Of a stretch of 64,000 nucleotides of DNA, positions 1-64,000 are shown piece after piece; position 1 is the first letter of the stretch, and each line of letters opens with the position of its first letter. Source of the stretch: an uncultured Gammaproteobacteria bacterium (GTDB lineage Bacteria; Patescibacteriota; Patescibacteriia; Magasanikbacterales; UBA922); the NCBI GenBank assembly GCA_964566225.1, contig CAZMHV010000004.1, positions 64,248 to 128,247 of the forward strand. Reading direction: 5' to 3'. The position numbers and the translations under genes were made by a program. The notes under the pieces are model-generated. The model was not told where the DNA came from. It did no database searches and saw nothing but the letters and a program-made list of their open reading frames with translations.

Positions 1-2
1 CG

Positions 3-113
3 CTCGAAGAGCTCGCCAAGAACGCCGGCCCGGACGCCCCCGCCGTCCGGAACCTCATCAACGACGTCAAGGTGACCGCGGAGAAGGTCGCCATGAAGGC
101 CGCCGGGCTCTGA
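3..113 (+). CDS. C-terminal fragment of a CDS running in from upstream (…LEELAKNAGPDAPAVRNLINDVKVTAEKVAMKAAGL*). It is possibly the AAA+ partner of the downstream vWA gene.
   Basis: Open frame 3 runs to a TGA at 111-113. A GGAGGAG RBS and the ATG of the next gene follow 18 nt later. GC3 is high. By analogy with the AAA+ then vWA order at 45.8-43.1 kb. Confidence 0.3.
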   Translation, partial: LEELAKNAGPDAPAVRNLINDVKVTAEKVAMKAAGL

Positions 114-131
114 ACCCGAGCGAGGAGGAGA

Positions 132-1820
132 ATGAGCAAGACGCAAAATGCTCCTCCGCTCGCCCGGGAGGAGCTGCTCTCAGCGATGGTCACGGACGCG
201 GATGCCTTCACCGCGCTCCGGTACCTCCGCTCGCGGGAAGAAACGCCCGCGATTTGGGAGCTTGAACGAAACGGCGCGAAGACATTGCCCGGCGTGACTG
301 CCGCTTTGGGTGACGTCTACCACTCCCTCTGGTCCGAAGGGGTGGATTTGAAGGATCGGACCAAGGTTCCCGCAAGTCGTCAGTACTGGCGTGGACTCCT
401 GGAAGAAACGCTCCCCACGAGCGCCTTCCACGAGCTCCATGCCAAGACCTGCGGGGACCGGCTGCTCTCCACCATGGGCACGGTGGAAGCGGCGAAGACA
501 ATTCTCAAGTTGGTGCCCAAGGCGGACGGCGAGAAGCTCGAGAAGATTGCTGAGGCGCAAGCCAAGGCAGATCAACTCGAGCAGGAAGCCTCGGACGCTC
601 AAGCTCACGCCGACGGCCTGGAGCAGATGGCCTCAGAAATGATGGCCAATGCCCAGGGTGGCGGCAAGCCCGGGAAGCCTGCTGGTGGGAACCCTTCGGG
701 GAACTCGCCGGGTGGTAACTCGGGCGGAATGAGCGCGGCCGAGGCACAGAACCTCGCCAATAAGCTCTCCGAGCAGTGGGCCGATGCGCAGGCAAAGGCT
801 GACGATGCTCGGGCCGCGGCCGACCAGGCGACGGCCGCAGCCAATGCTCAGGCCGAAGCGCTGATGGGGAAACCCGGAAGTGCCGAGGCCGAAGCCAAGC
901 TGCGTGAGCTGGCGAGGTTGGGCCAAGCGGCTCTCCAGGCCACCACTGCGAAGGTCACCGAGGTTTCGGAGACCATTCAAGGCTGGGGTCTGGAAAAAGG
1001 CGAGCTCGAGAAGATGGAGATCCCCGAGGCCATGGGGCTCCTCGAGAAGATGCGGAAGAACTCCGCCTTCAAGAGCTTCGCCACCCTCCTCGGTCGGATG
1101 CGTGCCATGGCCGCCAAAAAGGCACGCTCCAAGATCGAGGGTGAAGGGCGCCGGGTGACTCGCCAGGAAACTGGTCGAGATATCTCGCGCGCCTACCCGA
1201 GCGAGCTCGCCGCGCTCTCTCACCCCGCCACCCGCCTGCCGGCGCTCCTCCGATGGTCTCGAGGAGAGCTCCGGCTTCGTGGCCAAGAGACCAAGCAGAC
1301 GCTCGGCCGTGGAGACATTGTCGTCTGTGAAGACGGCTCGGGCTCCATGGATGGACCGAAGCAGCAGTGGGCCAAGGGAGTTTCACTCTCCCTGGCACAC
1401 TTTGCTAAGATCCAAAAGCGCGGCTTTGGCTGGATCATGTTCGACACCCGTGTGGTGAAGGATAAGGTTCGGCCGGGCGGCGTTCTGTCGGCAATCGACA
1501 TGCTCGATATTGCTGACAGCCGGTCGGGCGGAGGAACCAGCTTCGAAGCGCCGCTGAAGCGCGCTGTCGAGATGATCAAGGCGAAAGGTCTGAAGAAGGC
1601 CGACATCGTCTTTGTCACTGACGGCGAGTGCGCGGTCTCCGAAGCGTTCCTCGAGTGCTTCCTCGCCGCCAAAAAGGCGCTCGAGTTCACGGTCGTCACG
1701 GTTCTGTGCGACGTGGGTGAGAGCGCTCGAAAGACGGTCGAGAAGTTTTCCGACAAGGTCGAGCAAGTCTCGCAGTTCACGGTAGAAACTGCAGAGGCGA
1801 AGGTGTTCAATCACCTCTAG
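132..1820 (+). CDS. vWA-domain protein, CobT-like architecture. It has an N-terminal domain, an acidic/coiled low-complexity middle, and a C-terminal von Willebrand A domain with a MIDAS motif (DGSGSM…GGGT…TDG).
   Basis: A GGAGGAG RBS lies 4 nt upstream of the ATG. The vWA MIDAS motif DxSxS (VVCEDGSGSMDG), the T (GGGTSF) and a late D (FVTDGE) are present. GC3 is high. It is a paralogue of the 43095..44504 protein. Confidence 0.65.
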   Translation: MSKTQNAPPLAREELLSAMVTDADAFTALRYLRSREETPAIWELERNGAKTLPGVTAALGDVYHSLWSEGVDLKDRTKVPASRQYWRGLLEETLPTSAFHELHAKTCGDRLLSTMGTVEAAKTILKLVPKADGEKLEKIAEAQAKADQLEQEASDAQAHADGLEQMASEMMANAQGGGKPGKPAGGNPSGNSPGGNSGGMSAAEAQNLANKLSEQWADAQAKADDARAAADQATAAANAQAEALMGKPGSAEAEAKLRELARLGQAALQATTAKVTEVSETIQGWGLEKGELEKMEIPEAMGLLEKMRKNSAFKSFATLLGRMRAMAAKKARSKIEGEGRRVTRQETGRDISRAYPSELAALSHPATRLPALLRWSRGELRLRGQETKQTLGRGDIVVCEDGSGSMDGPKQQWAKGVSLSLAHFAKIQKRGFGWIMFDTRVVKDKVRPGGVLSAIDMLDIADSRSGGGTSFEAPLKRAVEMIKAKGLKKADIVFVTDGECAVSEAFLECFLAAKKALEFTVVTVLCDVGESARKTVEKFSDKVEQVSQFTVETAEAKVFNHL

Positions 1821-2030
1821 AGCTCGTACTCCTACCCAGTTCCCAGCAGTTGGCATCGCTGGTTGAGCTGTCCAACAAACCGCCACGAGGATTCGTAGTG
1901 ACCTCAAAACAAAATTTCACTGCATTGCACTTGGCCCGTCTAGCACATTGACGGGGCCAATCTTATCCTCACGAGCAATGGTGTTCGCGGGGAAAAGGTT
2001 TGGTTCAACCTCGAAAGTGGAGAAATAATC

Positions 2031-4037
2031 GTGGATACCAACAACATCAACCCCGCGTCGAATATTGTCACGCTCCTGGCCGAGCGTGGCAAGAATTACG
2101 ACAAGACGGGCGAGGTGGTGGGTTTCCACTTCCTCTCTCGGAAGAAGTCCTGCTTGGTCTTCTTCCCGCGGGGTATCAAATGCGAAGCAGGGAAGGAGTA
2201 CCGGATGGAGCTCCTTCCCATTGTCGAGCAAGGCGGCCAGGCCAAGCTCGATCGGGCTGGGAACCCGCTGTACAACTCCCGTCCATCCCCGCCGGTCGTG
2301 TCGGAGAAGTGGATCGAGGAGGGGGGCAACCTCCTTCACGTCCGCATCTCCACCGACTGGCGGCTCGAGGCGAAGCGGGTGGCGCTCCTCGAGACCAAGA
2401 AGCCTGCCACCCGCGAGAGGGAGCTCTACACCGACAAAAAGTATGAGTTGGTGTGGGGCACAGACCTGTTGTCGTCGGCGGTCATGGTCAAGCCCGAGAC
2501 TGTGGTTGCCCTGGAAGTGGAGGCCACGGACAATGGTGAGCTCGTTTGGAAAAAGATCAGCGAGCGTCGAGACTCCAAGCCCACGAGCAACTACTCTCTG
2601 GAGAAGTACAACCTCCGGGAGAATGAGAGCTCGTGGACCTGGAAGCGGATCGACATCACCCACGACCCCGCGGGCACGGTCTCGCTTCACCTGTACTTTG
2701 ATGAAGGCTTGGGCTACACGTCCGAGCACCATCACCGTACGGTGTGGGGCGACCTCCCCAAGTGGCTCAAGGACGAGCTTTTGGTGAATTACCCGATCTG
2801 CTCTTGCTCCCGCCAGCGGCTCGATCCCTCCAAGAATGCCGACGGATACTCGAAGTGCGAGATCTGTCGGACCGAGGAGAAGTGCGCCCGCTGTGGCAAG
2901 CAGCCCATCGCGGTGAAGGTGGTGAATAACTGCCTCATCTGCGATAGCTGCCGACCGCTCGTCGAGCAGGAGAACCTCATCCACGAGAAGGTGTCGGCCG
3001 AGAAGTTGGCCGAGCTGGCGGCCCAGGCCCAGCTCCTCCTCACAGGCAAAGTGTTCGAGGGGGAGACGGGCGAAATGGTGGCACGGACGTTGGTCGAGCA
3101 GCTCAAGGACGAGTCTGCTCGGCGTGAGGCTCTGCGGGTATGTGCCGGGTACCCCTGGTACTATATTTCGCAGGACTTCATCTTCGGGTCCAAGTTTGGG
3201 CTCGAAGCTCTGGAGATTCTGTGCCACATCAACCAGGCCAAGGGCAATGGCCTGGTGCGACTGGTCTCGTGGGTGATGGGCTACCATAAGACCACTGATC
3301 AGGACGGGGACTTCTACACCCGCACCCAGGTCAAGGGCGAGGCTCTGGCTCCGGAGATTTCTTCCTGGAGCACGTTCAGCGACCTGGCGGTCGGCGTCTG
3401 CATCTTCGACTTCGCCACTACTCGGCGGCGAGAAGAAGAACAGCGTCAGGCCGAGGCTGCCGAAAGGTCTCGCCTTGAGAAGCTGCTCGTCCATGACTAC
3501 GTTCGTGGCGACCTCGTGCTCGCCACCCGGATCGACGCCTTTGTCAAAGAGGCATTCCGGATCCGTGGTCACCATACCGTGGCTCTCCTCAAGAAAGAAG
3601 ATGGGGAAGCCTACGGACGTGGTGGTCGCACTGCGTCCATCGAGGAACAGTTCCCTGGCATCGACCACCAGGGGTTGGACTGGGCCGCAGGCCGGGATAT
3701 CGTTCCCGTGGCCTTCTGGGCTGAGACCAGCCTCTTTGGTCAGGTCAAGGTGATCGTTCCGACCGAGGGAAAGTTCACGTTCAAGACCGACCGGCACTTT
3801 CAGTGCACGGGGTGCGGTTGCATCGTGAATGTCGCGAAGCCTGACTGGAACATGTTCCGCAACGGGAACTCCATCAAGGTTTCGTGTCCTTCGTGTTATC
3901 GGTGGGACTGGGTGGATTCGTCCATCCAGAAGTCGCAGACCAAGCTCGAGGCGCCGAAGCCGGCTGTCACCAATAACGGTGGAAGCGTTACGGCTGATGC
4001 GTTGGCCGCCCTCAAGGCCAAGTTCGGCGGCCGCTGA
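2031..4037 (+). CDS. Hypothetical 668-aa protein with two Cys-rich zinc-ribbon-like clusters (CSCSRQ…CEICRTEEKCARCGKQ…CLICDSC and CTGCGC…CPSCYRW).
   Basis: Long ORF with strong GC3 bias and diverse amino-acid composition. The overlapping 725-aa minus-strand ORF is R/L/G-rich, as expected for an antisense frame. Confidence 0.55.
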   Translation: MDTNNINPASNIVTLLAERGKNYDKTGEVVGFHFLSRKKSCLVFFPRGIKCEAGKEYRMELLPIVEQGGQAKLDRAGNPLYNSRPSPPVVSEKWIEEGGNLLHVRISTDWRLEAKRVALLETKKPATRERELYTDKKYELVWGTDLLSSAVMVKPETVVALEVEATDNGELVWKKISERRDSKPTSNYSLEKYNLRENESSWTWKRIDITHDPAGTVSLHLYFDEGLGYTSEHHHRTVWGDLPKWLKDELLVNYPICSCSRQRLDPSKNADGYSKCEICRTEEKCARCGKQPIAVKVVNNCLICDSCRPLVEQENLIHEKVSAEKLAELAAQAQLLLTGKVFEGETGEMVARTLVEQLKDESARREALRVCAGYPWYYISQDFIFGSKFGLEALEILCHINQAKGNGLVRLVSWVMGYHKTTDQDGDFYTRTQVKGEALAPEISSWSTFSDLAVGVCIFDFATTRRREEEQRQAEAAERSRLEKLLVHDYVRGDLVLATRIDAFVKEAFRIRGHHTVALLKKEDGEAYGRGGRTASIEEQFPGIDHQGLDWAAGRDIVPVAFWAETSLFGQVKVIVPTEGKFTFKTDRHFQCTGCGCIVNVAKPDWNMFRNGNSIKVSCPSCYRWDWVDSSIQKSQTKLEAPKPAVTNNGGSVTADALAALKAKFGGR

Positions 4038-4205
4038 GTCTTTGCTATAAAGAAAAATCTTCTTGCCAGAAAAGGCGTGCAAGAAGTCATCCAAAATCGC
4101 CTTTTAAGTTTCGACTGGTTGGCACTGGTCTTGAGACTTTCAAAAGAAACGCCATGGGAGGTAGGTAACTCCCAAGAAAAAACATCTTACCAAAAACTCG
4201 GTAGA

Positions 4206-4280
4206 TCGGGACATCAAGCTTGCACAGCTCTGTCCCGAACTCCCACGAAATTTTTATTGATGTAGAAGTTTCATGGGAGT
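4206..4280 (+). repeat. Hairpin/AT-box module copy 1. An 8-bp inverted repeat (TCGGGACA N17 TGTCCCGA) is followed by ACTCCCACGAAATTTTTATTGATGTAGAAGTTTCATGGGAGT.
   Basis: A near-identical module recurs at 4904-4976. AACTCCC and GGGAGT form a second inverted pair around an AT-rich core. Confidence 0.55.
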
Positions 4281-4401
4281 CAAATCCAAACTATGGGCGG
4301 CTGGCAGCACCCAAAAGTTTTTCTCTCTATCTGCCAGAAACTGTTTGGAAACCATTGCAATAAGCCCCACGAAGAAATTCGACGGAAGTGTGGGGAAGTA
4401 A

Positions 4402-4719
4402 ATGCAGTGGTGGAGGAAAATGACAAAGAATCTCTTTGTTGTCATCTCCCGAGACGTGTGGTACGACAAAAAGACCACAGACTCGGTGATTGTCCACCTC
4501 GTTGAAGAGGGGGACAGTTTCTCCACCGGTGGCGGATCCTATGGCAACGAGTACAGCACGGATGTGTATGTATTTCTTGCCGTCGGTGTTACTGTCACCG
4601 ATGTGAGCGGGACAGACTCCAAGCTCTTTGCTCATCTGCGATCCAAGTTCGACGACTTGGGAGTGGTGAGTAATGAAGAGCTTCTCGAGAACGTGTATGC
4701 GTTCTTGAGAGCTCTTTAA
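4402..4719 (+). CDS. Small hypothetical protein (105 aa).
   Basis: ORF lying between the two hairpin/AT-box modules. Composition is plausible but no motif was recognised. Confidence 0.35.
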   Translation: MQWWRKMTKNLFVVISRDVWYDKKTTDSVIVHLVEEGDSFSTGGGSYGNEYSTDVYVFLAVGVTVTDVSGTDSKLFAHLRSKFDDLGVVSNEELLENVYAFLRAL

Positions 4720-4903
4720 GCGGATAGAGTCTGTTCAGAAGTCCTCCCCAAGGTCTTGAGCAGAGATGAAGGGGAGTGAATAAAGAAAGCGGATCGGCAT
4801 ATGCCGACGGGGTTGGGAGAAAGACCTGACTTTGAGCTGCCAGCAACCGTGCAGCAAGACCGCAAGCTTAGGGTGGTAACCTCAACAACCAAGCAACTCG
4901 GAA

Positions 4904-4976
4904 CTCGGGACAGGGTGAGCACTCATCTGTCCCGAACTCCCTCGAGATTTTTAAATATAAAAGTTTCAAGGGAGTG
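4904..4976 (+). repeat. Hairpin/AT-box module copy 2 (CTCGGGACA N15 TGTCCCGAG, then ACTCCCTCGAGATTTTTAAATATAAAAGTTTCAAGGGAGT).
   Basis: Direct comparison with 4206-4280. It lies 58 nt upstream of the 5034 ATG. Confidence 0.55.
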
Positions 4977-5033
4977 TGAATTTTCTGCTCCAGAGTAGTA
5001 ATAGAAGCAACGAACTCAAGCAAGGACGATACC

Positions 5034-5720
5034 GTGAATACGATGAAAAAGTTCTGGACGATGAAGGATGGTCAGGTTGGCACGGCTCACAAAAACCGCC
5101 ACGGCGAGGAGGTCGACTTCCGGCCGGGGGAGTGTTTTCTTGAGTGGGTTGAAGGAGGCAGCAGCCAACGACCTGGCATGATGAGCGATGTGCCGGACGA
5201 GGAGGCCATCAAGTCTGCGATCTCGCTGTTGCGGGTCGTTCTGGTTCCTGCCAAGGGTGTCCAGTGCGAGAGTCTCGTCCTTCCTTCCACGAGCATCGAC
5301 TACGAGTCGAGCGTGGACAATCGCGGTGTGGTCATGGTGCGAGTCAATCGCATGGTGGCCACCTACGAGGGACTGGAATTTCAGTCTAGCAAAGACAGGC
5401 TGGGCGCAGCGATTCTGGTCAACTTCTACTCCCTCGTCGCCCGCCAGGCCCAGCGACAGGCCGCAGTCGAGCAGCTGGAGCAGCTGCGTCAGCAGCACCC
5501 GGCTGCCACGGCCCTCACCCCGCGTGAGGCCATCACGTTCGGAAAGCCGGTCTTCGCCAAGCTCCGGCATCAGAACCCTCTGGACTGGAAGAAGGCGGCG
5601 GTGAAGGTTCAGCAGAATTTGTTGAGACACTTCGCAATCACCGACATCCGGATCCTCCCGACGTGGGCACAGGACCTCGAGACCCTGCGCAGCCACATCT
5701 TGGAGCAGCGAGTCGGTTGA
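5034..5720 (+). CDS. Hypothetical protein (228 aa).
   Basis: Strong GC3 bias in this frame. The overlapping minus-strand 285-aa ORF has antisense-like composition. Confidence 0.5.
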   Translation: MNTMKKFWTMKDGQVGTAHKNRHGEEVDFRPGECFLEWVEGGSSQRPGMMSDVPDEEAIKSAISLLRVVLVPAKGVQCESLVLPSTSIDYESSVDNRGVVMVRVNRMVATYEGLEFQSSKDRLGAAILVNFYSLVARQAQRQAAVEQLEQLRQQHPAATALTPREAITFGKPVFAKLRHQNPLDWKKAAVKVQQNLLRHFAITDIRILPTWAQDLETLRSHILEQRVG

Positions 5721-5954
5721 TTTTTCCACACTCCCCAAAGCTGTGTTCTTGCCCTCTCCAAAAAAGAGGGCAAGCGCCAGAAGATCCCGGGCATCCTGCC
5801 TGGGTTCCACCTCAATTCTTGAGGCGTACTTCATGGGCGGAGCGTTCAACCCGAACTGCTCCGCCCTCCACACAGAAAGAGAAAATTACAAAAGAGAATC
5901 TTCGAATACTCTCTCCTCGAGGAATCTCCAACATTTTTTTCTCTTTCGGTGTGG

Positions 5955-5995
5955 AATAAAAAATACTGTTTACGCAACAGTATTTTTTGTTTTCA
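5955..5995. terminator. Bidirectional rho-independent terminator (AAAAAATACTGTT-TACGC-AACAGTATTTTTTGTTTT) at the high-GC/low-GC boundary.
   Basis: Perfect 9-bp stem with an A-run 5' and a T-run 3'. Confidence 0.6.
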
Positions 5996-6014
5996 AAATT
6001 TTGTATAAAATAAT

Positions 6015-7298
6015 TTACATCGTCTCAATCTTCACCATCTGTTCAAGTCGTCGAATATCTGCCAAAAGTTTTGATCGTTCTTTGTTAAACAATATAATAT
6101 CAAACACACTGCTGCCACCATGTTTGGCAAAAGTGCAGGCTTCACCAACTTTTTTGTGTACAGAAATTTTTTGAAATGAATCTAACTCTTTGGCTTTTTT
6201 GACACCAAGCAAACTCACCAGGCGGCCTTCTTTTTTGGCAAAAAATTTCATGGCTACACTGTGACCTTTTACTTTATTTGGAATCTGTGGTTTTTGTGGA
6301 ATGCGAACTAAAATATCATTCATGGTGTGGTTGATGCCAAAAGACAATTCGTAGAGTTTGTGTCTGAATCCTCCAACGCGTGGACCGAGTTCAATAATTT
6401 TCCAACCTTTTTCGGTGCGCATGAGTTCAATGTGAACACTGGTACTGCGCAGCCCAAGTGCATGCACAGCCTCGGTGGCAACATTTTCTGCATCACGTGT
6501 TGAAGCTTTTTTGAGCAGCGTTGGAGTCATTTGTTCGTATCCAAAAAAATCATCAAATCCAATAGTGCGCCCGGTTTTCACTGAGACCAGTGGACAAAAA
6601 TATACTTTTCCTCGTGCTGTCACATAGGCATCAATTGAGTACATGGTGCCTTCCATAAATTGTTCAACCAAAACTTTTTTTTCACCTTGATACCCATGTG
6701 CTTTGTACACCGAATTCAATTTACGAAAAACTTTTTTGAGCACATCTTGCAGTTCTTTTTTGTGATACACAATACTCACCAGGCGACTGGCACCAAGGCC
6801 ACTTGGTTTGACCACGAGTGGAAATCCAACTTTTTGTTCAATTTTTTTCAAAGATTTTTTGGTGGTGTCAGAAACCAAAGTATATGACGGAGTAATTTTT
6901 TTGTCATACAAAAAAAGCCTGCGACGCATCCACACTTTGTCTGTGGCCCAAATAAGTGATTTGGGAGTTGGAGTGCGCAGGTATGGTACATGTGGCACCA
7001 CTTTGGCCATGAGGGGAATGTGATTATCTCCTCGGCAGGTAATTGCGAGCAATTCACTTTCAATGGGTGCCAAAGTTTTTTGGAGGGCAATATCTGAATT
7101 GATATCGCAATCCAGAATCATGTTTATTTTATTGGGGGAAACTTTTTTTACTTTTCCAATTTTATGTTTGGAGTCAATAAGAGAGGCAATACGAAATTTT
7201 TGTTTGGATTTTTTTTCGTATTTACGAATAATGGAAATGGTGGCGCTGTTGACGCCTCCTACAAACAAAAGAATATTTTTTGGATTTGATTTTTTCAT
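6015..7298 (-). CDS. ATP-grasp domain protein.
   Basis: ATP-grasp-like motifs (FPLVVKPSGLGASRLVSIV, EQFMEGTMYSIDAYV). Start set at MKKSNPK (7298) because a terminator hairpin occupies 7337-7356. Confidence 0.6.
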   Translation of the reverse strand: MKKSNPKNILLFVGGVNSATISIIRKYEKKSKQKFRIASLIDSKHKIGKVKKVSPNKINMILDCDINSDIALQKTLAPIESELLAITCRGDNHIPLMAKVVPHVPYLRTPTPKSLIWATDKVWMRRRLFLYDKKITPSYTLVSDTTKKSLKKIEQKVGFPLVVKPSGLGASRLVSIVYHKKELQDVLKKVFRKLNSVYKAHGYQGEKKVLVEQFMEGTMYSIDAYVTARGKVYFCPLVSVKTGRTIGFDDFFGYEQMTPTLLKKASTRDAENVATEAVHALGLRSTSVHIELMRTEKGWKIIELGPRVGGFRHKLYELSFGINHTMNDILVRIPQKPQIPNKVKGHSVAMKFFAKKEGRLVSLLGVKKAKELDSFQKISVHKKVGEACTFAKHGGSSVFDIILFNKERSKLLADIRRLEQMVKIETM

Positions 7299-7336
7299 AC
7301 AGGCGGTAGAGCGGAGGCGTTTTTTCAAAAAGATGA

Positions 7337-7356
7337 AAAAGGTCTTCCACAAGAAG
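7337..7356 (-). terminator. Rho-independent terminator of the PfkB-family gene. On the minus strand GGTCTTC-TTGTG-GAAGACC is followed by TTTTTCATCTTTTT.
   Basis: 7-bp GC-containing stem followed by a T-run, immediately after the stop at 7387. Confidence 0.5.
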
Positions 7357-7386
7357 ACCCATATATACAGCAAAAAATCTCAAAAG

Positions 7387-8358
7387 TCAAGAGTTAAGAG
7401 CCTGAGGCAGGGGATGGTTTTTGATAAATTTTTTGATGCCGGTTTCATCAAGCAGGCCAGTTTGTGCTCCAAGGTGTCCAGTTACAGAAGCCGCATTGGC
7501 TGTGCCCCAGAGCATGCACTCGGCCAAAGTAAGTCCGTTTATGTGTGCTGCCAAAAACCCACTTGCATATGCATCTCCGGCTCCGGTTTTGGAAACAATT
7601 GGTACATGGTATATACCACACGAAAAAAAGTGTTCACCATTGCTGGCCGAGGAACCAACTATGCCATCAGTAAGCACGGCTGTTTTGACACCAGTTTTTA
7701 AAAGTTTCTGAAGTAAAGTTTTTGTGCTGGGGGCTTCACCAACCAACCTCTCGGCTTCTTCTTTGTTTACAAAAAGTATATCGGTGTGGGGTAAAATTTT
7801 AGCAAAAACAGATTTTTTTTCTTTGAGTTGGTAACTTCCTGGGTTGCAGGTCAAAATTGTTTTGGGGTGAGATTTTTTGTAGGCGATGACTTTTTTTTGA
7901 ATGGTTTCAAATGAAAATCCGAGGGACGTGTAGTACAAGTATTTGCTTGGTGGCAGGCTTACTGCTTGGTAAGGGATTTTGTCAAAGTAAGAAAGAATGG
8001 TGCGTTCACCTTTGAAGTTAAGAACTACCGAATAACGACTTCGTCGCTTGGAATTTTTTTTGAGGTAATCTGTTTCAATGTGATTGCGAATGAGGTTTTT
8101 GTGAATAAGCACACCCTGGGTATCAGTACCAAGTTCTGTGCTGATGGCGCTGCGAAAGCCCATTCGTTCGACACCCACGGCTACATTGGCTGCATTGCCA
8201 CCCATGGATTCAAACGTATCGTGGATATCTATTTTGTCACCGTAGGGGAGAACCAGTTTTTCGGGTCGGTGAGATTTGTCACCATATTCCAAAGACGCGT
8301 TTTCAATATCAAGAAACGTATCCCAGGTACAATCACCAATGGTGAGAAGATCAAACAT
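7387..8358 (-). CDS. PfkB-family carbohydrate kinase (ribokinase-like).
   Basis: C-terminal GAGDAY(A)SGF signature and an N-terminal GG motif. Length is 323 aa. Confidence 0.75.
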   Translation of the reverse strand: MFDLLTIGDCTWDTFLDIENASLEYGDKSHRPEKLVLPYGDKIDIHDTFESMGGNAANVAVGVERMGFRSAISTELGTDTQGVLIHKNLIRNHIETDYLKKNSKRRSRYSVVLNFKGERTILSYFDKIPYQAVSLPPSKYLYYTSLGFSFETIQKKVIAYKKSHPKTILTCNPGSYQLKEKKSVFAKILPHTDILFVNKEEAERLVGEAPSTKTLLQKLLKTGVKTAVLTDGIVGSSASNGEHFFSCGIYHVPIVSKTGAGDAYASGFLAAHINGLTLAECMLWGTANAASVTGHLGAQTGLLDETGIKKFIKNHPLPQALNS

Positions 8359-8405
8359 ACTGTGACAGGCAGTGTTGAAGAAAAATGTGGTACAAAAAAA
8401 TTAAG

Positions 8406-8717
8406 TTATCTTTTCCACAATTTTTTATATTTTTTTAAATCATCTTGGGCATGATGATGAAGCCCCAAAAAAATTTCTGTGAATTCAATAATAGATGCAA
8501 GTGCAATGCCACCCATGGCCAAAATAAAGATTTTTTCGCCTTGGTAAATGGCATAGGCGAGTAAGCAACTGGCTCCGATGAGTTGTACCAAATCTTTGCG
8601 GTGCGCTTGTTCAAGAAAAACTGAGTATACCAAAGTAATAATACCGAGGCCGGCAATAATGTAAATGAGAATTTCTGGAATGTCGGTGGGGAGTGTCGGT
8701 ATAAAGTCGAATGGCAT
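8406..8717 (-). CDS. Small membrane protein, hypothetical.
   Basis: Two or three hydrophobic helices. No motif recognised. Confidence 0.4.
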   Translation of the reverse strand: MPFDFIPTLPTDIPEILIYIIAGLGIITLVYSVFLEQAHRKDLVQLIGASCLLAYAIYQGEKIFILAMGGIALASIIEFTEIFLGLHHHAQDDLKKYKKLWKR

Positions 8718-8719
8718 AT

Positions 8720-9673
8720 TTAAACTTCGGTCCAGCGGTTAATATAATCAATGGCAGCAAGCACGGCAGTAACACCTTGCCCGGCTGCAATAGAAATTTG
8801 TTTGTAGGGAATATTACTCACGTCGCCGGCTGCAAAAATTCCGGCAACATTGGTTTGTCCAATTTTGTCAGTAACAATTTCTCCAGCAGGATTTTTTTCT
8901 AAATTTTTGGCAAATGAAGAATTGGGAATCATGCCAACGTGTACCATGACACCATTGGTGGTAATTTCTTTTTCTTCTCCACTTATTATATCACGATACT
9001 TCACTCCCGTCACACTTTTTTCACCAAGAATTTGGAGTGTTTCAGCGTTATAAATAATTTCTACGTTTGCAAGTTGTTTCACTTTTTCAATCAAAATATT
9101 TTCTCCCTTGGGGAATCCACCTTTGGTTTCTGGTGTGTTGGCATATTTGGTGAGCAAGTACACTTTGTCGGCAATCGTACTCATCATGAGTGCAGATTCG
9201 AGTCCAGAGTTTCCCGCACCAATGGTGGTGGTAATTTTCTTTTTGTAGAGTGGCCCATCACACACGGTGCAGTAGGTCACACCACGGCCTTTGAGTTCTA
9301 CTTCTCCGGGTACACCAATGAGGCGTGGGTGAATGCCACTGCCAATGAGGACGGTTTTGGTTTCAAAACGTTTTTCATTGCCACTGTAATCTTTGGTTAC
9401 TACAACGTGATGATTTTTTTCGTGCACAATTTCGACAACTTCCAGGCCTTGTTCAAATTGAACATTATATGAAAGTGCATGTTTATGAAAATCTTGTGCG
9501 AGTTGTACACCGGTGGTATGAATTTGTCCGGGCCAATTTTCTACTTCACCCGAGAGCGCCACTTCGCCTCCAATGTCTTTACTAATAACTACAAAGTTTA
9601 AATTACGACGTGCAGCATACACAGCAGCACTGCAGCCGGCCGCAGCGGCACCAATGATAACAAGATCGAGCAT
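8720..9673 (-). CDS. trxB: Thioredoxin-disulfide reductase.
   Basis: N-terminal FAD motif IIGAAAAGCSAAVYAAR, redox-active CTVCDG, and NAD(P) motif GAGNSG. Length is 317 aa. Confidence 0.85.
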   Translation of the reverse strand: MLDLVIIGAAAAGCSAAVYAARRNLNFVVISKDIGGEVALSGEVENWPGQIHTTGVQLAQDFHKHALSYNVQFEQGLEVVEIVHEKNHHVVVTKDYSGNEKRFETKTVLIGSGIHPRLIGVPGEVELKGRGVTYCTVCDGPLYKKKITTTIGAGNSGLESALMMSTIADKVYLLTKYANTPETKGGFPKGENILIEKVKQLANVEIIYNAETLQILGEKSVTGVKYRDIISGEEKEITTNGVMVHVGMIPNSSFAKNLEKNPAGEIVTDKIGQTNVAGIFAAGDVSNIPYKQISIAAGQGVTAVLAAIDYINRWTEV

Positions 9674-9692
9674 ACAAAAAATATTTTTAATT

Positions 9693-10343
9693 TTATTTTT
9701 TTAAATTATTGAGTTGTTCTTCCATTTTTTTCACATTGTCTTTGGCATTTCCCTGTGCAAAAATCGCACTGCCTGGACAAATTGCATCAACACCCGAAGC
9801 AACAATTTTTGGCAATGTTGTTTCATTCACTCCGCCATCAATTTCTACAAAGTGATGCCAACCACGAGTGCGGAATGCTTTTATTTTTTCCAAAACTTCT
9901 GGTTGAAACGGACGTCCCTGTGCCCCAGGTTCCACACTCAAAAAAAGTACCGCATCAATGTCATTGATATATGGCTCCAGCACATCAATAGAGGTTTCTG
10001 GTTTCAAAGCAACTCCCACTTCATACCCAGCTTCACGAATCGCAGCAATGGTATTGTCCATATCTTCGCGGGCAGCTTCAAAATGAAAATGCACACGTTT
10101 GATGAGTGAAATTTCACTCCAGCGCAAGAGTTCTTCCAGAGGATTTTGCACCATGAGGTGGAGTTCAATTTCTGTTTGTGCACATTCTTTTACCACCTGT
10201 GGATCGGCCCAGGTTTTGTTTGCCACAAAAAGACCATCAGCAATATCGAGCTGAATCATACTTACGGATTGACCGATCGCGTCAATATTTTTTTTGAATT
10301 CTTGTTCGGTTTGAACAAGAACAGATGGGATTATTTCAATCAT
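9693..10343 (-). CDS. rpe: Ribulose-phosphate 3-epimerase.
   Basis: Motifs IPSVL…DIADG and EIDGGVN. The start at MIEIIPSVL abuts the rpiB stop. Confidence 0.85.
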   Translation of the reverse strand: MIEIIPSVLVQTEQEFKKNIDAIGQSVSMIQLDIADGLFVANKTWADPQVVKECAQTEIELHLMVQNPLEELLRWSEISLIKRVHFHFEAAREDMDNTIAAIREAGYEVGVALKPETSIDVLEPYINDIDAVLFLSVEPGAQGRPFQPEVLEKIKAFRTRGWHHFVEIDGGVNETTLPKIVASGVDAICPGSAIFAQGNAKDNVKKMEEQLNNLKK

Positions 10344-10344
10344 A

Positions 10345-10794
10345 TTATTCAAGTTCAGCAACTTTGCTTAGTCTTCGTACATGTCGTGCATCTCCACTAA
10401 ATTCACTTTCAAGCCATTTTTTGACAATTGCCATGGCAAACTCTTCACTCACATGATCAGCAGCAAGTGCGAGTACATTGGTGTTGTCGTGTTGCATCAT
10501 ACTTTCACTAACAGCAATGTTGTAGCCAAGTCCCGCACGAATACCTGCCACTTTGTTGGAAGCAATACATACACCAATACCGTTGCGACAAATAACAATT
10601 CCTCGTCCACTCATTTCTAAAACTTTTTCAGTGAGAGGAATAACGTAATCTGGATAGTCGTCTGTTTCTACATATTCGTGTGGGCCGAGATCAGTGATAG
10701 AGCCTTGGAGTTCATTTTCAATATATCGAACCAGGCGTTTTTTGAGCCCATAGCCGCCATGGTCTGAAGCAATAAAGAGGGGACCCGTATACAT
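10345..10794 (-). CDS. rpiB: Ribose-5-phosphate isomerase B.
   Basis: Motifs IASDHGG and GIGVCIASNK. Length is 149 aa. Confidence 0.85.
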   Translation of the reverse strand: MYTGPLFIASDHGGYGLKKRLVRYIENELQGSITDLGPHEYVETDDYPDYVIPLTEKVLEMSGRGIVICRNGIGVCIASNKVAGIRAGLGYNIAVSESMMQHDNTNVLALAADHVSEEFAMAIVKKWLESEFSGDARHVRRLSKVAELE

Positions 10795-10990
10795 AAATCA
10801 AAAGTCAAAAGTTAGGTTTGTAAGTCCGATTATAACACGCTACCAAAGTCTCAGCAATCCTTTTTTACTTGGTTGGCATCCTTGGTCAGTGATTGACAAT
10901 CCTCCTAAAACAAGATAAAATACACTTTACCTTATATATAACTTATAGTAACTGGTTTTTCTCTAAAAAAAGCCAAAAAATCTCTTTTTT

Positions 10991-12832
10991 ATGAAAAATG
11001 TGTTTCGAAATGTCTTTGTCATAGTGATGGTTCTTTTTGGTTTGGCAGTACTTATGAATGCCCTGAGCTCTACTCATCAAGAGCCAGAAAAAGTAGCTAT
11101 CAACAAGTTGGTAGATGAAATTGGTGCTGGACAAGTAAAAACTATTGAAATTGACGGAGATAAACTTGCCGTGACCCTCAAAGACGAAGCTGCCAAGCCT
11201 CAAGAAATCAAAAAAGAATATGGACAGTCTTTTTCTGAACTCATGACTGACTATGGAGTAAAACCAGAACAGCTCAAGGGCGTTGACGTAAAAGTAAAAG
11301 AAGAAAGTGGTTGGAAGCTGTGGCTGGGTGTTTTGGCACCATATTTGTTGCCATTTTTGCTCATTGGTGGGCTTATTTTCTTTATGAGTCGCCAAGTGCA
11401 GGGAGTCAATGGCAAGGCTATGGGATTTGGTCAAAGTAGTGCCAAACAAGTAAAACCCGAAGATCAAGCCAACAAAAAAACATTTAAAGACGTGGCCGGT
11501 GCCCGTGAAGCCAAAGAAGAACTGGAAGAAGTCGTTCAATTTCTCAAGGAACCAAAGAAATTTGCAGAAATGGGAGCCAAGACTCCAAAGGGAGTACTCC
11601 TTATGGGTTCTCCGGGAACTGGTAAGACACTCCTTGCCAAAGCCGTTGCAGGTGAAGCTGGAGTGCCATTTTTTCACATGAGTGGTTCTGAATTTGTAGA
11701 AATGTTTGTGGGTGTCGGTGCATCTCGCGTTCGAGACCTCTTTCAAAAAGCCAAAAAAGCAGCTCCTGCTATTGTGTTTATCGATGAAATTGATGCTGTA
11801 GGCCGCAAGCGTGGGGCTGGACTTGGTGGAAGTCATGACGAACGTGAACAAACCCTCAACCAAATTCTGGTAGAAATGGATGGATTTGAACCAAACTCTG
11901 GTGTGATTGTCATGGCTGCTACGAACCGTCCAGACGTACTCGACAAGGCTTTGCTTCGTCCAGGACGTTTTGATCGCCAAGTGGTTATTGATTTGCCAGA
12001 TATTTCTGCCCGTGAAGAAATTTTGAAAGTACATGCTCAGGGCAAACCATTTGCTGCTGACGTGAGTCTTCATACTTTGGCTGAACGTACTCCAGGATTT
12101 TCTGGAGCAGACCTGGCAAACCTCCTCAACGAAGCCGCCATTCTCGCTGTGCGCAAAGGTAAAAAACAAATTGATGAAATTGATGTGCGTGAAAGTATTG
12201 ATAAAGTAATCCTTGGACCAGAAAAGAAATCTCGTATTATGAGTGAAAAGGATCGTGAAATGACAGCGTACCACGAAGCAGGACACGCGATTGTAGGTCA
12301 CTTCTTGGTAAACTGCGACCCTGTTCGTAAGGTTTCTATTATTGGTCGCGGCATGGCAGGGGGATACACTCTCTCAATGCCAGAGTCAGACAAACACTAC
12401 CAAACCATTGCACACTTCCGTGATGACATGGCTATGATGATGGGTGGATACGTAGCAGAGCGTATGATTTATGGTAATATCAACTTGTCTACTGGTCCAT
12501 CAAGTGATCTCAAAAAGGCAACACAATTGGCAACAGCCATGGTGACTCGCTACGGCATGAGTGACAAGCTTGGACCACGCGTGTTTACCCAAGGTGAAGA
12601 AATGATTTTCTTGGCCCAAGAAATTCACGACAAAAAAACATACAGTGAAAAAACTGCAGAAATTATTGACCAAGAAGTGGATCGCATGCTCAGTGAGGCA
12701 AAACAGCGTGCTGAGCAAATTCTCACAGAGAAGCGTGCTCAAATGGATAAACTTGTAGCCGTGCTCAAAGAAAAAGAAACCGTGGAACAAGAAGAATTTA
12801 AACTTGTTGTGGGCGAACGTCCAACTGCCTAA
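10991..12832 (+). CDS. ftsH: ATP-dependent zinc metalloprotease FtsH.
   Basis: N-terminal TM helices, Walker [12 protein letters not shown] region, and zinc motif HEAGHAIVG. Confidence 0.95.
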
Positions 12833-12849
12833 CTTTTTCAAGATAAAAT

Positions 12850-12884
12850 AAAACCCGGTCGCCTTAGGTGACCGGGTTTTTTGA
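12850..12884. terminator. Rho-independent terminator after ftsH (AACCCGGTCGCC-TTAG-GTGACCGGGTTTTTTG).
   Basis: GC-rich stem plus a T-run 18 nt after the stop. An A-run on the other side makes it bidirectional. Confidence 0.65.
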
Positions 12885-12893
12885 TAGAAATTT

Positions 12894-13457
12894 TTAGGCA
12901 GCAAGTTCTTGGGGTGGGGGAGTTGCTGTTCTCGGGTCAGCACATTCTTGGAATTTGCCATGGTGCAATACGTAAAATTTATATTGAGGAGGTTCTGAAA
13001 CACCTTCGTCAGGATTTTTTGGAAACTGAATGTTTTGTAATTCTTGGTTATTGACAATTTGAGTAAAATTTTGAAATTCTACAGAGCTCTTATTTTTATT
13101 GGGGGCTTGTGCTGTGATAAGGTAGAGAGTTTCGTTTGGTTGGTCAATGTCATCCATCTGCAGGAGTTGCTCAATACTTTTCGTGCTACTTGGTCTCCAA
13201 CCACATGCCAAAAAGCGGCTCGTTTTTTGTTGGTCAGTGATATCGTCTATTTTGCCAAAGTCTAACTCTTCATCTTTTTTTGGATCTGAACTTTTTGGTG
13301 GTACTTCAAGAAGTCTTTTCATTAGGTCATAACGATCGATTTGTAGTGGGAGAGGTTGTGTTGGTTCTGATCGTATATCTCGTTGAGTCTCGTCAGTCTG
13401 CAAGAATATCTTTTCAACAAAATTATCAGAATCGTACTTCGAAGTATTTTCTGGCAT
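12894..13457 (-). CDS. Hypothetical protein (187 aa).
   Basis: ORF in an apparent minus-strand operon with the next two genes. No motif recognised. Confidence 0.4.
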   Translation of the reverse strand: MPENTSKYDSDNFVEKIFLQTDETQRDIRSEPTQPLPLQIDRYDLMKRLLEVPPKSSDPKKDEELDFGKIDDITDQQKTSRFLACGWRPSSTKSIEQLLQMDDIDQPNETLYLITAQAPNKNKSSVEFQNFTQIVNNQELQNIQFPKNPDEGVSEPPQYKFYVLHHGKFQECADPRTATPPPQELAA

Positions 13458-13480
13458 AGAAATGACGTGAATAAATAGGG

Positions 13481-14236
13481 TTAGGCGGCAATAGATGAAA
13501 GAGGTGCCTTTGGATCAATGTAGTTGTCACTCTGAGTTCCTACTTTGGAAAGTTTACCATTTTCTTCAATAAAAAATGTGTAGGCAACCTCAGGTATTTT
13601 TGTACTTTCGGGAATTTGGCTAAAATCTGGTCGTTTCATATTTCCAAATTTTTCATTTGGTCCTAAAAATTTGATAAAATATTCAGATGCAAGGGATCCT
13701 TTTTTAAAATTTGGTGCATAGGCAATAACACACTTAAATCCTTCTTTGATAGGTGTTCCTTCTTTTGGAAGATATCTATGATGGGTAGCTTCAAAGCCTG
13801 CTTTTACAAAGAGTTCTATTTTTACGTCATCAGAAAGTTTTTCACTATGCTCTAAAGAGTTCTCATTAAAAATTTTTTTCATTTCTAATGTAGTACTGGT
13901 TGGGGTGGACTCATTTGGGATTGTTGGGTTACCCTTTTCATCAAATTTTGGTAAATTGAGTACTGTGTTATCTGGATTTGTTTGTTTGATCGGTCCTTGT
14001 GATTCAGGGGATGGTCTTTCTTTTGACGGTGTTGTCACGATTCTTCCATCAGAACCAAATTGAGGAAGATTCATAAAAGTTCTTGCCTCTGAGCTAATAG
14101 TTGAGGGGTCAAAATCATCACCTTCAAGAATATCTGCAAGATTGTCGGTAGGTGGAAGATTTTGTATTTCTTTGATGACAGCTGCCTTGATAGCAGGATT
14201 ACTGATTTCATCTGGTCTTGGGCTACGTCTTTCCAT
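13481..14236 (-). CDS. Hypothetical protein (251 aa) with an internal NLP(Q/K)F repeat.
   Basis: ORF only. Confidence 0.4.
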   Translation of the reverse strand: MERRSPRPDEISNPAIKAAVIKEIQNLPPTDNLADILEGDDFDPSTISSEARTFMNLPQFGSDGRIVTTPSKERPSPESQGPIKQTNPDNTVLNLPKFDEKGNPTIPNESTPTSTTLEMKKIFNENSLEHSEKLSDDVKIELFVKAGFEATHHRYLPKEGTPIKEGFKCVIAYAPNFKKGSLASEYFIKFLGPNEKFGNMKRPDFSQIPESTKIPEVAYTFFIEENGKLSKVGTQSDNYIDPKAPLSSIAA

Positions 14237-14263
14237 ATGAGAATTAAGAGGTTAGTAAAATTT

Positions 14264-15523
14264 TTATGCTGCCACAGGTGTCTGCACTTTTCGTTCGAGT
14301 GCACGAGGCTTCACTGTTTTTGCAAGTATGGCTTGGTCGTCTTTTTTGGTGTCAGCTGCAGCTATAACTTCAAAGGCAATTCGGGCACGGTCTTCTGGAG
14401 AAGCTGCTGCAATTTTTTGTGACATTTCTTTTTGTTTATTTTCAATGTCACCGATACCATCTGTGGTATAAACTACTGTTTGGCCGGCTGAAAGTTCTTC
14501 GGCATGTACAAATGGTCTCACAAATCGGCTATCAGTACGACCGAGTGAAGATGTCATTCGGGTCGCAATTGCTTTTTTATCAAGTTTTGTACCATTTTCG
14601 TCAGTAAAGGTATAACCTGGAGCATCAATATCTTCTCCTTGTGCTCTCAAAATAGTTTCGAGTGAGTGTTCGGGAATAAGATTTTTTGAATTGCCTTGAT
14701 CATCGAGAGTCATTACTTTTCCATCTCCAACCTGACATGAAACTTCAAACCTACGCCCATCTGCGAGTGTAACCGTTTTACCAAAACTGATTGTTGTCTT
14801 TCCGTCTTTGAGAATTCTTTTTTCTCTCGTATTCTTTGCATTCTCAGCGACAAGTTTTTGGTGGGCCAGTTCTGTGGCTTGCTCAAGGAGTACTAACTCT
14901 CTTTGAACTTCTGGTGGGAGTGCCAAAAGGGCTGGGAGTTCTTGTTCTAGAAGAACTTGAAAATTTGGGTGAAACATATCAATATTTCTACCTTCGAGCT
15001 GTCTTGCTATAAGATTTCGCATTGAATCTTCTGTAATTGGTTCATTTGCAAATTTTTGACGTGTTTCAACATAGGACGTCCGCATGTTTTTGGAGACAAA
15101 TAAACTCGCATCTGCACCTTGTCCATCACCTTTGTCACCGAGTCCATCACAAACACCACCAATCCCTGTTTCAGGGTCGTAAAATAAAGAATCTTCACCT
15201 CTGTCCTCGGTTTCTCGCTTTATTCCTTTTTTAAGTCCAAAACTTAGTTCGAGAGCATTTCGTTCGTCAGTTGAGTGAACAAAAGCAACTGGTTCTTTTT
15301 GGGTCAATTCTGGAGTACAAAAACTATATGACACTTTTTCAAAATGTGTTGATACTTCTGGTGCCTTAAATGCTTCATTTGGAATTGGTGGAGGACCATT
15401 TCGTTTTATATCTGGAGGAATCGGTGGTGGTCCAGGTTTACGAACTTCTGCAGGAAGTGGGGGAGGAGATGGTCGTCGAACATCCATTGGTATTGGTGGA
15501 GGGCCTGGGCGTCGTTCTGTCAT
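14264..15523 (-). CDS. PP2C-family Ser/Thr phosphatase with four N-terminal poly-proline repeats (R-x-PGPPPIP-x-D/E-V).
   Basis: PP2C motif 1 (FGLKKGIKRETEDRGEDS), motif 2 (GVCDGLGDKGDG) and a late TDGIGD motif. The tandem repeats are RRPGPPPIPMDV, RRPSPPPLPAEV, RKPGPPPIPPDI and KRNGPPPIPNEA. Confidence 0.6.
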   Translation of the reverse strand: MTERRPGPPPIPMDVRRPSPPPLPAEVRKPGPPPIPPDIKRNGPPPIPNEAFKAPEVSTHFEKVSYSFCTPELTQKEPVAFVHSTDERNALELSFGLKKGIKRETEDRGEDSLFYDPETGIGGVCDGLGDKGDGQGADASLFVSKNMRTSYVETRQKFANEPITEDSMRNLIARQLEGRNIDMFHPNFQVLLEQELPALLALPPEVQRELVLLEQATELAHQKLVAENAKNTREKRILKDGKTTISFGKTVTLADGRRFEVSCQVGDGKVMTLDDQGNSKNLIPEHSLETILRAQGEDIDAPGYTFTDENGTKLDKKAIATRMTSSLGRTDSRFVRPFVHAEELSAGQTVVYTTDGIGDIENKQKEMSQKIAAASPEDRARIAFEVIAAADTKKDDQAILAKTVKPRALERKVQTPVAA

Positions 15524-15591
15524 AAAAGAATTAAGTAAATAGTATAAATTAACGATATTATATCATGTGAATTTTTTGTTGTGTAGGTATT

Positions 15592-16140
15592 TTACCACTT
15601 CAGTGTACCTGATTTCAACAAATAATCAAAATGCAAAATACTATACGCCAAATATTCATTTTTTACTGTGCCATCGAGTGCCATTTGGACTGCTTTTTTG
15701 AGGGGGACAAATACTGGAGTGATTTCTTCGGTAGGGTCTTGTGGCAGTGGATCACATACTAAATCTTTGGCTGCAAAAATATATGTGTCCCAGAGAAGAG
15801 TATCACTGGTTGAACCTTTTTTGAGAAGTTTGAGTTTCTTGGCGCGGTAGCCGGTTTCTTCGCGGAGTTCTCGCTGCGCAGCTGCGCGAGGAAGCTCATT
15901 TTTTTTGTCCATTCGTCCGGCTGGAAGAAACCAGACCGGTTGTTTGTAGCCATAGCGATATTCTCGGGTCATGAGAAGTTCGTTTTTTTCATTGAGTGCG
16001 AGTATGTGAATACTCGCTTCACGCTCGGCAAATTCAAAATATGTTTTTTGACCACTGGGGAGTGTCACATCTTGATGTTTGATGTTAAAAATTTTTCCTT
16101 TGAAGACTGTGGTGAATTTGCCGAATTTGAGGTGTTTCAT
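15592..16140 (-). CDS. NUDIX hydrolase.
   Basis: Nudix box PAGRMDKKNELPRAAAQRELREETGY. Start set at MKHLKFGKF. Confidence 0.75.
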   Translation of the reverse strand: MKHLKFGKFTTVFKGKIFNIKHQDVTLPSGQKTYFEFAEREASIHILALNEKNELLMTREYRYGYKQPVWFLPAGRMDKKNELPRAAAQRELREETGYRAKKLKLLKKGSTSDTLLWDTYIFAAKDLVCDPLPQDPTEEITPVFVPLKKAVQMALDGTVKNEYLAYSILHFDYLLKSGTLKW

Positions 16141-16205
16141 ATTTGAAAATTTTGCAGAGAGAATATATGTATTGTATCTTTTTTTGAGGAGGTGAGCAAA
16201 TATTT

Positions 16206-16240
16206 GGGTAAAAAAAATCCCGAACGAGTCGGGATGATTC
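16206..16240 (-). terminator. Terminator-like hairpin at the left edge of high-GC segment 2. On the minus strand ATCCCGACTCGTTCGGGAT is followed by TTTTTTTT.
   Basis: 7-bp stem followed by T8. It lies downstream of the 74-aa high-GC ORF. Confidence 0.4.
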
Positions 16241-16352
16241 CTCAAAGCCGATGTTTATCGAATCTGAGGAATCGACCGCCGGTGATGCAAGACTTGCGCG
16301 GGATGCGCAGGTCGAGTCAGCGGCGGGGTGAAGGCGTGGCGCCTTCGGTGGA

Positions 16353-16577
16353 CTACGCCCCGACGATGGGGCGGTAGGGCTCGCGGATCGCGCGGCCGTT
16401 GACGCCGGTGAGGGCCTGCTCGGTCTTGGGGTTGACCGCGGTGACCATGATCTCGTCTCCCACTCTAACCGCCTTGAGCTCGAACCGTTCCCCGGTCATG
16501 TTGGCTGCTGCAATCACCGCTGCCTCTGCAGCCTTCTTGGGATTCGGGTGCTTCACAATGTATACCCCCATAAACAT
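16353..16577 (-). CDS. Small high-GC hypothetical protein (74 aa; MGVYIVKHPNPKKAAEAAVIAAAN…).
   Basis: ORF with moderate GC3 bias inside a high-GC segment. No clear RBS. Confidence 0.3.
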   Translation of the reverse strand: MFMGVYIVKHPNPKKAAEAAVIAAANMTGERFELKAVRVGDEIMVTAVNPKTEQALTGVNGRAIREPYRPIVGA

Positions 16578-17072
16578 CCGTTGGTTGCCACGATCCTACC
16601 CACCCTCACTGGCGAGTAGGACCTTTTGGTTTACAACATATGTCATAAAACAAAAAATCCTACCCGCATGGATAAGATAACCTTCGTTTTTCCAATGTAT
16701 ATTGGAAACGTATCTTTCCCTATTCGGGCTGGAGTTACCACCTTGTTTTGACTTTTGACAAGCGCAAAGTAGGTTGGTTGGAGGTCATCGGGCCAGGTCC
16801 CTCGCTCCTTTCTCGATAATAAATTGACAAAATTTAGAGTATCAAAAGTTGCATGTGCTGTCAATATATTTATGCACATGTATTTAAAAAATTGGGGTCA
16901 GAATATTGACAAATTGGCCAAATTTTGATAGCCTCATTTGAGGTATATGTTTTTTCAGAAGGAAAAAGAGCATTTATATTCTTTTTTTCCTCCTGAAAAA
17001 CATCAACCTACAACATTTTGTCATACCAGGGGCACTCAATTTTTGAGTGATGACAAAAGACGGAGAAAATCC

Positions 17073-17840
17073 ATGATCGTTCACGTCGCTGGTGCGAATC
17101 GGGTTCCTCGTACGGAGAATTTTCTCAAGGGTCTTGGCGTCCGCATGGACTTTTTTGCGGACTGGGGGTACCCCGGTATGTACCGGGTCTGTTGCCAGGA
17201 GGATATCCTGCGGCTCGTGTCGCAGGTTGGTCCCAATGATCCGAATCGGTTGGTCCTGGACTTTCACATCCACGGTCTCAATCAATGGTCTCGGCTTCCA
17301 GTGGTGAGTGAGGACCATCGAAAAGTCTTCCTCAACACCTGGCTGCGACCCTATCTGCCCTTGTGGCAGATTGCAGAGAATATCTTGAAGCTGCAGCCCC
17401 CCCGCATCTTGGAGGGGATGCCCAGCATCAAGGTGGTCGCCCGTGAGAAGCCCGAGGAAAATTGGTCGGACGAAAACGTGAAGAATCGACAGAAACAGAA
17501 AAAGGGAAAATCCCTGGTCTGCTGTCCTTCACGCTACGAGTATTCTCTGGTTCTTTCGGACGATTTTCTGGTGAAAGTGCTGCTTCTCATCCCTGTCCGA
17601 GGGTTCCGGCAGGATTTCCACCGGATCATCGAGCTCTTTGAGCAGGGGGTTCTGGACGAGAACCTGACCATCCACGCCCTGCGTGAGCTCATCCTGTGTG
17701 TGCCGCAGGACTGGGATGGTCCACTGATCAAAGACACCTTCTCTCAACTGAAGTGGCCTCCACTCCCAACTGAAGTGGCCTCCACCCCAAGCGGCCAAGT
17801 CCCGGCGACGTCCGTTCCGCCGGACACGGGTCACCCCTGA
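17073..17840 (+). CDS. High-GC hypothetical protein (255 aa).
   Basis: A GGAG RBS lies 7 nt upstream of ATG 17073. GC3 bias is strong. The 3' end contains a 21-bp tandem duplication. Confidence 0.5.
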   Translation: MIVHVAGANRVPRTENFLKGLGVRMDFFADWGYPGMYRVCCQEDILRLVSQVGPNDPNRLVLDFHIHGLNQWSRLPVVSEDHRKVFLNTWLRPYLPLWQIAENILKLQPPRILEGMPSIKVVAREKPEENWSDENVKNRQKQKKGKSLVCCPSRYEYSLVLSDDFLVKVLLLIPVRGFRQDFHRIIELFEQGVLDENLTIHALRELILCVPQDWDGPLIKDTFSQLKWPPLPTEVASTPSGQVPATSVPPDTGHP

Positions 17841-17950
17841 GGAGGGGGGTGAGCCCTGAAAATCGACGAGGGGAATCGGTCTTCCAAGACTGGTTCCCTT
17901 CGTCGACCACTGTGATTTTTGTTGAAATGAAATTTCACTTTAATAAAAAT

Positions 17951-17986
17951 AAAAAAAATCCTGCTGTTGGGCAGGATTTTTTTTGT
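17951..17986. terminator. Bidirectional terminator (AAAAAAAATCCTGC-TGTTGG-GCAGGATTTTTTTTG) shared by the high-GC gene (+) and ahcY (-).
   Basis: Perfect 7-bp stem flanked by A8 and T8. Confidence 0.7.
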
Positions 17987-19399
17987 TTAATATCGGTAGT
18001 GATCTGGTTTGTATGGTCCGTTTTCGTTTACATTGAGGTACGCAGCTTGCGCAGGGGTCAACTTGGTGAGTTTCACCCCAAGTTTTGCGAGGTGCAAACG
18101 TGCCACTTCTTCATCAAGTTCTTTGGCCAGGCGATACACACCAACTTTGTACACATCTTTATTTTTCCACAAATCAATTTGGGCAAGTGTTTGATTACTA
18201 AATGAATTACTCATCACAAAACTTGGGTGGCCCGTGGCACAGCCAAGGTTCATGAGACGTCCTTCAGCCAAGAGGAACATTTCTTTGCCACTTGGAAAAA
18301 TATATTTATCTACTTGAGGTTTAATGTTTACTTTTTGTACACCTTCGGCAGTGTCGAGGCGTTCTACTTGAATTTCGTTATCAAAGTGACCAATGTTACT
18401 TACAATCGCTTGATCTTTCATGCCACTCATGTGTTCAAACGTAATCACATCTTTGTTGCCAGTGGTAGTCACATAAATATCTGCGCGACCGAGTGTATCT
18501 TCAATAGTGGTGACTTCGTATCCTTCCATGGCAGCTTGGAGTGCGCAAATTGGGTCGATTTCTGTGACGATCACGCGGCAGCCTTGGCCTTTGAGTGCTT
18601 GTGCGCAGCCTTTGCCCACGTCTCCGTATCCACACACGACAGCAACTTTTCCACCAATCATCACATCCATGGCACGGTTGAGTCCGTCCACAATTGAGTG
18701 ACGGCAACCATAGATGTTATCAAATTTACTTTTGGTAACAGAGTCGTTTACGTTGATGGCAGGGAAGAGCAATTTGCCTTCGTTCATCATTTGGTACAAG
18801 CGGTGCACACCTGTAGTTGTTTCTTCACTCACACCACGAACATTTTTGGCAACAGCAGTCCAACGAGTTGGATTTTCACTGTAGGTACGTGCAAGGAGTT
18901 TCATGAGTTCTTGGTAGTCTTTGCCTTCTTTGGAATAATCTGCAGTAAGCAAACTTGGATTTTCTTCTACTTCTTTTCCTTTGTGAATAAGCAGTGTAGA
19001 ATCTCCACCATCGTCTACAATGAGGTCTGGGCCTGTGCCATTGCCAAAGTCCAAGGCTTTTTCAGTACACCACCAGTATTCTTCAAGCGTTTCACCTTTC
19101 CATGCAAATACAGGAATTCCCGCAGCAGCAATAGCCGCCGCAGCATGGTCTTGGGTAGAAAAAATATTACAACTTACCCAGCGAACAGTGGCGCCAAGAG
19201 CGGCGAGGGTTTCAATGAGCACGGCTGTCTGAATGGTCATGTGGAGACTGCCCATGATTTTGACGCCCTGGAGAGGTTTTTCGGCAGCATATTTATTGCG
19301 AATCGACATGAGTCCTGGCATTTCGTCTTCGGCAATTTCAATTTCTTTGCGGCCCCAATCTGCGAGGGTAATATCTTTTACTTTGAAGTCTTGACTCAT
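17987..19399 (-). CDS. ahcY: S-adenosyl-L-homocysteine hydrolase (adenosylhomocysteinase).
   Basis: Full-length 470 aa with conserved AhcY blocks ([19 protein letters not shown]-binding [16 protein letters not shown]). Confidence 0.95.
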
Positions 19400-19710
19400 A
19401 AGAGAATGAAAAAATATGAAAATTACGTTGTGAGTAAATCAGCAGAAAGGCTGATAGTGGTTCATAGTATACTGTGATTTTTTCATTTGGACAAGAGGTA
19501 AAAAAAATTTTTTATCGAAAAATATAGGCCTGTACAAAGCAAAATTTATGTGAAACAGTGCATAAGTACCTTGACGAAGATGCAAGAAGGTACTATACTG
19601 AGTGATTGTTGTCAAAATCACATGAGTGGGAAAAAGGCTTTGTAAAAGTTTTTTTCCCGGGCATGTGTCCAGCGAGGGGCTGGCAATACTGCGCGGGCGG
19701 GAGCAATGAC

Positions 19711-19965
19711 ATGAGTCATAAGGTTCGCGTGGAGCTGTTTCCGGGGTTGACCCTTACCGGTCATCCCCATTGGCTGATGATCCTCCTTTTCGGGGGAGGT
19801 CACCAGTTCGTCGGCTCGGCCGAGGCGAACATCGCCGAGGCTCCCCGCCAGATGGTGGAGGTCGTCCACGGGCTGCAGCGCCCGTCGGTGGCCTGCACCA
19901 CCCTGTCGTTCACCACGACCGCTCGTGGCGGCATCAAGCGCCGCCTCCGTTCGAGTCGCTGCTGA
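19711..19965 (+). CDS. Small high-GC hypothetical protein (84 aa) in high-GC segment 3.
   Basis: A GGGAG RBS lies 7 nt upstream of the ATG. GC3 bias is strong in this frame only. Confidence 0.3.
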   Translation: MSHKVRVELFPGLTLTGHPHWLMILLFGGGHQFVGSAEANIAEAPRQMVEVVHGLQRPSVACTTLSFTTTARGGIKRRLRSSRC

Positions 19966-20095
19966 ACGACCACCTCGCCGAGTGAGGTGACTACCGAGCA
20001 ATCGGTCTGTCACATCTGCACTCTGCGATCGGTGAGGGCGTCGTGCTATGGGTTACCCCCAAGCACGGCGCCCTCACCAAAAAGTAAAATATTTC

Positions 20096-20131
20096 AAAAC
20101 AGTCCTAGCTTTTTGCAGGACTGTTTTTTTG
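20096..20131. terminator. Terminator at the right edge of high-GC segment 3 (ACAGTCCT-AGCTTTTTGC-AGGACTGTTTTTTTG).
   Basis: 8-bp stem plus T7. Confidence 0.6.
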
Positions 20132-20225
20132 TATTTGGGAGGAGTATGTAGTATTCACTAAATTTTTTTATATTGACGGATGAGAGTGAAGAGAGTAAAT
20201 TTATAAGTATTCTGAAATATAAAAT

Positions 20226-20957
20226 ATGGAAAAATTTAGTACACAATTCAATGAAGCCTCAATGCAGTATTTCCGTAATCGTGATGGTAAACCAACTGAG
20301 GTTACTTTTGAGGGTGAACATTTTTTGGGCGAAGGGGGTTTTGGTAAAGTCTTTACCGTAGATGCTCGTGTTGGAAATCATAAAAAACGTTTTGTTGTGA
20401 AAAGATTTTTTGATACAGATGAAAAACCTGCAGAATACTATGCAAAAAAAGCTGTTAAAAATTATACGGTTGCACAAGATGCTGGTTTGAAAGTGTTCCC
20501 CACATATCGTTTGGGTGAAGATAATAGTATTTTGATGACATCAGGGCATTCGTATGACTGGATTTGTGTTGGTACCAATGAAAAGACTTCGAGTATTGAA
20601 AATTTTGGTAAGAATAAAATAAAAGAAGTAGAAAATTTTGAAGATTTTGTGAAATCAGTTTTTGAGCATACTCGTAAAGCTGCCGAAGCAGGGATCAGTA
20701 TTTATGAAGATGGGTATTTCTTTTTTGTAAATACACAAAATAATGAAATAGATTTTATTGTAGGTGATCTTGATAATGTAACAAAAAAAGAAAGCATATC
20801 ATTTGATACACTCTATCGGTATAATATCCGTCAAGCAGCAGAGGCTTTGTTTGCTTTTTTTCATTCAAATGTGGAGCTAACAAATCAACACTATCTTGAA
20901 AAGGTCCAACATTATTATTTTGAATTGAATGAATCTTTGAAAAAAAGAGCTGCTTAA
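20226..20957 (+). CDS. Protein-kinase-like protein. It has a glycine-rich loop (LGEGGFGKVF) and a beta3 lysine (VVKRF), but no recognisable HRD catalytic loop.
   Basis: Direct reading of the motifs. Length is 243 aa and the composition is AT-rich, host-like. Confidence 0.45.
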   Translation: MEKFSTQFNEASMQYFRNRDGKPTEVTFEGEHFLGEGGFGKVFTVDARVGNHKKRFVVKRFFDTDEKPAEYYAKKAVKNYTVAQDAGLKVFPTYRLGEDNSILMTSGHSYDWICVGTNEKTSSIENFGKNKIKEVENFEDFVKSVFEHTRKAAEAGISIYEDGYFFFVNTQNNEIDFIVGDLDNVTKKESISFDTLYRYNIRQAAEALFAFFHSNVELTNQHYLEKVQHYYFELNESLKKRAA

Positions 20958-20992
20958 AATTTTGACCAGGCGCTCAAAATTGATGAAGAATT

Positions 20993-21793
20993 TTATTCCA
21001 CTTTGGTAAGTAACCATTCTTTTCCTTGTTCGCCACCATACTTGAGTACGTTTTGTTTCCAAGTTTGGTATGGGGTGTACTCAGAGGTTGTGTTCAGTGA
21101 CTGAAGAGTGTGTGGTGCACCATATGCTGCCAACAAAGCTGCGCTTACTGTTTTTGGTGAGGTAAAAAGTGGGTGCCCTGTGTCACGAATGATTTCAAAT
21201 AAAGGATACGAAGAAGAAAAATTTTGGAGAATCTGTAGGTAAACATCTATGGGTGCATCAAGACCTGCTTCATATGGTCGACTAAAGGACTCATTTCCTG
21301 CATGTACTTCGTGGAGCGCTTCGCCAAATGCGTCAAATTTATCAAAATATTTTACTACAACGGCTTCAACATCATTCACATCAAGATTTTGATATCGTTG
21401 TAATAATTGGGTGTAATTATAATTTCCAATCATTTTGGGGAACATGGCGGATACTTGGTCAATGGCGCGTTGTTCTTTGGCATGAAGATCTTTCATTTGC
21501 TCGGCTGAGTATTTGAGTTTTTCTGCGAGCATAATATCACCAAGTGCAATTTCTAAATCATCATGAATAAGAGCCATGAGTTGTGCTACTTCGGTATTAA
21601 ATTTTGGATACGCCATTTTTACAAAAGGGCCTACTTCTTCAATCATCCACGCCAAACGATGTGAATGCTGCCACAAATTGGAGCGATACATCATGACTGG
21701 AAATCGGTGGTATCGAATAATTTTTTGTAGGGCTTCTTTGCGTCCTTTGAAGTTTATGTCAATCATATCTTGATAGAGTAAACTATCGGGCAT
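20993..21793 (-). CDS. HD-domain phosphohydrolase.
   Basis: H…HD motif (HSHRLAWM…ALIHDDLE). Start set at MPDSLLY because a terminator hairpin occupies 21801-21838. Confidence 0.6.
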   Translation of the reverse strand: MPDSLLYQDMIDINFKGRKEALQKIIRYHRFPVMMYRSNLWQHSHRLAWMIEEVGPFVKMAYPKFNTEVAQLMALIHDDLEIALGDIMLAEKLKYSAEQMKDLHAKEQRAIDQVSAMFPKMIGNYNYTQLLQRYQNLDVNDVEAVVVKYFDKFDAFGEALHEVHAGNESFSRPYEAGLDAPIDVYLQILQNFSSSYPLFEIIRDTGHPLFTSPKTVSAALLAAYGAPHTLQSLNTTSEYTPYQTWKQNVLKYGGEQGKEWLLTKVE

Positions 21794-21800
21794 ATTTTTG

Positions 21801-21838
21801 CAAATAAAAAATCCCTCCACCAAAAGTGAAAGGGATTT
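21801..21838 (-). terminator. Rho-independent terminator of the upstream PfkB/adenosine-kinase gene (minus strand AATCCCT…AGGGATT followed by TTTTTTATTTG).
   Basis: 7-bp stem plus a T-run right after the stop at 21851. Confidence 0.5.
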
Positions 21839-21850
21839 TCTTAAAAACAT

Positions 21851-22801
21851 CTATTTTAGTTCCAATTTTTTTCCATAGGCTTTTTCGTAGCGTTCCGCAA
21901 ATTCATCTCGTGTAAACTTGTGATTTTGTGTGCCATACTGCTCAACCGTATAGGTTGCTGCGACACTTCCTACGCGTCCACAGGTTTCCATGTCGAGACC
22001 CTGTACATACGCTGTAAAAAATCCTGCGCGGTATGAGTCTCCGGCGCCAGTCGGGTCTTGTACGGCAAATGCAGGGCAAGGAGGAATTTCAAACAACTCA
22101 TCTTTACTTCGAATAAAAGAACCTTTTTCACCAAGTGTGACAATTACAAATTCTACATGGTTCAAAATTTCTTCAGTACTCCAACCAGTTTTTTGCTCAG
22201 TGAGTTTCATTTCATAGTCATTGGCAATGTAGAACTTTGCTTTCCCAATCATGGTGCGGAGTTCTTCGTCAGTAAAAGCAGTCAGTTGGTGACTTGGGTC
22301 AAATACAAATGGAATATTTTTTTCTGCACATTCATTGGCATGTGCAATCATGGCTTCTTTTTTGGTGGGTGTAATGAGGGCCAAAGAAATTTCTTCACTC
22401 ACGTCATTTACATTGAGCTCGGTTGCTTCGTCTCCAGCTCCACTATAGTACGCAATCACCTGATTGTGATCTTTGTCTGTGGTAATATGTGCCGAAGAAG
22501 TGAGTTTGCTTTTGGAAACCGGGAGGTATTTGGTGGATACTCCATGAGATTCAAGAAATTTTTTGTATTCTTCTCCATCACTTCCAATCGGGGCAAAAAT
22601 AAGTGGGTTGCCACCAAGCATTTGCATGGTGTACGCAATGTTGCCGGCGCATCCACCATAGTTTTTGCGCATTTGATCTACCACAAAACAGACATTCAAA
22701 ATATGAATTTGGTCGGGCAGAATGTGATTTTTGAAACTATCTGGAAAGTCCATGATGTAGTCGTAGGCCATGGAGCCCGAGATGAGGATGTTTGAAGGCA
22801 T
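21851..22801 (-). CDS. PfkB-family kinase, probable adenosine kinase.
   Basis: DPTGAGDSYRAGF signature. The neighbouring ahcY suggests adenosine salvage. Confidence 0.7.
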   Translation of the reverse strand: MPSNILISGSMAYDYIMDFPDSFKNHILPDQIHILNVCFVVDQMRKNYGGCAGNIAYTMQMLGGNPLIFAPIGSDGEEYKKFLESHGVSTKYLPVSKSKLTSSAHITTDKDHNQVIAYYSGAGDEATELNVNDVSEEISLALITPTKKEAMIAHANECAEKNIPFVFDPSHQLTAFTDEELRTMIGKAKFYIANDYEMKLTEQKTGWSTEEILNHVEFVIVTLGEKGSFIRSKDELFEIPPCPAFAVQDPTGAGDSYRAGFFTAYVQGLDMETCGRVGSVAATYTVEQYGTQNHKFTRDEFAERYEKAYGKKLELK

Positions 22802-22827
22802 AGTATGACTCGTATTCCGTCGTGGTG

Positions 22828-22922
22828 TAACTTTTATTTTTTCATTTTTTGAAACGGGGTCTGCGACCGCCGCCCTCTGCGGAGGGTGGTGATCAAAAAA
22901 CGAAAAAATAAAAGTTACACCA
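22828..22922. repeat. Perfect 22-bp inverted repeat (GTGGTGTAACTTTTATTTTTTC … GAAAAAATAAAAGTTACACCAC) enclosing a GC-rich 51-bp core. The core has its own hairpin CCCTC-TGCG-GAGGG.
   Basis: Read directly in the sequence. It lies between two minus-strand genes. Confidence 0.65.
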
Positions 22923-22948
22923 CTCAGGAAGTTAAAAAATTTGTAAGT

Positions 22949-23635
22949 TTACTTGGTAGTTGAAGATGTTGTCTCGGGTCTACTGTTGATTACTGCTTCA
23001 ACAATAGCAGCGCTAAATCCTTCGTAACTGCCAGGAGTTTTCAAGTATTTACCATTGAGAAAAAAACTTGGTGTTGCATTGACATTGTTTTGATTTCCAC
23101 TTGCCACATCCTCTTTTATTTTGGCAGATACAGCATCACTGGTGAGGTCTGTTTTAAATTTATTTTCATCTAAACCAAGTGAGTGGGCATAGTCAATAAA
23201 TTTACTTTCTGGGTTATCAAGATTACTCCATTCGTCTTGGGTATTGAAGAGCATATCATGGTATTCCCAAAATCTTCCTTGAAGATTGGCAGCTTCAGCA
23301 GCCTTTGATGCAGCTTCAGCATTTTTGTGTAAACTGGTCAGAGGATAATTGCGATAGACGAAACGGAGTTCTTTGCCATATTCAGCAGAGAGTTTGCGCA
23401 GGGTTGGTTCTAAATTTTTGCAGGCAGGACACTGAAAGTCACTGTATTCTACCAATGTAACGGGCGCATCCATTGGACCTTTGACATGGTCGCTTGAAAC
23501 AACGGGAGTTGTGAGTTCTGCTACGGTTTCACTTACTCCTTTGGTTCCCATTTTGGCAAGTCCAAATAGAAGTGCAAAAGTTCCAAGGACAATAAGTCCA
23601 ATGGTGATGATCGGTTGTGTCTTTGTGTTCTTCAT
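22949..23635 (-). CDS. DsbA-family thiol:disulfide oxidoreductase with an N-terminal membrane anchor.
   Basis: N-terminal hydrophobic segment and the FQCPACK CxxC active site. Confidence 0.8.
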   Translation of the reverse strand: MKNTKTQPIITIGLIVLGTFALLFGLAKMGTKGVSETVAELTTPVVSSDHVKGPMDAPVTLVEYSDFQCPACKNLEPTLRKLSAEYGKELRFVYRNYPLTSLHKNAEAASKAAEAANLQGRFWEYHDMLFNTQDEWSNLDNPESKFIDYAHSLGLDENKFKTDLTSDAVSAKIKEDVASGNQNNVNATPSFFLNGKYLKTPGSYEGFSAAIVEAVINSRPETTSSTTK

Positions 23636-23649
23636 ATATATATTAATAA

Positions 23650-24930
23650 TTATATTCTTTCTAATACCACTAACCCCTCGGTATGCGGTGTTCGTGGAAA
23701 AAAATTATACAGTTTCATAAAAATAATTTTGTATCCTTGACTGAGGAGTCTCAAGTCTCTCGCCTGTGTTGCAATGTCACAAGAAAGGTACAAAATACGT
23801 TTTGGTTTTTTATGGAGCAGGGTGCCCACAACTTTGTCATGCAAGCCAGCTCGTGGTGGATCCACAATTACCATCTGATCTTTTTCAATGAACTGGAGCA
23901 TTTTTTCGGCGGGGGAACAGATGGCTTCGGCATTGGCAAGATTATTGCTCGTAATATTTTGGGTAGCGTAGTCAACGGCTTCTTGGTTGCTTTCTACGAG
24001 TTTGGTAGCAATACGACTTTGGGAGAGTGGTAAACTAATAGCTCCAACACCAGAGTAAAAGTCTACCAAAGGGATATGTGGATCAAGAAATGCCGCAATA
24101 TCTTTGAGCGCTTTGGTAAAAACTGGAATGTTGATTTGAAAAAAACTTAGGAGTCCAAATTTGAGTTTGGTGCCCAAAATTGTGGCAGTCAAAGAGTCTT
24201 GTCCAACACTGTGCAGCAGTGCTGTCGGCACTGAAGCAGGGGATTTGTGTGTGGAATAATACAAGTGAAAACCTAGGAATCTTTCGGAAAGTTTTGGGTA
24301 TGAGGTAAGTTCAAGTCTGTCTTTGATAAACAGTGCTGCTATAGCCTGCCCTTCACCATTGCTACGCAAAATTAAACTTTTGAGACTGCGCAGGGGGATT
24401 TCTTCTTGCTGCACCCATGACAAAATATCTGAAGCAACTTCATTGATAATAGGTTCTGCTAATATTTCTCCAGTTACAGGAGTGAGTACTTTTTTGCCTC
24501 GTTCAAAAAAGGCAAGCGATACCAAAGGTGAGTTTGGGTCTGGTTTACAAAAACTAAACTCAATTTTATTTCGGTATCCAAGTTGGTGGTCACCTGCTTC
24601 GATGGTGAGTTCTTGTGGAGAGACAATCATGTCTCCAATTTTACTATATTGTTCGGCTGCAATATTTTTTTTCCATTCATTTTCATAGGCAAAATCCATG
24701 ATCTGCCAAGGACTTGAAGACAAAAAGTGAGCTTCTTCTGCCTTTTGACGGTGCTTGGATGGTTTCAAAATATTGACCGCTACTGCTTCTGCGTAGTCCT
24801 TTTTATTGCTTATATATTCACACTCGACTTCCTCTTCAGGAAGGGCGTTCCATACAAAAATAGCCTTGCCATTGATATGCCCAAGACCCTGGCCTCCTCC
24901 AACGAGTTTTTCAATAAAGATTTTTTCCAT
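23650..24930 (-). CDS. 23S rRNA (uracil-5)-methyltransferase RlmD/RumA-like (TRAM domain plus class I SAM methyltransferase).
   Basis: DPPRAGL motif IV, DFYSGVG motif I, and an N-terminal TRAM-like region. Start at MEKIFIEK. Confidence 0.75.
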   Translation of the reverse strand: MEKIFIEKLVGGGQGLGHINGKAIFVWNALPEEEVECEYISNKKDYAEAVAVNILKPSKHRQKAEEAHFLSSSPWQIMDFAYENEWKKNIAAEQYSKIGDMIVSPQELTIEAGDHQLGYRNKIEFSFCKPDPNSPLVSLAFFERGKKVLTPVTGEILAEPIINEVASDILSWVQQEEIPLRSLKSLILRSNGEGQAIAALFIKDRLELTSYPKLSERFLGFHLYYSTHKSPASVPTALLHSVGQDSLTATILGTKLKFGLLSFFQINIPVFTKALKDIAAFLDPHIPLVDFYSGVGAISLPLSQSRIATKLVESNQEAVDYATQNITSNNLANAEAICSPAEKMLQFIEKDQMVIVDPPRAGLHDKVVGTLLHKKPKRILYLSCDIATQARDLRLLSQGYKIIFMKLYNFFPRTPHTEGLVVLERI

Positions 24931-25064
24931 ACATGAGAAAATTTGAGTATGTTCTCTTTTGATACACCGACGCACCTGCGTTGTTTCTGCCAAGAGAGAG
25001 TGGGGCTATACTATCAAGGAAAAGTAAAAAAAGCAACCCCCAGCAAGAGGGTGCCAGGGGTGAG

Positions 25065-26843
25065 TTAGTCCAGAAAGAAAAGCGGAACTTTGAGATTTTT
25101 TATCTCTTCGAGTCTATAATCCAGGACTCGTTTGCCTACAAAGATTGTGGTGAGGGTGTTTTCTTTTTTGCTAATAATGTCAATGTTATCTTGCAGGAGT
25201 CCTTTGCGGCCAATATAATCAAATTCGAGAGGGGATTCTCCTTTGAGTACTCGGTGTTTGTTCATTTGTTCAAAGGCTGTTTTGGCTTGTTCTTTTACAT
25301 CTTCTGCGAGTTCTGGGGTATATTTGTCTTCCAAACAGTGAAGGAGCACAATTCTGGGTATATTGTGGTGTGATGCCCACTCAACTACGGTGCTGAGACG
25401 ATCTAAAAATGAAAAACCACGAGAAGCCAATATTACAAACGGGAGTTTTCCTGAGCCAAGTTCAAGTTGTTCTTCGTCTGCAAGTGGAGTGGCTACCTTG
25501 AGGTACTTGGCAACGAGTGGAGTAAGTGGTGGTTGTATAATAAGGGTACACAAAATAACCCACATTCCCAAGGGAACCAAAGCCTCACTGCCTGGGATTC
25601 CAAGACTGACCAAGGTGACAAGCAGTACTGCTGGTATAGCACCTGTTTCACGAACAAAAGAAATAAACAACAGGTCAGTGAATGGCATTTTTTGGTTTTT
25701 GAACAATAAAAATGGAGTCAGAGAAATAAAAACACTTATTGGACGAATAAGAAACATGAAAGTAAACGCACATACAATCCCAAGGGGTGCATAGTGGATC
25801 ATGGATTCAATATTTACAATTGCTCCAAGAAGTATAAAAATGATTGGCTTCATAAACCCTTCAATCATGTGATTGAAGAATTGTTCGGTTTCTTGTAAGT
25901 GTTTGGATACCAAAAACAGAAGTCCTGCGACAAATGCTGCCAGGTATCCACTTCCGTGAAAGGCTGCTGCCAAGGCAAAAATACTCAGCGGAACAAAAAG
26001 AAAAAATGCTGCGTCTACTTCAGCTTCGTCTTTGCGTTGTTTGGTAAATCGAGTTAAAAATGTGAGTAAAAAAGACCCGAGCACACCAAAGACAACACCA
26101 AAAGCAATTTCTTCAAGGAGTAAGAGTCCACTCTGCTTATTGAAAAGTTGGCTATATGCAGAGACAACCGAAGGAAATGTTGCGTGTGCAGTAAGGGTAA
26201 GAAATACAAGAGTCAACAGTGTTCCTGTGACGTCTGTTACTGCACTTTCGGAGATAATGATATCTTTGGTTTCACGTTTGTGAAACCGAAGACGTTTGAG
26301 CACTGGTATAATAGCAGCAGGGTCCGTTGATGCCAAAATTGCCCCAAGCAAGATACTCACGGTAAGCGGAAGTGAAATGTGAAAAGCAAAAGCAAATTGA
26401 TTGGTGATTATTGAAAATAAAAATGCAGTAATAACTAAACCAATAAATGAAAGGGATAAAATTTTTGGGAGGAGTTTTTTGAAGCTTTGGAACGGTGTTT
26501 CAAGCCCACCACTAAATAATATGAGTGTTGCCCCAATACCAACAATAATGCCGAGAGTTTCTTTGTTTTGTGTCAGTGGTTCGAGCAGTGGTGCTGCCGC
26601 AAGACCAAAAAAAATCGCACCAACAAAAGAGGGAAATACGGTTTTATTTGAAAGATGGTGAACCGTAAAACTCAAAATAAATAAAGCAGAGATACTAAAA
26701 AATGTTAGCAGGGTGGTATCTTGCTGTGTGGTAAAAATATGTAAAATATTTTTGGAAAAGTGTGAGAAAATGAGTGTTATACCAATCCCTAGAACAAAGA
26801 GGATATATGGGGATATGCGTTCTTTGAGGTTCATATATTTCAT
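25065..26843 (-). CDS. Cation:proton antiporter-family membrane protein with a C-terminal universal-stress (UspA-like) domain.
   Basis: About 12 TM helices followed by a soluble alpha/beta C-terminus (PFVILASRGFSF…RIVLLHCLED…). Confidence 0.5.
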   Translation of the reverse strand: MKYMNLKERISPYILFVLGIGITLIFSHFSKNILHIFTTQQDTTLLTFFSISALFILSFTVHHLSNKTVFPSFVGAIFFGLAAAPLLEPLTQNKETLGIIVGIGATLILFSGGLETPFQSFKKLLPKILSLSFIGLVITAFLFSIITNQFAFAFHISLPLTVSILLGAILASTDPAAIIPVLKRLRFHKRETKDIIISESAVTDVTGTLLTLVFLTLTAHATFPSVVSAYSQLFNKQSGLLLLEEIAFGVVFGVLGSFLLTFLTRFTKQRKDEAEVDAAFFLFVPLSIFALAAAFHGSGYLAAFVAGLLFLVSKHLQETEQFFNHMIEGFMKPIIFILLGAIVNIESMIHYAPLGIVCAFTFMFLIRPISVFISLTPFLLFKNQKMPFTDLLFISFVRETGAIPAVLLVTLVSLGIPGSEALVPLGMWVILCTLIIQPPLTPLVAKYLKVATPLADEEQLELGSGKLPFVILASRGFSFLDRLSTVVEWASHHNIPRIVLLHCLEDKYTPELAEDVKEQAKTAFEQMNKHRVLKGESPLEFDYIGRKGLLQDNIDIISKKENTLTTIFVGKRVLDYRLEEIKNLKVPLFFLD

Positions 26844-26911
26844 AAAGTAGAATCAAGAATTTCTTATTGTAGGCGCTTTTGTAAAAAAAACAAGATCAAA
26901 GAAATTTGCCT

Positions 26912-27748
26912 CTAAGAATGTTTGGGAGAGGATAAAAATTTCATACATTCTGCTCCCAAGAAGATTGTTTGTGAAGAGTAGTACACCCAAAGGAGCATTG
27001 CAATAAGAGAACTGGCTGCTCCGTACAGAGAGTCAATTTGTATAAAGTTAAAATATATTTGAAGTAAATATTTACCAATTTCAAATAAAAGAGTAGTACA
27101 TAAACTTCCGAAAAAAGCTTGTTTCCACGGGGTATGTGTTTGGGGTAAAAACTTAAATGTAAGTGTTATTCCAATGAAAAATGTAAATAAACTAAAACCA
27201 AAACTGAGAAATGAAAAAAGTTCGTAAGGAATATGAATGTTATTTATTTGGTAAGCTGCAATAGACGAAAAAATACTTTGTAGAAGTGTACTCGCAATAA
27301 AAAATACACAGAGCAGCCCTACCATAGACATAAGACCGATTTGGTTGAAAAGAAATTTAAAAAAATTTTGTTTTTTTATGTGTACACCAAGTATAGTATT
27401 GAGAGAATCTTGGAGTTGCCAAAAAACTCCACTGCCAAGAAGAAAAAGAAACAAGAGATTAAAGATGGTATGGAAGTTAAGTGTTGGTGTGTAGAGTGTT
27501 TTTTGGAGAGCAAAGTTGATAACAGACTCAACTCGTTCACCAAAAAGAAAAGTCGTAGCGTCAAGAAGATTTTTTTGTAGAGTAATAGGATCAAAAACAA
27601 AATGAGCAAGAGTGGTACATGCCAAGAAGAGTGGGGGAAGTGCAATAATGGTATAAAAAGAAAGCGCTGCACCTTCTTTGAGACATCCATGCGTGTACCA
27701 AGAAAAAAGAAGTCTTTTTAGAAGTGACTTGGGTTGAAGTGCAGGCAT
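26912..27748 (-). CDS. YihY/BrkB-family membrane protein.
   Basis: GAALSFYTIIALPPLFL signature and six TM helices. Start at MPALQPKS. Confidence 0.6.
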   Translation of the reverse strand: MPALQPKSLLKRLLFSWYTHGCLKEGAALSFYTIIALPPLFLACTTLAHFVFDPITLQKNLLDATTFLFGERVESVINFALQKTLYTPTLNFHTIFNLLFLFLLGSGVFWQLQDSLNTILGVHIKKQNFFKFLFNQIGLMSMVGLLCVFFIASTLLQSIFSSIAAYQINNIHIPYELFSFLSFGFSLFTFFIGITLTFKFLPQTHTPWKQAFFGSLCTTLLFEIGKYLLQIYFNFIQIDSLYGAASSLIAMLLWVYYSSQTIFLGAECMKFLSSPKHS

Positions 27749-27767
27749 ATCAATCTCGAAGTTTGTT

Positions 27768-28892
27768 TTACTGAGACCACTGAGAAATAATATATTTGAT
27801 ATCACTTGCGTCGACAACAAGCACTCCAATTTTTTCAATATTTTTTTCTAAGTTTTCTCGTTGTGTGATGAGCGTAGCCGCAGGGTGAGGAAGTTGGCGG
27901 ATAATTTTTTTGTCGATAGTTTGAATTTTTTTCCAAAGTGCTGCGAGTTCTGGGTGAGCTGCTGCTGCCGCATGGTGGAGTAAGAGGGGAATAGATTCGT
28001 GAACGTGAGAAACTCGAATCAGTGATGCGGCTTCGTCAAGTGCATCGAGGGCTTTGTCTGGTTGAGTTCTGTTTTTGATAAATTTGTTGGAGTAGTAAAT
28101 TGCTGCTTCGAGTGCTGCATCGGTAAATTCTACTTTGTGGTACTCTCGGTATTTGTCCTTGAGTCCTTGGAGAATTTCGAGGGTATCAACATCGTTTGGT
28201 TCTTCAACTTCGACAAGCTGAAAACGGCGTTCCAGTGCTGGATCTGTCTGGATGTATTTTTTGTATTCTGCGAGCGTTGTCGCTCCAATCATTTGTAAAT
28301 CTCCTCGTGCCAATGCAGGTTTGAGGATATCAGAGAAGTTGAGTGAACCCTCGGATCCTTGTGATTGTATGACTGAGTGAACTTCGTCAACAAAAAGAAT
28401 AATAGAACGCTGTGACGCTGTAATATCGTCAACCAATTGTTTGGCACGTTCTTCAAATTCTCCTCGGTATTTGGTACCCGAAAGAAGGTTGGCGACGTCA
28501 AGAGAAAGGACACGTTTATTTTTGAGTGTTTCAGGGACAAGGTTATTGATAATTCTTTGAGCGAGTCCTTCTACAATCGCTGTTTTGCCGACTCCTGGGG
28601 CACCTACTACCAAAGCATTGTTTTTGTTTCTTCGAGAGAGGACTTGTGCGAGACGCAAAACTTCGTCATGTCGGCCTATAATTGGGTCAATCTTTCCCGC
28701 ACGAGCCATTTCTGTAAAGTCAATGGTAAATGCGTTGAGCGTTGGTGTAGAGTTTGTATTGGGTTTAAATGAGTGCGGTTCTGAACCTGTGGGAGATTTT
28801 TTGTCTTTTGTATGCATGGAAAAAAATAAGAGTACTCCAACAAGAGAAAGTACTGAGACTTGTCCAGGAAAGGTTTGCAAAAATTCGAGCAT
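27768..28892 (-). CDS. Clp/Hsp100-type AAA+ ATPase with the D1 module only and an N-terminal TM segment. It is shown at full length to 28925 in the ORF track.
   Basis: GRHDEVLRLAQVLSRRNKNNALVVGAPGVGKTAIVEGLA signature, Walker B ILFVDEVH and sensor GATT. There is no middle domain or D2. Confidence 0.6.
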   Translation of the reverse strand: MLEFLQTFPGQVSVLSLVGVLLFFSMHTKDKKSPTGSEPHSFKPNTNSTPTLNAFTIDFTEMARAGKIDPIIGRHDEVLRLAQVLSRRNKNNALVVGAPGVGKTAIVEGLAQRIINNLVPETLKNKRVLSLDVANLLSGTKYRGEFEERAKQLVDDITASQRSIILFVDEVHSVIQSQGSEGSLNFSDILKPALARGDLQMIGATTLAEYKKYIQTDPALERRFQLVEVEEPNDVDTLEILQGLKDKYREYHKVEFTDAALEAAIYYSNKFIKNRTQPDKALDALDEAASLIRVSHVHESIPLLLHHAAAAAHPELAALWKKIQTIDKKIIRQLPHPAATLITQRENLEKNIEKIGVLVVDASDIKYIISQWSQ

Positions 28893-29034
28893 ACAAAAGA
28901 TTATTTTGTCTCTAGTATACATCATTTTTAATATTTTGAAAATTTTTAGAGGAATATTTTTTTACATTGACATTTTTTGGTTTTTGTGGTAGGGTATATT
29001 CATACATTTCCTACATGTAGGATTAAAAAATACT

Positions 29035-29280
29035 ATGATAAAAAAGAATGTAACTGAAGAATTTTATGGCACAACCACCCTTGGTGAAAAGGGCCAGGTG
29101 GTAATTCCAGCCGAAGCCAGAGAGGCCATGAAGCTCAAAAAGGGTGAAAAACTTTTGGTGTTTGGATTTGGCTGTGAAATGATTGCCTTTGCCAAGGTAT
29201 CGGACTTAAAGAAATTTGCAACTCACTTATCAAAACAATTGGAAAGTTTGCAAACTATTATTCAAAAAAATAGCAGATAA
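29035..29280 (+). CDS. AbrB/MazE/SpoVT-family DNA-binding protein.
   Basis: Swapped-hairpin motif TLGEKGQVVIPAEAREAM. Length is 81 aa. Confidence 0.7.
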   Translation: MIKKNVTEEFYGTTTLGEKGQVVIPAEAREAMKLKKGEKLLVFGFGCEMIAFAKVSDLKKFATHLSKQLESLQTIIQKNSR

Positions 29281-29295
29281 CTAAAAATATTTTGT

Positions 29296-31128
29296 ATGAC
29301 ATCAAAAAGAAAGAAAATTATTGGAGTCGTGGGTGGGATAGCAGTGCTTCTCATTGTTATTGGTATGGTGAAGGGCAAAGATGCTGCTGTGTCAGAACTC
29401 ACCACTGCCAAAGTAGAAAGAAAAAATTTGCAGCAATCTGTGAGTGAAACAGGAACGGTAGAAGCAAACGTAAAAATTGAATATGGATGGGAAAAGAGTG
29501 GGCGAGTGATTAAAATTGAAAAGAAAGTTGGGGATCAAGTAAAAGCTGGTGATAAAATTGCTTCTATTGATGGATCTACTGAACGCACAAATTTGGCACA
29601 GAGTGTTGCCTTACTCCGGTCTGCTGAAGCTTCTTTGAATGTAAAATTTGCTGGACCAACCAATGAAAATTTACGTTCTGCACAGGCCAATGTGGACAAG
29701 GCGCGCGCAGGTGTAACTGATGCCCAGGCGAATATTATTAAGGTATCCCTCAGTAGTGCCAGTGCCCTTGAAACGGCTCAGCGTGCCCTTGAAACCGCAA
29801 CGGTAAATTTGGGGCTCAGTCAAGGTGGTGAACAAAGTCGTGTCGTCAATGATGCCTATGATAATTTGGTAAATAGTTTGAAATCTGCCGTAACAAAATT
29901 GAACGATGGACTCATACAGGCAGATAATATTTTAGGCATTGATAATCGTTTTGCAAATGATGATTTTGAAGAATTACTTGGTAAGCAAGATGGTTCGGCT
30001 CTTGATATTGCTAAATCAAGTTACGTATCAGCACGAAGTGCTGTGAAGCAGAGTGAACTCAGTGTTGCCTCTTTGAATAGTATGACTGATCACTCTGTGA
30101 TTGATGCTGCTGCACGAACAGTGATATCAACATTTGGATCTGCTCAAAAAAATTTAACAGATGTAAAAAATGTACTCAATGCAACCTTGTCTGGAAATAA
30201 TTTAAGTCAGGCTGAGTTATCTGTATTGAAAACAAATATACTCACGGCACAAGTATCGGTAAATGCAAGTGCTACTGATGTGACTCACTCGGTTCAGGGT
30301 GTTACGACTGCACGCAGTAGTTTGAACTCATATCAAATTGCCTACGAAAAAGCCAAGCAAGATTTGGAAAATACCAAAAAACAAAATGAAGTTCAAAAGT
30401 CTTTGGCTGAAGCCAATGTAATTTCTGCCGAAGCACTTTTGACACAAGCGCAAGCTGCGTTTGACACTTTGGTAAATAAACCTCGTGATATTGATGTTGC
30501 GGCACTTCGTGCTGAAGTGAGTCGCAATCAAGCTGCGGTACAGAGTGCACAAAATGAATTGTCCAAAACTGAACTCAAAGCTTTGACTGATGGGGTGATT
30601 TCAAAATTGGATACGGAGGTCGGTGAGAATGCTGTCCCAGGAACACCTATGGTGACGATTCTTTCTCCGGGGATGTCTATCAAAGTAGATATTTCTGAAA
30701 CAGAAATTTCAAAGATAAAAATAAATGACGTGGCGGCAATTACTCTCGATGCCTTTGGAGAAGATACAAAATTTTCAGGAAAAGTGATTTCTATTGAGCC
30801 AGCTGAAACAAGAGTCTCCGGTGTGGTCTACTACAAAACAACCGTCGTATTTGACATGGACAATGACTCTGTAAAAAATGTAAAACCAGGTATGACCGCA
30901 AATGTAAGTATTTATACTGATCGTCGTGATGGTGTGTTGGTAGTCCCTGGTAGAAGTGTGCTCGAAAAAGAAGGCAAAAGAATTGTTCGTGTAGTTACCA
31001 ATGCCAAAAAAGGACAATTTGAAGAAAAAGAAGTTCAAGTTGGTATGAAAGGTGACAACGGTGAAGTGGAAATTTTAGCAGGAATTGATGATGGTGCCGA
31101 AGTAGTTACTTTTATAAAAACAAAGTAA
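29296..31128 (+). CDS. Efflux periplasmic adaptor (HlyD/MacA-like membrane-fusion protein) with a very long coiled-coil.
   Basis: N-terminal TM, biotin-lipoyl-like hairpin, long coiled-coil and C-terminal beta-barrel. Operon context with the ABC genes. Confidence 0.7.
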   Translation: MTSKRKKIIGVVGGIAVLLIVIGMVKGKDAAVSELTTAKVERKNLQQSVSETGTVEANVKIEYGWEKSGRVIKIEKKVGDQVKAGDKIASIDGSTERTNLAQSVALLRSAEASLNVKFAGPTNENLRSAQANVDKARAGVTDAQANIIKVSLSSASALETAQRALETATVNLGLSQGGEQSRVVNDAYDNLVNSLKSAVTKLNDGLIQADNILGIDNRFANDDFEELLGKQDGSALDIAKSSYVSARSAVKQSELSVASLNSMTDHSVIDAAARTVISTFGSAQKNLTDVKNVLNATLSGNNLSQAELSVLKTNILTAQVSVNASATDVTHSVQGVTTARSSLNSYQIAYEKAKQDLENTKKQNEVQKSLAEANVISAEALLTQAQAAFDTLVNKPRDIDVAALRAEVSRNQAAVQSAQNELSKTELKALTDGVISKLDTEVGENAVPGTPMVTILSPGMSIKVDISETEISKIKINDVAAITLDAFGEDTKFSGKVISIEPAETRVSGVVYYKTTVVFDMDNDSVKNVKPGMTANVSIYTDRRDGVLVVPGRSVLEKEGKRIVRVVTNAKKGQFEEKEVQVGMKGDNGEVEILAGIDDGAEVVTFIKTK

Positions 31129-31131
31129 TGT

Positions 31132-31848
31132 ATGTCTCTGATTAACATGAAAAATTTAAAAAAGGATTATACCACCGGTGACGTGGTAACTCCTGTATTG
31201 CATGGGCTCTCTTTTCAAATAGAACGGGGAGAGTTTGTTGCTATCATGGGTCCATCTGGATCTGGAAAGTCAACACTCATGCATATTTTAAGTTTTCTCG
31301 ACTCTCCAACTTCTGGTGAATATATTTTTGACGGCGAACCTGTTTCGAGTTTAACCGATGAAGAACTTGCCAAAATGCGTAACGAAAGAATTGGATTTGT
31401 GTTTCAAGCCTTTCATTTGTTGCCTCGAACGTCTGTAGAAGAAAATGTTGGGTTGCCACTGCTCTATAGTAAAAAGAAAATGGATAAAAAAGCTGTGGTC
31501 AATAAAGCCATTAGCGAAGTTGGTCTTGAACATCGTCGAGATCATTTGTCCAATCAACTTTCGGGTGGAGAAAAACAGCGTGTGGCCATTGCTCGCGCAA
31601 TTGTGAATAACCCCGATATTATTTTTGCCGACGAACCAACCGGAAATTTGGACTCAAAATCTGGAAATCAAATTCTCAAAATTTTGCAAGACTTAAATGC
31701 ACAGGGGCATACCATTATTATGGTTACCCACGAACAAGATACGGCTAACCACGCCAAACGTATTTTGCGTGTGCGTGATGGATATCTCGAAAAAGACGAA
31801 AAAGTCGCCACTCGAAGATTTGCCGGAGATGGTGAACTGAAAAAATAA
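31132..31848 (+). CDS. ABC transporter ATP-binding protein (MacB/LolD/FtsE-type).
   Basis: Walker [10 protein letters not shown], signature [14 protein letters not shown], and Walker B IIFADEPT. Confidence 0.9.
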
Positions 31849-31849
31849 C

Positions 31850-33076
31850 ATGACAGTCCCTGATCTTCTGAAACTTTCCATGCATAACTTGAAGACCAAC
31901 AAACGTCGGTCTATTTTGACTATGCTGGGACTCATTATTGGTATTCTTTCGGTGATTTTGGTGATGTCTGTGGGTGCTGGTGCGCAGAGTCTTATTACCA
32001 ACCAATTTCAAAAACAGGGGACAGATAAAATTGGTGTGCTCGCAGGGGCAAGTGATCCCAAAGGTCCTCCGGCATCAGCCATGGGAGTCATTATTACCAC
32101 ACTTACCGAAGAAGATGCTTTGGCATTGCTCAATAAAAAAAATGTAACCCATTCTGTATCTGTGAATGCCTATATTTCGGGCAACGATGTCTTGCAGTGG
32201 AAAGATGTGGATAGAAATGTAACCTTTACAGGGACCATGGCAAGTTATGCGGCATTTGAAAAGACAGAACTTGCTGGTGGCAGATTTTTTACCGAAGGAG
32301 AAGAAGGTAATGGCGAACATGTTCTTGTGCTCGGGTCTGATATTGCTGAGACCGTGTTTGGAAATACTGATCCAGTAGGTGAGACTGTGAAACTCAAACG
32401 AGAGTCATTTAAGGTAATTGGAGTTTTGAAGCACAAAGGTTCAACTGGATTTGAAAATCCAGATAATGCTGTACTTATCCCACTCAAAACTGCCCAGAGA
32501 GATTTACTGGGGGTGAATCACATAACCTATTTACGTGTACAACTCGACAGTCCTGAGGCAGTAGATCAGTCAATGGAAGAAGTGCGTCAAACTTTACTTG
32601 AACGTCATGGTGACGAAGATTTTTCGGTTCGCAGTGTGGCTGACTTACTCGAAACCTTAACGACGGTTACCAATGTGATGAAATTTTTTTTGGTAGCGAT
32701 TGCTGGAATTTCTTTGTTTGTTGGGGGAGTTGGTATTATGAATATTATGCTTATTGCCGTAAAAGAAAAAACCCGTGAAATTGGACTGCGAAAAGCAGTC
32801 GGAGCTACCAAACAAGACATTTCGCTTCAGTTTTTGGCAGAGAGTATTTTTATTTCACTTCTTGCTGGTATCATTGGTATTATACTTGGAGTTATTTTGT
32901 CATATGGTATTGCCAAGGGAGTGCAGTTTGCTGGGTATGATTATAGTTTTATTATTTCTGCGGGTTCTATAGTTGCTGCATGTTTGGTGGCTGGGTTTAC
33001 TGGCTTGGTATTTGGTACGCTTCCTGCGCGTCGGGCAGGAGTTTTGGATCCTATTGAAGCACTTCGTTATGAATAG
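31850..33076 (+). CDS. ABC transporter permease (FtsX/MacB-type), copy 1.
   Basis: MacB periplasmic domain plus the FtsX 4-TM core. Confidence 0.8.
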   Translation: MTVPDLLKLSMHNLKTNKRRSILTMLGLIIGILSVILVMSVGAGAQSLITNQFQKQGTDKIGVLAGASDPKGPPASAMGVIITTLTEEDALALLNKKNVTHSVSVNAYISGNDVLQWKDVDRNVTFTGTMASYAAFEKTELAGGRFFTEGEEGNGEHVLVLGSDIAETVFGNTDPVGETVKLKRESFKVIGVLKHKGSTGFENPDNAVLIPLKTAQRDLLGVNHITYLRVQLDSPEAVDQSMEEVRQTLLERHGDEDFSVRSVADLLETLTTVTNVMKFFLVAIAGISLFVGGVGIMNIMLIAVKEKTREIGLRKAVGATKQDISLQFLAESIFISLLAGIIGIILGVILSYGIAKGVQFAGYDYSFIISAGSIVAACLVAGFTGLVFGTLPARRAGVLDPIEALRYE

Positions 33077-34319
33077 AATTTTGGTAAGCATGAGTTTGGC
33101 TTTTAAAACCCTCAAACACAACCTGTCGAGGAGTATTTTGACTATTGTAGGAATTACGGTTGGTATTGCTATGGTTGTCATAGTACTTTCTGCTGGTGCG
33201 GGACTCAAGGGGATTATTTTGGGTCAGATATCGAGTTTTGGTGATAATTGGATTAATGTAGAAGTAAAAATTCCTGACACGGGCAGAAATTCTCAACAAA
33301 ATAGTAGTGGACAAGCTCAAGGAGTGATTATCAAATCACTGGTTGAGTCTGATATGCAAGCGATCACCAAAGTTTCAAATATTAAAAATGCTTATGCTGG
33401 TATTACCAGTCAGGCTGTAATTTCTTACTCTGACCAAACATTTCACCCAATTATTTTTGGGGTGAGTCCAAGTTATCCTTTTATCAATAAGTCAAAAGTC
33501 GATACGGGCAGATTTTTTTCTGATGAAGATAATAAGTCTGTTTCACAAGTTGTGGTACTTGGAAATGAAATTTCACACAATCTTTTTGGTGACAACGATC
33601 CTGTTGGAAAATTTGTTCGTGTTGATAAAGAAAGTTATGAGGTCATTGGTGTTATGGAGAAACTGGGAAGTACTGGGTTTATGAATATGGATGGAATGAT
33701 TTATATTCCTTTGAAGACCGTACAGAAAAAAATTATGGCTGTAGACCATGTAAGTTTTATTGTTGCTGAAGCCGTAGATAAAACAAAGTCACTTGATACT
33801 TCAGAAGAAATCCGCAGTGTTCTTCGTGACAGACACAAAATTACAAATCCAGACAAAGATGATTTTGCTGTCACGACACAAGATGAGGCTGTGGAGGTGG
33901 TGGGTACAATTGTAGCAGGTATAAGTGGACTACTTATTGCACTTTCTTGTATTTCACTCCTTGTTGGAGGAGTAGGAATTATGAATGTTATGTATGTATC
34001 TGTGGCAGAGAGAACTTTTGAAATTGGGCTTCGTAAATCTGCAGGAGCAACAACTTCTGATATTTTGTGGCAATTTTTGGTCGAAGCAATTGTGTTGACT
34101 TTGTTTGGTGGAGTACTTGGTGTGGGCATTGGTGTTATTATTTCATTTTTGATTTCGGTAATTGCCAATGCGTTAAACTTTTCGTGGGAATTTGAAATTT
34201 CATTATTTTCAATATTTTTGAGTACAGGGTTTTCAACATTTGTGGGAATACTTTTTGGATTGTATCCTGCCAAAAAAGCAGCATCACTTGATCCAATGGT
34301 TGCAATTCGACAAGAGTAA
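33069..34319 (+). CDS. ABC transporter permease (FtsX/MacB-type), copy 2.
   Basis: Its ATG overlaps the upstream stop (ATGAATAG). Same fold as copy 1. Confidence 0.8.
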   Translation: MNRILVSMSLAFKTLKHNLSRSILTIVGITVGIAMVVIVLSAGAGLKGIILGQISSFGDNWINVEVKIPDTGRNSQQNSSGQAQGVIIKSLVESDMQAITKVSNIKNAYAGITSQAVISYSDQTFHPIIFGVSPSYPFINKSKVDTGRFFSDEDNKSVSQVVVLGNEISHNLFGDNDPVGKFVRVDKESYEVIGVMEKLGSTGFMNMDGMIYIPLKTVQKKIMAVDHVSFIVAEAVDKTKSLDTSEEIRSVLRDRHKITNPDKDDFAVTTQDEAVEVVGTIVAGISGLLIALSCISLLVGGVGIMNVMYVSVAERTFEIGLRKSAGATTSDILWQFLVEAIVLTLFGGVLGVGIGVIISFLISVIANALNFSWEFEISLFSIFLSTGFSTFVGILFGLYPAKKAASLDPMVAIRQE

Positions 34320-34400
34320 AATGACGAAAAAATTTTTTTGTGATATACTATTCCTAATATTAAAATATATTAGGAATTTTTATTATTTATTTTTCATGCT

Positions 34401-35924
34401 ATGCCAAAAAGCGCAGCTTCTAAACCACGCTCGCGTGCAAAATCGTCAACTCGACGTGTTTCATCTGCGCGGGCATCTTCTTCGAGAACTCTTACTAGAG
34501 TAAAAACAAATGTTATTACTGATACAAAAATTCTCATGGCAACCATAGCGCTTTTGTTGTCTACGGGACTTTCACTTATTGCTGTACCGGCAGCCCCTGG
34601 TCAGATGCAGTTGGCCGCTGCAGCAAAATGTGGGGTGAACAAAGTTACCTATGGACGAGTTTGTGCTGCCAAAATGTATACGGGTGCACGGGTAGTCTGT
34701 CATGATGGAAGTTTTGCTGATGTTGGCGCGGGGCAGTGTTTGTCTGTCGCTGCTATTGCACAGCTGGGAAATGTTGTTTGTCAAAACAAATGCTCTGATG
34801 CTGTGGTGGTAGCTCCACAACCAAGACTTACGGTGCGTACCAATGTAGATACACCACTTGGAACCAATTTAGTTTTGGGAAGTGTAGATACCATGGTTGC
34901 TAAATTTGACTTGATCGCCTCTAATGTTGAAGATATTAATTTGCGAGATTTTGCGGTGAGTTTTCATTTGCCAGAACATTTGGCAACCGGAACTCTTCGT
35001 AATATCAGACTGTTTGATGGAGACGTTCAAGTAAGTGAAAATATTGCACATTTAGGTGGAGCTCCTACTACTTCAACTTTTCATACGGCAGTATTTCACA
35101 ATATAAATTTACGCTTATTGAGATCTCAAGTAAAAACATTGATTGTAAAAGCAGACATGAGTACGTACGAAAATAATGGATTTTTGAGTGGAGTCCGTTT
35201 TCAACCAGCTATTTTAAATACTGACTATGATCAAATGGCACCTGGAGTGCAACTTGCTGTCAATGCAGAAGGCTTGGTAAGTGGGAGCGTACTCCAATCA
35301 CGAGATATTGTGTTTATTGCAAATGCAGGTACGGTTGCTTCAGGAAGCAAAAGTGAACAATCTTTGTTAAGTACATTGTTACCACGTACTTCAGGATATG
35401 TTGGAGCCAATCAATTTGTAGTATATAGAACAAAGCTTGTAGTTATGTGGGCAGCAGATACACCAACTGGGTTTTCTGCACCAGCATCGGGACAAGTGAT
35501 TGGAAAATTTATTGTGAATAATTTTGCAAATAATGGTAACTATAATGCTACCGTACGGGCAACGAATGTAAACTTATCAAGCAATCGTATTGTTGCTGCA
35601 CAGCCAAGGACTCTCAATATTTATCGTGATTCACTTCAAAGTGTTATTTTGGCAACCACACAGTTTCAAGGAGTTGTCTCGGGAAATAGTGGGTTTGAAG
35701 ATCGTTCATTTGGTGATGTTGAAATTTCAAGCGGTGCCAATAAAACTTTTTTTGTAACATTTGATACTATAGATGCCTTAGCAAATCAAGCTCTTTTGGT
35801 CAATGTTCCTTGGTCTGTAAATGAAGTAAAATATTTTGGTCTATTGTGGAGTGATGGTGTTGTTCACGACATTGTTGCCTCAGACAATGGTCTCCCTCTG
35901 GCTCCGAAGACATTGGTTTACTAA
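34401..35924 (+). CDS. Hypothetical secreted or surface protein with a basic N-terminus and a single TM anchor.
   Basis: ORF only. K/R/S-rich N-terminus followed by a hydrophobic helix. Confidence 0.45.
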   Translation: MPKSAASKPRSRAKSSTRRVSSARASSSRTLTRVKTNVITDTKILMATIALLLSTGLSLIAVPAAPGQMQLAAAAKCGVNKVTYGRVCAAKMYTGARVVCHDGSFADVGAGQCLSVAAIAQLGNVVCQNKCSDAVVVAPQPRLTVRTNVDTPLGTNLVLGSVDTMVAKFDLIASNVEDINLRDFAVSFHLPEHLATGTLRNIRLFDGDVQVSENIAHLGGAPTTSTFHTAVFHNINLRLLRSQVKTLIVKADMSTYENNGFLSGVRFQPAILNTDYDQMAPGVQLAVNAEGLVSGSVLQSRDIVFIANAGTVASGSKSEQSLLSTLLPRTSGYVGANQFVVYRTKLVVMWAADTPTGFSAPASGQVIGKFIVNNFANNGNYNATVRATNVNLSSNRIVAAQPRTLNIYRDSLQSVILATTQFQGVVSGNSGFEDRSFGDVEISSGANKTFFVTFDTIDALANQALLVNVPWSVNEVKYFGLLWSDGVVHDIVASDNGLPLAPKTLVY

Positions 35925-35934
35925 ATAGTTTTAA

Positions 35935-35967
35935 AAAGAGTCCCTTGACCAGGGGCTCTTTTTTTGT
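35935..35967 (+). terminator. Rho-independent terminator (AGAGTCCC-TTGACCA-GGGGCTCTTTTTTTG).
   Basis: 8-bp stem plus T7. It is followed by a TATACT -10 box for the nth-like gene. Confidence 0.65.
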
Positions 35968-35984
35968 GCTATACTAGTATGCAT

Positions 35985-36623
35985 ATGAATACGCAACAAC
36001 AAAAAAAGCGAGCACACATTGTGCTCAAAGAGCTCAAAAAATTATTTCCAATAGCGGAAACGATTTTGCGTTCCTCAAACGATGTGGAGCTTTTGATTGC
36101 GGTTATGTTATCGGCCCAAACCACTGATGTGCAGGTGAACAAAGTAACAGCAAAGGTATTTGCCAAATATAAGACGCTTGAGGACTATGTAAATGCCAAT
36201 GCAGGGGAGTTTGAACAAGATATTTCTTCGGTGAATTTTTATAGGGCCAAAGCCAAAAATATTTTGGCTATGACAAAGATGCTCCACCAAAAACATGGTG
36301 GGCAGGTGCCTTCTACTCTGGAAGAATTGATTGAACTGCCCGGCGTTGGGCGCAAGACAGCAAACGTTGTGTTAGGATTTATTTATGGGGTAGTGGAGGG
36401 GATTGCTGTAGATACACACGTGACTCGTTTAGCGCACAAGTGGGGTCTCACAAATTCGACTGACCCAAAAAAAATTGAGCAGGATCTTATGCAGATACTG
36501 CCCAAAAAAGAATGGCATGATTTTACCCTTCGGGTGATTGATTATGGTCGCAAGTATTCACCAGCGCGGAAGGTGGGGGATGATGGTGATCCGATTTCGG
36601 TGAAGCTAAAAAAAGTGGAGTAA
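35985..36623 (+). CDS. nth: Endonuclease III-like HhH-GPD DNA glycosylase. No C-terminal Fe-S Cys cluster was seen.
   Basis: HhH motif LPGVGRKTANVVL and catalytic-region D. Start choice (35979 or 35985) is uncertain. Confidence 0.7.
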   Translation: MNTQQQKKRAHIVLKELKKLFPIAETILRSSNDVELLIAVMLSAQTTDVQVNKVTAKVFAKYKTLEDYVNANAGEFEQDISSVNFYRAKAKNILAMTKMLHQKHGGQVPSTLEELIELPGVGRKTANVVLGFIYGVVEGIAVDTHVTRLAHKWGLTNSTDPKKIEQDLMQILPKKEWHDFTLRVIDYGRKYSPARKVGDDGDPISVKLKKVE

Positions 36624-36632
36624 TGGTGTGTG

Positions 36633-37616
36633 TTAACGGAGTTCTTCAAAATATTTTTTGGCAAGAGCCACGTTTACGGGTCGGTATCGAATCGTTTCAA
36701 GCAGGTGTGGATTTACTCCTGCTCTTTTTATTTGTTGTTTAATTTGATCTTTTGAAAAGGATTGTAATTCACTGTCAGTATTAGCAGGAAGAATAATATC
36801 TGTTTTGGCGAGCGAATCTGCCAAAAAGAGAAGTCCTACTTCTCGGGCCATCCCAGTACCTTGGTATTTTTGTGCAAGTGTTTGTACTTCTTGTGTACAC
36901 AAATCTGTTTTTAAAAATGGAAAACCATATCCACCATCAAATTGTTTTGACAGGTTGCGTACAATTCCAAGTTCGTAGTGAAGTTCGGCACACTGTGCAA
37001 TGTATTCAATTTGGTGTGGAGTGAGACCGAGTTTTTCTTGGAGCCATTTTTGAAAAAGTTCTCCTCGGATAATGGCACCTGAGCTGGCTTCGTGACGATT
37101 GAAGCTGTGAAATGTACCATCGGGTTGGTGCCAAGTTCTGCGAACAGCAAATTTTCCAAAGTCGTGAAGGGGAATAGATATTTGCATTAAATCATGTTTG
37201 GATCTGCCATCAATGGTTTCGTTTTGAAGATCAGTAAGAATATGTTCTTGGTGCCAGGTAAGCAGGTAGTTTGGTACTTTGGTACGAAAAAATTCTTCAA
37301 ATTTTTTTGAATGCGTGAGAATACCCCATTGATGATATTGGGGTGCATGTTCCTGTGGATCATCAATATTTGTATAAAAAGATTCAATTTCTGGCGTGTG
37401 TTCTCCATTTCCCAAATAGTACAAAATAATACCTTTGGCAAATTCAGGAAAGTGAATCCACAAAAGTTGTAAAATATCGGCTGTTTCAAATTCTTGCCCA
37501 CTTTTTTTTATTTCAATGTGTGGATCAAATTCATTTGTACCTTGGAGGGGTGGTGTTTCAGTTGAATTGTTATTTGAATAAATTTCAAAAAGTTCAGGAC
37601 TGATTGTATGTTCCAT
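36633..37616 (-). CDS. HD-domain-like hypothetical protein.
   Basis: LHDFGK motif. ORF of 327 aa. Confidence 0.45.
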   Translation of the reverse strand: MEHTISPELFEIYSNNNSTETPPLQGTNEFDPHIEIKKSGQEFETADILQLLWIHFPEFAKGIILYYLGNGEHTPEIESFYTNIDDPQEHAPQYHQWGILTHSKKFEEFFRTKVPNYLLTWHQEHILTDLQNETIDGRSKHDLMQISIPLHDFGKFAVRRTWHQPDGTFHSFNRHEASSGAIIRGELFQKWLQEKLGLTPHQIEYIAQCAELHYELGIVRNLSKQFDGGYGFPFLKTDLCTQEVQTLAQKYQGTGMAREVGLLFLADSLAKTDIILPANTDSELQSFSKDQIKQQIKRAGVNPHLLETIRYRPVNVALAKKYFEELR

Positions 37617-37805
37617 AAAAAATATTCAAAAGCGAATATGTATATGATACAGGGAAGTAGGGGAGGGAGGCAAGTTCTACATCACTACAAAAAATATTTT
37701 AAGAGAAAAGTCTCCAGAGAGAGTTGAAAACTTTTGTGAAAAAATAATTTTGTAGTGGTGTGGAACGCGGAGGAGGGGAGGTCCTCCGCTATCCTCCTAG
37801 TTGGG

Positions 37806-38204
37806 TTATCGTCGACCATTCGGCGACGGGACGATTCGTCCCTTGGCCAGGTCGGTGAGATCAGGCTGATTTGAGGCGGTCACCTCGAACCAACCACGCT
37901 TCTTTGCTTGACGAGCTGTGTTCGGCGAGATGCCGAACATTTTCATCAGCATGGAAGTGGATTGCCCTTGCTCGGCAGTGGAAAGTCGGACGAATCCGAC
38001 GTTTCCCCTGCGTTGAAAAATGCCGGGGCGATGGTACTCCAGGTGGAAGTACCCTCGCTCCTGGGCTCGCCAGAGTGTGACTCGAGATGCCTTGAGCCCA
38101 CACTCGTGGGCTTTCTGGCAGAGCTCCTTCAGGGGCAAGGCCTTTGCCTCGTCCGAGAGGAAGACCTTCATTTCCTTGATCTCGAAAAAGGCATTTGGCT
38201 CCAT
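37806..38204 (-). CDS. High-GC small protein with two excisionase/AlpA-like (MerR-superfamily HTH_17-like) helix-turn-helix motifs.
   Basis: LKELCQKAHECGLKASRVTLWRAQERGYF and SMLMKMFGISPNTARQAKKRGWF. An AAGGAAA RBS lies upstream of ATG 38204. A nested palindrome lies just upstream. Confidence 0.4.
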   Translation of the reverse strand: MEPNAFFEIKEMKVFLSDEAKALPLKELCQKAHECGLKASRVTLWRAQERGYFHLEYHRPGIFQRRGNVGFVRLSTAEQGQSTSMLMKMFGISPNTARQAKKRGWFEVTASNQPDLTDLAKGRIVPSPNGRR

Positions 38205-38384
38205 CTGGGAGTTTCCTTTTGTAATGTGGGCGGAATTACCCTTCACAGATTTCAAGTGATTGAAATATCTCAAGGGTAATTTCAAATAATGATATCTTCT
38301 CAACTTTTTCCTCCTTTTGACAAAGAAAAAAGTAATCGAATGGGCGAAGCGGATGTGCGGTCCGTTCTTCGCCCTGGCGTGTGC

Positions 38385-38642
38385 TTACACATAGTCAGTG
38401 TCGGGGTCACTTACCGACAAGACTTTGGTCTCAGCGTCCAGCTGTTGAGCAATGGTGCCCCAGCGGGGTCGCATTGCTCTTCCTCTGAAAAAGATCATGC
38501 CCACACGTACTGTGAGCCGATCTCTACATCTTTCGCATTTCACCACGAAGTCGTGGTTTATTGCGAAAGGTGGGACTTCCCACTTTGAGAACCCACAGCT
38601 GCAGTGGGTCTCGGTATGAGCCTGTTCCCACCAGAGGCTCAT
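38385..38642 (-). CDS. Possible small zinc-ribbon protein (HCSCGF…CERCRD).
   Basis: Four Cys in a CxC…CxxC arrangement. No clear RBS and the region is highly structured. Confidence 0.25.
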   Translation of the reverse strand: MSLWWEQAHTETHCSCGFSKWEVPPFAINHDFVVKCERCRDRLTVRVGMIFFRGRAMRPRWGTIAQQLDAETKVLSVSDPDTDYV

Positions 38643-39157
38643 ATTCTTGATTTGTTTCTGGAGTCGACGTCGTTGTCGACGTCTATACTGCCAAGAACAA
38701 AATAAGTCTAATTGGAGTGCGTATCGGAGGATGTCTGATGAGATCCTCCAAATCCACTCCGGTGGTCTGGCTTTTTGGGTTGTGACTTTCACCAAAAAGC
38801 GTTTTTTTGTAGGCGCCCCCCCTGGCCTAGTCCAGGGTCCTTCCGGGGGGGAAAGGAACCCTGACGTGCCGATGTTGAAGAAAGTTTCTTCTTCGACAAC
38901 GGCTACCCCCGACCCGTCTGGAGAGGTCTCCGATGTTGGGTGGTAGTAAGCCAACCCATCTGTAAGCCCCCACCTCCAGGGCCTATCAAGGGTACCGTTT
39001 CGGCACCCCTTGTGCCCAAGGTCTGGGGAGTGTCCACACCCCCCCGCACAATATCGGGGGGTTGTGATGACCTCTCTTTTTTGTGTGGTAGCCAGTTTGG
39101 AGGAAGTAGAGGTCTCCAGGTTGACCTCCTCTTCTTCTTGTTGTTGGAGCTTAAGTA

Positions 39158-39451
39158 TCATCCTTCTTTCCACTTTCCCTCTCCAGGGGAAAGGCCAAAT
39201 ACCTCCTCCCACTCAGGACGGAGGTTTGCGGGGGACTCCGCTGATGAGGCCTGTGAAATGAGGAACAACATCGCCTCCTTCCGAGGCGACTTCTCGGGTT
39301 CCGCGGCGATAAGCTGGCTTCCGATCACCTTGAGGGGGACGTACCCCCTTCGGTGGTAGTAGACAGCCACTTCCTTCACCACGCGAACGAAGTGGGGGGA
39401 AGAGATCCCTGCAGGAATCTCAATAATCGCCGCAATGAGAGTCTCGATCAT
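39158..39451 (-). CDS. Small hypothetical protein (about 98 aa).
   Basis: A GAGGAG RBS lies 6-7 nt upstream of ATG 39451. Confidence 0.3.
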   Translation of the reverse strand: MIETLIAAIIEIPAGISSPHFVRVVKEVAVYYHRRGYVPLKVIGSQLIAAEPEKSPRKEAMLFLISQASSAESPANLRPEWEEVFGLSPGEGKWKEG

Positions 39452-39624
39452 GGACTTTCTCCTCGCGCTGCCCCTGGCGCTGTTAGGGTTGATGGGATGG
39501 GGCATTATTGTTGCCATTACTCTGGTAAAAATAATGTTCCATCTCATCTTGTTTTCTTCCCGGATTTGCTTATCGCATTCACTGCCCTTGTATAAAGACA
39601 GCAGAGCGACAAGCAATTTTCAAT

Positions 39625-39742
39625 ACGCACGTCTTGGTAAACCTGCGCTTGCCAAAGAAAATAATATTTTTATTCACTTTGGCAATATTCAATTGTAAGG
39701 ATCTTCACTCTCTACACCACATTCATTAGGCTGCTGTAACAT
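39625..39742 (+). repeat. 118-bp direct repeat, copy 1. It is identical to 46009-46126 and followed by about 100 bp of diverged similarity.
   Basis: Exact identity read in the sequence (ACGCACGTCTTGGTAAACCTGCGCTTGCCAAAG…GCTGCTGTAACAT). Confidence 0.9.
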
Positions 39743-40070
39743 CCTTCATCCAATTTTTCACTTTGCTTTTGTGAAACCAAAGTTACTTTTGCATTTGGGA
39801 CTTTCTTGTTGTAGTAGCGACTTGTTAAATTTGATCTGCATCAAATGTTGAAAGTTGTTGCTACATAATCTTGACAGGAATCTTTTTTTCTGTTAAAGTG
39901 TAAGTAACATGATAGTGTTCGTAGATAACTACGGATAACCTACCTTCGCAGGATAGTTCCGACTCAGTCGGGACTATTTTTTTATTTATCCACAGAAAAT
40001 GCCCTCACGGGACGTCCAACTTTAACTTTTCTTCAGGTACTTTGTGTTATGCTCACTTTCGGTGGACTCA

Positions 40071-40144
40071 AGGGCCCGTAGTTTAATGGTAGAACACTAT
40101 CATGCGAAGGTAGGGGCACGGGTTCGATTCCCGTCGGGTCCACC
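40071..40144 (+). tRNA. tRNA-Arg, anticodon GCG, with encoded CCA.
   Basis: Hand-folded cloverleaf. Acceptor GGGCCCG/CGGGUCC, D-arm GUUU…GAAC with GG, anticodon stem CUAUC/GGUAG with loop AUGCGAA, T-arm ACGGG-UUCGAUU-CCCGU, and a 3' ACCA. Confidence 0.85.
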
Positions 40145-40457
40145 ACCCAAAGCAATCTTGTAAACACAAGGTTGTTTTTGTTTAGAAAGAATTTCTCCCC
40201 TTCACAAACTTCAACGAATTGAAATTTCTGCAGGGTTGGCGAGTGAGTGCTTCTCTCTCGCCGACCGGTGCGTTTGGCTTCTCGCCGTGGAGGATACTGC
40301 TTCCTCTTGGCTCACCACTTTGTTCTTTTGGAACATGCAGGTGACTCATACCTTGATTTTCAGCATAGGATTTTGTGCTGAGTGAAACCCGTGAGTGGCA
40401 GCTTGTCCCGAGACCTTGTCGGTCTCTGAGTGGGATGTTACCAGGTTTCTGTGTGGT

Positions 40458-41420
40458 TTAGCCGCGGTCGATCTCAGCCTCGGGCAGGATGTGCCCGGCG
40501 GCTCGAAGCTCGGCCTGACGGCCGCCGTTGGTGAACCAATGGGGTGCGTCCTTGGTTACGCTATCCTGGCGGTACGGGATGGTTCCGTCCACCAGGGCGT
40601 GCGTGGCCCAGTACTCCCGGCTCTGGTTGCCGCGCTCGTTCGGGTCGCCCGGGAAGGGCTCCCCAATATGGCCGACGTAGGCCTTGTGCAGGGAGTAGCT
40701 GTCTCCCCTGCGTCGAAGAACGATGCTGAGATACTGGCACGTTTCGGCCTTACGGCCGCGGACGAACCGACCCCAGTTGTGCCCACCGAGATGGGCGTAA
40801 AACACTTCATCGTGGTCTCGAGTCTTCACGCACGCGGTTCGGCCGAAGCCACGCCGTCCAGAGTCGAACTCGCGCAGGACGTAGTCGGCGCCCATCCCTG
40901 GGGCCACTTCGTCGATTTCGATGACATTGACACAATCGACCATGAAGTCGTATTGCTTCAGTGTCATCGAGTCTTGGATTCGGGGAGCGATGTAGACCTG
41001 TTGGCCAGTGGCAGTCTGAACTACCTTCGGCCTGCGGGTCATCGACATCAGCCACTCTTCGGGGGTAGACCCCTGAAGCCATGGCCGGTCGAAGAACTTC
41101 TTCTTTGCCACCTCTGGGTTGGGAAACTGCTCAGTCGCCTCGATCAGGAGGAGGAACTCTCCCCAGCTGATTGTGTGTGTGTCGGAGTGATCCTGGCCAC
41201 GGGCCAAGATCTGGATCTTTTGGGATCCCTTCACTCCTTGGAAGAATTCGCCCCAGTGTCGAATCTCCCGGTTGAGGGGCCGCTCACCCGGGATGACCAC
41301 GCGTTGAAACATTTGGTTCTTTTGATTGAACCGATAGTTTTCTCCGAAGTTGGTGAAGTCTACGACCACGTCATGGGTTCTACAGAAGAAGTACACTTTC
41401 ATCTGGAGATTCTTGAACAT
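40458..41420 (-). CDS. Hypothetical protein (320 aa). It is the last gene of the AAA+/vWA cassette.
   Basis: Diverse composition. The overlapping plus-strand 372-aa ORF looks antisense. No confident motif. Confidence 0.5.
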   Translation of the reverse strand: MFKNLQMKVYFFCRTHDVVVDFTNFGENYRFNQKNQMFQRVVIPGERPLNREIRHWGEFFQGVKGSQKIQILARGQDHSDTHTISWGEFLLLIEATEQFPNPEVAKKKFFDRPWLQGSTPEEWLMSMTRRPKVVQTATGQQVYIAPRIQDSMTLKQYDFMVDCVNVIEIDEVAPGMGADYVLREFDSGRRGFGRTACVKTRDHDEVFYAHLGGHNWGRFVRGRKAETCQYLSIVLRRRGDSYSLHKAYVGHIGEPFPGDPNERGNQSREYWATHALVDGTIPYRQDSVTKDAPHWFTNGGRQAELRAAGHILPEAEIDRG

Positions 41421-41573
41421 CTTTTTTTCTCGACATGCCGGGGAACTGCCGGTGCAGTCGAAGCGTGCGTCTCAATTGCATTGCTTCGATCTCTTTTGCA
41501 AAAAAATTTGTAACAGAGATCGAAGGGGAAGGTGCATTTCCCTTCGAGTGCTTTGGCTCCTCATAGGAGCAGG

Positions 41574-42242
41574 TTAGAGGCGCGTGGTCACCTTCTCGAC
41601 GCGGTACCAGACGTACCGATCGAAACGGAAACCTTGGCCTCCACCCCCGCGAAACTCGATTTTCGCGTGGTCATTCTCCTTGACTGCCTCGCTCCGCAGG
41701 AGAGGGAGTTCCTTGGCGGAGAGGCGCTCGAAGCCTGCCTCGGGCACTATGGCCACGAGAGCTTCGAAGCCTCCATTCTGGAACTCCTGCTCCGTCTGCT
41801 CGGCGTTCGGAATGTCGCGGTGCGTGACCACCACATCCGAGCCGAATAGTCGAGCAAGCTCGGCAGTCTGCCGAGTGGTCGGGGCGAACCGGGAGAGCCA
41901 CATGATGCGTTTGTGGCCTCCCGAAACCGGCGATACCTCATCGAATTTCTTGCGGATCTCGAGGATCCGGTCGAAACCGAGAAAGGTGCTCCGTTCGTGC
42001 GACATCATTGGCCAGAGGGGAAAAACCCCCTTTCGGCAAAGTCCGTCGAGGATGCTGGTGGGTGCCACCAGCACGATCTCATCGAACTTGCCGGATTGTA
42101 TCCGAGCCATGATGTCGTTCACCCCATCCGGGCTGAACGGCCGATCGTCAATCGTGACGTCGACCTCTCCCATAATCCTTTGAAGCTCCTGCATCTTCCC
42201 TTCATCGGGGTGATGGCGTGAGAGCCAGAGGATTTTCTTCAT
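41574..42242 (-). CDS. Hypothetical protein (222 aa) made of two tandem homologous halves of about 105 aa (KKILWLSRHHP… and KRIMWLSRFAPT…).
   Basis: Internal duplication seen in the translation. The overlapping plus-strand ORF is S/R/P-rich and looks antisense. Confidence 0.5.
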   Translation of the reverse strand: MKKILWLSRHHPDEGKMQELQRIMGEVDVTIDDRPFSPDGVNDIMARIQSGKFDEIVLVAPTSILDGLCRKGVFPLWPMMSHERSTFLGFDRILEIRKKFDEVSPVSGGHKRIMWLSRFAPTTRQTAELARLFGSDVVVTHRDIPNAEQTEQEFQNGGFEALVAIVPEAGFERLSAKELPLLRSEAVKENDHAKIEFRGGGGQGFRFDRYVWYRVEKVTTRL

Positions 42243-43094
42243 AGCAGGGACCCTTTCGTAAATGTTTTCTCACCACACTAACCAAAATTTTTTTTGATCA
42301 AAGCGGTGAGGGGCTAACTTTTACATCGTTGCGCAACGACGTTTGCTAGCCCACCCGAGTGCATTCCATTTTGTCTTTTCCCTGAAAAAAAGACTTTAGC
42401 TACTCACCTCATTTTACTGAGGCTTTCAGGCTCTTGAAATTTCCTGCAAGGAAGTGCAGGGGGTGATTTTTCCGTTTGGAACCCATTCAAGAGTGCAGAA
42501 CTCGGCGCGTTGCCGAAAATTTGAACTTTCTTTGGTCTGCTGAAGAAAGTCGAGGTCGGATGGAGGTTTACCATCTTTTTCCCACCGAGGTAGGTAACTC
42601 TTTACGAGAAGGACACGACCATGCCCTTCAGGTAGGGTTTGCTTTGTTTGATAAAGCTTGCCGGGATTTTCACCCGCATCAGTGTTGGTCTTACACAGTT
42701 TCTGAAGATAACAGTAGCCCTGTCCAACAACGTGTATAATTTCCCCCAATTCGCGAGAGGGTAAGCCATACAAACTTAAGTAGACTGTCACGCCTACCAG
42801 ATGCCGAACCTTGTCACCCGGTTCGGTAGGATGGGATTTATTTTCTGTCGGTTCCCTTCCCGACTTTTAGCTTGGTGGATTCATTTTATTAGCCTCCTTG
42901 TAAGTGTTTGGGACCACCATTCTTTTTCCAAAAATTTTTTAGAAAAAAGATGCTGGGGGGGAAGTATTGTGCTTTCTTCCCCGTGTCAGTGTCCGAGTGC
43001 TTATCGGACGGGTCGCTCAGTCTCACGCGAGAAAGAGCAGAAAATTCCGTTTTATTTTTACAAGGTCTCGGGATGACCTTGTTCCTGGTTGAGT

Positions 43095-44504
43095 TTAGAA
43101 TCTGTCGATACCGACACCGCCCGTCGAACGGGCGAACTCGACCAATGATTTGTTCGCCACCTCCATGGCGAAGCCGTGGACCCGGGTGCCCGGGATTTCT
43201 GACTTCTTGAGAGAGGAAACGGACTTGTCATCGTCGGTCAGGAGAACGATCTCCGGCCGGTAAAGAGCTTCACCAGCCTTGATTTTTTCGTCCATGAATT
43301 TGTGGGCCGCGCGGACCGAGGCAGGAATGTCCGTGCCACCGCCCGTGAAGTTGCTCGCCGCGAATTTCTTGATAAGTTCGCGAGCTTCCGCAGGAGTAGC
43401 CGCGTGCATGACCTTCCCTAAGGAAGTGTCGAACACGCTAATCCACACTTCCGCGTCTCCGGTCAGGACTGCCTTGAGGCGGTTCATCACCACCCCGCTG
43501 GCCTTCCAATGCCTCTTGCCCTTCATCGACCCGGAGCCGTCGAGAAGGATGAAGATCGCCTGCCTTTTCTCCACCGTAGTGACTCGCTCCCGGACCTGGA
43601 GCTGACCACTCACCGCTTGGTAGAGAAACAAAGTGTGGTTTTGCTGCCGCGTCGCCCAGTCAGTGTGGCTCACACGGTTCAGCTCGCCCATGTGCTTGAT
43701 CGGTCGACGGCGAGTTTCCTCGCCTGCCAGATTCACTTCCTGCTTCTTCTGCTTGCGCGTCTGAAACGGGGTGAACTGATCCATCTGGCGGGAGATATCG
43801 AGCATCACCCGACGGTCGCATCCCGCCACGAGGTCCTCGGCCACCTGCAGCTTATTGAGCTGTTGGTGACCTGAACTCTGGCCATCAGTCTCAATCTCAT
43901 GATTCGCCCCGTCGGGGTCCATCATGTCGAGCTCTTCCTTGGAGAGACTTTCGACCATGTCCATGATCTCGTGAAGGGATTCGGCGACCCCCTCTGTTCG
44001 TTCTGATTCTGCGAAGATAGGGAGCGGCTCACCCCCACCTTCGCTAGCCGCGCCCTGCCCGCCCTTTTGCTGGCTCAGGAGCTTCAATAGCCCCATTGCC
44101 TGTTCGAGTGGGCTTGCGCCGGGGAACTTTGACAAGTCCACCGTCTGCAAGAAGTCGCAGACGTTCTGATGGTACCTCATCGAGTTCTCGGCGTGGGCGG
44201 TCACGGCCTCTGCACGATTGGTTGTACAGGTTTCATCCCCAAAAAGGCCTCGCACCTTGGTGGGGATCTGCCAGTTGCCATACGAGTCGGGAGCCGGCAG
44301 CTGCTCCTCAATTCGTCGCGTCACTTCGTCTCGGTAGCTCGACGGAGGGTTGACGCGTCCCCCCGCCGCCAGATTTGTGAGATCGGCCACAAGGTCTGGG
44401 GCGAACCCCTTGAGGCCAATCCTCCCCGCCATCTCCTTCATCTCCTCCTTTGACGGAGGAATGTAGGCAGCGGGCGGAGAAGTGCGGAACGTAAACTGGC
44501 TCAT
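43095..44504 (-). CDS. vWA-domain protein, CobT-like, with an acidic linker and a C-terminal MIDAS vWA domain.
   Basis: MIDAS motifs ILLDGSGSMKG, GGGTDI and LLTDDD. It is a paralogue of the 132..1820 protein. Confidence 0.7.
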   Translation of the reverse strand: MSQFTFRTSPPAAYIPPSKEEMKEMAGRIGLKGFAPDLVADLTNLAAGGRVNPPSSYRDEVTRRIEEQLPAPDSYGNWQIPTKVRGLFGDETCTTNRAEAVTAHAENSMRYHQNVCDFLQTVDLSKFPGASPLEQAMGLLKLLSQQKGGQGAASEGGGEPLPIFAESERTEGVAESLHEIMDMVESLSKEELDMMDPDGANHEIETDGQSSGHQQLNKLQVAEDLVAGCDRRVMLDISRQMDQFTPFQTRKQKKQEVNLAGEETRRRPIKHMGELNRVSHTDWATRQQNHTLFLYQAVSGQLQVRERVTTVEKRQAIFILLDGSGSMKGKRHWKASGVVMNRLKAVLTGDAEVWISVFDTSLGKVMHAATPAEARELIKKFAASNFTGGGTDIPASVRAAHKFMDEKIKAGEALYRPEIVLLTDDDKSVSSLKKSEIPGTRVHGFAMEVANKSLVEFARSTGGVGIDRF

Positions 44505-44738
44505 CTTGGTCTCCTCCCGCTTGCGCGGATTTTCTAGTTGAGTTTCTCGAAGCGTTTGCTTCGACCTTTATTTCAAACTTTTTTGTTTGATATACAGGTC
44601 GAAGGGTGAGCGTTGTGCATACTCACCTTCCAGTGCTTGCTCCTCGTAGGAACTTGGTTGATTTTACCAACCGTCAATGCCCATAGAGCCGGGATCAGCT
44701 TTCCAGGATTCAAGCCTTACCTGGAATGGCTTTCTTTT

Positions 44739-45840
44739 CTACAGGCGGGTGTGCTTGAGGCTGAGCTTCTGAGCCTCGGCCGACTTCTGGGAAGCAGCCT
44801 CCCGGAGCTGCTTGCGCTTTTCCGTGAGACCATCCGTGACCTTGAGATTGGCCACCTTGTCCTGGAAGGAGAGGAGCCGCAAAGCCGCCTGGTTGCACTT
44901 GACCGGACTCTGCGTCCGATCAGCCGCCTCGAGGTCAGAGAGCAAGCTGTTCAGCTCGCCCTCAGCCTCAACCAGCAACACCTCGGCCGTCGCCCGCTCG
45001 CTCGCCTTGTCGAGCTCGGTTTTCAGGTTCTCGGCCAAAGCCTCGAACCCATCGACGAACTTGAGGTCAAGGAGATCGACCTTCTCGACCTTGGCCGAAC
45101 CGCGCAGCGCTGCAGAGGTCTTGACGACTCCAAGCGCGTGCACGGCCGACCGCGGCGAGATGGGCCGCCCCTGCTCGGCGAGCTTGCCGAGCATCTCGGC
45201 GAGCACCGAGCTCATCCCGTTGAGGTCGGCTCCCGGCAAGCGGGGCGCGACCTTCACGAACAGCTCGCTGTAATCGGCCGCCTTATAGGACGGCCATTTC
45301 ACATTGAGTTGAATCGGGAATCGCTCGATCAGGGCGTGCGCAGCGGGGCCGAGCTCGCTGATTTCCGCTGGGTCTTTGTTGGTGAGGGCGATGATGACCT
45401 TCGTCTTCATCGCGAACACCTGTGACCCCTTTCGGAGCTTGCGGGCGGTCAGCGTGTCCTTGAGCGCGAGGAGAACCGACGCCGGAGCGTCAAAGAGCTC
45501 CTCGAACACCGCGTAGGGTCGCGCGAGGAAGCTCAGCTCCGGGAAGTACCGGAGCACCTTCTCGGTCTCGAGCGCCCGGAAGTCGAGGCCGCCCCAGAGG
45601 GTAGCCTCGTCCATTCCCTCCCCGAAGCTCTGAACGTGGACCTCGTTATCGAGGTCCGTGACGATCTCGGCCAGAGCGGTCTCTATCATCTCGGACTTCC
45701 CGTGCCCCCCGGGTCCCCAGAGGAGCACGTTTTTGCCCGACGTGATTGCCAGAGCAAGGACCCGGGCCAGGTCCTCACACTTGATGAAATCCCGCTCGAG
45801 GCGAGACTTCAACTTGTCGAAGAGATTAGTAACCACGCAA
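44739..45840 (-). CDS. MoxR/CobS-like AAA+ ATPase (AAA_5 type).
   Basis: Walker A LLWGPGGHGKS, Walker B/sensor VIIALTN, and arginine-finger region. GTG start 45840 with a GGAGG RBS 6 nt upstream. The longer ATG-initiated extension is probably not translated. Confidence 0.7.
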
Positions 45841-46008
45841 ACCTCCGTAGCGCGATTGTTGCGCCTTGGATTGGGCTTGCCCTGGGGAGGGCAAAGCACG
45901 TTTGTGTTTCTCCTCCCGCAGAGCAAAGCCCTGGTTTGGGTCCCCATTTCTATTTTTTTTCAAAAATAGTCAGGGAACCCAAACAGTTGCGTAATGACCT
46001 AATATTAA

Positions 46009-46126
46009 ACGCACGTCTTGGTAAACCTGCGCTTGCCAAAGAAAATAATATTTTTATTCACTTTGGCAATATTCAATTGTAAGGATCTTCACTCTCTACA
46101 CCACATTCATTAGGCTGCTGTAACAT
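46009..46126 (+). repeat. 118-bp direct repeat, copy 2 (identical to 39625-39742).
   Basis: Exact identity. Confidence 0.9.
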
Positions 46127-46906
46127 TTTTTACTCAATTTTTCTTTGGAGTCTTGTGAGGCTCAAAATACTTGTGAGTTCAAAACTTTCTTGTTGTAGTA
46201 GCGACTGCCTTTCCCTCTATACAATCTTGCGACTGTTTAAAGAGAAGGCGCACTCGGTACTACTCTCGTTCTGAGGCGAGTGTAGACTGACCGCGAGGGA
46301 GTTGCTGCTCGACTTTCGTCAAGGGCATCTATCAACCTCCGCCGGTTCTCTTAGTCCGGTCGGATGACCGGATCAAGAGCAATATCTTACCCGGTCATTC
46401 GACCGGGCAAGGGTTCAGAATTGAAAATTTCTTTCACCGATAGGAGTCTCTCTCCTTCACATTGGTCAAAGAAATTAGTTCATTGTAATGGTTTGGGGAC
46501 TCAACCTTTTTGCACCCTGTCTCGCTCAACTCTCTCTCTTGAGGGCAAAGCAGGTATTGTTTAAAAAGGGAATCGTGCAAACCGTTTAGTCCTAGACCCT
46601 TCCCAAAGGCAAGCATCGCTTTGGTACTTTTGATCAAGGTCTAAACGTTTTGCGCGAAAGTGTAAAAAACGCTCTTTCTGGTGAGAGAGCGTTTGAGTTT
46701 GGTAACTCTATCTGGGGCTCTCTCTTTCCTTTGATAGTTCAAGTGTTTGAGTTGTGGTTACCTGTTCTTGGTCTTTCAGCGTAACGAGCTAGTATAACAT
46801 AAAATCACAAATATGTCAATACTGAACCATGCATATACAAAATATATATATTAAATTTATCTAAATTTAGCTAAATATATAAAAACTCAATATGTAAAAT
46901 AACCAC

Positions 46907-46935
46907 TTGACATATTAATTCAAATATGGTATAAT
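46907..46935 (+). promoter_or_regulatory. Consensus sigma70-type promoter (TTGACA, 17 bp, TATAAT) for the TrmB-like gene.
   Basis: Perfect hexamers with a 17-bp spacer, 24 nt upstream of ATG 46959. Confidence 0.5.
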
Positions 46936-46958
46936 ACATGTACAATAAGCCAAAAAAT

Positions 46959-47738
46959 ATGATTGACCAAAACTTAAAAAACCTGCTGGTTGAGGCAGGA
47001 TTAGAATCAAGTTCTACAGAAATTTACCTTATTTTAGCCCAAAAAGGTGAATTAACCGTGTCTGAACTTATCAAAGACACATCGCTTTCTCGCACCACTG
47101 TTCACAGTGCACTCATGGATTTACTAGTCAAAGAGCTGGTTTTATACCGCAAAGAGGGGAGAAATGCCTACTATAAACCAGCACACCCCAGTGGATTAAT
47201 GCGCCTTTTGGAAGAAAAAAAGCGTCAACAAAGCCAATTTGAAGCGAGTTTCCAAGAGGGCCTTGGTTCCTTGGCCGGTATGTTTAACCTGGCCAACAAC
47301 CGTCCTGGGGTGCGATTTTATGAGGGGAAAGAGGGGGTTATTGAAGCGTATGAAGAAATTTTGACGCTCGGTGCGCCTATTGAAAGTATTGAAGACAAGG
47401 GAGAAATGGCTGAATTTATTCCTGAGTATTTTCCCAAGTTTATTCAAAAAAGAATTCAAAAGAAAATATTCAACAAGGTGGTGGTTCCTTCGAGTAATAC
47501 CATCAATGTAAACAGCCCAGAAGAATTTCGTGAAACGAGAAGTATTGATGTTGCACAGTTTCCTTTTTCTATGGATATAAAAATATGTGGAAACACTGTT
47601 CTTTTGGTAACTTTAAAACAAAAACAGGCCATTGCCATTCGCATAGATGACCCGCTTATTGCAGAAAATTTCAAAATTTTATTTCAGTTTTTGTGGAACT
47701 CTGCCGCAATATCTCATGCTCCTGCTTCTGTCTCTTGA
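46959..47738 (+). CDS. TrmB-family transcriptional regulator.
   Basis: N-terminal winged HTH (TEIYLILAQKGELTVSELIKDTSLSRTTVHSALMDLLVKELV). An alternative ATG lies at 46938. Confidence 0.6.
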   Translation: MIDQNLKNLLVEAGLESSSTEIYLILAQKGELTVSELIKDTSLSRTTVHSALMDLLVKELVLYRKEGRNAYYKPAHPSGLMRLLEEKKRQQSQFEASFQEGLGSLAGMFNLANNRPGVRFYEGKEGVIEAYEEILTLGAPIESIEDKGEMAEFIPEYFPKFIQKRIQKKIFNKVVVPSSNTINVNSPEEFRETRSIDVAQFPFSMDIKICGNTVLLVTLKQKQAIAIRIDDPLIAENFKILFQFLWNSAAISHAPASVS

Positions 47739-50536
47739 AGGTGAACGAGTGTTGTTTCTAAACGATTGAGGGTGTAGGCATTTGTATCAAGTTTTGCAAT
47801 TTCACGGTGCTGCCCAATATATTCTTGAAAGGGAACCATACGAAATCCTTGGTCTTGCTGTAGAATGTGTTGGATTTCTGTTTGAACATCGGTTTCTTTT
47901 CCCATCACAAAGGCGAGGGGCACATTGTCTTTGGCATAATCTTCATGTTCAAAACCAGGACCAAGAATAATATAAGTATAAAATTTTTCTTTTTGTTTGA
48001 CTTCAAGATCTTTTACGATTTTGGCCATTTCGGCTAGTCGATAATACCAGCCATCATTATCGCGAATACTGTCATCAAAATATATACCACCTTTTTTGAG
48101 AATACGCATCATTTCAAGCACAAAACCAACATATTCTTCATCTCGTTTATACACGGTTGATCGTGCTCCAAAAGCAATATCAACAGAATTTGATTGTATT
48201 GATTGTACGGAATCAAAATCTCCAAGAAGCATTCCCTCGGGGTGTGCAGGGACTGCTTCATAACCAGAATGATGACGTAAAAACATTTTGGGTTCAGCAC
48301 AAAATATTTTTTTTATTTCCATGAGTGCTGGATCTGTAAGAGAAATTTTGTTGGTATATTGAACCGTTCCATGACTATCTCGTGTACTTATGGTGGATGG
48401 TACGGTATGGGTGACCAAAAATTCTTGTGCAATTTCTGCAAGAATCAATTTCAGTTCTTCTGGATTTTGGGTGAGTCGTTTAATTCGATCTTCTGCATAG
48501 GTAAAAGTATCTTGTGATGTTTGTCCGTTTGAAATAAGAAGTGTTTTGGCAAGTGCATCACAAAAAATTGATTGTACTGCGGGTGTACATACAAATTCAG
48601 CGGGCAGTCTTTTTTTGAGAGTCTCCCAATCAATACTGTTTTCTATAAAACGAGAAATTGGATAATAGAGTGTATCAGCAAGACCAATATCTATATAATG
48701 TTCCATCACAGGTGACTCTGCTCGTTCTGCTTTACTTTGTCCACTTCCTGGTCCAAGTTCCAAAAGTATTTGTTTGGTGTCAGTTGCTCGGTTTTGTAAG
48801 AGTGAAAGAATATCAAATCCAAAACGGCGTATATACTCTTCATTGCTTCTATCAACTCGCCAGTGAATTTCTGGTATGGGTTTGAGTTGTCCACGTTCTT
48901 GTAGTACACGTAAGTAAATTTCTTTTTTGTGTGGACTCATGTTTGCCAGTTGCAAAGAATATTCTTGTAAATCAATTGTGCCCCTTTCTTGTTGGCGAAG
49001 AATCTCTGCAACAAAAGCATATTCACCTGCCAAAAATTTGTGTTCGAGGGTTTCTCGCTGAATATCTTCGACTTGTTTTTGTATAACAGCACTTTCATCG
49101 TTCCCTCGATCGAGTGCATCTTTGGTACGAAACAAAAATTCTTTTGCGCGCACTGTAAAAGCCGCTGCAAAAGAGTGATCTGTCAAGTGAAGCTCCTTCC
49201 CATGCAGTTGACGCATTTGTTCACCTTGGTAAGCACCAGAGAGTAAAAGTTCATGATACGCATTCAGTAATTTTTTGGCATTTTCCTCGGAAAGAGTTTC
49301 AATCACATCAACCACTTCTTCAACTCCGCTTGGCTCAAATTCCATAATGACACAGAGTTTCAAAAAAGGTTCTTGAAAGGTACGGATATTTTTTTGGATA
49401 ACTGAAAAACGGTCTGTGTTTTTTATTTTTTTCAAAAATGTATAGAGCCAAAATTGTTCATGAAGGGTAAGAAAATTTGGGACAATTCCGCATTCTTGTA
49501 AAATTTTATGTTGAAAAAATTTTTGATGATATTCGGTTAAAAAGGTTTCTTTGGTAATTTCAAATTCAGTGGTACGGTCAGATTTTTTCATTACCAAATC
49601 TTCGGCTGTTATTTCCATTATTTCTGATTCAAATTCGTGTTCACTCGAAAATCTGCCACAGTAAATGTAGCCTACCAGGGCACCTTGTTCATCGAGGAGG
49701 CCTAGCTTTCCATCTGGAGTAAGACGAACTGCTTTTACGGCATCTGTTTGTCCCTGCAAAACATATTTTTGTCCAAGATATTCAAGTTTTTGTTTATCAA
49801 TCGGGATCACTCTGTCTTCGAGAAGGTAGAGAATTCGTGCATAGGACATTTCAAGTCCTGGGTGAGTATTGGTGCGTATTCTCTCGAGTAACTCTTGGGC
49901 AGATTCGGTAGCACCAATTTTTTTGAGTACATTGGTGACTTGAGCTGTAACAAATTCTGGAACAACATGTTCAAATGCTTCGAGTAACAGTGGAATATCT
50001 TTGGACTGTAATTCTACATTTTGTGCAATATCCCACATTTTGGAAAGGTCGTATTGTGCTGCAACCGAAGTAAATGAAAAACGACTATTTTTTTCTGCTT
50101 CTCCCCATTCAGATTCTGTTTCGGGGTCACGTTCTATGAAAGTTTTTTCTGTTGTTGTTTGGTTTTCCAAATCAGAGCCATATTCTTCTTGCACCTCTGT
50201 GTCTATACACCCATACGTTTTTTTGAGTAAAAAAAGATAGCATTCACGTTTTTGTGATTCAGAAATGGATGCAATGTTTTTTGAAAAAGATTCAATGAGT
50301 GATCTCAGAAGAACATTTTCATCATTGTATCCTTCGTCACTTCCGTCATAATTAAATTCGTCTTCAAAGTTTGGGTCTTTTCGTGCTTTTTGTATGATAC
50401 TTGGATACTCTTGAAGGTACTGTTCGATTTTTTGGATTGCCTCAGTATCCCAAATCAAATGTTTCACAAACGTTTGTGCCGGGTGAACAATTTTGGGAAC
50501 TTCACTTTTTGGTTGCACTTCGTTAAATTCTTTCAT
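47714..50536 (-). CDS. Large hypothetical protein (940 aa) with a probable class I SAM-dependent methyltransferase-like region (LLELGPGSGQS).
   Basis: Long ORF with host-like composition. A glycine-rich motif I-like segment is present. Confidence 0.45.
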   Translation of the reverse strand: MKEFNEVQPKSEVPKIVHPAQTFVKHLIWDTEAIQKIEQYLQEYPSIIQKARKDPNFEDEFNYDGSDEGYNDENVLLRSLIESFSKNIASISESQKRECYLFLLKKTYGCIDTEVQEEYGSDLENQTTTEKTFIERDPETESEWGEAEKNSRFSFTSVAAQYDLSKMWDIAQNVELQSKDIPLLLEAFEHVVPEFVTAQVTNVLKKIGATESAQELLERIRTNTHPGLEMSYARILYLLEDRVIPIDKQKLEYLGQKYVLQGQTDAVKAVRLTPDGKLGLLDEQGALVGYIYCGRFSSEHEFESEIMEITAEDLVMKKSDRTTEFEITKETFLTEYHQKFFQHKILQECGIVPNFLTLHEQFWLYTFLKKIKNTDRFSVIQKNIRTFQEPFLKLCVIMEFEPSGVEEVVDVIETLSEENAKKLLNAYHELLLSGAYQGEQMRQLHGKELHLTDHSFAAAFTVRAKEFLFRTKDALDRGNDESAVIQKQVEDIQRETLEHKFLAGEYAFVAEILRQQERGTIDLQEYSLQLANMSPHKKEIYLRVLQERGQLKPIPEIHWRVDRSNEEYIRRFGFDILSLLQNRATDTKQILLELGPGSGQSKAERAESPVMEHYIDIGLADTLYYPISRFIENSIDWETLKKRLPAEFVCTPAVQSIFCDALAKTLLISNGQTSQDTFTYAEDRIKRLTQNPEELKLILAEIAQEFLVTHTVPSTISTRDSHGTVQYTNKISLTDPALMEIKKIFCAEPKMFLRHHSGYEAVPAHPEGMLLGDFDSVQSIQSNSVDIAFGARSTVYKRDEEYVGFVLEMMRILKKGGIYFDDSIRDNDGWYYRLAEMAKIVKDLEVKQKEKFYTYIILGPGFEHEDYAKDNVPLAFVMGKETDVQTEIQHILQQDQGFRMVPFQEYIGQHREIAKLDTNAYTLNRLETTLVHLQETEAGA

Positions 50537-50643
50537 AAAAAAGACAAAAGTATACTGTCTAGTATATGAGAAAAATGGTGCACTGTCAAAGTAAAATAAA
50601 AAGATTCATTGTGATAATGAATCTTTTTAAAATATTTTTTTTC

Positions 50644-52104
50644 CTATACAAACCTCGTCAAATCCAGTTCATCAAGATGCGTAATTTGTTCTACAAAATC
50701 TGGAACGTGACTCACGAGGATAATTGCTCCTTCATAGTTTTCAATCGCGCGAGCAATCACAGGAAGGTGGCGAAAGTTAATGTGGTTGGTAGGTTCATCG
50801 AGAATCAAGAGGCCTGGTTTTTGGAGCATGAACTGTGCGTAGCAGAGGAGTCCTTTTTGACCTTCAGAAAGTGAACCAACTGGATTGCGCAGTGTTTGCG
50901 AATCCAAAAGCATTTGTGCACCAGTGCGATAAATTACTTCGTTGTCAGGCACACTCATCATGCGTTTTAAAGCTTCGAACGCGGTTTCGTTTTCATCAAA
51001 GCCAGAAAAATCTTGGCGGTAGTAGCCTACGGCAATGCCCGGAGTAATTTGTACACCAGGTTCTTCACTGAGCGCGAGGGCGTGGAGCAGTGTACTTTTA
51101 CCAATTCCGTTTGGTCCTTTGATAATAAGGCGGTGTCCTTTGCGAAGTGTAATATTGACGTCTTGTTCTACTGGCACATGGTTTTTGAGCAAATGAATTT
51201 TGGTCATGCTCACTACCACGTCCGAAGTCAGCTGCGCTGGAATATCAAAATCACGAATAGTTTTATCATCTTGTTTCACATCTACCATGTTTTCTTCATC
51301 CTCGGCAACTTCTTCTTTGAGTTTACTCGCGAGTTTACGCATCTTTCCACCCTTGTGTGCAAAAAAGTTTACCTTGTCTTTACGGTCTTGAATATTTTTG
51401 AGGAGCTGTGCATTTTTGCGCTCTTCACGTTCTACTTGCGCAGCAATTTCTTCTACTACGTCTGTATAGTTTCCTACATATTGATTTACTTTTTTGGTGT
51501 ACACATCAAGGTGCAACACGCCATCAGTAAATGAATTCAAAAATGCAGCATCGTGAGAAATTACGAGCACAGTTTTGTCGTACATGATGAGGAACATGGT
51601 GAGCTGATCGATTCCTTCTTGATCAAGATTGTTGGTTGGTTCGTCGAGGAGGAGTATGTCGGGATTTTGAATGAGTCCGTATGCCAGGAGCAGACGTGCT
51701 TGTTGTCCACCCGAGAGTTGACGGATTTTTTTATCAAGAGGAATTTCGTAGTTGATGCGTTGCAGTGTGTCGTAAATACGTTTGTCGAGGTTACCTGGAA
51801 CATCTTCGCCAAATGCACTCGCAAAAAATTCGCGTACCGTGTGATCAAAGTGTGCTTTTGGCATTACTTGCGGTGCAAGCGCAACAGTAGCATTGTTGGT
51901 GAAAGAAATGCGGCCTTTTTGGGGGGTGAGTGCACCAGTGAGAAGTTTGAAAATAGTACTTTTTCCTGCACCATTTTGTCCCATGATGGTGATTTTGGCA
52001 TTTTCGCGAACAGAAAAAGAAGCTTCATCAAGTTGAAGTTTGTCGTCACTGTAGCCGAATGTGACAGAGTCAAAGCGGAGAATACCGATGTTTTGGTTGG
52101 CCAT
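50644..52104 (-). CDS. ABC-F family ATPase (tandem ABC domains, no TM domain).
   Basis: Two Walker A motifs (GQNGAGKST, GPNGIGKST) and two signature motifs (LSGGQQARLLLA, LSEGQKGLL). Confidence 0.85.
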   Translation of the reverse strand: MANQNIGILRFDSVTFGYSDDKLQLDEASFSVRENAKITIMGQNGAGKSTIFKLLTGALTPQKGRISFTNNATVALAPQVMPKAHFDHTVREFFASAFGEDVPGNLDKRIYDTLQRINYEIPLDKKIRQLSGGQQARLLLAYGLIQNPDILLLDEPTNNLDQEGIDQLTMFLIMYDKTVLVISHDAAFLNSFTDGVLHLDVYTKKVNQYVGNYTDVVEEIAAQVEREERKNAQLLKNIQDRKDKVNFFAHKGGKMRKLASKLKEEVAEDEENMVDVKQDDKTIRDFDIPAQLTSDVVVSMTKIHLLKNHVPVEQDVNITLRKGHRLIIKGPNGIGKSTLLHALALSEEPGVQITPGIAVGYYRQDFSGFDENETAFEALKRMMSVPDNEVIYRTGAQMLLDSQTLRNPVGSLSEGQKGLLCYAQFMLQKPGLLILDEPTNHINFRHLPVIARAIENYEGAIILVSHVPDFVEQITHLDELDLTRFV

Positions 52105-52207
52105 AGAAGTGTTTTAAGCAGGCTCTAAAATAACGTATTTTTAAGGTTTTGTCAACTTTGTTACCATATAAAAACAAAAAACCCAGTTTGGGGTTTTTTG
52201 TATATGT

Positions 52208-53626
52208 TTATCTATATTTTGTCTGTCCACCAAACCGATTTGGACGGCGGTCATTTTTGCGGCGGTGCACTGGTTGTCCTGCTGGGGCAGCATTTGGTGG
52301 CGCGGTATTGATGCGTCCACTTGGGCGTCTTTCTGCAGATTGACCTTCAGCACGAGCTTGTCCAAATCCACCTTGACGGTGCTGCGGTCTGCCACCACTT
52401 GGAGAACTTCTACGAAATGGATTGTTGGCACTGTGTTGTGCTGGATTTCGGCCACCCTGTGCAGGCGGAGTATGTGCCACTATGCGTGGTGGAGGAAGTT
52501 CTGGCAGAGCAGAAACTTGAATAGTTTTGCGAATCAATTTTTCAATATTTTTTACATCACTTTTTTGGTCTGGAGTAGCAAATGAAATCGCTTTTCCTGT
52601 GGTGCCAGCACGACCAGTTCGACCAATACGATGAACATAATCTTCAGTTTGATCTGGTAAGTCGTAGTTAATCACGAGTTCAATATTCTTCACATCAATT
52701 CCACGAGCCGCAATATCTGTGGCTACGAGTACACGATACTTTCCAGATTTAAATCCGTCGAGCGCTTTGATACGTTGCGCCAAAGATTTGTTGGAATGAA
52801 TTTCTGCTGATTGATGCCCCATGCCCATGAGTGCTTTGCAAATTTTTTTGGCACCATGTTTGGTACGAGAAAACACGAGCACCGTTCCATGATACTGCGT
52901 GAGAATTTTTTCAAGCAGCTGTGTTTTACTTTCTTTGCGCACAAAGAAAAATTCTTGTTCTACTTTTTCGGCCGAAGTTCCTTGTGGTGCGACTTCAATA
53001 CGAATTGGCGCATTCATGTGTTGGCTCGCAATTTTCATAATTTCTGCAGGCATGGTGGCAGAAAAGAGAAGTGTTTGTCTTTCTTTGGGAAGTACGCGAA
53101 AAATTTTATTGAGCTGTGGCAAAAAGCCCATGTCAAACATGCGGTCAGCTTCGTCGAGTACCAATACTTTTACGGCACTCAGGTTCACGGTTTTTTGATC
53201 GAGGTGATCTACCAGACGTCCTGGAGTTGCAATAATCACATGTGGATTGGCTTGCAGCGCACGAACTTGTTTGCTCACATTTTCACCACCAATAAGAACA
53301 ACGGTACGAAGTCCAAGTGGCTTACCGATTTTTTCGAGCGTTTCGTTTACCTGTAATGCAAGTTCACGTGTTGGCAAAATAACCAGACCACGGCCCTTGT
53401 GAATGCCCAGGCGTTGAATCATGGGGATACCAAAAGCCAAGGTTTTGCCAGTTCCAGTCTGTGCAATACCCACAATATCTACGCCAGTAATGGCAGCAGG
53501 GATAGATTGGTGTTGAATGGGCGTTGGTTTGTCGAACTTATTGCGTTCGAGAATGGTGAGGATACTTTGGGCAATGCCAAGTTCCTTGAAGGTCGCGGAC
53601 AAAGCCGCTGACGGTGTTGGTGTCAT
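52208..53626 (-). CDS. DEAD-box ATP-dependent RNA helicase with a C-terminal RG-rich tail.
   Basis: Q-motif, AQTGTGKT, PTRELA, DEAD, SAT and HRIGRTGRAG. Confidence 0.9.
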   Translation of the reverse strand: MTPTPSAALSATFKELGIAQSILTILERNKFDKPTPIQHQSIPAAITGVDIVGIAQTGTGKTLAFGIPMIQRLGIHKGRGLVILPTRELALQVNETLEKIGKPLGLRTVVLIGGENVSKQVRALQANPHVIIATPGRLVDHLDQKTVNLSAVKVLVLDEADRMFDMGFLPQLNKIFRVLPKERQTLLFSATMPAEIMKIASQHMNAPIRIEVAPQGTSAEKVEQEFFFVRKESKTQLLEKILTQYHGTVLVFSRTKHGAKKICKALMGMGHQSAEIHSNKSLAQRIKALDGFKSGKYRVLVATDIAARGIDVKNIELVINYDLPDQTEDYVHRIGRTGRAGTTGKAISFATPDQKSDVKNIEKLIRKTIQVSALPELPPPRIVAHTPPAQGGRNPAQHSANNPFRRSSPSGGRPQHRQGGFGQARAEGQSAERRPSGRINTAPPNAAPAGQPVHRRKNDRRPNRFGGQTKYR

Positions 53627-53770
53627 AATAAAAAAATGTGACCCGCTTTCCTGCTAGGCCACATTGAAGACACTGAAGAGGTACGAGTCTATTGTGCTTG
53701 CGATTAAGGCACAATAAATAATAATATGCTAAGTATAGCACAAAAACAGTATTTTGTCAAGTTTGACACC

Positions 53771-54223
53771 TTATTTGGCTTGTTTATTGAAGTTATAGAG
53801 GGTGCCCAAAATAAACAGGGCAGCAACCATATGCATGAGTATAAGGCCAATTTTGGCAGAGTTTTCGATGGGTAAATCAAGGGGTGCTCCAAAAGAAAAA
53901 ATGAGTAATCCAAGAGAAATTACAAAAAAACTGCGGACGCTTCGTGGAGAAAGTTTGCGGGCAAAGGCAAAAGAAATTCCTGCTACCAAGGCTGGGGCAA
54001 TGCTCGCCAATAATACTCGTCCGAGTGTGAGAGGTGCCAGTGAATCAGGCGATGTCGTAGTAGGGACTGAGATTTTGATACCAAGAAGAAGCAAAAAGTA
54101 AAATAAGAGGAGATTGGCAAGGCCTGCCATGAGTGCAGCGAGGAGGGTCGTATAAAACAAATCAACTTTGGGAAGTTTATGGAACATAGTTTTTTCACTT
54201 ATATGTATAAACGGGTGATTCAA
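53771..54223 (-). CDS. Hypothetical membrane protein.
   Basis: Four hydrophobic helices. ORF only. Confidence 0.35.
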   Translation of the reverse strand: MNHPFIHISEKTMFHKLPKVDLFYTTLLAALMAGLANLLLFYFLLLLGIKISVPTTTSPDSLAPLTLGRVLLASIAPALVAGISFAFARKLSPRSVRSFFVISLGLLIFSFGAPLDLPIENSAKIGLILMHMVAALFILGTLYNFNKQAK

Positions 54224-54391
54224 GTTTTTTCTATTATACAGTATCTTTTACTCAATTGACAAAATAGAGAATTATTTTGAATAAAAAAAATCCTCTTGGA
54301 GAGGGTGAGTTTGTAGAGTAGGCGACGGGTTGAGAGGGTGCCCGAGAACGCCGAAGCGTCACATCAGAGCACCCTCTTGCCATCTTGGGAG

Positions 54392-55096
54392 TCAGTCGAG
54401 CTGAGCCGACCACGTCCCAAAGTATGGACTTTGTGGGTCATCGACGACCGGATCGTCTTGCGGCGGTCCTTCGTCGATGCTGTGGGTACAGGTTCCCGGC
54501 GGGAGTACGCCCCATGCCAGGGCGTCATTTACCACCAGGGTTACCTCACACTCTGCACCCTCGTTGGCGGGGTACCACATGCCGAGGAAAATCTCTTGGC
54601 TCTGTGGATCCACGTACTCCCCCAAAGCGCCCACACTGTGGTGCTTTTGGGTCTGACACTGAACCCAGAGGTGCAGTGAGGAAACATCGCCCTCGAGGGG
54701 GGTGTTTCCTCTCTGCCAGTGGAACACCACTCGCGAGAGTTGCACCTCGGGGATCGGTGAGGCTGCCGCGTCAGGGAGGGGTACGTCCTCGGTCGCATCC
54801 GGAGCTGCGTCCGGGGGGGTGGGGAAGTAGGCATCCGGGATACCCACGTCCGCGACCTGTTCGGCCATGTCCGGCTGGGCCGCCGCGTCAACCACGGGGT
54901 GAACGTCTGCGGGGGTGGCGTCGATGACCGCGTCCACCTCCGCATCCTCGACCAGTCGGACCATGTCCGGGTCGGCGTCTGCCGTGGTGAAGGCCGGGCC
55001 TCCCGCGGACTCGGCGATCTTGCCCGACAACACGGTCGGGTCGCAGCCGAGGAGGATGCCGACGACGAAGAAAACACCAAAAATCTTGATTCCCAT
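54392..55096 (-). CDS. High-GC putative lipoprotein (signal peptide plus lipobox LLGC). It is acidic and Pro/Asp/Ala-rich.
   Basis: An AGGAGA RBS lies 6 nt upstream of ATG 55096. The lipobox VGILLGCD is present. GC3 bias is strong. The upstream extension of the ORF is not supported. Confidence 0.5.
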   Translation of the reverse strand: MGIKIFGVFFVVGILLGCDPTVLSGKIAESAGGPAFTTADADPDMVRLVEDAEVDAVIDATPADVHPVVDAAAQPDMAEQVADVGIPDAYFPTPPDAAPDATEDVPLPDAAASPIPEVQLSRVVFHWQRGNTPLEGDVSSLHLWVQCQTQKHHSVGALGEYVDPQSQEIFLGMWYPANEGAECEVTLVVNDALAWGVLPPGTCTHSIDEGPPQDDPVVDDPQSPYFGTWSAQLD

Positions 55097-55347
55097 TGGG
55101 GATCTCCTGGGGGGGTGCGGGGTTATATATACCGCATGTAGGGGCAAAATTGCCCAGTGTAGAGGGGGATTTCCTCTTTCAAAAGTAAGAAATATCTTTC
55201 TTTTGAAACAAAAAATACCCAAAATAATGAACAGGAGAGAATATACCAAATAGGACGTTTTGTCAAGGGGGTTATTACACAAATAAAAAAAGAGTCCTGT
55301 TGCAAGGACTTTTTGTTTTTATGAGTTGGATATTTGGGGAGTCTACT

Positions 55348-55686
55348 TTAGTGTTGAACAGATCTTCGTTTAAGTGAAAAGTATACCCCAATCATCATGA
55401 TGCAGATTCCAACTGCTTGATACAATGAAATTGTTTGTTTGTAAAAAAATAAAAGAGTGAGCAGTGTAAAGAGTGGAAATGTACTTGAAAGTGAAATTGC
55501 TTTGGAAATATCGAGTCGTCGCAGTCCTTCGTACCAGAGTATTTTGCTCATGGTTAAAAGTACGATGCCATTGCCAGAAATATTTGGATTTATGGTGACG
55601 AGTTTTGAATATAGTGAACTTATGAAGGCTATGTGGCAAACATTGTGGGATGTGTCGAAACCGTTGTAAAATGAAAAAACACTCAA
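55348..55686 (-). CDS. EamA/DMT-like small membrane protein. It may be a half-transporter or a fragment.
   Basis: Hydrophobic helices and an EamA-like C-terminal pattern. Length is 112 aa. Confidence 0.3.
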   Translation of the reverse strand: MSVFSFYNGFDTSHNVCHIAFISSLYSKLVTINPNISGNGIVLLTMSKILWYEGLRRLDISKAISLSSTFPLFTLLTLLFFYKQTISLYQAVGICIMMIGVYFSLKRRSVQH

Positions 55687-55687
55687 G

Positions 55688-56986
55688 TTATGAGTGTTTT
55701 TTTATTTTGCCTGTATCCCCATCAATAAAAATGTGATCACCAGTTTGTATCTCATCATTCGGACTAAAGTTCACTACCACTGGAATTCCATGTTCACGCG
55801 CCACAATGGCAATATGTGAAAGCACGCCTCCTTGTGCAGAAACAATTCCTTTTATTTTGTGAAAGTACTGTGTAAGACCTGGTGAGAGAATTTCACTGTA
55901 GAGAATAATATTTTGATCAGCAGTATACTGTAGTATACTTTTTTCATCCGCGAGAATTCCAGATGCTTTTCCAGAGGAAACACCCGCAAGTTTGCGAGGA
56001 GCTGATTGTATTTTTCCACCTGTGAATTTTTCTGTTGGATCAAAGTAAAGTTTTTTTCGGGGGAGTACCATGGCTTCGGTTACCTTGCCTTTCAATATTT
56101 CTTCAAGAGTACAAAAATAAATATTTTTTGGATTAGAAAATTCATTCGTATTAGCAATTTTGAGAAGAATTGTTCTGAGTCCATTTATTTTTTTGACAAT
56201 AAGTACACGACTATATTCACGCAGACGATTATATATAATTGCTTGGGAGAAAATTGGTTGAAAATATTTTTGTTTCCAGTCTGGAAGTTTTTCCCACCAT
56301 TGCTTAACAGTCTCATCAATTTCATGAGGAGTAAAATTGAGATGCATAAACTTCGTTTCATCCGAAATTTCAATAGAGTTTCCTTGGAAATTTTGAAAAG
56401 AGAAATCAATAGCAAAATGTGTCATTGACGGGACAAACAAGCTAGCGTTTTTGAGAATCTCAGGAGTTTGTATACTTTCTTTTTTGAGTGTAAATTCTAA
56501 TTTTTTGAAAGTAACTCCACAGAGCAAATTAGTTTCAAAAATTACTTGGTACTCTTGTAAAAAGTTTTCCAAAAAGTCTGAAAGGGTACTGGCAGATTCA
56601 TTTTTTTGTAATTCTTTTTTGAGTCTTACAAAAATTTGTTCAAAGTTTTTAACAGGAAGAGTTTGAAGTGCAAAAATATTTTTGAGAGTGGTAAAAAGTC
56701 CGCTCACACTACTCAATTTTGGAACAGAGCTAAGAGAAGAAGGATATCTATATGAAGGCAAAAGCGAGTGGAGTTCTTTTTGTTTTTCCACCACCAGTTC
56801 ATTTCCAATTACTTTCAAAAAATGTGTATCATGATACTTTACGCCATACTTTTTATACACATTTTGTACTGGTCCGCCCTCACTATATATCTGTTCGAGC
56901 AAACCAAATGTTACCGGAGTTGGCTGTGGCGCCATTTCACTTATATCAGTTTTGGCAAAAAATTCATTACTCACATTAGTTTCCAT
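55688..56986 (-). CDS. PEP-utilising-enzyme mobile-domain protein.
   Basis: C-terminal GIVSAQGGVLSHIAIVAREHGIPVV (PEP-utilisers phospho-histidine domain). The start is uncertain (56986 or 56935). Confidence 0.5.
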   Translation of the reverse strand: METNVSNEFFAKTDISEMAPQPTPVTFGLLEQIYSEGGPVQNVYKKYGVKYHDTHFLKVIGNELVVEKQKELHSLLPSYRYPSSLSSVPKLSSVSGLFTTLKNIFALQTLPVKNFEQIFVRLKKELQKNESASTLSDFLENFLQEYQVIFETNLLCGVTFKKLEFTLKKESIQTPEILKNASLFVPSMTHFAIDFSFQNFQGNSIEISDETKFMHLNFTPHEIDETVKQWWEKLPDWKQKYFQPIFSQAIIYNRLREYSRVLIVKKINGLRTILLKIANTNEFSNPKNIYFCTLEEILKGKVTEAMVLPRKKLYFDPTEKFTGGKIQSAPRKLAGVSSGKASGILADEKSILQYTADQNIILYSEILSPGLTQYFHKIKGIVSAQGGVLSHIAIVAREHGIPVVVNFSPNDEIQTGDHIFIDGDTGKIKKHS

Positions 56987-58109
56987 AGTCCCAAGGAGTA
57001 TTGTATCTTCCGAGAAAAGTGTAGCCACGTTTTTCCAGTTCCACTCCGGTGAGTTTCGCATCAAAGCAATTTACATAGCCATCACATATTGTAATTACAG
57101 TACTTCCCTTTGGCACCTGCGCAAAGGTAGATTCGAGTTTTGAAGTTGGGGTATAAAAGATGGGAATATTGAAAGAGTTTTTTATATGTGATTTTGCAAA
57201 GCGTTCTGGTTCTCGCGAGTCAACCAAAACCACTCCTTGTTTGACGTTGGCTTTGACTTCTGGTGTGGTCAAAACTTTTTGAAATTTGAGATCAGTATAT
57301 TTTTGAGTAAATTTAATATTGCCTTGCCACGTGCCACCAAAGTCATACCAGCCACTGGCACCGTGTTCTAGGTACACACTCACAATATTTTTGGTTCGTA
57401 AAAATTCAGCTACTTCTTTGCCTCGAATACCTGACCAACAAAATATATATGCGATTTTATCTTTTGCGAGTTCTTGCCATCTTCCATCTTTGAGATCAGC
57501 ATAACGAATATGAAGAGACCCAGGGAAATGGCCATTTTCAAATTCAATATCTTCACGAGCATCGACAATAACGAAGTTTTTTTCTTGTTGGTTCAAAACG
57601 TTTTTGAAGGCTTCATTGGTAATACTGAGATTCAACGATTTATTTTTTTCAAAAAACTGAGTGTCAAGAGGAGTAGATGGAGTATTTTCAATGGGAAGAG
57701 TGGATGTTACAGATACTTCTTGGAGTATAGTTGGTATTGGTTCTGAAACAGGTTTTTCAGCTTGTATTTTTTGTTCGAGCTCAGCATAGGCTTTACTTTC
57801 CATTAACCATTTTTGATATTCAGTCTTTTGTTTGAGCTCTGCAAAAAAATAAGAAATAGCAAAGGCAAGAGTAATAATTAAAAGCCCAATAGAAAAAAGA
57901 AACGCTCGTCGATGTTTCAACACAGCAATCTTAGTTTGTAAAAATTCATAACACAAACCAAAAGTTGCCGAGAAAAAAAGCATCACAGCCGAAAAAAATT
58001 GCATTACTTGTGCTCCAATATTAAAAATAAAATCAGGAGGGATAACCGCCTGAGTTGGGGATGGTATAATAATTAGAAATAAAAGTATGAGCCACGATAA
58101 CTTTTTCAT
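56976..58109 (-). CDS. Membrane-anchored tandem rhodanese-domain sulfurtransferase-like protein.
   Basis: N-terminal TM helices. Two rhodanese-like modules, with CWSGIRG (candidate active-site Cys) and ICDGYVNC. Confidence 0.55.
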   Translation of the reverse strand: MKKLSWLILLFLIIIPSPTQAVIPPDFIFNIGAQVMQFFSAVMLFFSATFGLCYEFLQTKIAVLKHRRAFLFSIGLLIITLAFAISYFFAELKQKTEYQKWLMESKAYAELEQKIQAEKPVSEPIPTILQEVSVTSTLPIENTPSTPLDTQFFEKNKSLNLSITNEAFKNVLNQQEKNFVIVDAREDIEFENGHFPGSLHIRYADLKDGRWQELAKDKIAYIFCWSGIRGKEVAEFLRTKNIVSVYLEHGASGWYDFGGTWQGNIKFTQKYTDLKFQKVLTTPEVKANVKQGVVLVDSREPERFAKSHIKNSFNIPIFYTPTSKLESTFAQVPKGSTVITICDGYVNCFDAKLTGVELEKRGYTFLGRYNTPWDYGN

Positions 58110-58135
58110 ACGTCAGGTCCTTCTTTTTTTATATA

Positions 58136-58531
58136 TCACACAAAAAACTTTTTCACAATAAACACTGTAATGCCACCCACCAGTGAAGTCACTACCATTC
58201 CCCACAGCAAATCTACTACGGTCACAATCACTGGCCACTTTGCAACAGTGGCTTGGTTGGTCAGGTCATAGGCTCCATAGGCAACCAGTCCAAGTAGGGC
58301 TCCCCGAAGCAGGGCTTCAGGTACAGATTTGTGTTCAAGCGCAGGCTGCACGACAAAAAATAAAATACCAATTGCGTAGAGTGGATAAAAAAGAAGAATA
58401 GGCCAGTACGTAACATTTTCGGCAAACAAATATCCCAAATATTTTTTATAAAAAGATTTGGCAATGGTGGTGAGCCATATGGCATCACACAGGGCAAGCG
58501 TAAAAAGTGTGACGAGATAGTGCTTGAACAT
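58136..58531 (-). CDS. Hypothetical membrane protein (about 4 TM).
   Basis: ORF with a hydrophobic profile. Confidence 0.4.
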   Translation of the reverse strand: MFKHYLVTLFTLALCDAIWLTTIAKSFYKKYLGYLFAENVTYWPILLFYPLYAIGILFFVVQPALEHKSVPEALLRGALLGLVAYGAYDLTNQATVAKWPVIVTVVDLLWGMVVTSLVGGITVFIVKKFFV

Positions 58532-58537
58532 AGAAAA

Positions 58538-58981
58538 TTAAAATAGTGGCTTCCAAGGATATTTTTTTTCAAAACTTTTTTTGTCGTTGAATGGAACAAA
58601 TTTTTTTTCTTTTTGGTATTTGCTGCCTTTGAATCCAGGCTTGTTTTCGTGCATAATTCCACACCAATACTGTTCGGTGCGGCCTGCGATTTCTTTGATG
58701 TACAGGAGAACTCCATTGCCATAACCACAATACATGCAGCCAAGCTTTTCAAATGGATTTAAGTATTGAAGTCTGTTGCGATCAAGTACATTGATATAAT
58801 CACTTCTTTTTACTTTTTTAATATTATAGAGCGGAAAACAAATTTGTTGGTATATTTCACACACAATATCGAGCAACAAAAAAAAGGGGAGTGGTGCCCA
58901 AATAAATGGCGTAGAAATAAAATGAAGAAAAAATCTTTTATCTCGATGTTTTCTGTATTCCATAGTGTATGTATCGTACAA
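58538..58981 (-). CDS. Hypothetical protein with an N-terminal TM helix and a CMYCGYG…WCG Cys cluster.
   Basis: ORF only. Confidence 0.35.
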   Translation of the reverse strand: MYDTYTMEYRKHRDKRFFLHFISTPFIWAPLPFFLLLDIVCEIYQQICFPLYNIKKVKRSDYINVLDRNRLQYLNPFEKLGCMYCGYGNGVLLYIKEIAGRTEQYWCGIMHENKPGFKGSKYQKEKKFVPFNDKKSFEKKYPWKPLF

Positions 58982-58999
58982 ATGTGTTACTATAATACA

Positions 59000-60328
59000 C
59001 TATTTTGCTTCGTTTGATAATGGTTCAAGCTCACTATTCCAATCTTTTTGCAAAAATGATTCACCAACAAATTGACAAAGCAATTGTGCCGTTTGTGCGG
59101 CATTGCCAAGGCAGGTAGAAGCTCCTGGTGAAGGAGTAATGTTGAACACAATATTTTCACCCACAATTTCTGCTTCACCCATTTCCATTTTCATGGTTTG
59201 CGTGTTGACGACTTGTGGGCGAATGCCGCCGTATTTGCGAGCAGGGCGAATGTGAGCGTATTTGAGGCTCGGAATAATTTTTTTCGCATCTTGTAAAAAG
59301 AAGTATCTCCCGAGCAGGGGAATATCAAATAACAAATTTTTAAGCACGTACAAAAAGAGTGTTGGGTCAGAAATAATTTTAAATAAACTGGCTACGCCAC
59401 GCACACTCCAAGCCGATGTTTTGAGAAACGGAAGAAATGTTTTGTTGTTGTGTCGTTCGAGGAGCGGGAGAACTTTGGCCGTGGGACCAAAACGAATGAG
59501 AGATGAGTCACGAATTTCTGGGTCTCCATGAATAGCCGCAAACGGGAGTTTGGGTTCTTGCATAGTATACACTTTGCCACGGAGTAAATTTTTTCTGGTC
59601 GAAAAATAAAAACTTCCAGCCACAGGCAAAATCCCCAAGTGCTTGCCATACCCAAGTTCTTTGGCAAACCATAAACTGTGCGGGCCTGTCATTACGGCCA
59701 CGGCTTTGGCTTCAATATTTCCTCGAGAAGTTTGTACGGTAAATCCTGTTTCAGTTTTTTGAATATGAGAAACTGTGGTGCGGGTGAACGATTGAAAGTG
59801 TTCATCGGTTTTGGTTTTTTGAACAAACGATTGTGAAAGGCGGTGAAAGTCAACCGTATACCCAGTAGTAGCAATGGCACGCACGGGCTGTGTGCGTCCT
59901 ACAATCAGATTTGGTTCCAACTCTGCAATTTCGTCGCGACTGAGCAGTTTCATTTCAGGGAACAATTGTTTAAATGTTTCAAAACGTTTTTCAAGCTCGG
60001 CAATTTCGTGGTCGCCTACGGCCAAGAGCATTTTGGGTCCTTTTTTGTATATGGGACTTCGTTTTATTTTTTCTAGGTAGGCAATAAGATACGAAGTGTT
60101 TTTTTTCACTTCCGTTGCTTTTTTGAGACTGTAGTTGGATTCAATATCTCCTACATGCAAGGTTTGGCTATTGTTGGTGGAGTGAGAATTCACCAGGCCA
60201 AAGTCTTTTTCTTTTTCAATCAAAACAACATTTTGCACCGAAGTAAAATGTTTGAGTACATAAAAAAGCGAAGTTCCTGCGACCCCGCCTCCAATGATAA
60301 CGATGTCAGTCTTTGTGGGGAGGCTCAT
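59000..60328 (-). CDS. FAD-dependent oxidoreductase. It is possibly like malate:quinone oxidoreductase or L-2-hydroxyglutarate oxidase.
   Basis: N-terminal dinucleotide-binding motif DIVIIGGGVAGTS. Length is 442 aa. Confidence 0.5.
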   Translation of the reverse strand: MSLPTKTDIVIIGGGVAGTSLFYVLKHFTSVQNVVLIEKEKDFGLVNSHSTNNSQTLHVGDIESNYSLKKATEVKKNTSYLIAYLEKIKRSPIYKKGPKMLLAVGDHEIAELEKRFETFKQLFPEMKLLSRDEIAELEPNLIVGRTQPVRAIATTGYTVDFHRLSQSFVQKTKTDEHFQSFTRTTVSHIQKTETGFTVQTSRGNIEAKAVAVMTGPHSLWFAKELGYGKHLGILPVAGSFYFSTRKNLLRGKVYTMQEPKLPFAAIHGDPEIRDSSLIRFGPTAKVLPLLERHNNKTFLPFLKTSAWSVRGVASLFKIISDPTLFLYVLKNLLFDIPLLGRYFFLQDAKKIIPSLKYAHIRPARKYGGIRPQVVNTQTMKMEMGEAEIVGENIVFNITPSPGASTCLGNAAQTAQLLCQFVGESFLQKDWNSELEPLSNEAK

Positions 60329-60678
60329 ATTTTTTGTTTTTCATGTTGTAAATATCGTTTTCCGTAGTGTGCCATGGCAGTGAGTATTTCTTGTAATTTT
60401 TCGCCTTTTTTTGATAAAAAATACAGTGAGTCTTTGTGTTCAACCAACCCTATTTTTTGGAGCCGTTTGAGTTTTGTGGTCAGGGTTCGTGTGCTAATTT
60501 CTTCAAGAGAACGTTCCAATTCGCAAAACCGTTTTTTGTTATCCAACAAATCTCGAACAATAAGAATAGTCCATCGGTCAGAGAGGAGTTGCGCTACCCG
60601 TTCAATTGGGCAAGAAATTTTGTCGAGGGATTTCTTTTTCATATTGTCTTTATTTGAGTATATATGAAATGCTTTCAT
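60325..60678 (-). CDS. HxlR-family transcriptional regulator.
   Basis: CPIERVAQLLSDRWTILIVRDL winged-HTH signature. It is divergent from a nitroreductase gene. Confidence 0.65.
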   Translation of the reverse strand: MKAFHIYSNKDNMKKKSLDKISCPIERVAQLLSDRWTILIVRDLLDNKKRFCELERSLEEISTRTLTTKLKRLQKIGLVEHKDSLYFLSKKGEKLQEILTAMAHYGKRYLQHEKQKI

Positions 60679-60744
60679 TTGTAAAGTACTTTACAAAGTA
60701 AAGTGAATGTGGTACAATAGGTATTATTCATTTTATTTTGATCT

Positions 60745-61374
60745 ATGCAAAATCTTCTTGATGCCATGAAGTGGCGTTATGCAACAAAACAATTTACCAA
60801 TCAAAAATTGACCAACGAACAACTTTCTTTTTTGGAAGAAATGGTTCGAATGGCTCCAAATTCTTTTGGTCTTCAGCCTTGGAAACTTGTCGTGGTTCAA
60901 AACCCAGAAATTCGTGAAAAATTAAAGGCAGTAGGGTATGGTCAGGCTCAAATTACTGACAGTAGTGCCTTGTTTGTCTTTGCGGTTGAAAAAACAATTG
61001 ATGCAAATTTTGTACAAAAATTTGTAGACAATATTATTGCTACTCGTGGTGTTACCGAAGAAATGATCGCTGGGTACAAAGACATGATGAATGGATCGGT
61101 TGCTTCAAAGAGTGAATCTCAAAAACACGAGTGGGCAGCTCGCCAAGCATACATTGCTCTTGGAACCCTCCTCACTGCTGCAGCAGTTGAATCAATTGAT
61201 GTGTGTCCAATGGAAGGATTTGATCCTGCGGCGTTTGATGAAATCCTTGGTCTTTCTGAAAAAGGACTTTCAACCGTGGTGATTGCTGCGGTTGGTTTCC
61301 GTGCACCAGAAGATGCATTTCAAACCTATGCCAAAGTTCGTCGTCCTCAAGACGAAATGATTTTGAATGTCTAA
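60745..61374 (+). CDS. NAD(P)H nitroreductase family protein.
   Basis: Nitroreductase-fold motifs (RYATKQF, …QPWKLVVV…). Typical pairing with HxlR. Confidence 0.75.
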   Translation: MQNLLDAMKWRYATKQFTNQKLTNEQLSFLEEMVRMAPNSFGLQPWKLVVVQNPEIREKLKAVGYGQAQITDSSALFVFAVEKTIDANFVQKFVDNIIATRGVTEEMIAGYKDMMNGSVASKSESQKHEWAARQAYIALGTLLTAAAVESIDVCPMEGFDPAAFDEILGLSEKGLSTVVIAAVGFRAPEDAFQTYAKVRRPQDEMILNV

Positions 61375-61447
61375 ATCAAATACAGAAACAAGAGTGGCTC
61401 ACCGCCACTCTTTTTTTCTTGAAGGAAAGACGAAAAAACTCTATACT

Positions 61448-62863
61448 ATGGGTATTATGAATCTTTCACGCGTGAGACAATTGAATCAAGGATCATTTGA
61501 AAAGGGGACGGTTGTGTACTGGATGGACCGAGATCTGCGACTTCGCGATAATTGGGCACTTTTATTTGCCGATGCTTTGGCACGGAAACACCACCAACCC
61601 CTCGTCGTGGTATATAATTTTGTGCCCAATTTTTTGGGTGGGGCAGAAAGACATGTGCGTTTTAAAATGGAGGCACTCGCTTTGTTGCAGTCTGACGCAC
61701 TTGAAAAAAACATTTCTTTCTTTGTACTGGTTGATGAATCTGGCACAGAAACTCCTAAACATATTGTAGACTTTTGTGAACAAGCAGATGCTGGTGCCCT
61801 TGTTACAGATTTTTCTCCTCTCAAAATTCAGCGAAAGTGGAAAGAGCAAATTACCAAAAAAATTAATATTCCATTTTTTGAAGTGGATGCGCACAATATT
61901 GTGCCAGCCTGGCAAGCTTCACCCAAACAAGAATTTGGTGCCTATACACTGCGGCCCAAACTGCACAAAAAACTTCCTGAATTTTTGGAAGCATTTCCTG
62001 TGCTCCAAAAACAAAAAATTTCTTTTCATAAAAAAATAAAACAACAGAGTTTAACTCCATACAAAAAAATAGCAACACAAGCGGATGATATTTTTTTGAA
62101 AGGGGGAGAAGAGGCTGCTCACACACAGCTGCGAATATTTTTGAAAGAAAAACTGTCACTCTATGCACGCGATCGCAATGATCCTCTTGCTCTTGCGCAA
62201 TCCAATCTTTCTGCGTACTTGCACTATGGCATGATAAGTGCACAGGCTGTGGTACTTGAGACTTTGCGTGTTTCCAAATTTTCTCTATCACAGGTAACAA
62301 CACCCAAAAAAAATAATGCCGCGAGTGAAATCAAAACTCCGGGACTGAAAGAAAGTGTCGCTGCGTTTTTGGAAGAGTTAATTATTCGCCGAGAACTGGC
62401 AGATAATTTTTGTTTGTACAATACAAATTACGATAGTGTAGAAGGATTTCCTGCTTGGGCCGAGAAAACACTCAATGCCCATCGCAAAGATAAACGTGAA
62501 TATGTGTATACCAAAAAACAATTTGAACAGGCTCTCACGCACGATGAACTGTGGAATGCAGCACAAAGAGAAATGGTGCGTACCGGTAAAATGCACGGGT
62601 ATATGCGTATGTACTGGGCCAAGAAAATTTTGGAGTGGACATCAAGTCCAGAAGAAGCCATGAAAATTGCCGTTTTTCTCAATGATACCTATGAGCTTGA
62701 TGGACGTGATCCAAATGGCTATGCAGGGATTGCTTGGAGCATTGGAGGGGTGCATGATCGAGCCTGGTTTGAACGACCTGTGTACGGACAAATTCGTTAC
62801 ATGGCACGCAGTGGATGTGAAAAAAAGTTTGATGTCAAAAAATATATTGAAAAATTTTCATAA
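61448..62863 (+). CDS. phr: Deoxyribodipyrimidine photolyase (class II-like).
   Basis: N-terminal VVYWMDRDLRLRDNWAL and a C-terminal FAD-binding helical domain (MHGYMRMYWAKKILEW). An alternative upstream ATG lies at 61367. Confidence 0.8.
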   Translation: MGIMNLSRVRQLNQGSFEKGTVVYWMDRDLRLRDNWALLFADALARKHHQPLVVVYNFVPNFLGGAERHVRFKMEALALLQSDALEKNISFFVLVDESGTETPKHIVDFCEQADAGALVTDFSPLKIQRKWKEQITKKINIPFFEVDAHNIVPAWQASPKQEFGAYTLRPKLHKKLPEFLEAFPVLQKQKISFHKKIKQQSLTPYKKIATQADDIFLKGGEEAAHTQLRIFLKEKLSLYARDRNDPLALAQSNLSAYLHYGMISAQAVVLETLRVSKFSLSQVTTPKKNNAASEIKTPGLKESVAAFLEELIIRRELADNFCLYNTNYDSVEGFPAWAEKTLNAHRKDKREYVYTKKQFEQALTHDELWNAAQREMVRTGKMHGYMRMYWAKKILEWTSSPEEAMKIAVFLNDTYELDGRDPNGYAGIAWSIGGVHDRAWFERPVYGQIRYMARSGCEKKFDVKKYIEKFS

Positions 62864-62897
62864 AAAAAGTACAGAGAAAATCTGTACTTTTTTGTGC
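62864..62897. terminator. Bidirectional terminator (AAAAAAAGTACAGA-GAAAAT-CTGTACTTTTTTTG).
   Basis: Perfect 7-bp stem flanked by A7 and T7. Confidence 0.65.
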
Positions 62898-62953
62898 CAC
62901 CACCACAGGCAAAATTGTCTGCGCTGGTGGCACCCTCCTTGTGCCTCCCTTGG

Positions 62954-63134
62954 TCAGTCCGGAATGCGGGACCGACCACCCTTCTGTTTCGCGCGTGGGT
63001 CTTTGCGCGGATTGGGGTTGCGAACCCCCTTCTTCCCACGGGAAAGGAGCTCTGGGTCGAAGAAGTCCTCGACCCCGGCGGTTGTTTGTTGTGCGTGATC
63101 GGGCAGCTGTCCGACCTCACGAATACTTGACATG
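62954..63134 (-). CDS. Small high-GC hypothetical basic protein (MSSIREV…KKGVRNPNPRKDPRAKQKGGRSRIPD).
   Basis: ORF inside a 250-bp high-GC patch. It shares a (K/R)xPNP(K/R)K motif with the 16353..16577 ORF. It is weak. Confidence 0.2.
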
Positions 63135-63210
63135 TTCTTCCCCACTGAAGTGAACCTCCAGTCTACATTACCCTTGAAAATATGTCAATCCAGTGATATT
63201 CTAGTGACAC

Positions 63211-64000
63211 TATGAAAGAGTTTCGAACACAATTTGAGCTGGCATTGCAGCAGTGGTTTGCCCAAAAAAGACACTCGTTACCTGCTGCGGTACAACAGGA
63301 TACTGTCTTTGGGGAACTGTTTACTGCGGTTGAAGCCCTTTCACTTTCTGGAGGCAAAAGAATTCGTCCATCACTCATGTGGCTTTTGTCAGGTTTTTCA
63401 CTTCCACTTTCTGAGCAGCAACTTCGTCCGTTTCTTGCCATGGAGTTGTTTCATGTGTTTGGCCTTATTCACGATGATATTATTGATAACGGTGAATCTC
63501 GTCGTGGTGTACCAACCACCCATGTTGTGGCAGAAAAAATTTTTGATACACACCATAAACTTGGACTTCGCAAAAAATATGGAGAATCCATGGCACTACT
63601 TATGGGAGATTTATTGTTTGCATGGGTTCATGAATTGCTGGATACTGCAGGTCTTGCCCCAGATATTTTACAGAGGGTAAAGCACATGTTTACCCGTATG
63701 AGTGAAGATGTAATGATTGGTCAACTTATTGATGTTGATATCATGAGCAGTGAAAGTACCTCGAGTGATCGTATTTTTGAAAAAATGAAATTGAAAACCG
63801 CAAGTTATACTTTTGTGTGGCCCATGCAGCTCGGACTCGCGCTTGGCAATGCAGAGGGTCTTTTGTTTGAAGAGTCCGCTGCTTGTGGCGAAGCATTGGG
63901 CATTGCGTTTCAAATTCAAGATGATATTTTGGATGCTCTTGGAGATGAAGCTTCACTCGGCAAAACACCGATGCGAGATATTACCGAAGGGCAGCATACC
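63211..64000 (+). CDS. Polyprenyl (geranylgeranyl/farnesyl) diphosphate synthase, 3'-truncated by the window edge.
   Basis: FARM (LIHDDIID) and SARM (FQIQDDILD) motifs. A TTGAAA-N17-TATTCT promoter-like element lies upstream. Confidence 0.8.

Follow-up and report, generated by a model that had tools for sequence, protein, structure and literature searches.

At the start of the window, by which we mean the whole 64,000-nucleotide stretch analysed, lies a widespread three-gene module that recurs across Patescibacteria and was previously undescribed: a MoxR-type AAA+ ATPase (AAA1), a vWA adaptor protein (vWA1) and a large third protein of 668 aa. Window positions 1–5900 probably make up the downstream two-thirds of an accessory genomic island with high GC3, in a small-genome Patescibacteria bacterium near Candidatus Magasanikbacteria, and the module is most likely an accessory, mobile ternary MoxR–vWA system whose third protein would be its client or output, an explanation that we favour on balance when it is taken as a whole. 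The gene identities, their linkage, distribution, composition and pattern of divergence are direct observations. The features of the island are as follows, with their supporting evidence in brackets; the four complete reading frames lie where an earlier note on this DNA had placed them.

1..113, + strand: AAA1, MoxR/RavA-like AAA+ ATPase, last 36 codons and stop (L003 identity, Pfam, RavA alignment)
122..130, + strand: Shine-Dalgarno sequence GAGGAGGAG, between the AAA1 stop codon TGA (111–113) and the vWA1 start codon ATG (132) (sequence)
132..1820, + strand: vWA1, ViaA-like vWA adaptor, 562 aa (Pfam, NCBIfam and PHROG matches)
2031..4037, + strand: 668-aa third component (linkage to vWA, family clusters, AF2 model)
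2799..2951, + strand: 8-Cys cluster, CxC...CxxC...CxxC...CxxC (conservation in 71 sequences)
3804..3896, + strand: second Cys cluster, C592, C595, C597, C619, C622 (similar module in some family members)
3987..4034, + strand: C-terminal amphipathic helix with Gly/Lys tail, VTADALAALKAKFGGR (motif conserved across the family)
4195..4290, + strand: twin-hairpin intergenic element, copy 1, GGGACA...TGTCCC then ACTCCCAcGAAA...TTTCAUGGGAGU (MFE, motif count)
4402..4719, + strand: 105-aa ORF, uncertain gene (GC3 0.63; weak support)
4893..4985, + strand: twin-hairpin intergenic element, copy 2 (MFE, blastn)
5034..5720, + strand: 228-aa orphan protein (GC3 0.77, island-type codon usage)
5957..5988, no strand: bidirectional terminator-like hairpin, AAAAAATACTGTT-TACGC-AACAGTATTTTTT, right island edge (read from sequence)

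Composition and continuity of the island

As the earlier note had observed, the window begins with a high-GC segment, with a GC content of 0.60–0.65 versus ∼0.40 across the remaining window. GC3 is 0.75–0.80 in this segment and 0.73–0.91 over island genes, compared to 0.23–0.41 in host genes, and CGG accounts for 35% of Arg codons in the island versus 2% in host genes. The same contrast between island and host is present in six other assemblies, and wherever we looked the cassette is higher in GC than its host. At the right edge, the GC profile drops from 0.56 to 0.31 at the terminator-like hairpin, while the left end lies outside the window. Logan contig L003, from the same sample and 100% identical to window positions 1–1985, adds 2 kb upstream.

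An abrupt 20-point GC change accompanied by different codon usage could also arise if GC-rich segments from another organism had been misassembled or misbinned onto a low-GC Patescibacteria contig, and Logan contigs do end at repeats within the island. We consider such an artefact highly improbable: an independently assembled Logan contig, L004, crosses the island/host junction at ∼5.9 kb, low-GC genes flank the same GC-rich cassette in other samples as well, on NCBI, ENA and JGI contigs (L087, L089–L091, L093, L094, L095 and L097), and the intergenic spacers inside the island are AT-rich, as in the host.

Two of these spacers hold the twin-hairpin element, with minimum free energies of −38.1 kcal/mol (z −6.5) for copy 1 and −39.0 kcal/mol (z −6.8) for copy 2. 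Near-exact matches to the hairpin motif occur four times in the window, all in this island, two per element and one on each strand; with two further three-mismatch matches elsewhere in the window the total is six, against 0.63 expected. A third copy of the element is present in L086. Positions 4843–4901, ahead of copy 2, are repeated at L003:1–57 (95%, blastn), which is why the Logan contigs break there. The 105-aa ORF next to these elements has no family match and no homologue at any examined locus. The 228-aa ORF is predicted as a 225-aa gene on L004, with neither family nor homologue found in Pfam, PHROG, PADLOC or the fetched loci.

Identity of the ATPase and the vWA adaptor

The window contains only the end of AAA1, and the earlier note had presumed that the truncated gene encodes an AAA+ ATPase. 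Extension upstream with L003 bears this out: the full gene (L003:940–2145) encodes 401 aa, the last 36 of which are the same as in the window, and matches Pfam bpMoxR (8e-22), AAA_5 (2.7e-12) and AAA_lid_8 (9.6e-11). AAA1 is of the MoxR class, with a Walker A motif (GPPGVAKT) and a Walker B motif (FFADEVW) that align to those of RavA, and an AAA lid. Its alignment with Escherichia coli RavA (8e-32) covers RavA residues 22–330, including the AASNELPE segment, and ends there, the two proteins being 401 and 498 aa long. We rejected AAA1 as RavA proper, since it scores 126.8 bits against an NCBIfam NF010054 equivalog cut-off of 681 and has no LARA domain.

The stop codon, Shine-Dalgarno sequence and start codon that join AAA1 to vWA1 read as the earlier note had given them, and by this junction the two genes are tightly coupled. 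vWA1 consists of a conserved, helical, Ala-rich N-terminal part followed by a C-terminal vWA domain (about nt 1284–1817). The vWA assignment holds, with Pfam matches to VWA_2 (2.6e-6, 28.5 bits against a cut-off of 27) and VWA_CoxE (1e-5), and the MIDAS motif is complete, its five residues (D401, S403, S405, T469 and D497) being invariant in 23 homologues. This complete MIDAS motif and the MoxR gene alongside identify vWA1 as a vWA/ViaA-like MoxR cofactor, though its match to the NCBIfam ViaA model over the vWA domain (7e-13, 48.5 bits) falls short of the equivalog cut-off of 500. There are at least 233 homologues at 46–93% identity; where an organism name is given for them, it is from Patescibacteria (WWE3, Gottesmanbacteria) or plain 'bacterium'.

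A large third component with a conserved core and a variable C-terminus

The earlier note had found the 668-, 105- and 228-aa products unrecognisable, in accordance with our searches, in which none matched Pfam, PHROG, NCBIfam or PADLOC. For the 668-aa protein there was also no PDB match, Foldseek returned no significant propeller match, and BFVD gave a single marginal match (E 7e-4, TM 0.09). Among 1.84 billion representatives searched, its family comprises 156 clusters at E ≤ 1e-3, with lengths of 475 to 1226 aa and a conserved N-terminal region of ∼500 aa. In the AF2 model, where residues 7–490 have pLDDT >90, the core of ∼490 aa is made up of a small beta-barrel of five strands (residues 12–63), a long-stranded beta domain (81–238) with strands of 13–18 residues, the 8-Cys region and a helical domain. 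Beyond the core the chain continues with a coiled coil and a variable region, may include a zinc ribbon, and ends in a conserved helix.

Both Cys clusters that the earlier note had pointed out are present, and they differ in conservation. In 71 sequences, C257, C259, C304 and C307 of the 8-Cys cluster are invariant and the other four (C276, C279, C285 and C288) are at least 90% conserved; the cluster, which matches the GATA, ZZ and uS14 zinc-finger profiles weakly (E 0.1–1), presumably forms two zinc sites. The 5-Cys cluster, in a region of low pLDDT, is an optional C-terminal zinc-ribbon module; a similar F.C.CG..(18–32)..C..C module occurs within the final 90 residues of about 9 of the 71 members. 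The C-terminal helix motif is found in the final 24 residues of 37 of 71 members, versus 1 of 71 for a control segment, and is a candidate docking peptide for the ATPase/vWA pair. A recognisable effector domain (nuclease, protease or toxin) was seen in none of the 71 homologues.

The large protein diverges much faster than the neighbouring chaperone pair. Compared to L086, DNA identity is 85–97% over AAA1, vWA1 and the gene for a 170-aa protein upstream of AAA1, and 56–78% within the large-protein gene.

Linkage and distribution

A gene for the large protein lies directly 3′ of the vWA gene in all 11 loci in which that region is visible, each linking a MoxR ATPase, a vWA protein and one further protein, the generic composition of a ternary system. 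The three genes are adjacent in the window together with L003, and in L086, L087, L089, L093, L094, L095, L097 and L098; the trio is partly visible in L005 and L096, and in L092 the large protein is reduced to a remnant of 207 aa. The large-protein family seems confined to the Candidate Phyla Radiation. Neighbourhoods in other genomes include PIN, HicB, Phd and Csx3-domain genes. A TrmB-family gene adjoins the cassette in L087, L092, L093 and L094, and the same gene adjoins the second MoxR–vWA cassette of the window, a placement equally compatible with a fixed, vertically inherited locus and with an insertion hot spot.

A second, divergent cassette in the same window

The second cassette is encoded on the opposite strand:

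40458..42242, − strand: accessory genes, including those for 222-aa and 320-aa proteins (tblastn; phrog_23674 7e-8)
43095..44504, − strand: vWA2, vWA protein with DGSGSM, GGGT and TDDD motifs (Pfam VWA_CoxE 1.7e-6, VWA_2 3.1e-6)
44739..45947, − strand: AAA2, MoxR-type ATPase (Pfam bpMoxR 1.1e-11, AAA_5 1.1e-6; GC3 0.83)

The earlier note had called the two vWA proteins paralogues within two copies of the same system type. The order of AAA+ gene then vWA gene is indeed mirrored in both cassettes, both lie in GC3-rich segments, and the two vWA proteins align significantly (32% identity over 134 aa, E 5e-6). That similarity is confined to the vWA domain, however, and the ATPases are 27% identical over 230 aa (E 1e-5). 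Since these identities are low, and since AAA1 matches E. coli RavA (8e-32) far better than it matches AAA2, with NCBIfam RavA values of 1e-36 for AAA1 and 4.5e-4 for AAA2, the cassettes represent two different MoxR–vWA subfamilies and no recent duplication, such that 'paralogues' overstates the relationship. Two accessory families that the second cassette has in common with cassettes of the first type (tblastn E 1e-12 to 1e-15) support the view that the systems are of one kind. In L087 and L089 a small ORF precedes MoxR, and the 222-aa protein is a tandem duplication of it; the 320-aa protein shows homology, in its C-terminus, to the 170-aa protein encoded ahead of AAA1. The second cassette has no homologue of the 668-aa protein.

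Comparison with known MoxR–vWA systems

RavA–ViaA is the best sequence match for both AAA1 and vWA1, and it shares the order of ATPase then vWA as well as a C-terminal vWA domain behind a helical N-terminal part. However, the scores are far under the NCBIfam equivalog cut-offs (127 versus 681 and 48 versus 500 bits), AAA1 lacks the C-terminal triple-helix and LARA domain of RavA, and the island loci lack the LdcI, Frd and Nuo context, having instead a specific third gene always attached.

MoxR–vWA ternary conflict systems (Kaur, Burroughs, Iyer, Aravind 2020, PMC7159879) likewise combine a MoxR ATPase and a vWA protein with an obligatory third component. PF20030 (bpMoxR), which derives from the beta-propeller ternary system of that study, is the best Pfam match of both AAA1 and AAA2; further likenesses are more than one divergent system per genome, a fast-diversifying partner and a variable, island-like setting. 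In the described systems, the vWA protein carries its variable effectors as C-terminal fusions, and in the beta-propeller system a propeller is joined to the vWA component (PMC7159879). In contrast, vWA1 has no C-terminal effector/EAD domains or beta-propeller, the third component here is neither a VMAP nor an iSTAND, FtsH or beta-propeller protein, recognisable effector domains are missing, and the Patescibacteria hosts fall outside that study's coverage. Membership of the beta-propeller system was rejected because vWA1 has no propeller Pfam match and its vWA domain reaches the C-terminus; the VMAP, iSTAND and FtsH systems were rejected because no such Pfam match occurs in the 668-aa protein or its 70 homologues and nothing follows the vWA domain in vWA1. 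A known anti-phage defence system was also rejected, as the 10 proteins of both cassettes gave no PADLOC-DB 2.0 match at E ≤ 0.01.

The earlier note had further suggested defence cassettes or phage modules, a suggestion that stays tentative, with no PADLOC match, no relatives on IMG/VR viral contigs and distant homologues in jumbo phages. The island could be the remains or the cargo of a phage or other mobile element of Patescibacteria, its MoxR–vWA pair serving to assemble virions or tails or to take over the host. Precedents are known from Acidianus two-tailed virus (p618/p892) and, as ATPase–vWA pairs, from Bacillus phage 0305phi8-36 (gp66/gp63) and Moorella phage MTATph1. vWA1 falls in the same PHROG (phrog_24053, 1e-52) and matches gp63 (2e-42, aligned over ∼500 residues at 30% identity) and MTATph1 (9e-37); in both 0305phi8-36 and MTATph1 an ATPase gene lies just upstream. 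The 170-aa protein has homologues in jumbo phages: E values run from 9e-22 to 3e-20 for GAP32, CBB and Milchi, and are about 5e-18 for related Erwinia phages. The deviant composition would suit a phage origin too, as would the 198-nt direct repeats that bracket the sister island, with a tRNA gene just inside the left repeat; in L086 both this repeat and the tRNA gene recur ahead of the cassette. Yet the phage homologues are only 28–35% identical, the large protein has no phage homologue, none lying downstream in 0305phi8-36 and MTATph1, the one BFVD match of the large protein is marginal, capsid, portal, terminase, tail or integrase genes are seen at none of 12 loci, scanned IMG/VR viral contigs held no relatives, and neither the islands of the window nor the related loci showed integrase, transposase or structural genes. 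We regard such an origin as quite unlikely.

Proposed function

MoxR–vWA pairs act on clients, a principle that, together with the ternary-system concept (PMC7159879, PMC9976466, PMC13036017), frames our reading. By analogy with RavA–ViaA, NorQ–NorD, CbbQ–CbbO and CoxD–CoxE, we infer complex formation, the client relationship and a biological role for the module as follows. AAA1 would assemble into a hexamer, vWA1 would bridge this hexamer to a client, and ATP hydrolysis would remodel the client, for which the adjacent large protein is the most likely candidate. The client may be held by an acidic residue of its own that the MIDAS site binds; alternatively, its conserved C-terminal helix may serve for this. 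With its conserved core and highly variable C-terminal region, the large protein may also be the output of the system. The variable, fast-diverging large protein and the island-like composition point to a diversifying conflict or host-interaction module rather than a housekeeping one. Against a conflict system stand the lack of a known PADLOC family, the lack of a recognisable effector domain in the 71 large-protein homologues, and a C-terminal vWA domain without effector, unlike in described ternary systems. The TrmB-adjacent placement and the absence of any integrase or transposase also weigh against our reading.

The eight invariant or nearly invariant cysteines in the conserved core would suit a simple metal-insertion client just as well. 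In the nor, cox and cbb operons the client gene sits alongside the chaperone genes (PMC9976466, PMC13036017), as it does here, and these operons likewise pair a MoxR ATPase with a MIDAS vWA adaptor; the putative client here would also bind metal, and VWA_CoxE is one of the two Pfam matches of vWA1. The pair could be a dedicated metallochaperone of the NorQD/CoxDE/CbbQO kind that inserts or exchanges Zn or Fe in the 8-Cys protein, with no conflict function, the 8-Cys protein having a housekeeping or stress role that is possibly RNA-related. Sub-threshold Pfam TRAM matches at the N-terminus of 2 of 72 proteins (E 0.004 and 0.022), which are compatible with the five-strand barrel of the model, and the syntenic TrmB-adjacent locus in several genomes agree with this. 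Nevertheless, the putative client here is an 8-Cys protein and not a respiratory or carbon-fixation enzyme, and strongly foreign codon usage, rapid divergence of the large protein relative to its neighbours, its variable C-terminal region, its loss in L092 and a second, different MoxR–vWA cassette in the same genome are unexpected for a housekeeping maturation factor. We consider such a metallochaperone unlikely, and a mobile ternary system with the large protein as client or output remains our preferred explanation.

A bolder proposal, which we offer tentatively as possible but somewhat improbable, is that lineage-specific, compositionally autonomous GC-rich islands of Patescibacteria, with ∼60% GC and GC3 of 0.7–0.9 in hosts of 35–50% GC, encode an undescribed ternary MoxR–vWA system as a conflict or host-interaction device of these episymbiotic bacteria. 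Its third component would have a new fold, bind zinc and possibly RNA, and carry a hypervariable C-terminal region, and the ATPase would arm or release it via the C-terminal helix. If this is true, the maintained GC bias would point to DNA being transferred or recombined in an unusual way, such as by GC-biased gene conversion where a locus is hypervariable.

More broadly, MoxR–vWA pairs are a general remodelling device in which the role of each is set by its client, and the module described here adds a client family with a confidently predicted, unmatched structure of ∼490 residues and eight conserved cysteines, in the Candidate Phyla Radiation, a group in which the majority of genes have yet to be characterised. 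The host-unlike codon usage in many divergent lineages and the recurrent TrmB- and tRNA-adjacent locus raise the question of how foreign-looking DNA is taken up, maintained and expressed by ultra-small episymbionts. If the module is a defence or host-interaction system, the ternary conflict-system concept would extend to reduced, non-multicellular bacteria.

Layout and composition of the GC-rich island

The earlier note on this DNA, made from the sequence alone, had placed four ORFs in the GC-rich segment at the start of the window (island 1), and all four were confirmed:

132..1820, forward strand, vWA protein of 562 aa (vWA1)
2031..4037, forward strand, large protein of 668 aa
4402..4719, forward strand, small ORF of 105 aa
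5034..5720, forward strand, orphan ORF of 228 aa

As read from the sequence, an in-frame 36-codon fragment precedes them, with its stop TGA at 111-113 followed by GAGGAGGAG and then the ATG at 132. A search for homologues found none for either the 105-aa or the 228-aa ORF. An antisense ORF (1917..4094, reverse strand, 725 aa) overlaps the entire 668-aa gene and several more lie over the vWA gene. All are without homologues, the forward-strand ORF at the 668-aa gene being the one that has them, and the antisense ORFs are expected high-GC artefacts.

GC content is 0.60-0.65 in island 1 versus about 0.40 across the remaining window, and the GC profile drops to 0.31 at about 5900-6000. GC3 is 0.73-0.91 in island genes (0.91 in AAA1, the ATPase gene entering the window) versus 0.23-0.41 in host genes, while CGG makes up 35% of Arg codons in the island versus 2% in host genes and TCG 28% of Ser codons versus 6%. 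The junction at 5.9 kb is not confined to one assembly, since an 18-kb Logan contig (L004) covers low-GC host genes, crosses the boundary and reaches window position 4843. Because the same composition contrast is seen in seven related loci (L005, L087, L089, L093, L094, L095 and L097) drawn from NCBI, ENA, JGI and Logan assemblies, and because intergenic spacers within the island are AT-rich, a chimeric assembly is a very unlikely source of the GC-rich segment. The GC and codon bias goes with this gene set from host to host. Two lone genes with island-like codon usage also lie among the low-GC host genes, at 16938-17840 (forward) and 54392-55282 (reverse), with GC3 of 0.62 and 0.68, and have no Pfam match and no homologue among the fetched loci. 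A SAM-I riboswitch at 16707-16822 (reverse; 44.5 bits, barely at the Rfam gathering score of 44.4) lies near an S-adenosylhomocysteine hydrolase gene (17987-19399).

The ATPase and vWA pair

The truncated upstream gene had been predicted to encode an AAA+ protein. Looking up the vWA protein by exact sequence retrieved a 4017-nt Logan contig (L003, SRR16481186) that is identical to window 1-1985 at each of the 1985 shared bases and extends it upstream by 2032 nt. The gene entering the window encodes 401 aa, ends in the same 36 residues as the window fragment, and is preceded by a 170-aa ORF. The prediction was borne out by this extension, as the product matches bpMoxR (8e-22), AAA_5 (2.7e-12) and AAA_lid_8 (9.6e-11) in Pfam, the NCBIfam RavA model (1.3e-36, under the equivalog cut-off), and E. 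coli RavA structures (8e-32, spanning RavA residues 22-330); the alignment of AAA1 to E. coli RavA includes Walker A GPPGVAKT and Walker B FFADEVW. Unlike RavA, AAA1 lacks a LARA domain.

The vWA1 protein matches VWA_2 and VWA_CoxE in Pfam, NCBIfam ViaA (7e-13) and phrog_24053 (1e-52). Across 23 aligned homologues its MIDAS residues (D401, S403, S405, T469 and D497) do not vary, and the N-terminal 380 residues are well conserved too. At least 233 full-length homologues share 46-93% identity with vWA1, and where the source names an organism it is Patescibacteria (WWE3, Gottesmanbacteria, 'Patescibacteria group bacterium'); a single-sequence vWA query of GTDB representative genomes returned nothing.

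A conserved three-gene module in Patescibacteria

We examined the contexts of eleven further loci (L005, L086, L087, L089, L092-L094 and L095-L098), which share an order of small ORFs, a bpMoxR ATPase (400-428 aa), a vWA protein (559-623 aa) and a large protein (516-895 aa). The large proteins have no Pfam domain and are homologous to the 668-aa protein (tblastn, E 1e-16 to 1e-137), and wherever this part of a locus is visible their gene lies directly 3′ of the vWA gene, though in L092 the protein is reduced to a 207-aa remnant. As for the host, a Candidatus Magasanikbacteria MAG encodes an FtsH with 71% identity to the one in the window; two better matches (75%) come from MAGs deposited under the name 'uncultured Gammaproteobacteria', and most other matches are likewise Patescibacteria MAGs. 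The pairing of a MoxR ATPase and a vWA protein with a novel, presumably zinc-binding protein is a conserved module that is Patescibacteria-specific as far as sampled, and no published description of a MoxR-vWA-large-protein cassette in Patescibacteria was found in the literature searched.

The large protein

A word-indexed protein search recovered just 1-3 relatives of the large protein, and exhaustive HMMER was needed for the rest. When 1.84 billion cluster representatives were searched exhaustively with a profile, 156 reached E <= 1e-3 and 100 reached E <= 1e-30, with lengths of 475-1226 aa and the match usually limited to the first ~500 residues. Two Cys clusters had been described in this protein. 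The first is conserved family-wide, with C257, C259, C304 and C307 invariant and C276, C279, C285 and C288 at least 90% conserved among 71 aligned members. The second (C592-C622), a putative optional zinc-ribbon module, occurs near the C-terminus in just 9 of the 71. A previously unnoticed feature is the amphipathic helix, bearing a Gly/Lys tail, that is conserved at the C-terminus (VTADALAALKAKFGGR in the window sequence); the helix motif is present in 37/71 members, versus 1/71 for a control segment.

AlphaFold2 run on the 71-member alignment gave pLDDT > 90 across residues 7-490 and predicted the following regions:

residues 12-63, five-strand barrel
residues 81-238, domain of very long beta-strands
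residues about 252-307, irregular Cys region
residues 308-434, helical domain
residues 461-525, long coiled coil
C-terminal end after the coiled coil, low-confidence tail

The HMM and structure searches that the earlier note had proposed leave the protein without a recognisable match. Foldseek with the model found nothing under E 0.04 in the PDB and a single marginal match (TM 0.09) in BFVD, a PDB sequence profile search returned zinc-finger noise only (E > 0.1), and Pfam scans of all 71 members gave no recurrent match, with sub-threshold TRAM matches at the N-terminal barrel in two members. A beta-propeller or other known third component was rejected as its identity on the structure model, Foldseek and Pfam scans.

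The third gene also differs from its neighbours in divergence. At the DNA level L086, a locus from another sample, is 85-97% identical to the window island across the 170-aa gene, AAA1 and vWA1, and 56-78% identical once the large-protein gene begins, with protein identities of 95%, 93% (vWA1) and 60%. The large-protein gene therefore evolves much faster than the chaperone pair or is being exchanged by recombination.

A second cassette and a shared variable locus

The window holds a second cassette, island 2, with an ATPase (AAA2, 44739..45947, reverse strand) and a vWA protein (43095..44504, reverse strand):

39.8-46.0 kb, island 2, bracketed by 198-nt direct repeats
46938-47738, forward strand, TrmB-family HTH gene abutting island 2
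47714-50536, reverse strand, 940-aa protein flanking island 2 with the TrmB-family gene

The earlier note had called the two vWA proteins paralogues. Their similarity is significant but limited to the vWA domain (32% over 134 aa, E 5e-6), and they are not recent paralogues. AAA1 and AAA2 share 27% over 230 aa (E 1e-5), AAA1 scores 1e-36 against NCBIfam RavA versus 4.5e-4 for AAA2, and AAA1 resembles E. coli RavA far more than it does AAA2. Taken together, the domain-only match, the low ATPase identity and the RavA scores place the cassettes in different MoxR-vWA subfamilies. No window ORF provides a large-protein homologue for the second cassette.

The AT-rich direct repeats (39625-39822 and 46009-46206) are 87-88% identical, and the repeat recurs at L086:335-641 (82-92% identity) upstream of the AAA1-type cassette there. 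Its core, which contains the palindrome TTGCCAAAG-N19-CTTTGGCAA, is better conserved than the adjacent genes, and the repeat may act as an att-like site or as a shared operator or leader. A tRNA-Arg(GCG) gene (40072-40145) lies within island 2 just inside the left repeat, and L086:24-99 is a homologous tRNA (76% identity); the L086 cassette is downstream of both elements. The L086 tRNA is called as a 76-nt tRNA-Ser(TGA) without a long variable arm, and the short arm is odd for a Ser call. A role for tRNA-Arg(GCG) as an island helper for GC-rich codons was rejected: CGT and CGC form 64% of host Arg codons, so it is a normal host tRNA, and the island-enriched CGG is not read by it. No integrase was found at the island loci.

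Several other elements were noted. A twin-hairpin intergenic element occurs at window 4195-4290 and 4893-4985 and at L086:1950-2040, with folding energies of -38 to -39 kcal/mol in the window and -33.6 in L086 (z about -6.5). The first stem of the L086 copy differs in sequence with pairing kept, no clear U-tract was seen, and Logan contigs break beside the element. Rfam returned no known RNA family for the intergenic repeats, the twin hairpins included, or the 198-nt repeat. A third GC3-rich operon (165, 275 and 152 aa) lies directly downstream of the left 198-nt repeat. The 275-aa Cys-rich protein at 38385-39212 (reverse), with CSCG...C..C motifs, has a weak PHROG match only, and a profile search excluded it as a relative of the 668-aa protein.

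Four loci (L087, L092, L093 and L094) have a TrmB-family gene 4-7 kb upstream of MoxR, where it forms the left edge of the cassette-containing gene cluster, and in three of these four a large protein with weak acetyltransferase matches lies beside it, which suggests that the TrmB-adjacent position is a conserved variable locus. The C-terminus of a 320-aa protein from island 2 and the 170-aa protein encoded upstream of AAA1 are homologous (E 1.5e-12), and an island 2 222-aa protein is a tandem duplication of a small ORF just upstream of MoxR in L087 and L089. Given the shared families, repeat, tRNA and TrmB adjacency, islands 1 and 2 are variants of one neighbourhood kind attached to one variable locus. 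Genes for Cas_csx3-domain (113-421 aa), PIN, HicB and Phd-type proteins recur upstream of MoxR in L089, L092 and L094, in a GC-rich stretch between the TrmB and MoxR genes.

Origin and possible role of the module

A phage-module reading of the cassette is a live alternative to a role in conflict or host interaction. Two phage proteins align with vWA1, gp63 of Bacillus phage 0305phi8-36 (about 500 aa at about 30% identity) and one from a Moorella phage, and both have an ATPase gene upstream. The 170-aa family, whose member at L003:424-936 matches window 40533-40892 (reverse) and phrog_23674, occurs in jumbo phages (GAP32_368, CBB, Milchi, Erwinia phages; 36-40% identity), its homologues sitting among the phage tRNA genes in GAP32, CBB and Milchi. 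The large protein, however, has no phage homologue, three IMG/VR queries returned no relatives, and phage structural genes are absent from every locus examined.

The module is also distinct from described systems. It falls outside RavA proper and ViaA proper and outside the described ternary classes (VMAP, iSTAND, FtsH, beta-propeller), and a known defence system was rejected as its identity, as PADLOC gave no match. A metallochaperone reading of the cassette is a further live alternative to a role in conflict or host interaction. The module resides on islands of deviant composition, and the third of its genes is diversifying. By analogy with established MoxR-vWA biology (RavA-ViaA, NorQD, CbbQO and CoxDE; PMC9976466, PMC13036017) and the ternary-system concept for MoxR-vWA pairs (PMC7159879), we infer that the ATPase hexamer and vWA adaptor would form a complex acting on the adjacent large protein as client, that this protein would deliver the functional output of the module, and that the module may serve a conflict or host-interaction role.

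Follow-up and report, generated by a model that had tools for sequence, protein, structure and literature searches.

The window, a stretch of 64,000 nucleotides, is a mosaic of two kinds of DNA. Its overall GC content is 44.2%, and it divides into a backbone with a mean of 39.7% (500-nt windows, sd 3.5) and 10–14 GC-rich blocks of 53–63% GC that sum to 15.25 kb, or 24% of the window (Table 1). The standard deviation of GC among 500-nt windows is 0.081, compared with 0.022 from a binomial. At the island boundaries GC changes by 0.18–0.38 (150/150-nt windows), the step being at least 0.22 everywhere except at the right edge of island 4a (0.18); steps inside the backbone, by the same measure, have a 99th percentile of 0.187 and a maximum of 0.273. 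The sharply bounded mosaic that a sequence-only reading had described is thus confirmed by windowed GC and boundary steps, and its claim that terminators coincide with the boundaries agrees with the seven edge terminators located here. That reading counted six segments. Their coordinates hold, yet three of them (1, 2 and 4) are composites interrupted by AT-rich gaps at 4100–4450, 16625–17026, 39525–40350 (with a tRNA gene inside) and 42275–43050, and its backbone estimate of about 35% GC was too low.

Table 1. GC-rich runs, genes and signals in the 64-kb window.
Feature	Position	Strand	Remarks
High-GC run	1–4100		60.8% GC
High-GC run	4451–5925		55% GC
High-GC run	16201–16625		60% GC
High-GC run	17026–17950		54% GC
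High-GC run	19626–20125		60% GC
High-GC run	37726–39525		53% GC
High-GC run	40351–42275		57% GC
High-GC run	43051–45950		59% GC
High-GC run	54276–55175		61% GC
High-GC run	62876–63175		56% GC
Terminators at island edges	~5960–5995; 16217–16235; 17951–17984; 20098–20125; 54292–54304; 55293–55310; ~62860–62895		
Island 1, GC-rich ORF, 3' end	1–110	+	frame 3 open to stop at ~110; GC of 1–500 is 0.646
Island 1, VWA-domain protein, 562 aa, ViaA/CoxE-like	132–1820	+	motif DGSGSM; Pfam VWA_2, VWA_CoxE; GC3 0.75
Island 1, Cys-rich orphan protein, 668 aa	2031–4037	+	GC3 0.80
Island 1, ~60-nt intergenic hairpin motif (direct repeat D7)	4222–4280 and 4919–4975	+	two copies within 4222–4975
Island 1, 105-aa ORF	4402–4719	+	GC3 0.63
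Island 1, orphan protein, 228 aa	5034–5720	+	GC3 0.77
Island 2a, recipient-type promoter, SAM-I riboswitch (16707–16822) and its terminator (16657–16678)	16640–16885	-	upstream of foreign 72-aa ORF
Island 2a, orphan ORF, 72 aa	16353–16571	-	GC123 0.63/0.43/0.81
Island 2b, orphan gene, 255 aa	17073–17840	+	SD GGAG 17062–17065; closed by bidirectional terminator 17951–17984
Island 3, recipient-type promoter TTGACG-17-TATACT and ~100-nt leader	19571–19700	+	two hairpins in leader; upstream of island 3
Island 3, GC-rich orphan ORF, 84 aa	19711–19965	+	GC3 phase constant over 19630–19990
Island 4a, three orphan genes	39158–39451 (97 aa); 38385–39161 (258 aa, Cys motifs); 37806–38303 (165 aa)	-	gene calls on Logan L088
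Direct repeat D1, left copy	39625–39822	.	37% GC; 9-bp palindrome; minus-strand promoter-like site upstream of island 4a
tRNA-Arg, anticodon GCG	40072–40145	+	in AT-rich gap between islands 4a and 4b
Island 4b, distal genes, 320 aa (40458–41420) and 222 aa (41574–42242)	40458–42242	-	GC3 0.74 each
Island 4b, VWA protein, 469 aa	43095–44504	-	motif DGSGSM; VWA_2/VWA_CoxE above cut-off; downstream of MoxR gene
Island 4b, MoxR-type AAA+ ATPase, 402 aa	44739–45947	-	Pfam bpMoxR 1e-11, AAA_5
Direct repeat D1, right copy	46009–46206	.	directly upstream of MoxR gene; Logan L083 terminates within
Island 5, lipoprotein, 234 aa	54392–55096	-	signal peptide with lipobox LLGC; SD AGGAG
Island 6, GC-rich orphan ORF, 59 aa	62954–63133	-	TTGACA promoter ~63186; GC hairpin 62894–62933; T-run terminator ~62860–62895

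By sequence identity and gene order, the backbone is a syntenic chromosome of Patescibacteria (CPR), of the ultra-small AT-rich type and similar to Moranbacteria and Magasanikbacteria. Its AdoHcyase shares 75–77% identity with proteins of CPR metagenome-assembled genomes, and the order tRNA-methyltransferase, DsbA, PfkB, AdoHcyase, NUDIX is kept across genome and metagenome loci. The neighbours of the islands are housekeeping genes in conserved CPR synteny. The loci that conserve this order have no island homologues and hardly any GC islands; in one of them (L104) just 124 nt separate the AdoHcyase and NUDIX matches, and none of 71 syntenic relatives contains a homologue of an island gene.

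Island 1 (1–5876) begins with an ORF that runs off the start of the window, and therefore extends further upstream. Its VWA protein matches phrog_24053 (1e-52) and shares 35% identity with ORF063 of the Bacillus jumbo phage 0305phi8-36. A search of 5.8 billion proteins gave the 668-aa protein that follows a single relative, 35% identical and encoded on contig L090, where it too comes after a VWA gene. One copy of the D7 motif lies upstream of the 105-aa ORF and the other upstream of the 228-aa gene. The right end of the island, placed at ~5876 by change point, falls after a GC hairpin (5835–5866) and before an A-run/hairpin/T-run terminator.

Island 4 consists of two blocks on either side of a tRNA-Arg gene. 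The proteins of island 4a belong to no Pfam family. Island 4b encodes a MoxR–VWA pair, that is, a MoxR-class AAA+ domain and an adjoining VWA gene with a MIDAS motif, whose members share 54% and 46% identity with an adjacent pair on IMG/VR contig L085 and 43% and 33% with one on L086. The 320-aa distal protein matches phrog_23674 and has a ~95-aa domain in common with jumbo-phage proteins. Predicted structures of the 222-aa protein and of the 255-aa protein of island 2b had pLDDT values of 40–43 and were unusable. The tRNA-Arg gene and island 4b are flanked by D1, a 198-nt direct repeat with 118 nt identical between its copies. The tRNA is probably native. A role as an island-borne tRNA for GC-rich codons was rejected, since the backbone is itself heavy in CGT and CGC, which make up 59% of its Arg codons. 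A tRNA-derived att site was likewise rejected, as none was found in the window, where no second copy of the tRNA 3' end occurs within 3 mismatches.

The small islands 2a, 2b, 3, 5 and 6 are each predicted to be transcribed as a one-gene unit between a promoter and a terminator of recipient type, in keeping with the earlier description of the small segments as carrying one or two small genes. Upstream of the 72-aa ORF of island 2a lies a SAM-I riboswitch (Rfam RF00162) with a borderline score (44.5 bits; gathering threshold 44.4) and a terminator expression platform after it; its orthologue in sister genome L093 scores 57 bits. Beyond the 72-aa ORF, codon-like periodicity persists past the stop into a GC-rich tail that ends at a terminator, and an exhaustive HMMER search with the protein returned just weak matches to Ig-like repeat proteins, probably compositional. 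The gene of island 2b is annotated in a public gene call as 297 aa, with its start at 16947, and in that form it finds only itself among 5.8 billion proteins. The promoter and leader of island 3 are kept in sister genomes L093 and L165, and its ORF is followed by a 16-bp GC hairpin (20031–20078) and then a T-run terminator. Island 5 has its own promoter (55266–55238), a GC hairpin (54333–54377) and a terminator, and an 89%-identical variant of its lipoprotein was found elsewhere. Nearly all islands stop 10–40 nt past a strong GC hairpin. Each foreign ORF sits exactly downstream of a promoter and leader of recipient type.

The mosaic is reproduced by independent assemblies. Logan per-run contigs match the window at 100% identity over 1643–4067, 4843–22866, 28006–39622, 40321–46038 and 48635–55455. 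For most of the outer boundaries, among them the left and right edges of islands 2, 3 and 5, a single independent contig runs through the GC change: L087 spans the right edge of island 1, L088 the left edge of island 4a at ~37751, and L089 both edges of island 5. Island 6 and the block between the D1 copies, comprising tRNA-Arg and island 4b, are the junctions outside this independent bridging. Because separate per-run assemblies cross most junctions without a mismatch, chimerism is rejected there, and since some ten separate island sites have host-style promoters and terminators, the mosaic is real biology rather than assembly error. Furthermore, interleaving of the same kind occurs at the same loci in sister genomes from other samples. 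The chimeric or engineered assembly that the sequence-only reading had proposed as one option finds no support in these contigs and genomes.

The islands carry one coherent foreign signature. GC3 is 0.63–0.83 in island ORFs and 0.21–0.44 in backbone ORFs, AAG makes up 79% of island Lys codons against 13% in the backbone, and CGG 27% of island Arg codons against 3%. Shine-Dalgarno matches of at least 4 nt, of the GGAG type, precede 69% of island genes, whereas most backbone genes have no such site (10% with a match); the GC3-biased codons and GGAGG-type ribosome binding sites reported earlier for the segments are borne out by these contrasts. Island proteins are enriched in Ala, Gly, Arg and Leu, and backbone proteins in Lys, Ile and Leu. 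Tetranucleotide frequencies correlate at 0.91 between halves of the islands and at 0.93 between a backbone chunk and the remaining backbone, compared with 0.72 between islands and backbone. This normalised value of 0.72 is as high as that of the best unrelated locus (L007, 0.72) and above all others, perhaps through partial amelioration or because of a common constraint. Perfect inverted repeats exceed expectation 3.8-fold in the islands, 5.0-fold in L085 and 4.2-fold in L090, as against 1.7-fold in the backbone and 0.75–2.1-fold in unrelated high-GC genomes.

Relatives of the island proteins are few and of phage type. Only 4 of ~16 have any homologue, the closest relatives being 33–54% identical, and the informative matches are confined to uniformly high-GC viral contigs or jumbo phages. 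L085 is a 99-kb contig of uniformly 63% GC; it and L086 appear to be viral, judging by their IMG/VR label, one clamp-loader match and many orphan genes. Neither has AT-rich intergenic dips, and for this reason the idea that the donor carried the AT-rich promoters is rejected. Deep protein searches left the 668-aa, 297-aa and 72-aa proteins essentially orphans. Among INPHARED phages, MoxR had no match, and distant matches were obtained only for the island 1 VWA protein and the 320-aa protein. Scans of IMG/VR with the 668-aa, island 1 VWA, 320-aa and 297-aa proteins and the D7 motif returned nothing, while a scan with a VWA-alignment profile recovered only L085 and L086 again, plus remote VWA matches. 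A plasmid origin was also considered and rejected, since megablast of 1–6000 and tblastn of MoxR against PLSDB gave nothing.

No genes for mobility or virion formation were found in the window. Pfam identified no integrase, transposase or recombinase among ~60 window ORFs scanned, the window encodes no reverse transcriptase, and no att-type repeat other than D1 was found in it. PHROGs and Pfam yielded no virion, terminase or lysis genes, only VWA, ATPase and unknown-function families, over the 64 of the contig's 164 kb covered here. PADLOC defence models had no match among 10 island proteins, Rfam found no known ncRNA in the islands even at E 0.5, and no island contains housekeeping-type genes. 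No donor genome was identified.

Comparison with sister genomes shows that the sites outlast their contents. Other GC-rich ORFs occupy the same slots in a sister genome. Where two slots were compared between two lineages, window and sister stop being homologous ~20 nt before the start codon and become so again at the terminator. The ORFs between these breaks are unrelated yet equally GC-rich; the 84-aa ORF of island 3, for instance, is unrelated to the L093 ORF in its slot. In relatives, slot 2b holds an AT-rich toxin-antitoxin pair. A 59-aa protein of L093 is essentially an orphan in a deep protein search. One sister-lineage cassette is under purifying selection (dN/dS 0.22, dS 0.33) and still has a GC3 of 0.82–0.84. 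The very recent acquisition suggested by the sequence-only reading is therefore too strong a statement, given a cassette that has lasted through such divergence and the variant island 5 lipoprotein found elsewhere.

The most probable explanation of these observations is that a CPR chromosome has, time and again, acquired high-GC genes of phage type at intergenic hotspots and domesticated them. High-GC donor DNA of a single compositional class would have entered no fewer than 7 intergenic sites, which now contain ~10 GC-rich blocks with 16 or more genes, 15 kb in all. The high-GC donor proposed earlier fits the absence of the island genes from syntenic relatives, their single signature and their exclusively viral and jumbo-phage homologues, and of the donors listed then, a phage-type one fits best. 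We infer, as the likeliest source, a single lineage of large phages with high GC content, which possibly infect the high-GC partner of the CPR cell, and whose DNA perhaps entered by uptake or mis-injection. The acquired genes seem to retain donor codon usage, GGAG ribosome binding sites, GC-rich 3' hairpins and hairpin-rich sequence, while their transcription would start from AT-rich sigma-70-type promoters, in one case behind the SAM-I riboswitch, and end at recipient-type A/T-run terminators. The sites act as hotspots, as the alternative contents of the same slots in sisters show. The retained genes, namely the MoxR–VWA pair, presumably chaperone-like, a second VWA module, a lipoprotein and small orphans, may well be functional accessory genes rather than junk.

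A cellular donor is, by comparison, unlikely: in that case a high-GC bacterium partnered with the CPR cell would have supplied chromosomal or plasmid DNA, which was integrated piecemeal after uptake. MoxR–VWA pairs are common in cellular genomes, and the pooled island signature correlates at r 0.76–0.85 with several unrelated high-GC bacterial loci. Horizontal transfer into CPR bacteria from other phyla is, moreover, documented (PMC12455944). Against such a donor, almost all island proteins are orphans among 5.8 billion, which is typical of phages rather than cells, the sole informative matches are to viral contigs and jumbo phages, and genes of housekeeping type are lacking.

The slots themselves invite a more specific, and improbable, reading: the CPR lineage would keep fixed slots, each a promoter with a structured leader and once a SAM riboswitch, that repeatedly capture and exchange promoterless units from a hairpin-dense high-GC phage lineage by an integrase-free route that is hairpin-guided or hairpin-protected, as when hairpin-ended single-stranded DNA survives uptake. 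A dedicated mechanism that places promoterless units (5' UTR, ORF, terminal hairpin) into fixed expression slots, integron-like without IntI or attC and able to use hairpin-ended single-stranded DNA or cDNA intermediates, is quite improbable. It would account for the homology breaks around unrelated GC-rich ORFs, the closing hairpin of almost every island and the density of hairpins in donor-type DNA. However, the window contains no recombinase or reverse transcriptase, comparison of the slot edges revealed no common boundary motif, slot 2b accepts a toxin-antitoxin pair as an ordinary hotspot would, and the pattern comes from two slots in two lineages only.

Very improbable is the proposal that the small islands are structured ncRNAs, or native genes that became GC-rich in situ through biased gene conversion or hypermutation. 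Folding z-scores are indeed very negative (-9.0 for the island 3 transcript, -6.6 and -4.8 for the L093 cassettes), every island has its own promoter and terminator, and the positions are kept in a sister genome. Yet the coding sequences for MoxR and VWA, proteins with clear homologues on viral contigs of uniformly high GC, give equally negative z-scores, and the islands show strong codon periodicity with GC3 far above GC2, Shine-Dalgarno motifs, a lipoprotein signal peptide and, in the sister cassette, selection on the protein; Rfam offers no match. Finally, it is scarcely credible that another organism's high-GC contigs were fused to a CPR contig in assembly or binning: Logan contigs stop at both ends of island 4b and within island 1, but the breaks fall at the exact repeat of 118 nt, too long for a k=31 graph to resolve, the window contains no N, and separate runs and sister genomes repeat the architecture.

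Acquisition of phage-type genes at hotspots resembles known horizontal-transfer hotspots and genomic islands, in which foreign-composition DNA lies between syntenic core genes, one cluster sits beside a tRNA gene, and content varies among close relatives at the same interval. The differences are the extreme GC3 contrast (~0.75 versus 0.3), the many tiny single-gene inserts in place of few large islands, the lack of an integrase, and the wiring of each gene to a recipient-type promoter and terminator. Precise placement behind recipient promoters, once with a riboswitch, slot turnover and a hairpin-rich donor class are not standard for such islands. In groundwater Patescibacteria, genomic islands occupy at most 13% of genome length (PMC12455944), as against 24% of the region here. 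Islands and prophages at tRNA sites share the deviant composition and tRNA adjacency of islands 4a and 4b, but they have an integrase and tRNA-derived att repeats, in contrast to D1, which is AT-rich non-tRNA DNA.

The dense, compositionally coherent set of phage-type genes could serve as a tracer of the high-GC phage or host community contacted by this cell, a member of the CPR bacteria, whose partners are almost all unknown. The set also indicates that streamlined genomes can retain and rewire many foreign orphan genes. Were slot capture true, the islands would be a direct genomic record of the phage–host network around an uncultured episymbiont.

Three further systems share individual features with the islands. 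Phage morons, reportedly described by Hendrix and colleagues in lambdoid prophages as autonomous promoter-gene-terminator units of deviant composition, resemble islands 2a, 3, 5 and 6, which are single genes with their own sigma-70 promoter, intrinsic terminator and composition unlike that of their neighbours. These islands, however, lie amid housekeeping genes of a cellular chromosome rather than in a prophage, and only their 5' UTR, coding sequence and 3' hairpin deviate, the promoter and terminator being recipient-like. Integron cassettes are likewise short, mostly one-ORF units with a hairpin-forming end and swappable site content. Here there is no IntI, attI, attC core or array, the units are dispersed over 64 kb with promoter-like sites of their own, and the 3' hairpins are near-perfect GC stems without the AAC/GTT cores of attC (RYYYAAC ... 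GTTRRRY), so the gene-cassette pattern suggested earlier is not supported in the integron sense. Finally, RavA–ViaA and other MoxR–VWA pairs, including those of the archaeal virus ATV and phage 0305phi8-36, place a MoxR-class AAA+ protein beside a VWA protein with a DxSxS MIDAS motif. The island 4b sequences are highly divergent from these, with scores well short of the NCBIfam equivalog cut-offs for RavA and ViaA, but their gene order is identical to that of the phage homologues.

The window averages 44.2% GC, and its high-GC runs total 15.25 kb, or 24%. The backbone, that is, the remaining AT-rich Patescibacteria (CPR) chromosome, has a mean of 39.7% GC (sd 3.5 in 500-nt windows) rather than the roughly 35% given by the sequence-only reading. 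The sharply bounded mosaic described there is borne out: GC content jumps by 0.18–0.38 at island boundaries (150 nt against 150 nt), compared with a backbone 99th percentile of 0.187, and the jump is at least 0.22 everywhere except at the right edge of island 4a. All six of the proposed segments are GC-rich, but segments 1, 2 and 4 are composite, with internal AT-rich intergenic gaps. The anticipated contrasts in codon usage and ribosome binding sites also hold, with GC3 of 0.63–0.83 in island ORFs versus 0.21–0.44 in the backbone and a Shine-Dalgarno match of at least 4 nt upstream of 69% of island genes versus 10% of backbone genes. AAG accounts for 79% of Lys codons in islands versus 13% in the backbone, and CGG for 27% versus 3% of Arg codons. 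In composition-normalised tetranucleotide usage, r is 0.91 between one half of the islands and the other, 0.93 between 15 kb of backbone and its remainder, and 0.72 between islands and backbone. The islands are one foreign class, with phage-type relatives.

Coordinates of high-GC runs, small-island elements, the D1 repeat and independent contigs
Feature	Coordinates	Details
High-GC runs	1-4100, 4451-5925, 16201-16625, 17026-17950, 19626-20125, 37726-39525, 40351-42275, 43051-45950, 54276-55175, 62876-63175	53-63% GC
Island 2a, SAM-I riboswitch	16707-16822	72-aa ORF downstream of riboswitch and riboswitch terminator
Island 2b, ORF	start 17073	255 aa
Island 3, promoter	19571-19599	
Island 3, ORF	19711-19965	84 aa
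Island 3, hairpin	20031-20078	
Island 5, ORF		234-aa lipoprotein, lipobox LLGC
Island 6, ORF		59 aa
D1, direct repeat	39625-39822 and 46009-46206	AT-rich, 198 nt; brackets tRNA-Arg and island 4b
Logan contig	1643-4067	island 1 interior
Logan contig	4843-22866	crosses island 1 right edge and whole islands 2 and 3
Logan contig	28006-39622	crosses island 4a left edge
Logan contig	40321-46038	covers island 4b only
Logan contig	48635-55455	crosses both island 5 edges

Most island proteins match no family in Pfam, NCBIfam, PHROG or PADLOC and are orphans among billions of proteins. The MoxR-VWA pair (44739-45947 and 43095-44504) shares 54/46% identity with two neighbouring genes on L085, a 99-kb IMG/VR viral contig with 63% GC throughout, and 43/33% with a pair on L086, a 112-kb contig of 61% GC that also encodes a clamp loader. 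The VWA protein of segment 1 matches phrog_24053 (1e-52) and shares about 35% identity with ORF063 of the jumbo phage 0305phi8-36. A 320-aa protein has a domain common to proteins of 350-380-kb jumbo phages, and the single relative of a 668-aa protein likewise lies downstream of a VWA gene, on the 54% GC contig L090. The reading with the best support is that intergenic hotspots of the CPR chromosome repeatedly acquired genes from a single lineage of large phages, high in GC and rich in hairpins. Genes of this single lineage would have entered the hotspots time and again and then come to run from recipient promoters; entry may have been by uptake into a competent episymbiont in contact with phages of its partner, or by mis-injection. 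That host chromosomes were the donors is unlikely beside these viral matches. The 64-kb window yielded neither a virion gene nor any integrase, transposase, recombinase or reverse transcriptase. Island 1 contains a ~60-nt intergenic element in two copies (4222-4280 and 4919-4975), one 5' of each of two consecutive genes, built from a CGGGACA...TGTCCCG hairpin with AACTCCC.CGA.ATTTTTA and GGGAGT behind it; IMG/VR contains no exact match. Inside island 4b, 850 nt at 46% GC (42243-43094) are geneless in the public gene call and hold a lone 121-aa ORF (42426-42791, GC3 0.44) without a family.

Folding z-scores, computed on 426-nt tiles, average −4.5 in the islands (n = 20) on both strands, tiles wholly within the MoxR and VWA coding sequences included; the mean is −1.6 in the backbone and +0.6 to −2.3 in twelve unrelated high-GC loci. 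Window tiles 600-1025 and 45000-45425, and 9700-14100 of L085, exemplify such structured DNA. Perfect inverted repeats (stem of at least 8 bp, loop of 3-40 nt) exceed the dinucleotide-shuffle expectation 3.8-fold in the islands (z 9.1), 1.7-fold in the backbone and 0.75-2.1-fold in unrelated high-GC genomes, while the excess is 5.0-fold (z 13.3) in L085 and 4.2-fold in L090. Cassettes of sister genomes are as structured as the window's islands. This hairpin excess ties the islands to an L085-type donor lineage. The stems have no sequence motif in common. A dedicated hairpin-guided capture mechanism is improbable.

In each small-island unit, an AT-rich promoter resembling TTGACA/TATAAT and then a leader come before a GC-rich segment, and an AT-rich T-run terminator closes the unit. 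Within the GC-rich segment are a Shine-Dalgarno site, the ORF and a GC hairpin of high strength. The small segments do carry few small genes, as the sequence-only reading had it, each forming a unit with its own predicted promoter and terminator, and the host-style A-run/hairpin/T-run terminators that it placed at segment edges are present. Between the genes of the viral contigs L085 and L086, GC content shows no AT-rich dips. The regulatory DNA around island genes is, to judge from its sequence, of recipient type; how each ORF came to stand behind a promoter is a step we infer. On the minus strand of island 2a (16240-16352), in-frame GC3 periodicity runs beyond the TAG of the 72-aa ORF and a later TGA, which suggests that this cassette may be a truncated or stop-interrupted part of a longer donor gene.

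These slots, the intergenic sites occupied by islands, turn over. Two sister genomes, L093 (SRR21524769) and L165 (SRR24319170), have 85% nucleotide identity to the window in AdoHcyase. Both keep the slot-3 promoter and leader, and L093, the only sister contig reaching that far, keeps the riboswitch of slot 2a (57 bits) together with the promoter, terminator and hairpin of that slot; conserved slot leaders include TGTAAACCAAAARGTCCT as well as that of slot 3. Homology ends about 20 nt 5' of the start codon, and the GC-rich ORFs past the break are unrelated (59 aa versus 84 aa in the window for slot 3; 76 aa in L093 versus 72 aa for slot 2a), with no BLASTP alignment between window and sister ORFs of either slot. 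Slot 2b is occupied in L093 and a JGI contig by a Gp49/HTH toxin-antitoxin pair. The slot-3 cassette common to L093 and L165 has a dN/dS of 0.22, and a variant 89% identical to the island 5 lipoprotein exists elsewhere, so the cassettes are retained, selected genes. This same variant and the dS of 0.33 (GC3 0.82-0.84) in the slot-3 cassette mean that acquisitions need not be very recent; the proposal of very recent high-GC acquisition thus stands for its foreign signature but not for its recency. The slot-3 leader (19607-19700 and its L093 and L165 equivalents) forms an A-run/U-run hairpin and then a second hairpin with a G-rich loop and compensatory changes between genomes (CCAGC/GCTGG versus TGCGG/CCGCA); from the three sequences compared, it could be a cis-regulatory RNA.

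The backbone genes are ordinary cellular ones: FtsH, thioredoxin reductase, RpiB, Rpe, PfkB kinases, AdoHcyase, NUDIX, DsbA, a tRNA methyltransferase, ABC/MacB transporters, a DEAD helicase and photolyase. Among genomes, AdoHcyase finds its closest matches, at 75-77% identity, in MAGs of Moranbacteria, Magasanikbacteria and Parcubacteria, and the order tRNA-methyltransferase, DsbA, PfkB, AdoHcyase, NUDIX recurs in them and in 71 metagenome loci, which marks the backbone as a syntenic CPR chromosome. None of these loci encodes island-gene homologues, almost none has GC islands, and the SAM riboswitch is absent from the ten closest scanned, among them L104, where the match to AdoHcyase and that to NUDIX are 124 nt apart. 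This makes the islands lineage-specific insertions. A native or ncRNA origin is very improbable. A predicted SAM-I riboswitch and terminator (16640-16885, minus strand; 3685-3870 in L093) precede a foreign orphan ORF; with the riboswitch absent in more distant syntenic relatives, this whole expression unit is itself a gain of the lineage beside AdoHcyase. Genomic islands and horizontal transfer are already on record in Patescibacteria (PMC12455944), and the novelty lies in the form of the islands rather than in their existence. Compared with those documented, the window adds extreme contrast, many single-gene units, precise recipient-promoter wiring, slot turnover and the hairpin signature.

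In a 61% GC MAG labelled Proteobacteria (L007, RFSE01000063.1), AdoHcyase shares 77% identity with its CPR counterpart, which points to either gene transfer or mis-binning. A 55% GC relative (L096, Ga0076004_103) has the gene order of the CPR loci, so GC content ranges widely inside this clade. Shine-Dalgarno sequences are almost wholly missing at backbone gene starts (e.g. 46938, 17987-19399, 10991), and some genes have a TATAAT-like box a few nt 5' of the ATG (46938), suggesting that initiation in this organism is leaderless or does not depend on SD sites.

The window derives from a 164-kb NCBI contig, and was checked against the Logan assemblies made independently for the runs SRR16481186 and SRR16481187, whose contigs are 100% identical to it. 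Chimeric assembly, which the sequence-only reading had raised, deserves almost no credence: these contigs run across island edges (1 right, 2, 3, 4a left, 5), even if none bridges the tRNA-Arg and island 4b block or island 6, and the GC mosaic did not arise by joining unrelated contigs. Around island 4b the contigs break at D1, whose copies are identical over their first 118 nt, a stretch that a k=31 graph cannot pass; the block is therefore left without independent bridging. The order A-R-B-R-C around D1 could in principle also be A-R-C plus a circle B-R. One copy lies directly upstream of each of the two GC-rich operons of island 4.

The assembly graph around D1 also fits a 6.4-kb circle or tandem element. 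Both D1 copies include a promoter-like site alongside a 9-bp palindrome. At 39871-39990, just 5' of tRNA-Arg, TTGACA-17-TAAAGT (with TG) makes a strong promoter-like site; a 14-bp hairpin with a T-run comes about 50 nt further on, and this region may encode an attenuator or else only a very short transcript.

Follow-up and report, generated by a model that had tools for sequence, protein, structure and literature searches.

The region from 37.6 to 50.5 kb of the 64,000-nt stretch of DNA that we analysed (the window) is best explained as its own genome's copy of a MoxR-vWA module conserved across the Patescibacteria (CPR bacteria), a joint explanation to which we assign a probability of roughly 0.6. 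The module, of which copies were found at about 36 Patescibacteria loci, is a GC-rich block of 5-9 kb beside two genes of host-like composition, one for a TrmB-family regulator and one for a large GNAT-domain protein, and the core of the block across loci consists of a long leader, a possibly DUF3228-like component called X, a RavA-like MoxR ATPase and a ViaA-like vWA/MIDAS protein. In the window, a ~0.95-kb structured leader is followed by a ~115-nt leader RNA of type A, MoxR, a structured element, vWA, a structured spacer, an optional 222-aa protein and a 320-aa protein with the X domain (Table 1). The original prediction of a MoxR AAA+/vWA-MIDAS pair with uncharacterised accessory genes and no integrase was borne out by Pfam matches, the MIDAS motif and domain scans. 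The locus is also unusual, as had been claimed, but at the level of RNA and composition and not in its repeat-bounded organisation.

Table 1 Features of the module and its surroundings in the window.
Feature	Position	Strand	Remarks
Second GC-rich, strongly folded segment	37610..39620	-	Mostly non-coding; z -2 to -10.7
Left repeat copy	39625..39822	.	Minus-strand upstream of the second GC-rich folded segment
tRNA-Arg(GCG)	40072..40145	+	Flanked by two folded GC-rich segments; its own AT-rich stretch shows no excess folding
320-aa protein	40458..41420	-	Conserved X domain forms its C-terminal core of ~120 aa (residues ~175-293)
222-aa protein	41574..42242	-	Tandem duplication of a flavodoxin-like alpha/beta domain with long beta-hairpin
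Non-coding structured spacer	42243..43094	-	Includes the unsupported 121-aa ORF; MFE z = -9.6
vWA protein, 469 aa	43095..44504	-	VWA_CoxE, VWA_2 (Pfam)
Structured element between MoxR and vWA cistrons	44594..44730	-	nhmmer; local z -4 to -6
MoxR-class AAA+ ATPase, 365 aa	44739..45836	-	PF20030, PF07728; GTG start at 45836
Type A leader RNA motif	45837..45951	-	Covarying multi-helix structure
Long structured 5' leader	45952..46790	-	MFE z = -6.2; holds the right repeat copy
Right repeat copy	46009..46206	.	Within the leader; perfect over 46009-46126
Divergent promoter region	46791..46935	.	Predicted from consensus scan
TrmB-family winged-helix regulator	46938..47738	+	Pfam TrmB E = 4e-8; divergent from the operon
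Large protein, 940 aa, family F4/F24	47714..50536	-	Conserved neighbour

The genes recognised earlier as an AAA_5-type ATPase and a vWA/MIDAS protein are both present according to Pfam profile matches. The MoxR reading frame (44739-45947) matched bpMoxR (PF20030, 44.6 bits) and AAA_5, both above threshold, and the proposed GTG start with its GGAGG ribosome-binding site is the true one, since homologues are ~360 aa long and the alternative ATG 45947 falls inside the conserved RNA motif. At E ≤ 1e-3, 496 MoxR homologues were found among the scored candidates; the 120 listed were 61-75% identical (plus one identical protein), and every taxon-bearing source name among these was Patescibacteria or unclassified 'bacterium'. 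The closest solved structure is RavA (E = 6e-5). The vWA protein, 42-69% identical across 30+ CPR loci and always located behind MoxR, has a C-terminal vWA domain whose MIDAS motif (DGSGSM...GGGT...TDDD) is intact; its N-terminal ~300 aa are uncharacterised.

The third core component of the module is the X domain. The 320-aa ORF is real, as seen from its homologues and its coding GC1/2/3 pattern, and its closest relatives align over the C-terminal ~230 aa. X was found in 23 loci by tblastn and in 27 by ORF clustering; its homologues form 718 representative clusters and are present in jumbo phages, and a canonical member used as query matched phrog_23674 (E = 7e-24). An hhalign probability of 55% (E = 1e-4), together with PDB entries 4fbd and 2pd0 reached via an FWxxHA motif, weakly suggests a link to DUF3228; the AF2 model of the 320-aa protein was unusable (pLDDT 48). 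The 222-aa gene is an optional accessory gene, whose predicted internal duplication was recovered both by tblastn, in which the halves matched each other, and in an AF2 model (pLDDT 91) with two similar alpha/beta domains. Only four of the five genes originally proposed for the unit are supported: the 121-aa ORF (42426-42791) has codon-position GC values of 0.54/0.42/0.44, without signal, and no homologue in 50+ related loci apart from the same organism's own contig (L053). It sits in a spacer where no relative has a conserved ORF, and the spacer as a whole showed neither codon periodicity nor a homologue.

Searching other genomes for the gene order recovered the MoxR-vWA-X module in many Patescibacteria loci (49 loci from species-representative genomes, and 50+ related loci compared overall). 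Gene content and order are conserved between loci, with MoxR in 34, vWA in 30, X in 27, TrmB in 18 and the large-protein family F4 in 16 by synteny and ORF clustering. In 16-20 other Patescibacteria loci, these genes likewise have the TrmB regulator and the large protein as neighbours; a TrmB homologue occupies the same divergent position in 18-20, F4 adjoins TrmB in 16, and four F4/F24 members have a GNAT domain near the C-terminus. MoxR and vWA, with mean pairwise identities of 62% and 60%, belong to the best-conserved proteins encoded there, and MoxR divergence did not track that of TrmB (rho 0.04), which is itself near saturation. In locus L002, the GC-rich block lies between fusA and tuf.

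Transcription of the GC-rich block apparently proceeds from a promoter divergent to trmB. Putative promoters were predicted on both strands by the consensus scan, TTGACA-17-TATACT with an extended -10 on the minus strand (46819..46791, 11/12), ~0.95 kb from the MoxR start, and TTGACA-17-TATAAT on the plus strand for TrmB (46907..46935, 12/12). Both promoter hexamers are conserved in the leaders of the two nearest relatives, L056 and L034.

The unit had originally been described as delimited by two identical 118-bp repeats, and these exist: a perfect direct repeat (39625-39742 = 46009-46126) with copies 6384 bp apart and a degenerate extension (39625-39822 / 46009-46206, 198 nt, 87%), the only long repeat within the window. 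The tRNA-Arg(GCG) was likewise located 329 bp inside the perfect left repeat, and domain scans agreed that no integrase or recombinase is encoded in the unit. The 6.4-kb unit could accordingly be read as an integrative or excisable element or cassette, with the repeats as attachment sites or target duplication and the tRNA-Arg as cargo or target; the perfect repeats, the atypical composition, the break of an independent assembly at the repeat, the 358-bp flanking repeats of L015 and the block of L009, which adjoins a tRNA-Tyr and is flanked by 170-bp direct repeats starting at the tRNA 3' end, all fit such a view. We consider it quite improbable, given that the unit lacks an integrase or recombinase, the tRNA overlaps no repeat, the genes stand beside TrmB and F4 in 16-20 other lineages and the unusual GC and folding extend leftwards past the left repeat. 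Furthermore, L056 and L034 have the same leader blocks ahead of MoxR, which makes the junction between right repeat and MoxR ancestral.

The right copy holds a palindrome, TTGCCAAAG-N19-CTTTGGCAA, and a weak promoter-like site, and the blocks GTGTAGAGAGTGAAGATCCTTACAATTGAAT and CAGTCGCTACTACAA within it can be aligned with the leaders of L056 and L034. Judged by this alignment, the right copy is native to the leader and, since it lies in leader sequence conserved in relatives, the left copy is taken to be a duplication of a leader segment. The 118/198-bp repeat would then have arisen by segmental duplication, which put a piece of the regulatory leader in front of a second folded segment, and would not be an attachment site; similar intergenic or flanking duplications were seen in L001, L009, L015, L023, L027 and L036. 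The second segment, where GC-rich DNA runs on outside the left repeat (37800-39600), has no homologue in any locus; codon-position GC was flat for its 275-aa ORF and weakly coding for two possible small genes (39158-39451 and 37806-38303). The tRNA-Arg(GCG), an ordinary CPR tRNA, is probably an ordinary host tRNA here as well: in L019 it lies ~8.8 kb from the MoxR gene, and across loci we found no general association between tRNAs and the module.

It is very improbable that faulty joining of unrelated contigs during assembly produced the repeats or the GC mosaic. The source is a metagenome-assembled genome with sharp composition switches, but AT-rich TrmB and F4 beside GC-rich MoxR-vWA recur in dozens of independent assemblies from different projects, gene content is identical in two independent Logan assemblies, and L056 and L034 have leaders collinear with the one that spans the right repeat. 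In the independent Logan contig L053, the four genes are present at 100% identity, and the contig stops exactly 30 nt (k-1) into the right repeat, as it should if the repeat is a true one in the assembly graph.

The GC contrast described in the original prediction held for the genes of the unit (GC 0.59-0.63), while the backbone was less AT-rich than stated (~0.38-0.41, not 0.35). Throughout the block, also in its coding regions, composition is at an equilibrium of its own, with a GC3 of 0.7-0.84 (GC1/2/3 of MoxR 0.66/0.39/0.84) vs 0.25-0.36 for the host; TrmB (0.36) and the large protein (0.26) are host-like. Module GC3 was mostly 0.6-0.84 (21/29 CPR loci) and ~0.32-0.5 in the most AT-rich hosts, and exceeded the flanks (GC 0.31-0.54) in every locus with measurable flanks. 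Predicted folding was compared with dinucleotide shuffles and synonymous-codon permutations. Folding z-scores ranged from -2 to -10 over 37610-46700 of the window and were near 0 in its flanks; L002, L001, L019 and L014 showed likewise excess folding, and a GC-rich planctomycete control gave -0.28. Under synonymous-codon permutation, MoxR, vWA, X and the 222-aa gene had z-scores of -5 to -10 across three genomes (-8.65 for MoxR and -6.83 for vWA in the window), against +0.3 to -3 for control genes, among which TrmB and a 327-aa ORF had moderate values of -2.3 to -3 and the large protein, without excess folding, +0.31. By these predictions, the GC-rich codons are arranged so that the transcript of the block folds unusually tightly, and those of the flanking genes are not. 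The sense strand folds more than the antisense strand (p = 0.014); the latter also shows an excess (-1.84), which leaves room for selection at the DNA level.

Alternatively, the whole GC-rich block could be a horizontally circulating, phage- or plasmid-derived module, with repeated re-acquisition or replacement from a pool of GC-rich donors, its composition reflecting origin and not selection on folding. In line with this, two IMG/VR contigs, L059 (GC 0.53) and L060 (GC 0.64), encode MoxR and vWA together with a 222-like gene or X, in unchanged order and at 45-54% identity. Also in line with it, X is a member of phrog_23674 and present in jumbo phages, L055 has a STIV_B116-like gene upstream, chromosomal contexts vary (e.g. 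fusA/tuf in L002, tRNA-Tyr in L009), CPR classes show a flat MoxR identity of ~60-70% that is uncorrelated with TrmB, and short module-bearing contigs are binned into unrelated phyla. We nevertheless find this explanation unlikely. The viral copies are more distant (45-54%) than CPR copies are from each other (60-75%) and lack the leader RNA described below; even the closest CPR pairs are saturated at four-fold degenerate sites, yet both partners keep their GC offset, e.g. L014 and L016; and origin alone does not account for excess folding under synonymous permutation, nor for this excess in L001, whose module is similar to its host in GC. In the favoured reading of a conserved resident module, the high GC3 would arise as a side effect of selection for tight folding of a polycistronic RNA that is probably long-lived and processed.

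The leader is itself conserved in blocks with L056 and L034, and relatives have a gap of 1-3 kb between TrmB and the first cistron without conserved ORFs. Directly upstream of MoxR and abutting its start, a leader RNA was detected with exactly one match each in 36/37 CPR sources (12 with type A, 24 with type B, among them 8 loci not used in the seed alignments), and its two structurally different versions occur according to whether MoxR is the first or second cistron. The covariance model R1 matched the window at 45833-45951 (117 bits, E = 2e-27). In alignment A9 of type A, 95.3% of cells were paired vs 34-60% with partners slid, with compensatory changes at 10 pairs; for type B, 92.6% of cells were paired vs 69% in shuffles and 32-56% with partners slid, and the covariation score was 0.669 vs 0.217. 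The type A motif, with an MFE of -59.1 kcal/mol in the window (z = -5.5), pairs the GGAGG SD site and the bases preceding the GTG start; the consensus structure and the MFE fold of the window both have the SD site paired. All 8 full model matches in an independent metagenome scan precede a MoxR gene, and viral MoxR loci had none. Comparison with Rfam 15 (4227 families) gave no match. By its predicted pairing, the leader RNA is a new covarying, SD-sequestering structure absent from Rfam 15. Pairing of the SD site and start region may gate MoxR translation, and an alternative CCUCC-containing hairpin, mutually exclusive with SD pairing, could offer a switch.

Predicted structured elements between cistrons also recur across loci. 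The one between MoxR and vWA (window E = 3e-24, nhmmer) was found behind successive cistrons in relatives (three times in L001, twice each in L029 and L087/L089, and in L090 and L056), and relatives have comparable spacers of ~1 kb behind vWA. Some relatives' elements contain candidate hammerhead ribozymes: in L009 and L023 the analogous intercistronic element ends in one, and of six candidates in related loci two lie exactly between MoxR and vWA. The core CUGAUGA or CUGACGA ... GAAA ... cleavage-site UH is retained in the five candidates whose sequence was read, and all score 33.6-44.5 bits, below the Rfam gathering threshold of 48.5. The window contains no candidate, and a different element occupies its MoxR-vWA position. 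Functionally, TrmB may exert transcriptional control of the block; by analogy with RavA-ViaA and NorQ-NorD, MoxR hexamers with the vWA adaptor would form an ATP-driven remodelling or metal-insertion machine, of which X could be a client or co-factor.

Among known protein systems, the vWA-MoxR ternary conflict systems (Kaur, Burroughs, Iyer & Aravind 2020, PMC7159879) share with the window module at least three components and an ATPase best matched by bpMoxR, a Pfam model built from such systems. The proposal that the module is an NTP-dependent conflict or defence system of this kind, with X and the 222-aa protein as new effectors or sensors, can also invoke its three or four components, variable accessory genes and phage homologues, but is improbable: VMAP, iSTAND, FtsH, beta-propeller and effector domains are all missing, the vWA protein has no C-terminal fusion, and PADLOC returned no match. 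Conflict systems typically diversify and are described from multicellular lineages, with no Patescibacteria or Parcubacteria listed (PMC7159879), whereas the module is highly conserved (62% MoxR, 60% vWA) and resides in reduced-genome CPR bacteria. Phage CobS/CobT-like pairs resemble the module in their AAA_5 ATPase and vWA partner, and module relatives occur on viral contigs. An aerobic cobaltochelatase identity, to which weak similarities to phrog_249 'porphyrin biosynthesis' (E = 3e-5) and TIGR02442 (E = 1e-4) point, is effectively refuted by family scans and has a negligible probability; the best cobaltochelatase score was 20.9 bits vs a cut-off of 779, CobT and CobS_N domains were not found, and cobalamin/CobN genes are absent from the window and relatives. 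The window ATPase had no match in 50,697 GenBank phage records. E. coli RavA-ViaA, NorQ-NorD and CbbQ-CbbO have the same succession of a MoxR-class AAA+ ATPase and a C-terminal-vWA protein with intact MIDAS. The window MoxR is only remotely similar to RavA in sequence and the N-terminal 300 aa of its vWA partner are unique; in contrast to these pairs, the module has a third, possibly DUF3228-like component, no nearby nor, cbb or ldc client operon, and a setting within a structured-RNA block.

At the RNA level, the leader resembles SD-sequestering riboswitches and mRNA leaders in being a conserved multi-helix 5' UTR element with compensatory changes, predicted pairing of SD and start, and an exclusive alternative hairpin; it differs in matching no Rfam 15 family and in existing in two structurally different versions. 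Type III hammerheads are known between bacterial and phage genes, and the candidates with core motifs in related loci recall them, but score below the gathering threshold and have no counterpart in the window. Finally, pervasive excess folding through coding sequence, seen against synonymous-site-preserving controls, is shared with the genome-scale ordered RNA structure of some RNA viruses; here, by contrast, it characterises a DNA-encoded bacterial chromosomal block of 5-9 kb with sharp edges against its unfolded neighbours.

The GC-rich block of the window encodes a MoxR-type AAA+ ATPase followed by a vWA/MIDAS protein, as originally predicted, with two family thresholds exceeded by the ATPase and the motifs in place. 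The Walker A motif GPGGHGKS is invariant among 30 MoxR homologues, and the vWA gene, with its MIDAS DxSxS, T and D residues kept, lies directly after MoxR in 30 loci. The 222-aa and 320-aa ORFs are likewise real genes, having homologues and a coding GC1/GC2/GC3 pattern; the possible 121-aa ORF has neither, and we regard it as non-coding. Among the scored candidates, 496 ATPase homologues were found at E ≤ 1e-3; the 120 listed are 61-75% identical (~360 aa), and those listed under a taxon name all belong to the Patescibacteria (Kaiser-, Magasanik- and Doudnabacteria), to which the fetched loci add Uhr-, Levy- and Saccharibacteria, CPR2 and others.

All ORFs around MoxR were clustered in 49 loci from species-representative genomes and several from assemblies, yielding a conserved order: a large protein of family F4/F24 (with a GNAT domain in 4 of the 10 members scanned), a divergent TrmB-family regulator, 1-3 kb without a conserved ORF, the ~160-aa protein X, MoxR, vWA and, past vWA, ~1 kb without a conserved ORF. 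X, which corresponds to the C-terminal portion of the 320-aa ORF, is located just 5′ of MoxR in most loci and 3′ of vWA in the window and about seven others, and the 222-aa protein occurs in six loci only. The X family is large (718 representative clusters), takes in phrog_23674 and is weakly linked to DUF3228; an AF2 model of the domain from a 4-sequence alignment was unusable (pLDDT 48). A confident model of the 222-aa protein shows two flavodoxin-like domains, for which no specific relative was found. RavA is the nearest solved relative of the ATPase, and gene context identified no remodelling client. When the N-terminal region of vWA was searched as a profile against the PDB, nothing past the vWA domain itself was found, leaving a TROVE/Ro60-like reading of that region unsupported. 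We found no description of the module or its leader in the literature; as far as we could find, the locus belongs to a widespread, apparently undescribed Patescibacteria module.

Positions of the features discussed, with matches and folding scores where available
Feature	Locus	Position	Strand	Match or remark
MoxR-type AAA+ ATPase, ORF	window	44739-45947	-	PF20030 44.6 bits (GA 27); PF07728 29.2 bits (GA 22); synonymous-permutation z -8.65
vWA protein	window	43095-44504	-	domain match; synonymous-permutation z -6.83
222-aa ORF	window	41574-42242	-	synonymous-permutation z -7.25
320-aa ORF	window	40458-41420	-	synonymous-permutation z -4.97
Type A leader motif	window	45837-45951	-	covariance model
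MoxR-vWA spacer element	window	44594-44730		within the 234-nt spacer
Left repeat copy, 118 bp perfect	window	39625-39742		on the minus strand precedes GC-rich segment 37610-39620
Right repeat copy, 118 bp perfect	window	46009-46126		
tRNA-Arg(GCG)	window	40072-40145	+	ARAGORN and Rfam agree
Promoter-like site and terminator	window	39871-39990	+	terminator (14-bp stem) at 39950-39980
AT-rich 32-nt palindrome	window	46845-46896		81% complementary
Second-island vWA protein (562 aa)	window	132-1820	+	
Second-island 668-aa ORF	window	2031-4037	+	
Second-island 228-aa ORF	window	5034-5720	+	
35-nt direct repeat	window	4222-4256, 4919-4953		86% identical, 697 bp apart
SAM-I riboswitch match	window	16707-16822	-	44.5 bits (gathering score 44.4)
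AdoHcyase gene	window	17987-19399		
Hammerhead candidates	L009	5796-5850, 7392-7447		within MoxR-vWA block
Hammerhead candidate	L023	4196-4250		within MoxR-vWA block
Hammerhead candidate	L005	8322-8376		within MoxR-vWA block
Hammerhead candidate	L020	12995-13049		within MoxR-vWA block
Hammerhead candidate	L010	1151-1224		within MoxR-vWA block
Regions with the 170-bp direct repeats	L009	2628-2853, 10310-10498		89% identical, either side of block
STIV_B116-like gene	L055	737-1051		PF08960
X homologue	L057, Cronobacter phage GAP32	275687-276160		
X homologue	L058, Pseudomonas phage Astolliot	79385-79855		adjoins RNaseH-like gene

The block differs from its host in composition. The GC content of about 62% originally given for the genes held (0.59-0.63), and that of the backbone had to be raised from 35% to about 0.40. 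MoxR and vWA exceed their flanks in every CPR locus with measurable flanks: gene GC is mostly 0.55-0.64 and GC3 mostly 0.6-0.84, down to 0.32-0.5 in the most AT-rich hosts, against a flank GC of 0.31-0.54, which TrmB and F4 match. Because four-fold degenerate sites are saturated even in the closest pairs while both members of each pair keep the GC offset, simple incomplete amelioration after one transfer fails as an explanation. Seven module contigs (L012, L013, L016, L025, L030, L033 and L034) are binned in MAGs of Thermoplasmata, Methanosarcinales, Bdellovibrionota, Gammaproteobacteria and Elusimicrobia; they are mostly short (3.7-13.7 kb; L016 39 kb) and carry genes of the usual Patescibacteria module kind, so that the placement is probably a mis-binning driven by the atypical composition of the block.

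The block is also distinguished by its folding. In sliding 180-nt windows of the sense strand, scored against dinucleotide shuffles, nearly all windows from 37610 to 46700, the interiors of all four genes included, had z values of -2 to -10, and windows at 35000-37600 and 46700-50100 scattered around 0. The same sharp-edged pattern was seen in the related loci L002, L001, L019 and L014 (block mean z -3.1 to -3.6 versus flank mean -0.7 to -0.95 in the last three), and it persists in L001 despite the similar GC of host and block; a GC-rich planctomycete control locus gave z -0.28. The sense strand was folded more than the antisense strand (p = 0.014). When protein and codon usage were fixed and only synonymous codons were shuffled, the excess remained in all four genes of the window and in X, MoxR and vWA of L002 and L019 (z -4.6 to -10), the control genes giving +0.3 (F24), +0.15 (AdoHcyase), +0.3 (fusA), about 0 (F4) and -2.3 to -3 (tuf, TrmB and a 327-aa ORF). 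The order of synonymous codons in these genes thus favours base pairing, and we see in this the most economical cause of the high GC3.

Positions 1-6000 of the window form a second GC-rich island, with a GC of about 0.6, that also folds in excess (windows z -2 to -6; synonymous-permutation z -6.6 and -9.7). Its ORFs have no Pfam match besides vWA, and a partner ATPase may lie just 5′ of the window start. A direct repeat in this island lies in a strongly folded stretch (z to -8). Short GC-rich patches with strongly negative z were also noted at 16200-17800, 19600-20100 and 54380-55300, with minima of -13.6 (position 17820) and -12.3 (position 19980); the AdoHcyase gene, which lies between folded patches, is unremarkable, and a SAM-I riboswitch match at the Rfam gathering score lies ~1.2 kb away from this S-adenosylhomocysteine hydrolase gene.

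When the DNA 5′ of the conserved N-terminal part of MoxR was aligned, the leader RNA fell into two families by sequence. Type A goes with MoxR as the leading cistron, in the window and 11 loci, and consists, in order, of GGGGACCCAAACC, a hairpin, GAGGGA, CUUGCCCCUCCCCAGGGCAAGCCCAAUCC, a covarying hairpin with a CAACAAUCG loop, and GGAGGUUUGCG with the start codon; type B takes up the gap between X and MoxR in 24 loci. Both structures are supported by RNAalifold and by explicit counting of pairs: for type B, 92.6% of cells are paired (69% with shuffled and 32-56% with slid partners) and 12 of 16 pairs show compensatory changes, and for type A, 95.3% are paired (34-60% with slid partners), with such changes in 10 of 26 pairs. 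Covariance models found exactly one leader copy in 36 of the 37 CPR sources, always abutting the MoxR start and also in loci outside the seed alignments, and none elsewhere in the window or in the viral loci. Furthermore, a pattern scan of metagenome contigs returned 9 matches, of which the 8 with a full model match all lay 5′ of a MoxR gene. The position of the motif in the window places the true MoxR start at GTG 45836, in agreement with the GTG start originally called, and the ATG at 45947 inside the RNA. The window leader folds with an MFE of -59.1 kcal/mol (z -5.5); GGAGG and the ensuing GGUUUG are base-paired in the consensus as well as in the MFE fold, and a hairpin with CCUCC competes for the same strand. 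The leader matches no Rfam 15 family, and we read it as a translational control element.

This leader also bears on the repeats, which had been thought to bound a cassette. The 118-bp perfect direct repeats are real, with likeness running on to ~198 bp at 87%, and no comparable second pair was found in the window; a contig from an independent assembly has the same genes (100% identity) and stops exactly k-1 = 30 nt inside the right repeat, the behaviour expected of a genuine repeat. When the leader, taken between the trmB-divergent promoter and MoxR, was aligned with its counterparts in L056 and L034, the two nearest relatives, the hexamers of the promoter and several internal blocks were shared, including sequence inside the right repeat copy and the junction of that copy into the type A motif, so that the right copy is the ancestral leader and the left copy a duplicate. 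An AT-rich palindrome in the divergent promoter region of trmB and the operon is a candidate operator. The segment that follows the left copy is GC-rich with little coding signal and has no homologue in any locus compared. Duplicated intergenic or flanking segments are common in the module: a 181-bp piece behind both MoxR and vWA in L001, 358 bp either side of the block in L015, 170 bp in L009, and others in L023, L027 and L036. The predicted tRNA-Arg(GCG) is present; it sits in an AT-rich stretch without excess folding that separates two GC-rich segments, 329 bp from the repeat and on its opposite side, and the repeat of the window contains no tRNA 3′ end. A role of the tRNA as cargo or codon-compensation device is out, tRNAs not being module-associated and tRNA-Arg(GCG) occurring elsewhere in CPR loci. 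Between left repeat and tRNA, a good promoter-like site (TTGACA-17-TAAAGT with TG) followed by an intrinsic terminator suggests an ~80-nt small RNA, or a leader, just upstream of the tRNA. No integrase or recombinase domain was found between 36.6 and 50.5 kb, as originally noted, and both nearest relatives carry the unit. We conclude that the repeats represent a duplicated regulatory piece, not element ends.

Phage or mobile ancestry of the block, or its continuing exchange, is nevertheless a serious partial rival, as two GC-rich IMG/VR contigs share the gene order of MoxR-vWA plus an X or 222-like gene, at 45-54% identity. The site also varies: the block sits between fusA and tuf in L002 and beside tRNA-Tyr with tRNA-end repeats in L009, the only relative whose repeats contain a tRNA 3′ end, and the block is not fixed in the chromosome over evolutionary time. 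In L009 the left repeat starts at the tRNA-Tyr 3′ end and a degenerate tRNA-3′-end-like sequence precedes the right copy, giving the classical look of a tRNA-integrated island. Such ancestry alone leaves the folding signal unexplained, however, and does not rescue the repeat-bounded cassette. For a comparison of vertical and horizontal descent, pairwise identities of MoxR were set against those of TrmB; TrmB and F4 were near saturation. No MoxR relative was found in the GenBank phage collection. X homologues (~40% identity) are unannotated genes inside the tRNA gene clusters of large phages, namely jumbo phages of ~350-380 kb (GAP32, CBB, XbC2, Kaldavass and relatives) and Pseudomonas phages of ~174 kb, Astolliot among them; the neighbouring GAP32 ATPase and 420-aa protein proved not to be MoxR or vWA. 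In L055, whose MoxR is 73% identical to that of the window, a STIV_B116-like gene, of a family known from archaeal viruses, lies just 5′ of the MoxR leader.

The spacers carry structure as well. The element between MoxR and vWA recurs past successive cistrons in L001 (three copies), L029, L087/L089, L090 and L056, and in L009 and L023 an analogous element that recurs behind each cistron terminates in a type III hammerhead candidate (44 bits; CUGACGA or CUGAUGA core), located precisely between MoxR and vWA. The hammerhead candidates score 33.6-44.5 bits, none reaching the Rfam threshold of 48.5; the CUGAUGA/CUGACGA...GAAA core is kept in the five whose sequence was read, and L005 and L020 differ in stem I in a compensatory way. 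In the window, an Rfam scan at E ≤ 1 and a descriptor search found no hammerhead or other ribozyme. By blastn and tblastx, the spacers and the left block showed no nucleotide conservation save promoter-proximal leader pieces, which are conserved in L034, L008 and L014. A 'GGGTTCCAACT' motif near the block ends of L009 and L056 was not general. Together, the recurring elements and the hammerhead candidates suggest, but do not show, that a polycistronic RNA is cleaved into pieces whose ends are structured.

We tentatively propose, at a probability of about 0.3, that the block of 5-9 kb represents a so far undescribed kind of bacterial expression unit, one centred on RNA. A long polycistronic transcript would have its synonymous sites and spacers shaped to fold almost end to end, and selection for this folding would explain the GC-rich codons; the dedicated leader would gate translation, and the structured inter-cistron elements would cut the transcript into stable monocistronic RNAs, by hammerhead ribozymes in some lineages and possibly by an unrecognised self-cleaving or processing motif in the window. 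Other GC-rich islands of the same genome bear the same style, which could therefore be a general Patescibacteria strategy for one gene class, with very long mRNA life, survival of RNase attack and RNA export or packaging as possible uses. The mechanism, for protein function as for folding, is one that we infer.

Patescibacteria have tiny genomes and few conserved genes without known function, and a MoxR-vWA-DUF3228-like three-protein machine whose identity stays at 60-75% throughout the group probably has a central part in their biology. The two leader types and the inter-cistron elements are concrete candidates for new regulatory or catalytic RNA classes. Whole protein-coding genes with codons arranged for pairing and a composition equilibrium far from that of the host are unusual for cellular genes. 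GC islands are usually taken as horizontal transfer and can cause contig mis-binning; a folded, codon-biased block bears on how such islands are read and on how mRNA structure limits codon choice.

Set against known systems, the observation behind the original prediction was essentially right, and its interpretation as a cassette, as CobS/CobT or as a conflict system is mostly not supported. The CobS/CobT identity fails on family scores (TIGR02442 20.9 bits versus 779; no CobT or CobS_N Pfam match), and no CobN or cobalamin pathway gene lies in the window or related loci. The vWA-MoxR ternary conflict systems are defined by their third components and effector fusions (PMC7159879), both missing from the window unit: no VMAP, iSTAND or FtsH Pfam domain was found, the third gene being a DUF3228-like ~160-aa domain, and the vWA domain is C-terminal, without fusion, its mean pairwise identity of 60% speaking against rapid diversification. 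PADLOC returned no match on the unit; by Pfam score, bpMoxR is the best model for the ATPase (E=1e-11). Only the tRNA reaches an Rfam 15 gathering score in the region, scans at E ≤ 1 giving chance-level matches only. At the protein level the module is of a known type, a MoxR-vWA remodelling pair plus a DUF3228-like partner; what is new lies in its RNA, namely leader motifs of its own, inter-cistron elements, and folding from end to end together with a distinct codon composition. The leader shares with riboswitch-like cis-regulatory RNAs a structure supported by compensatory changes, a fixed place in the 5′ UTR and overlap with the ribosome-binding site; ligand- or factor-dependent switching would be a further trait of that class.
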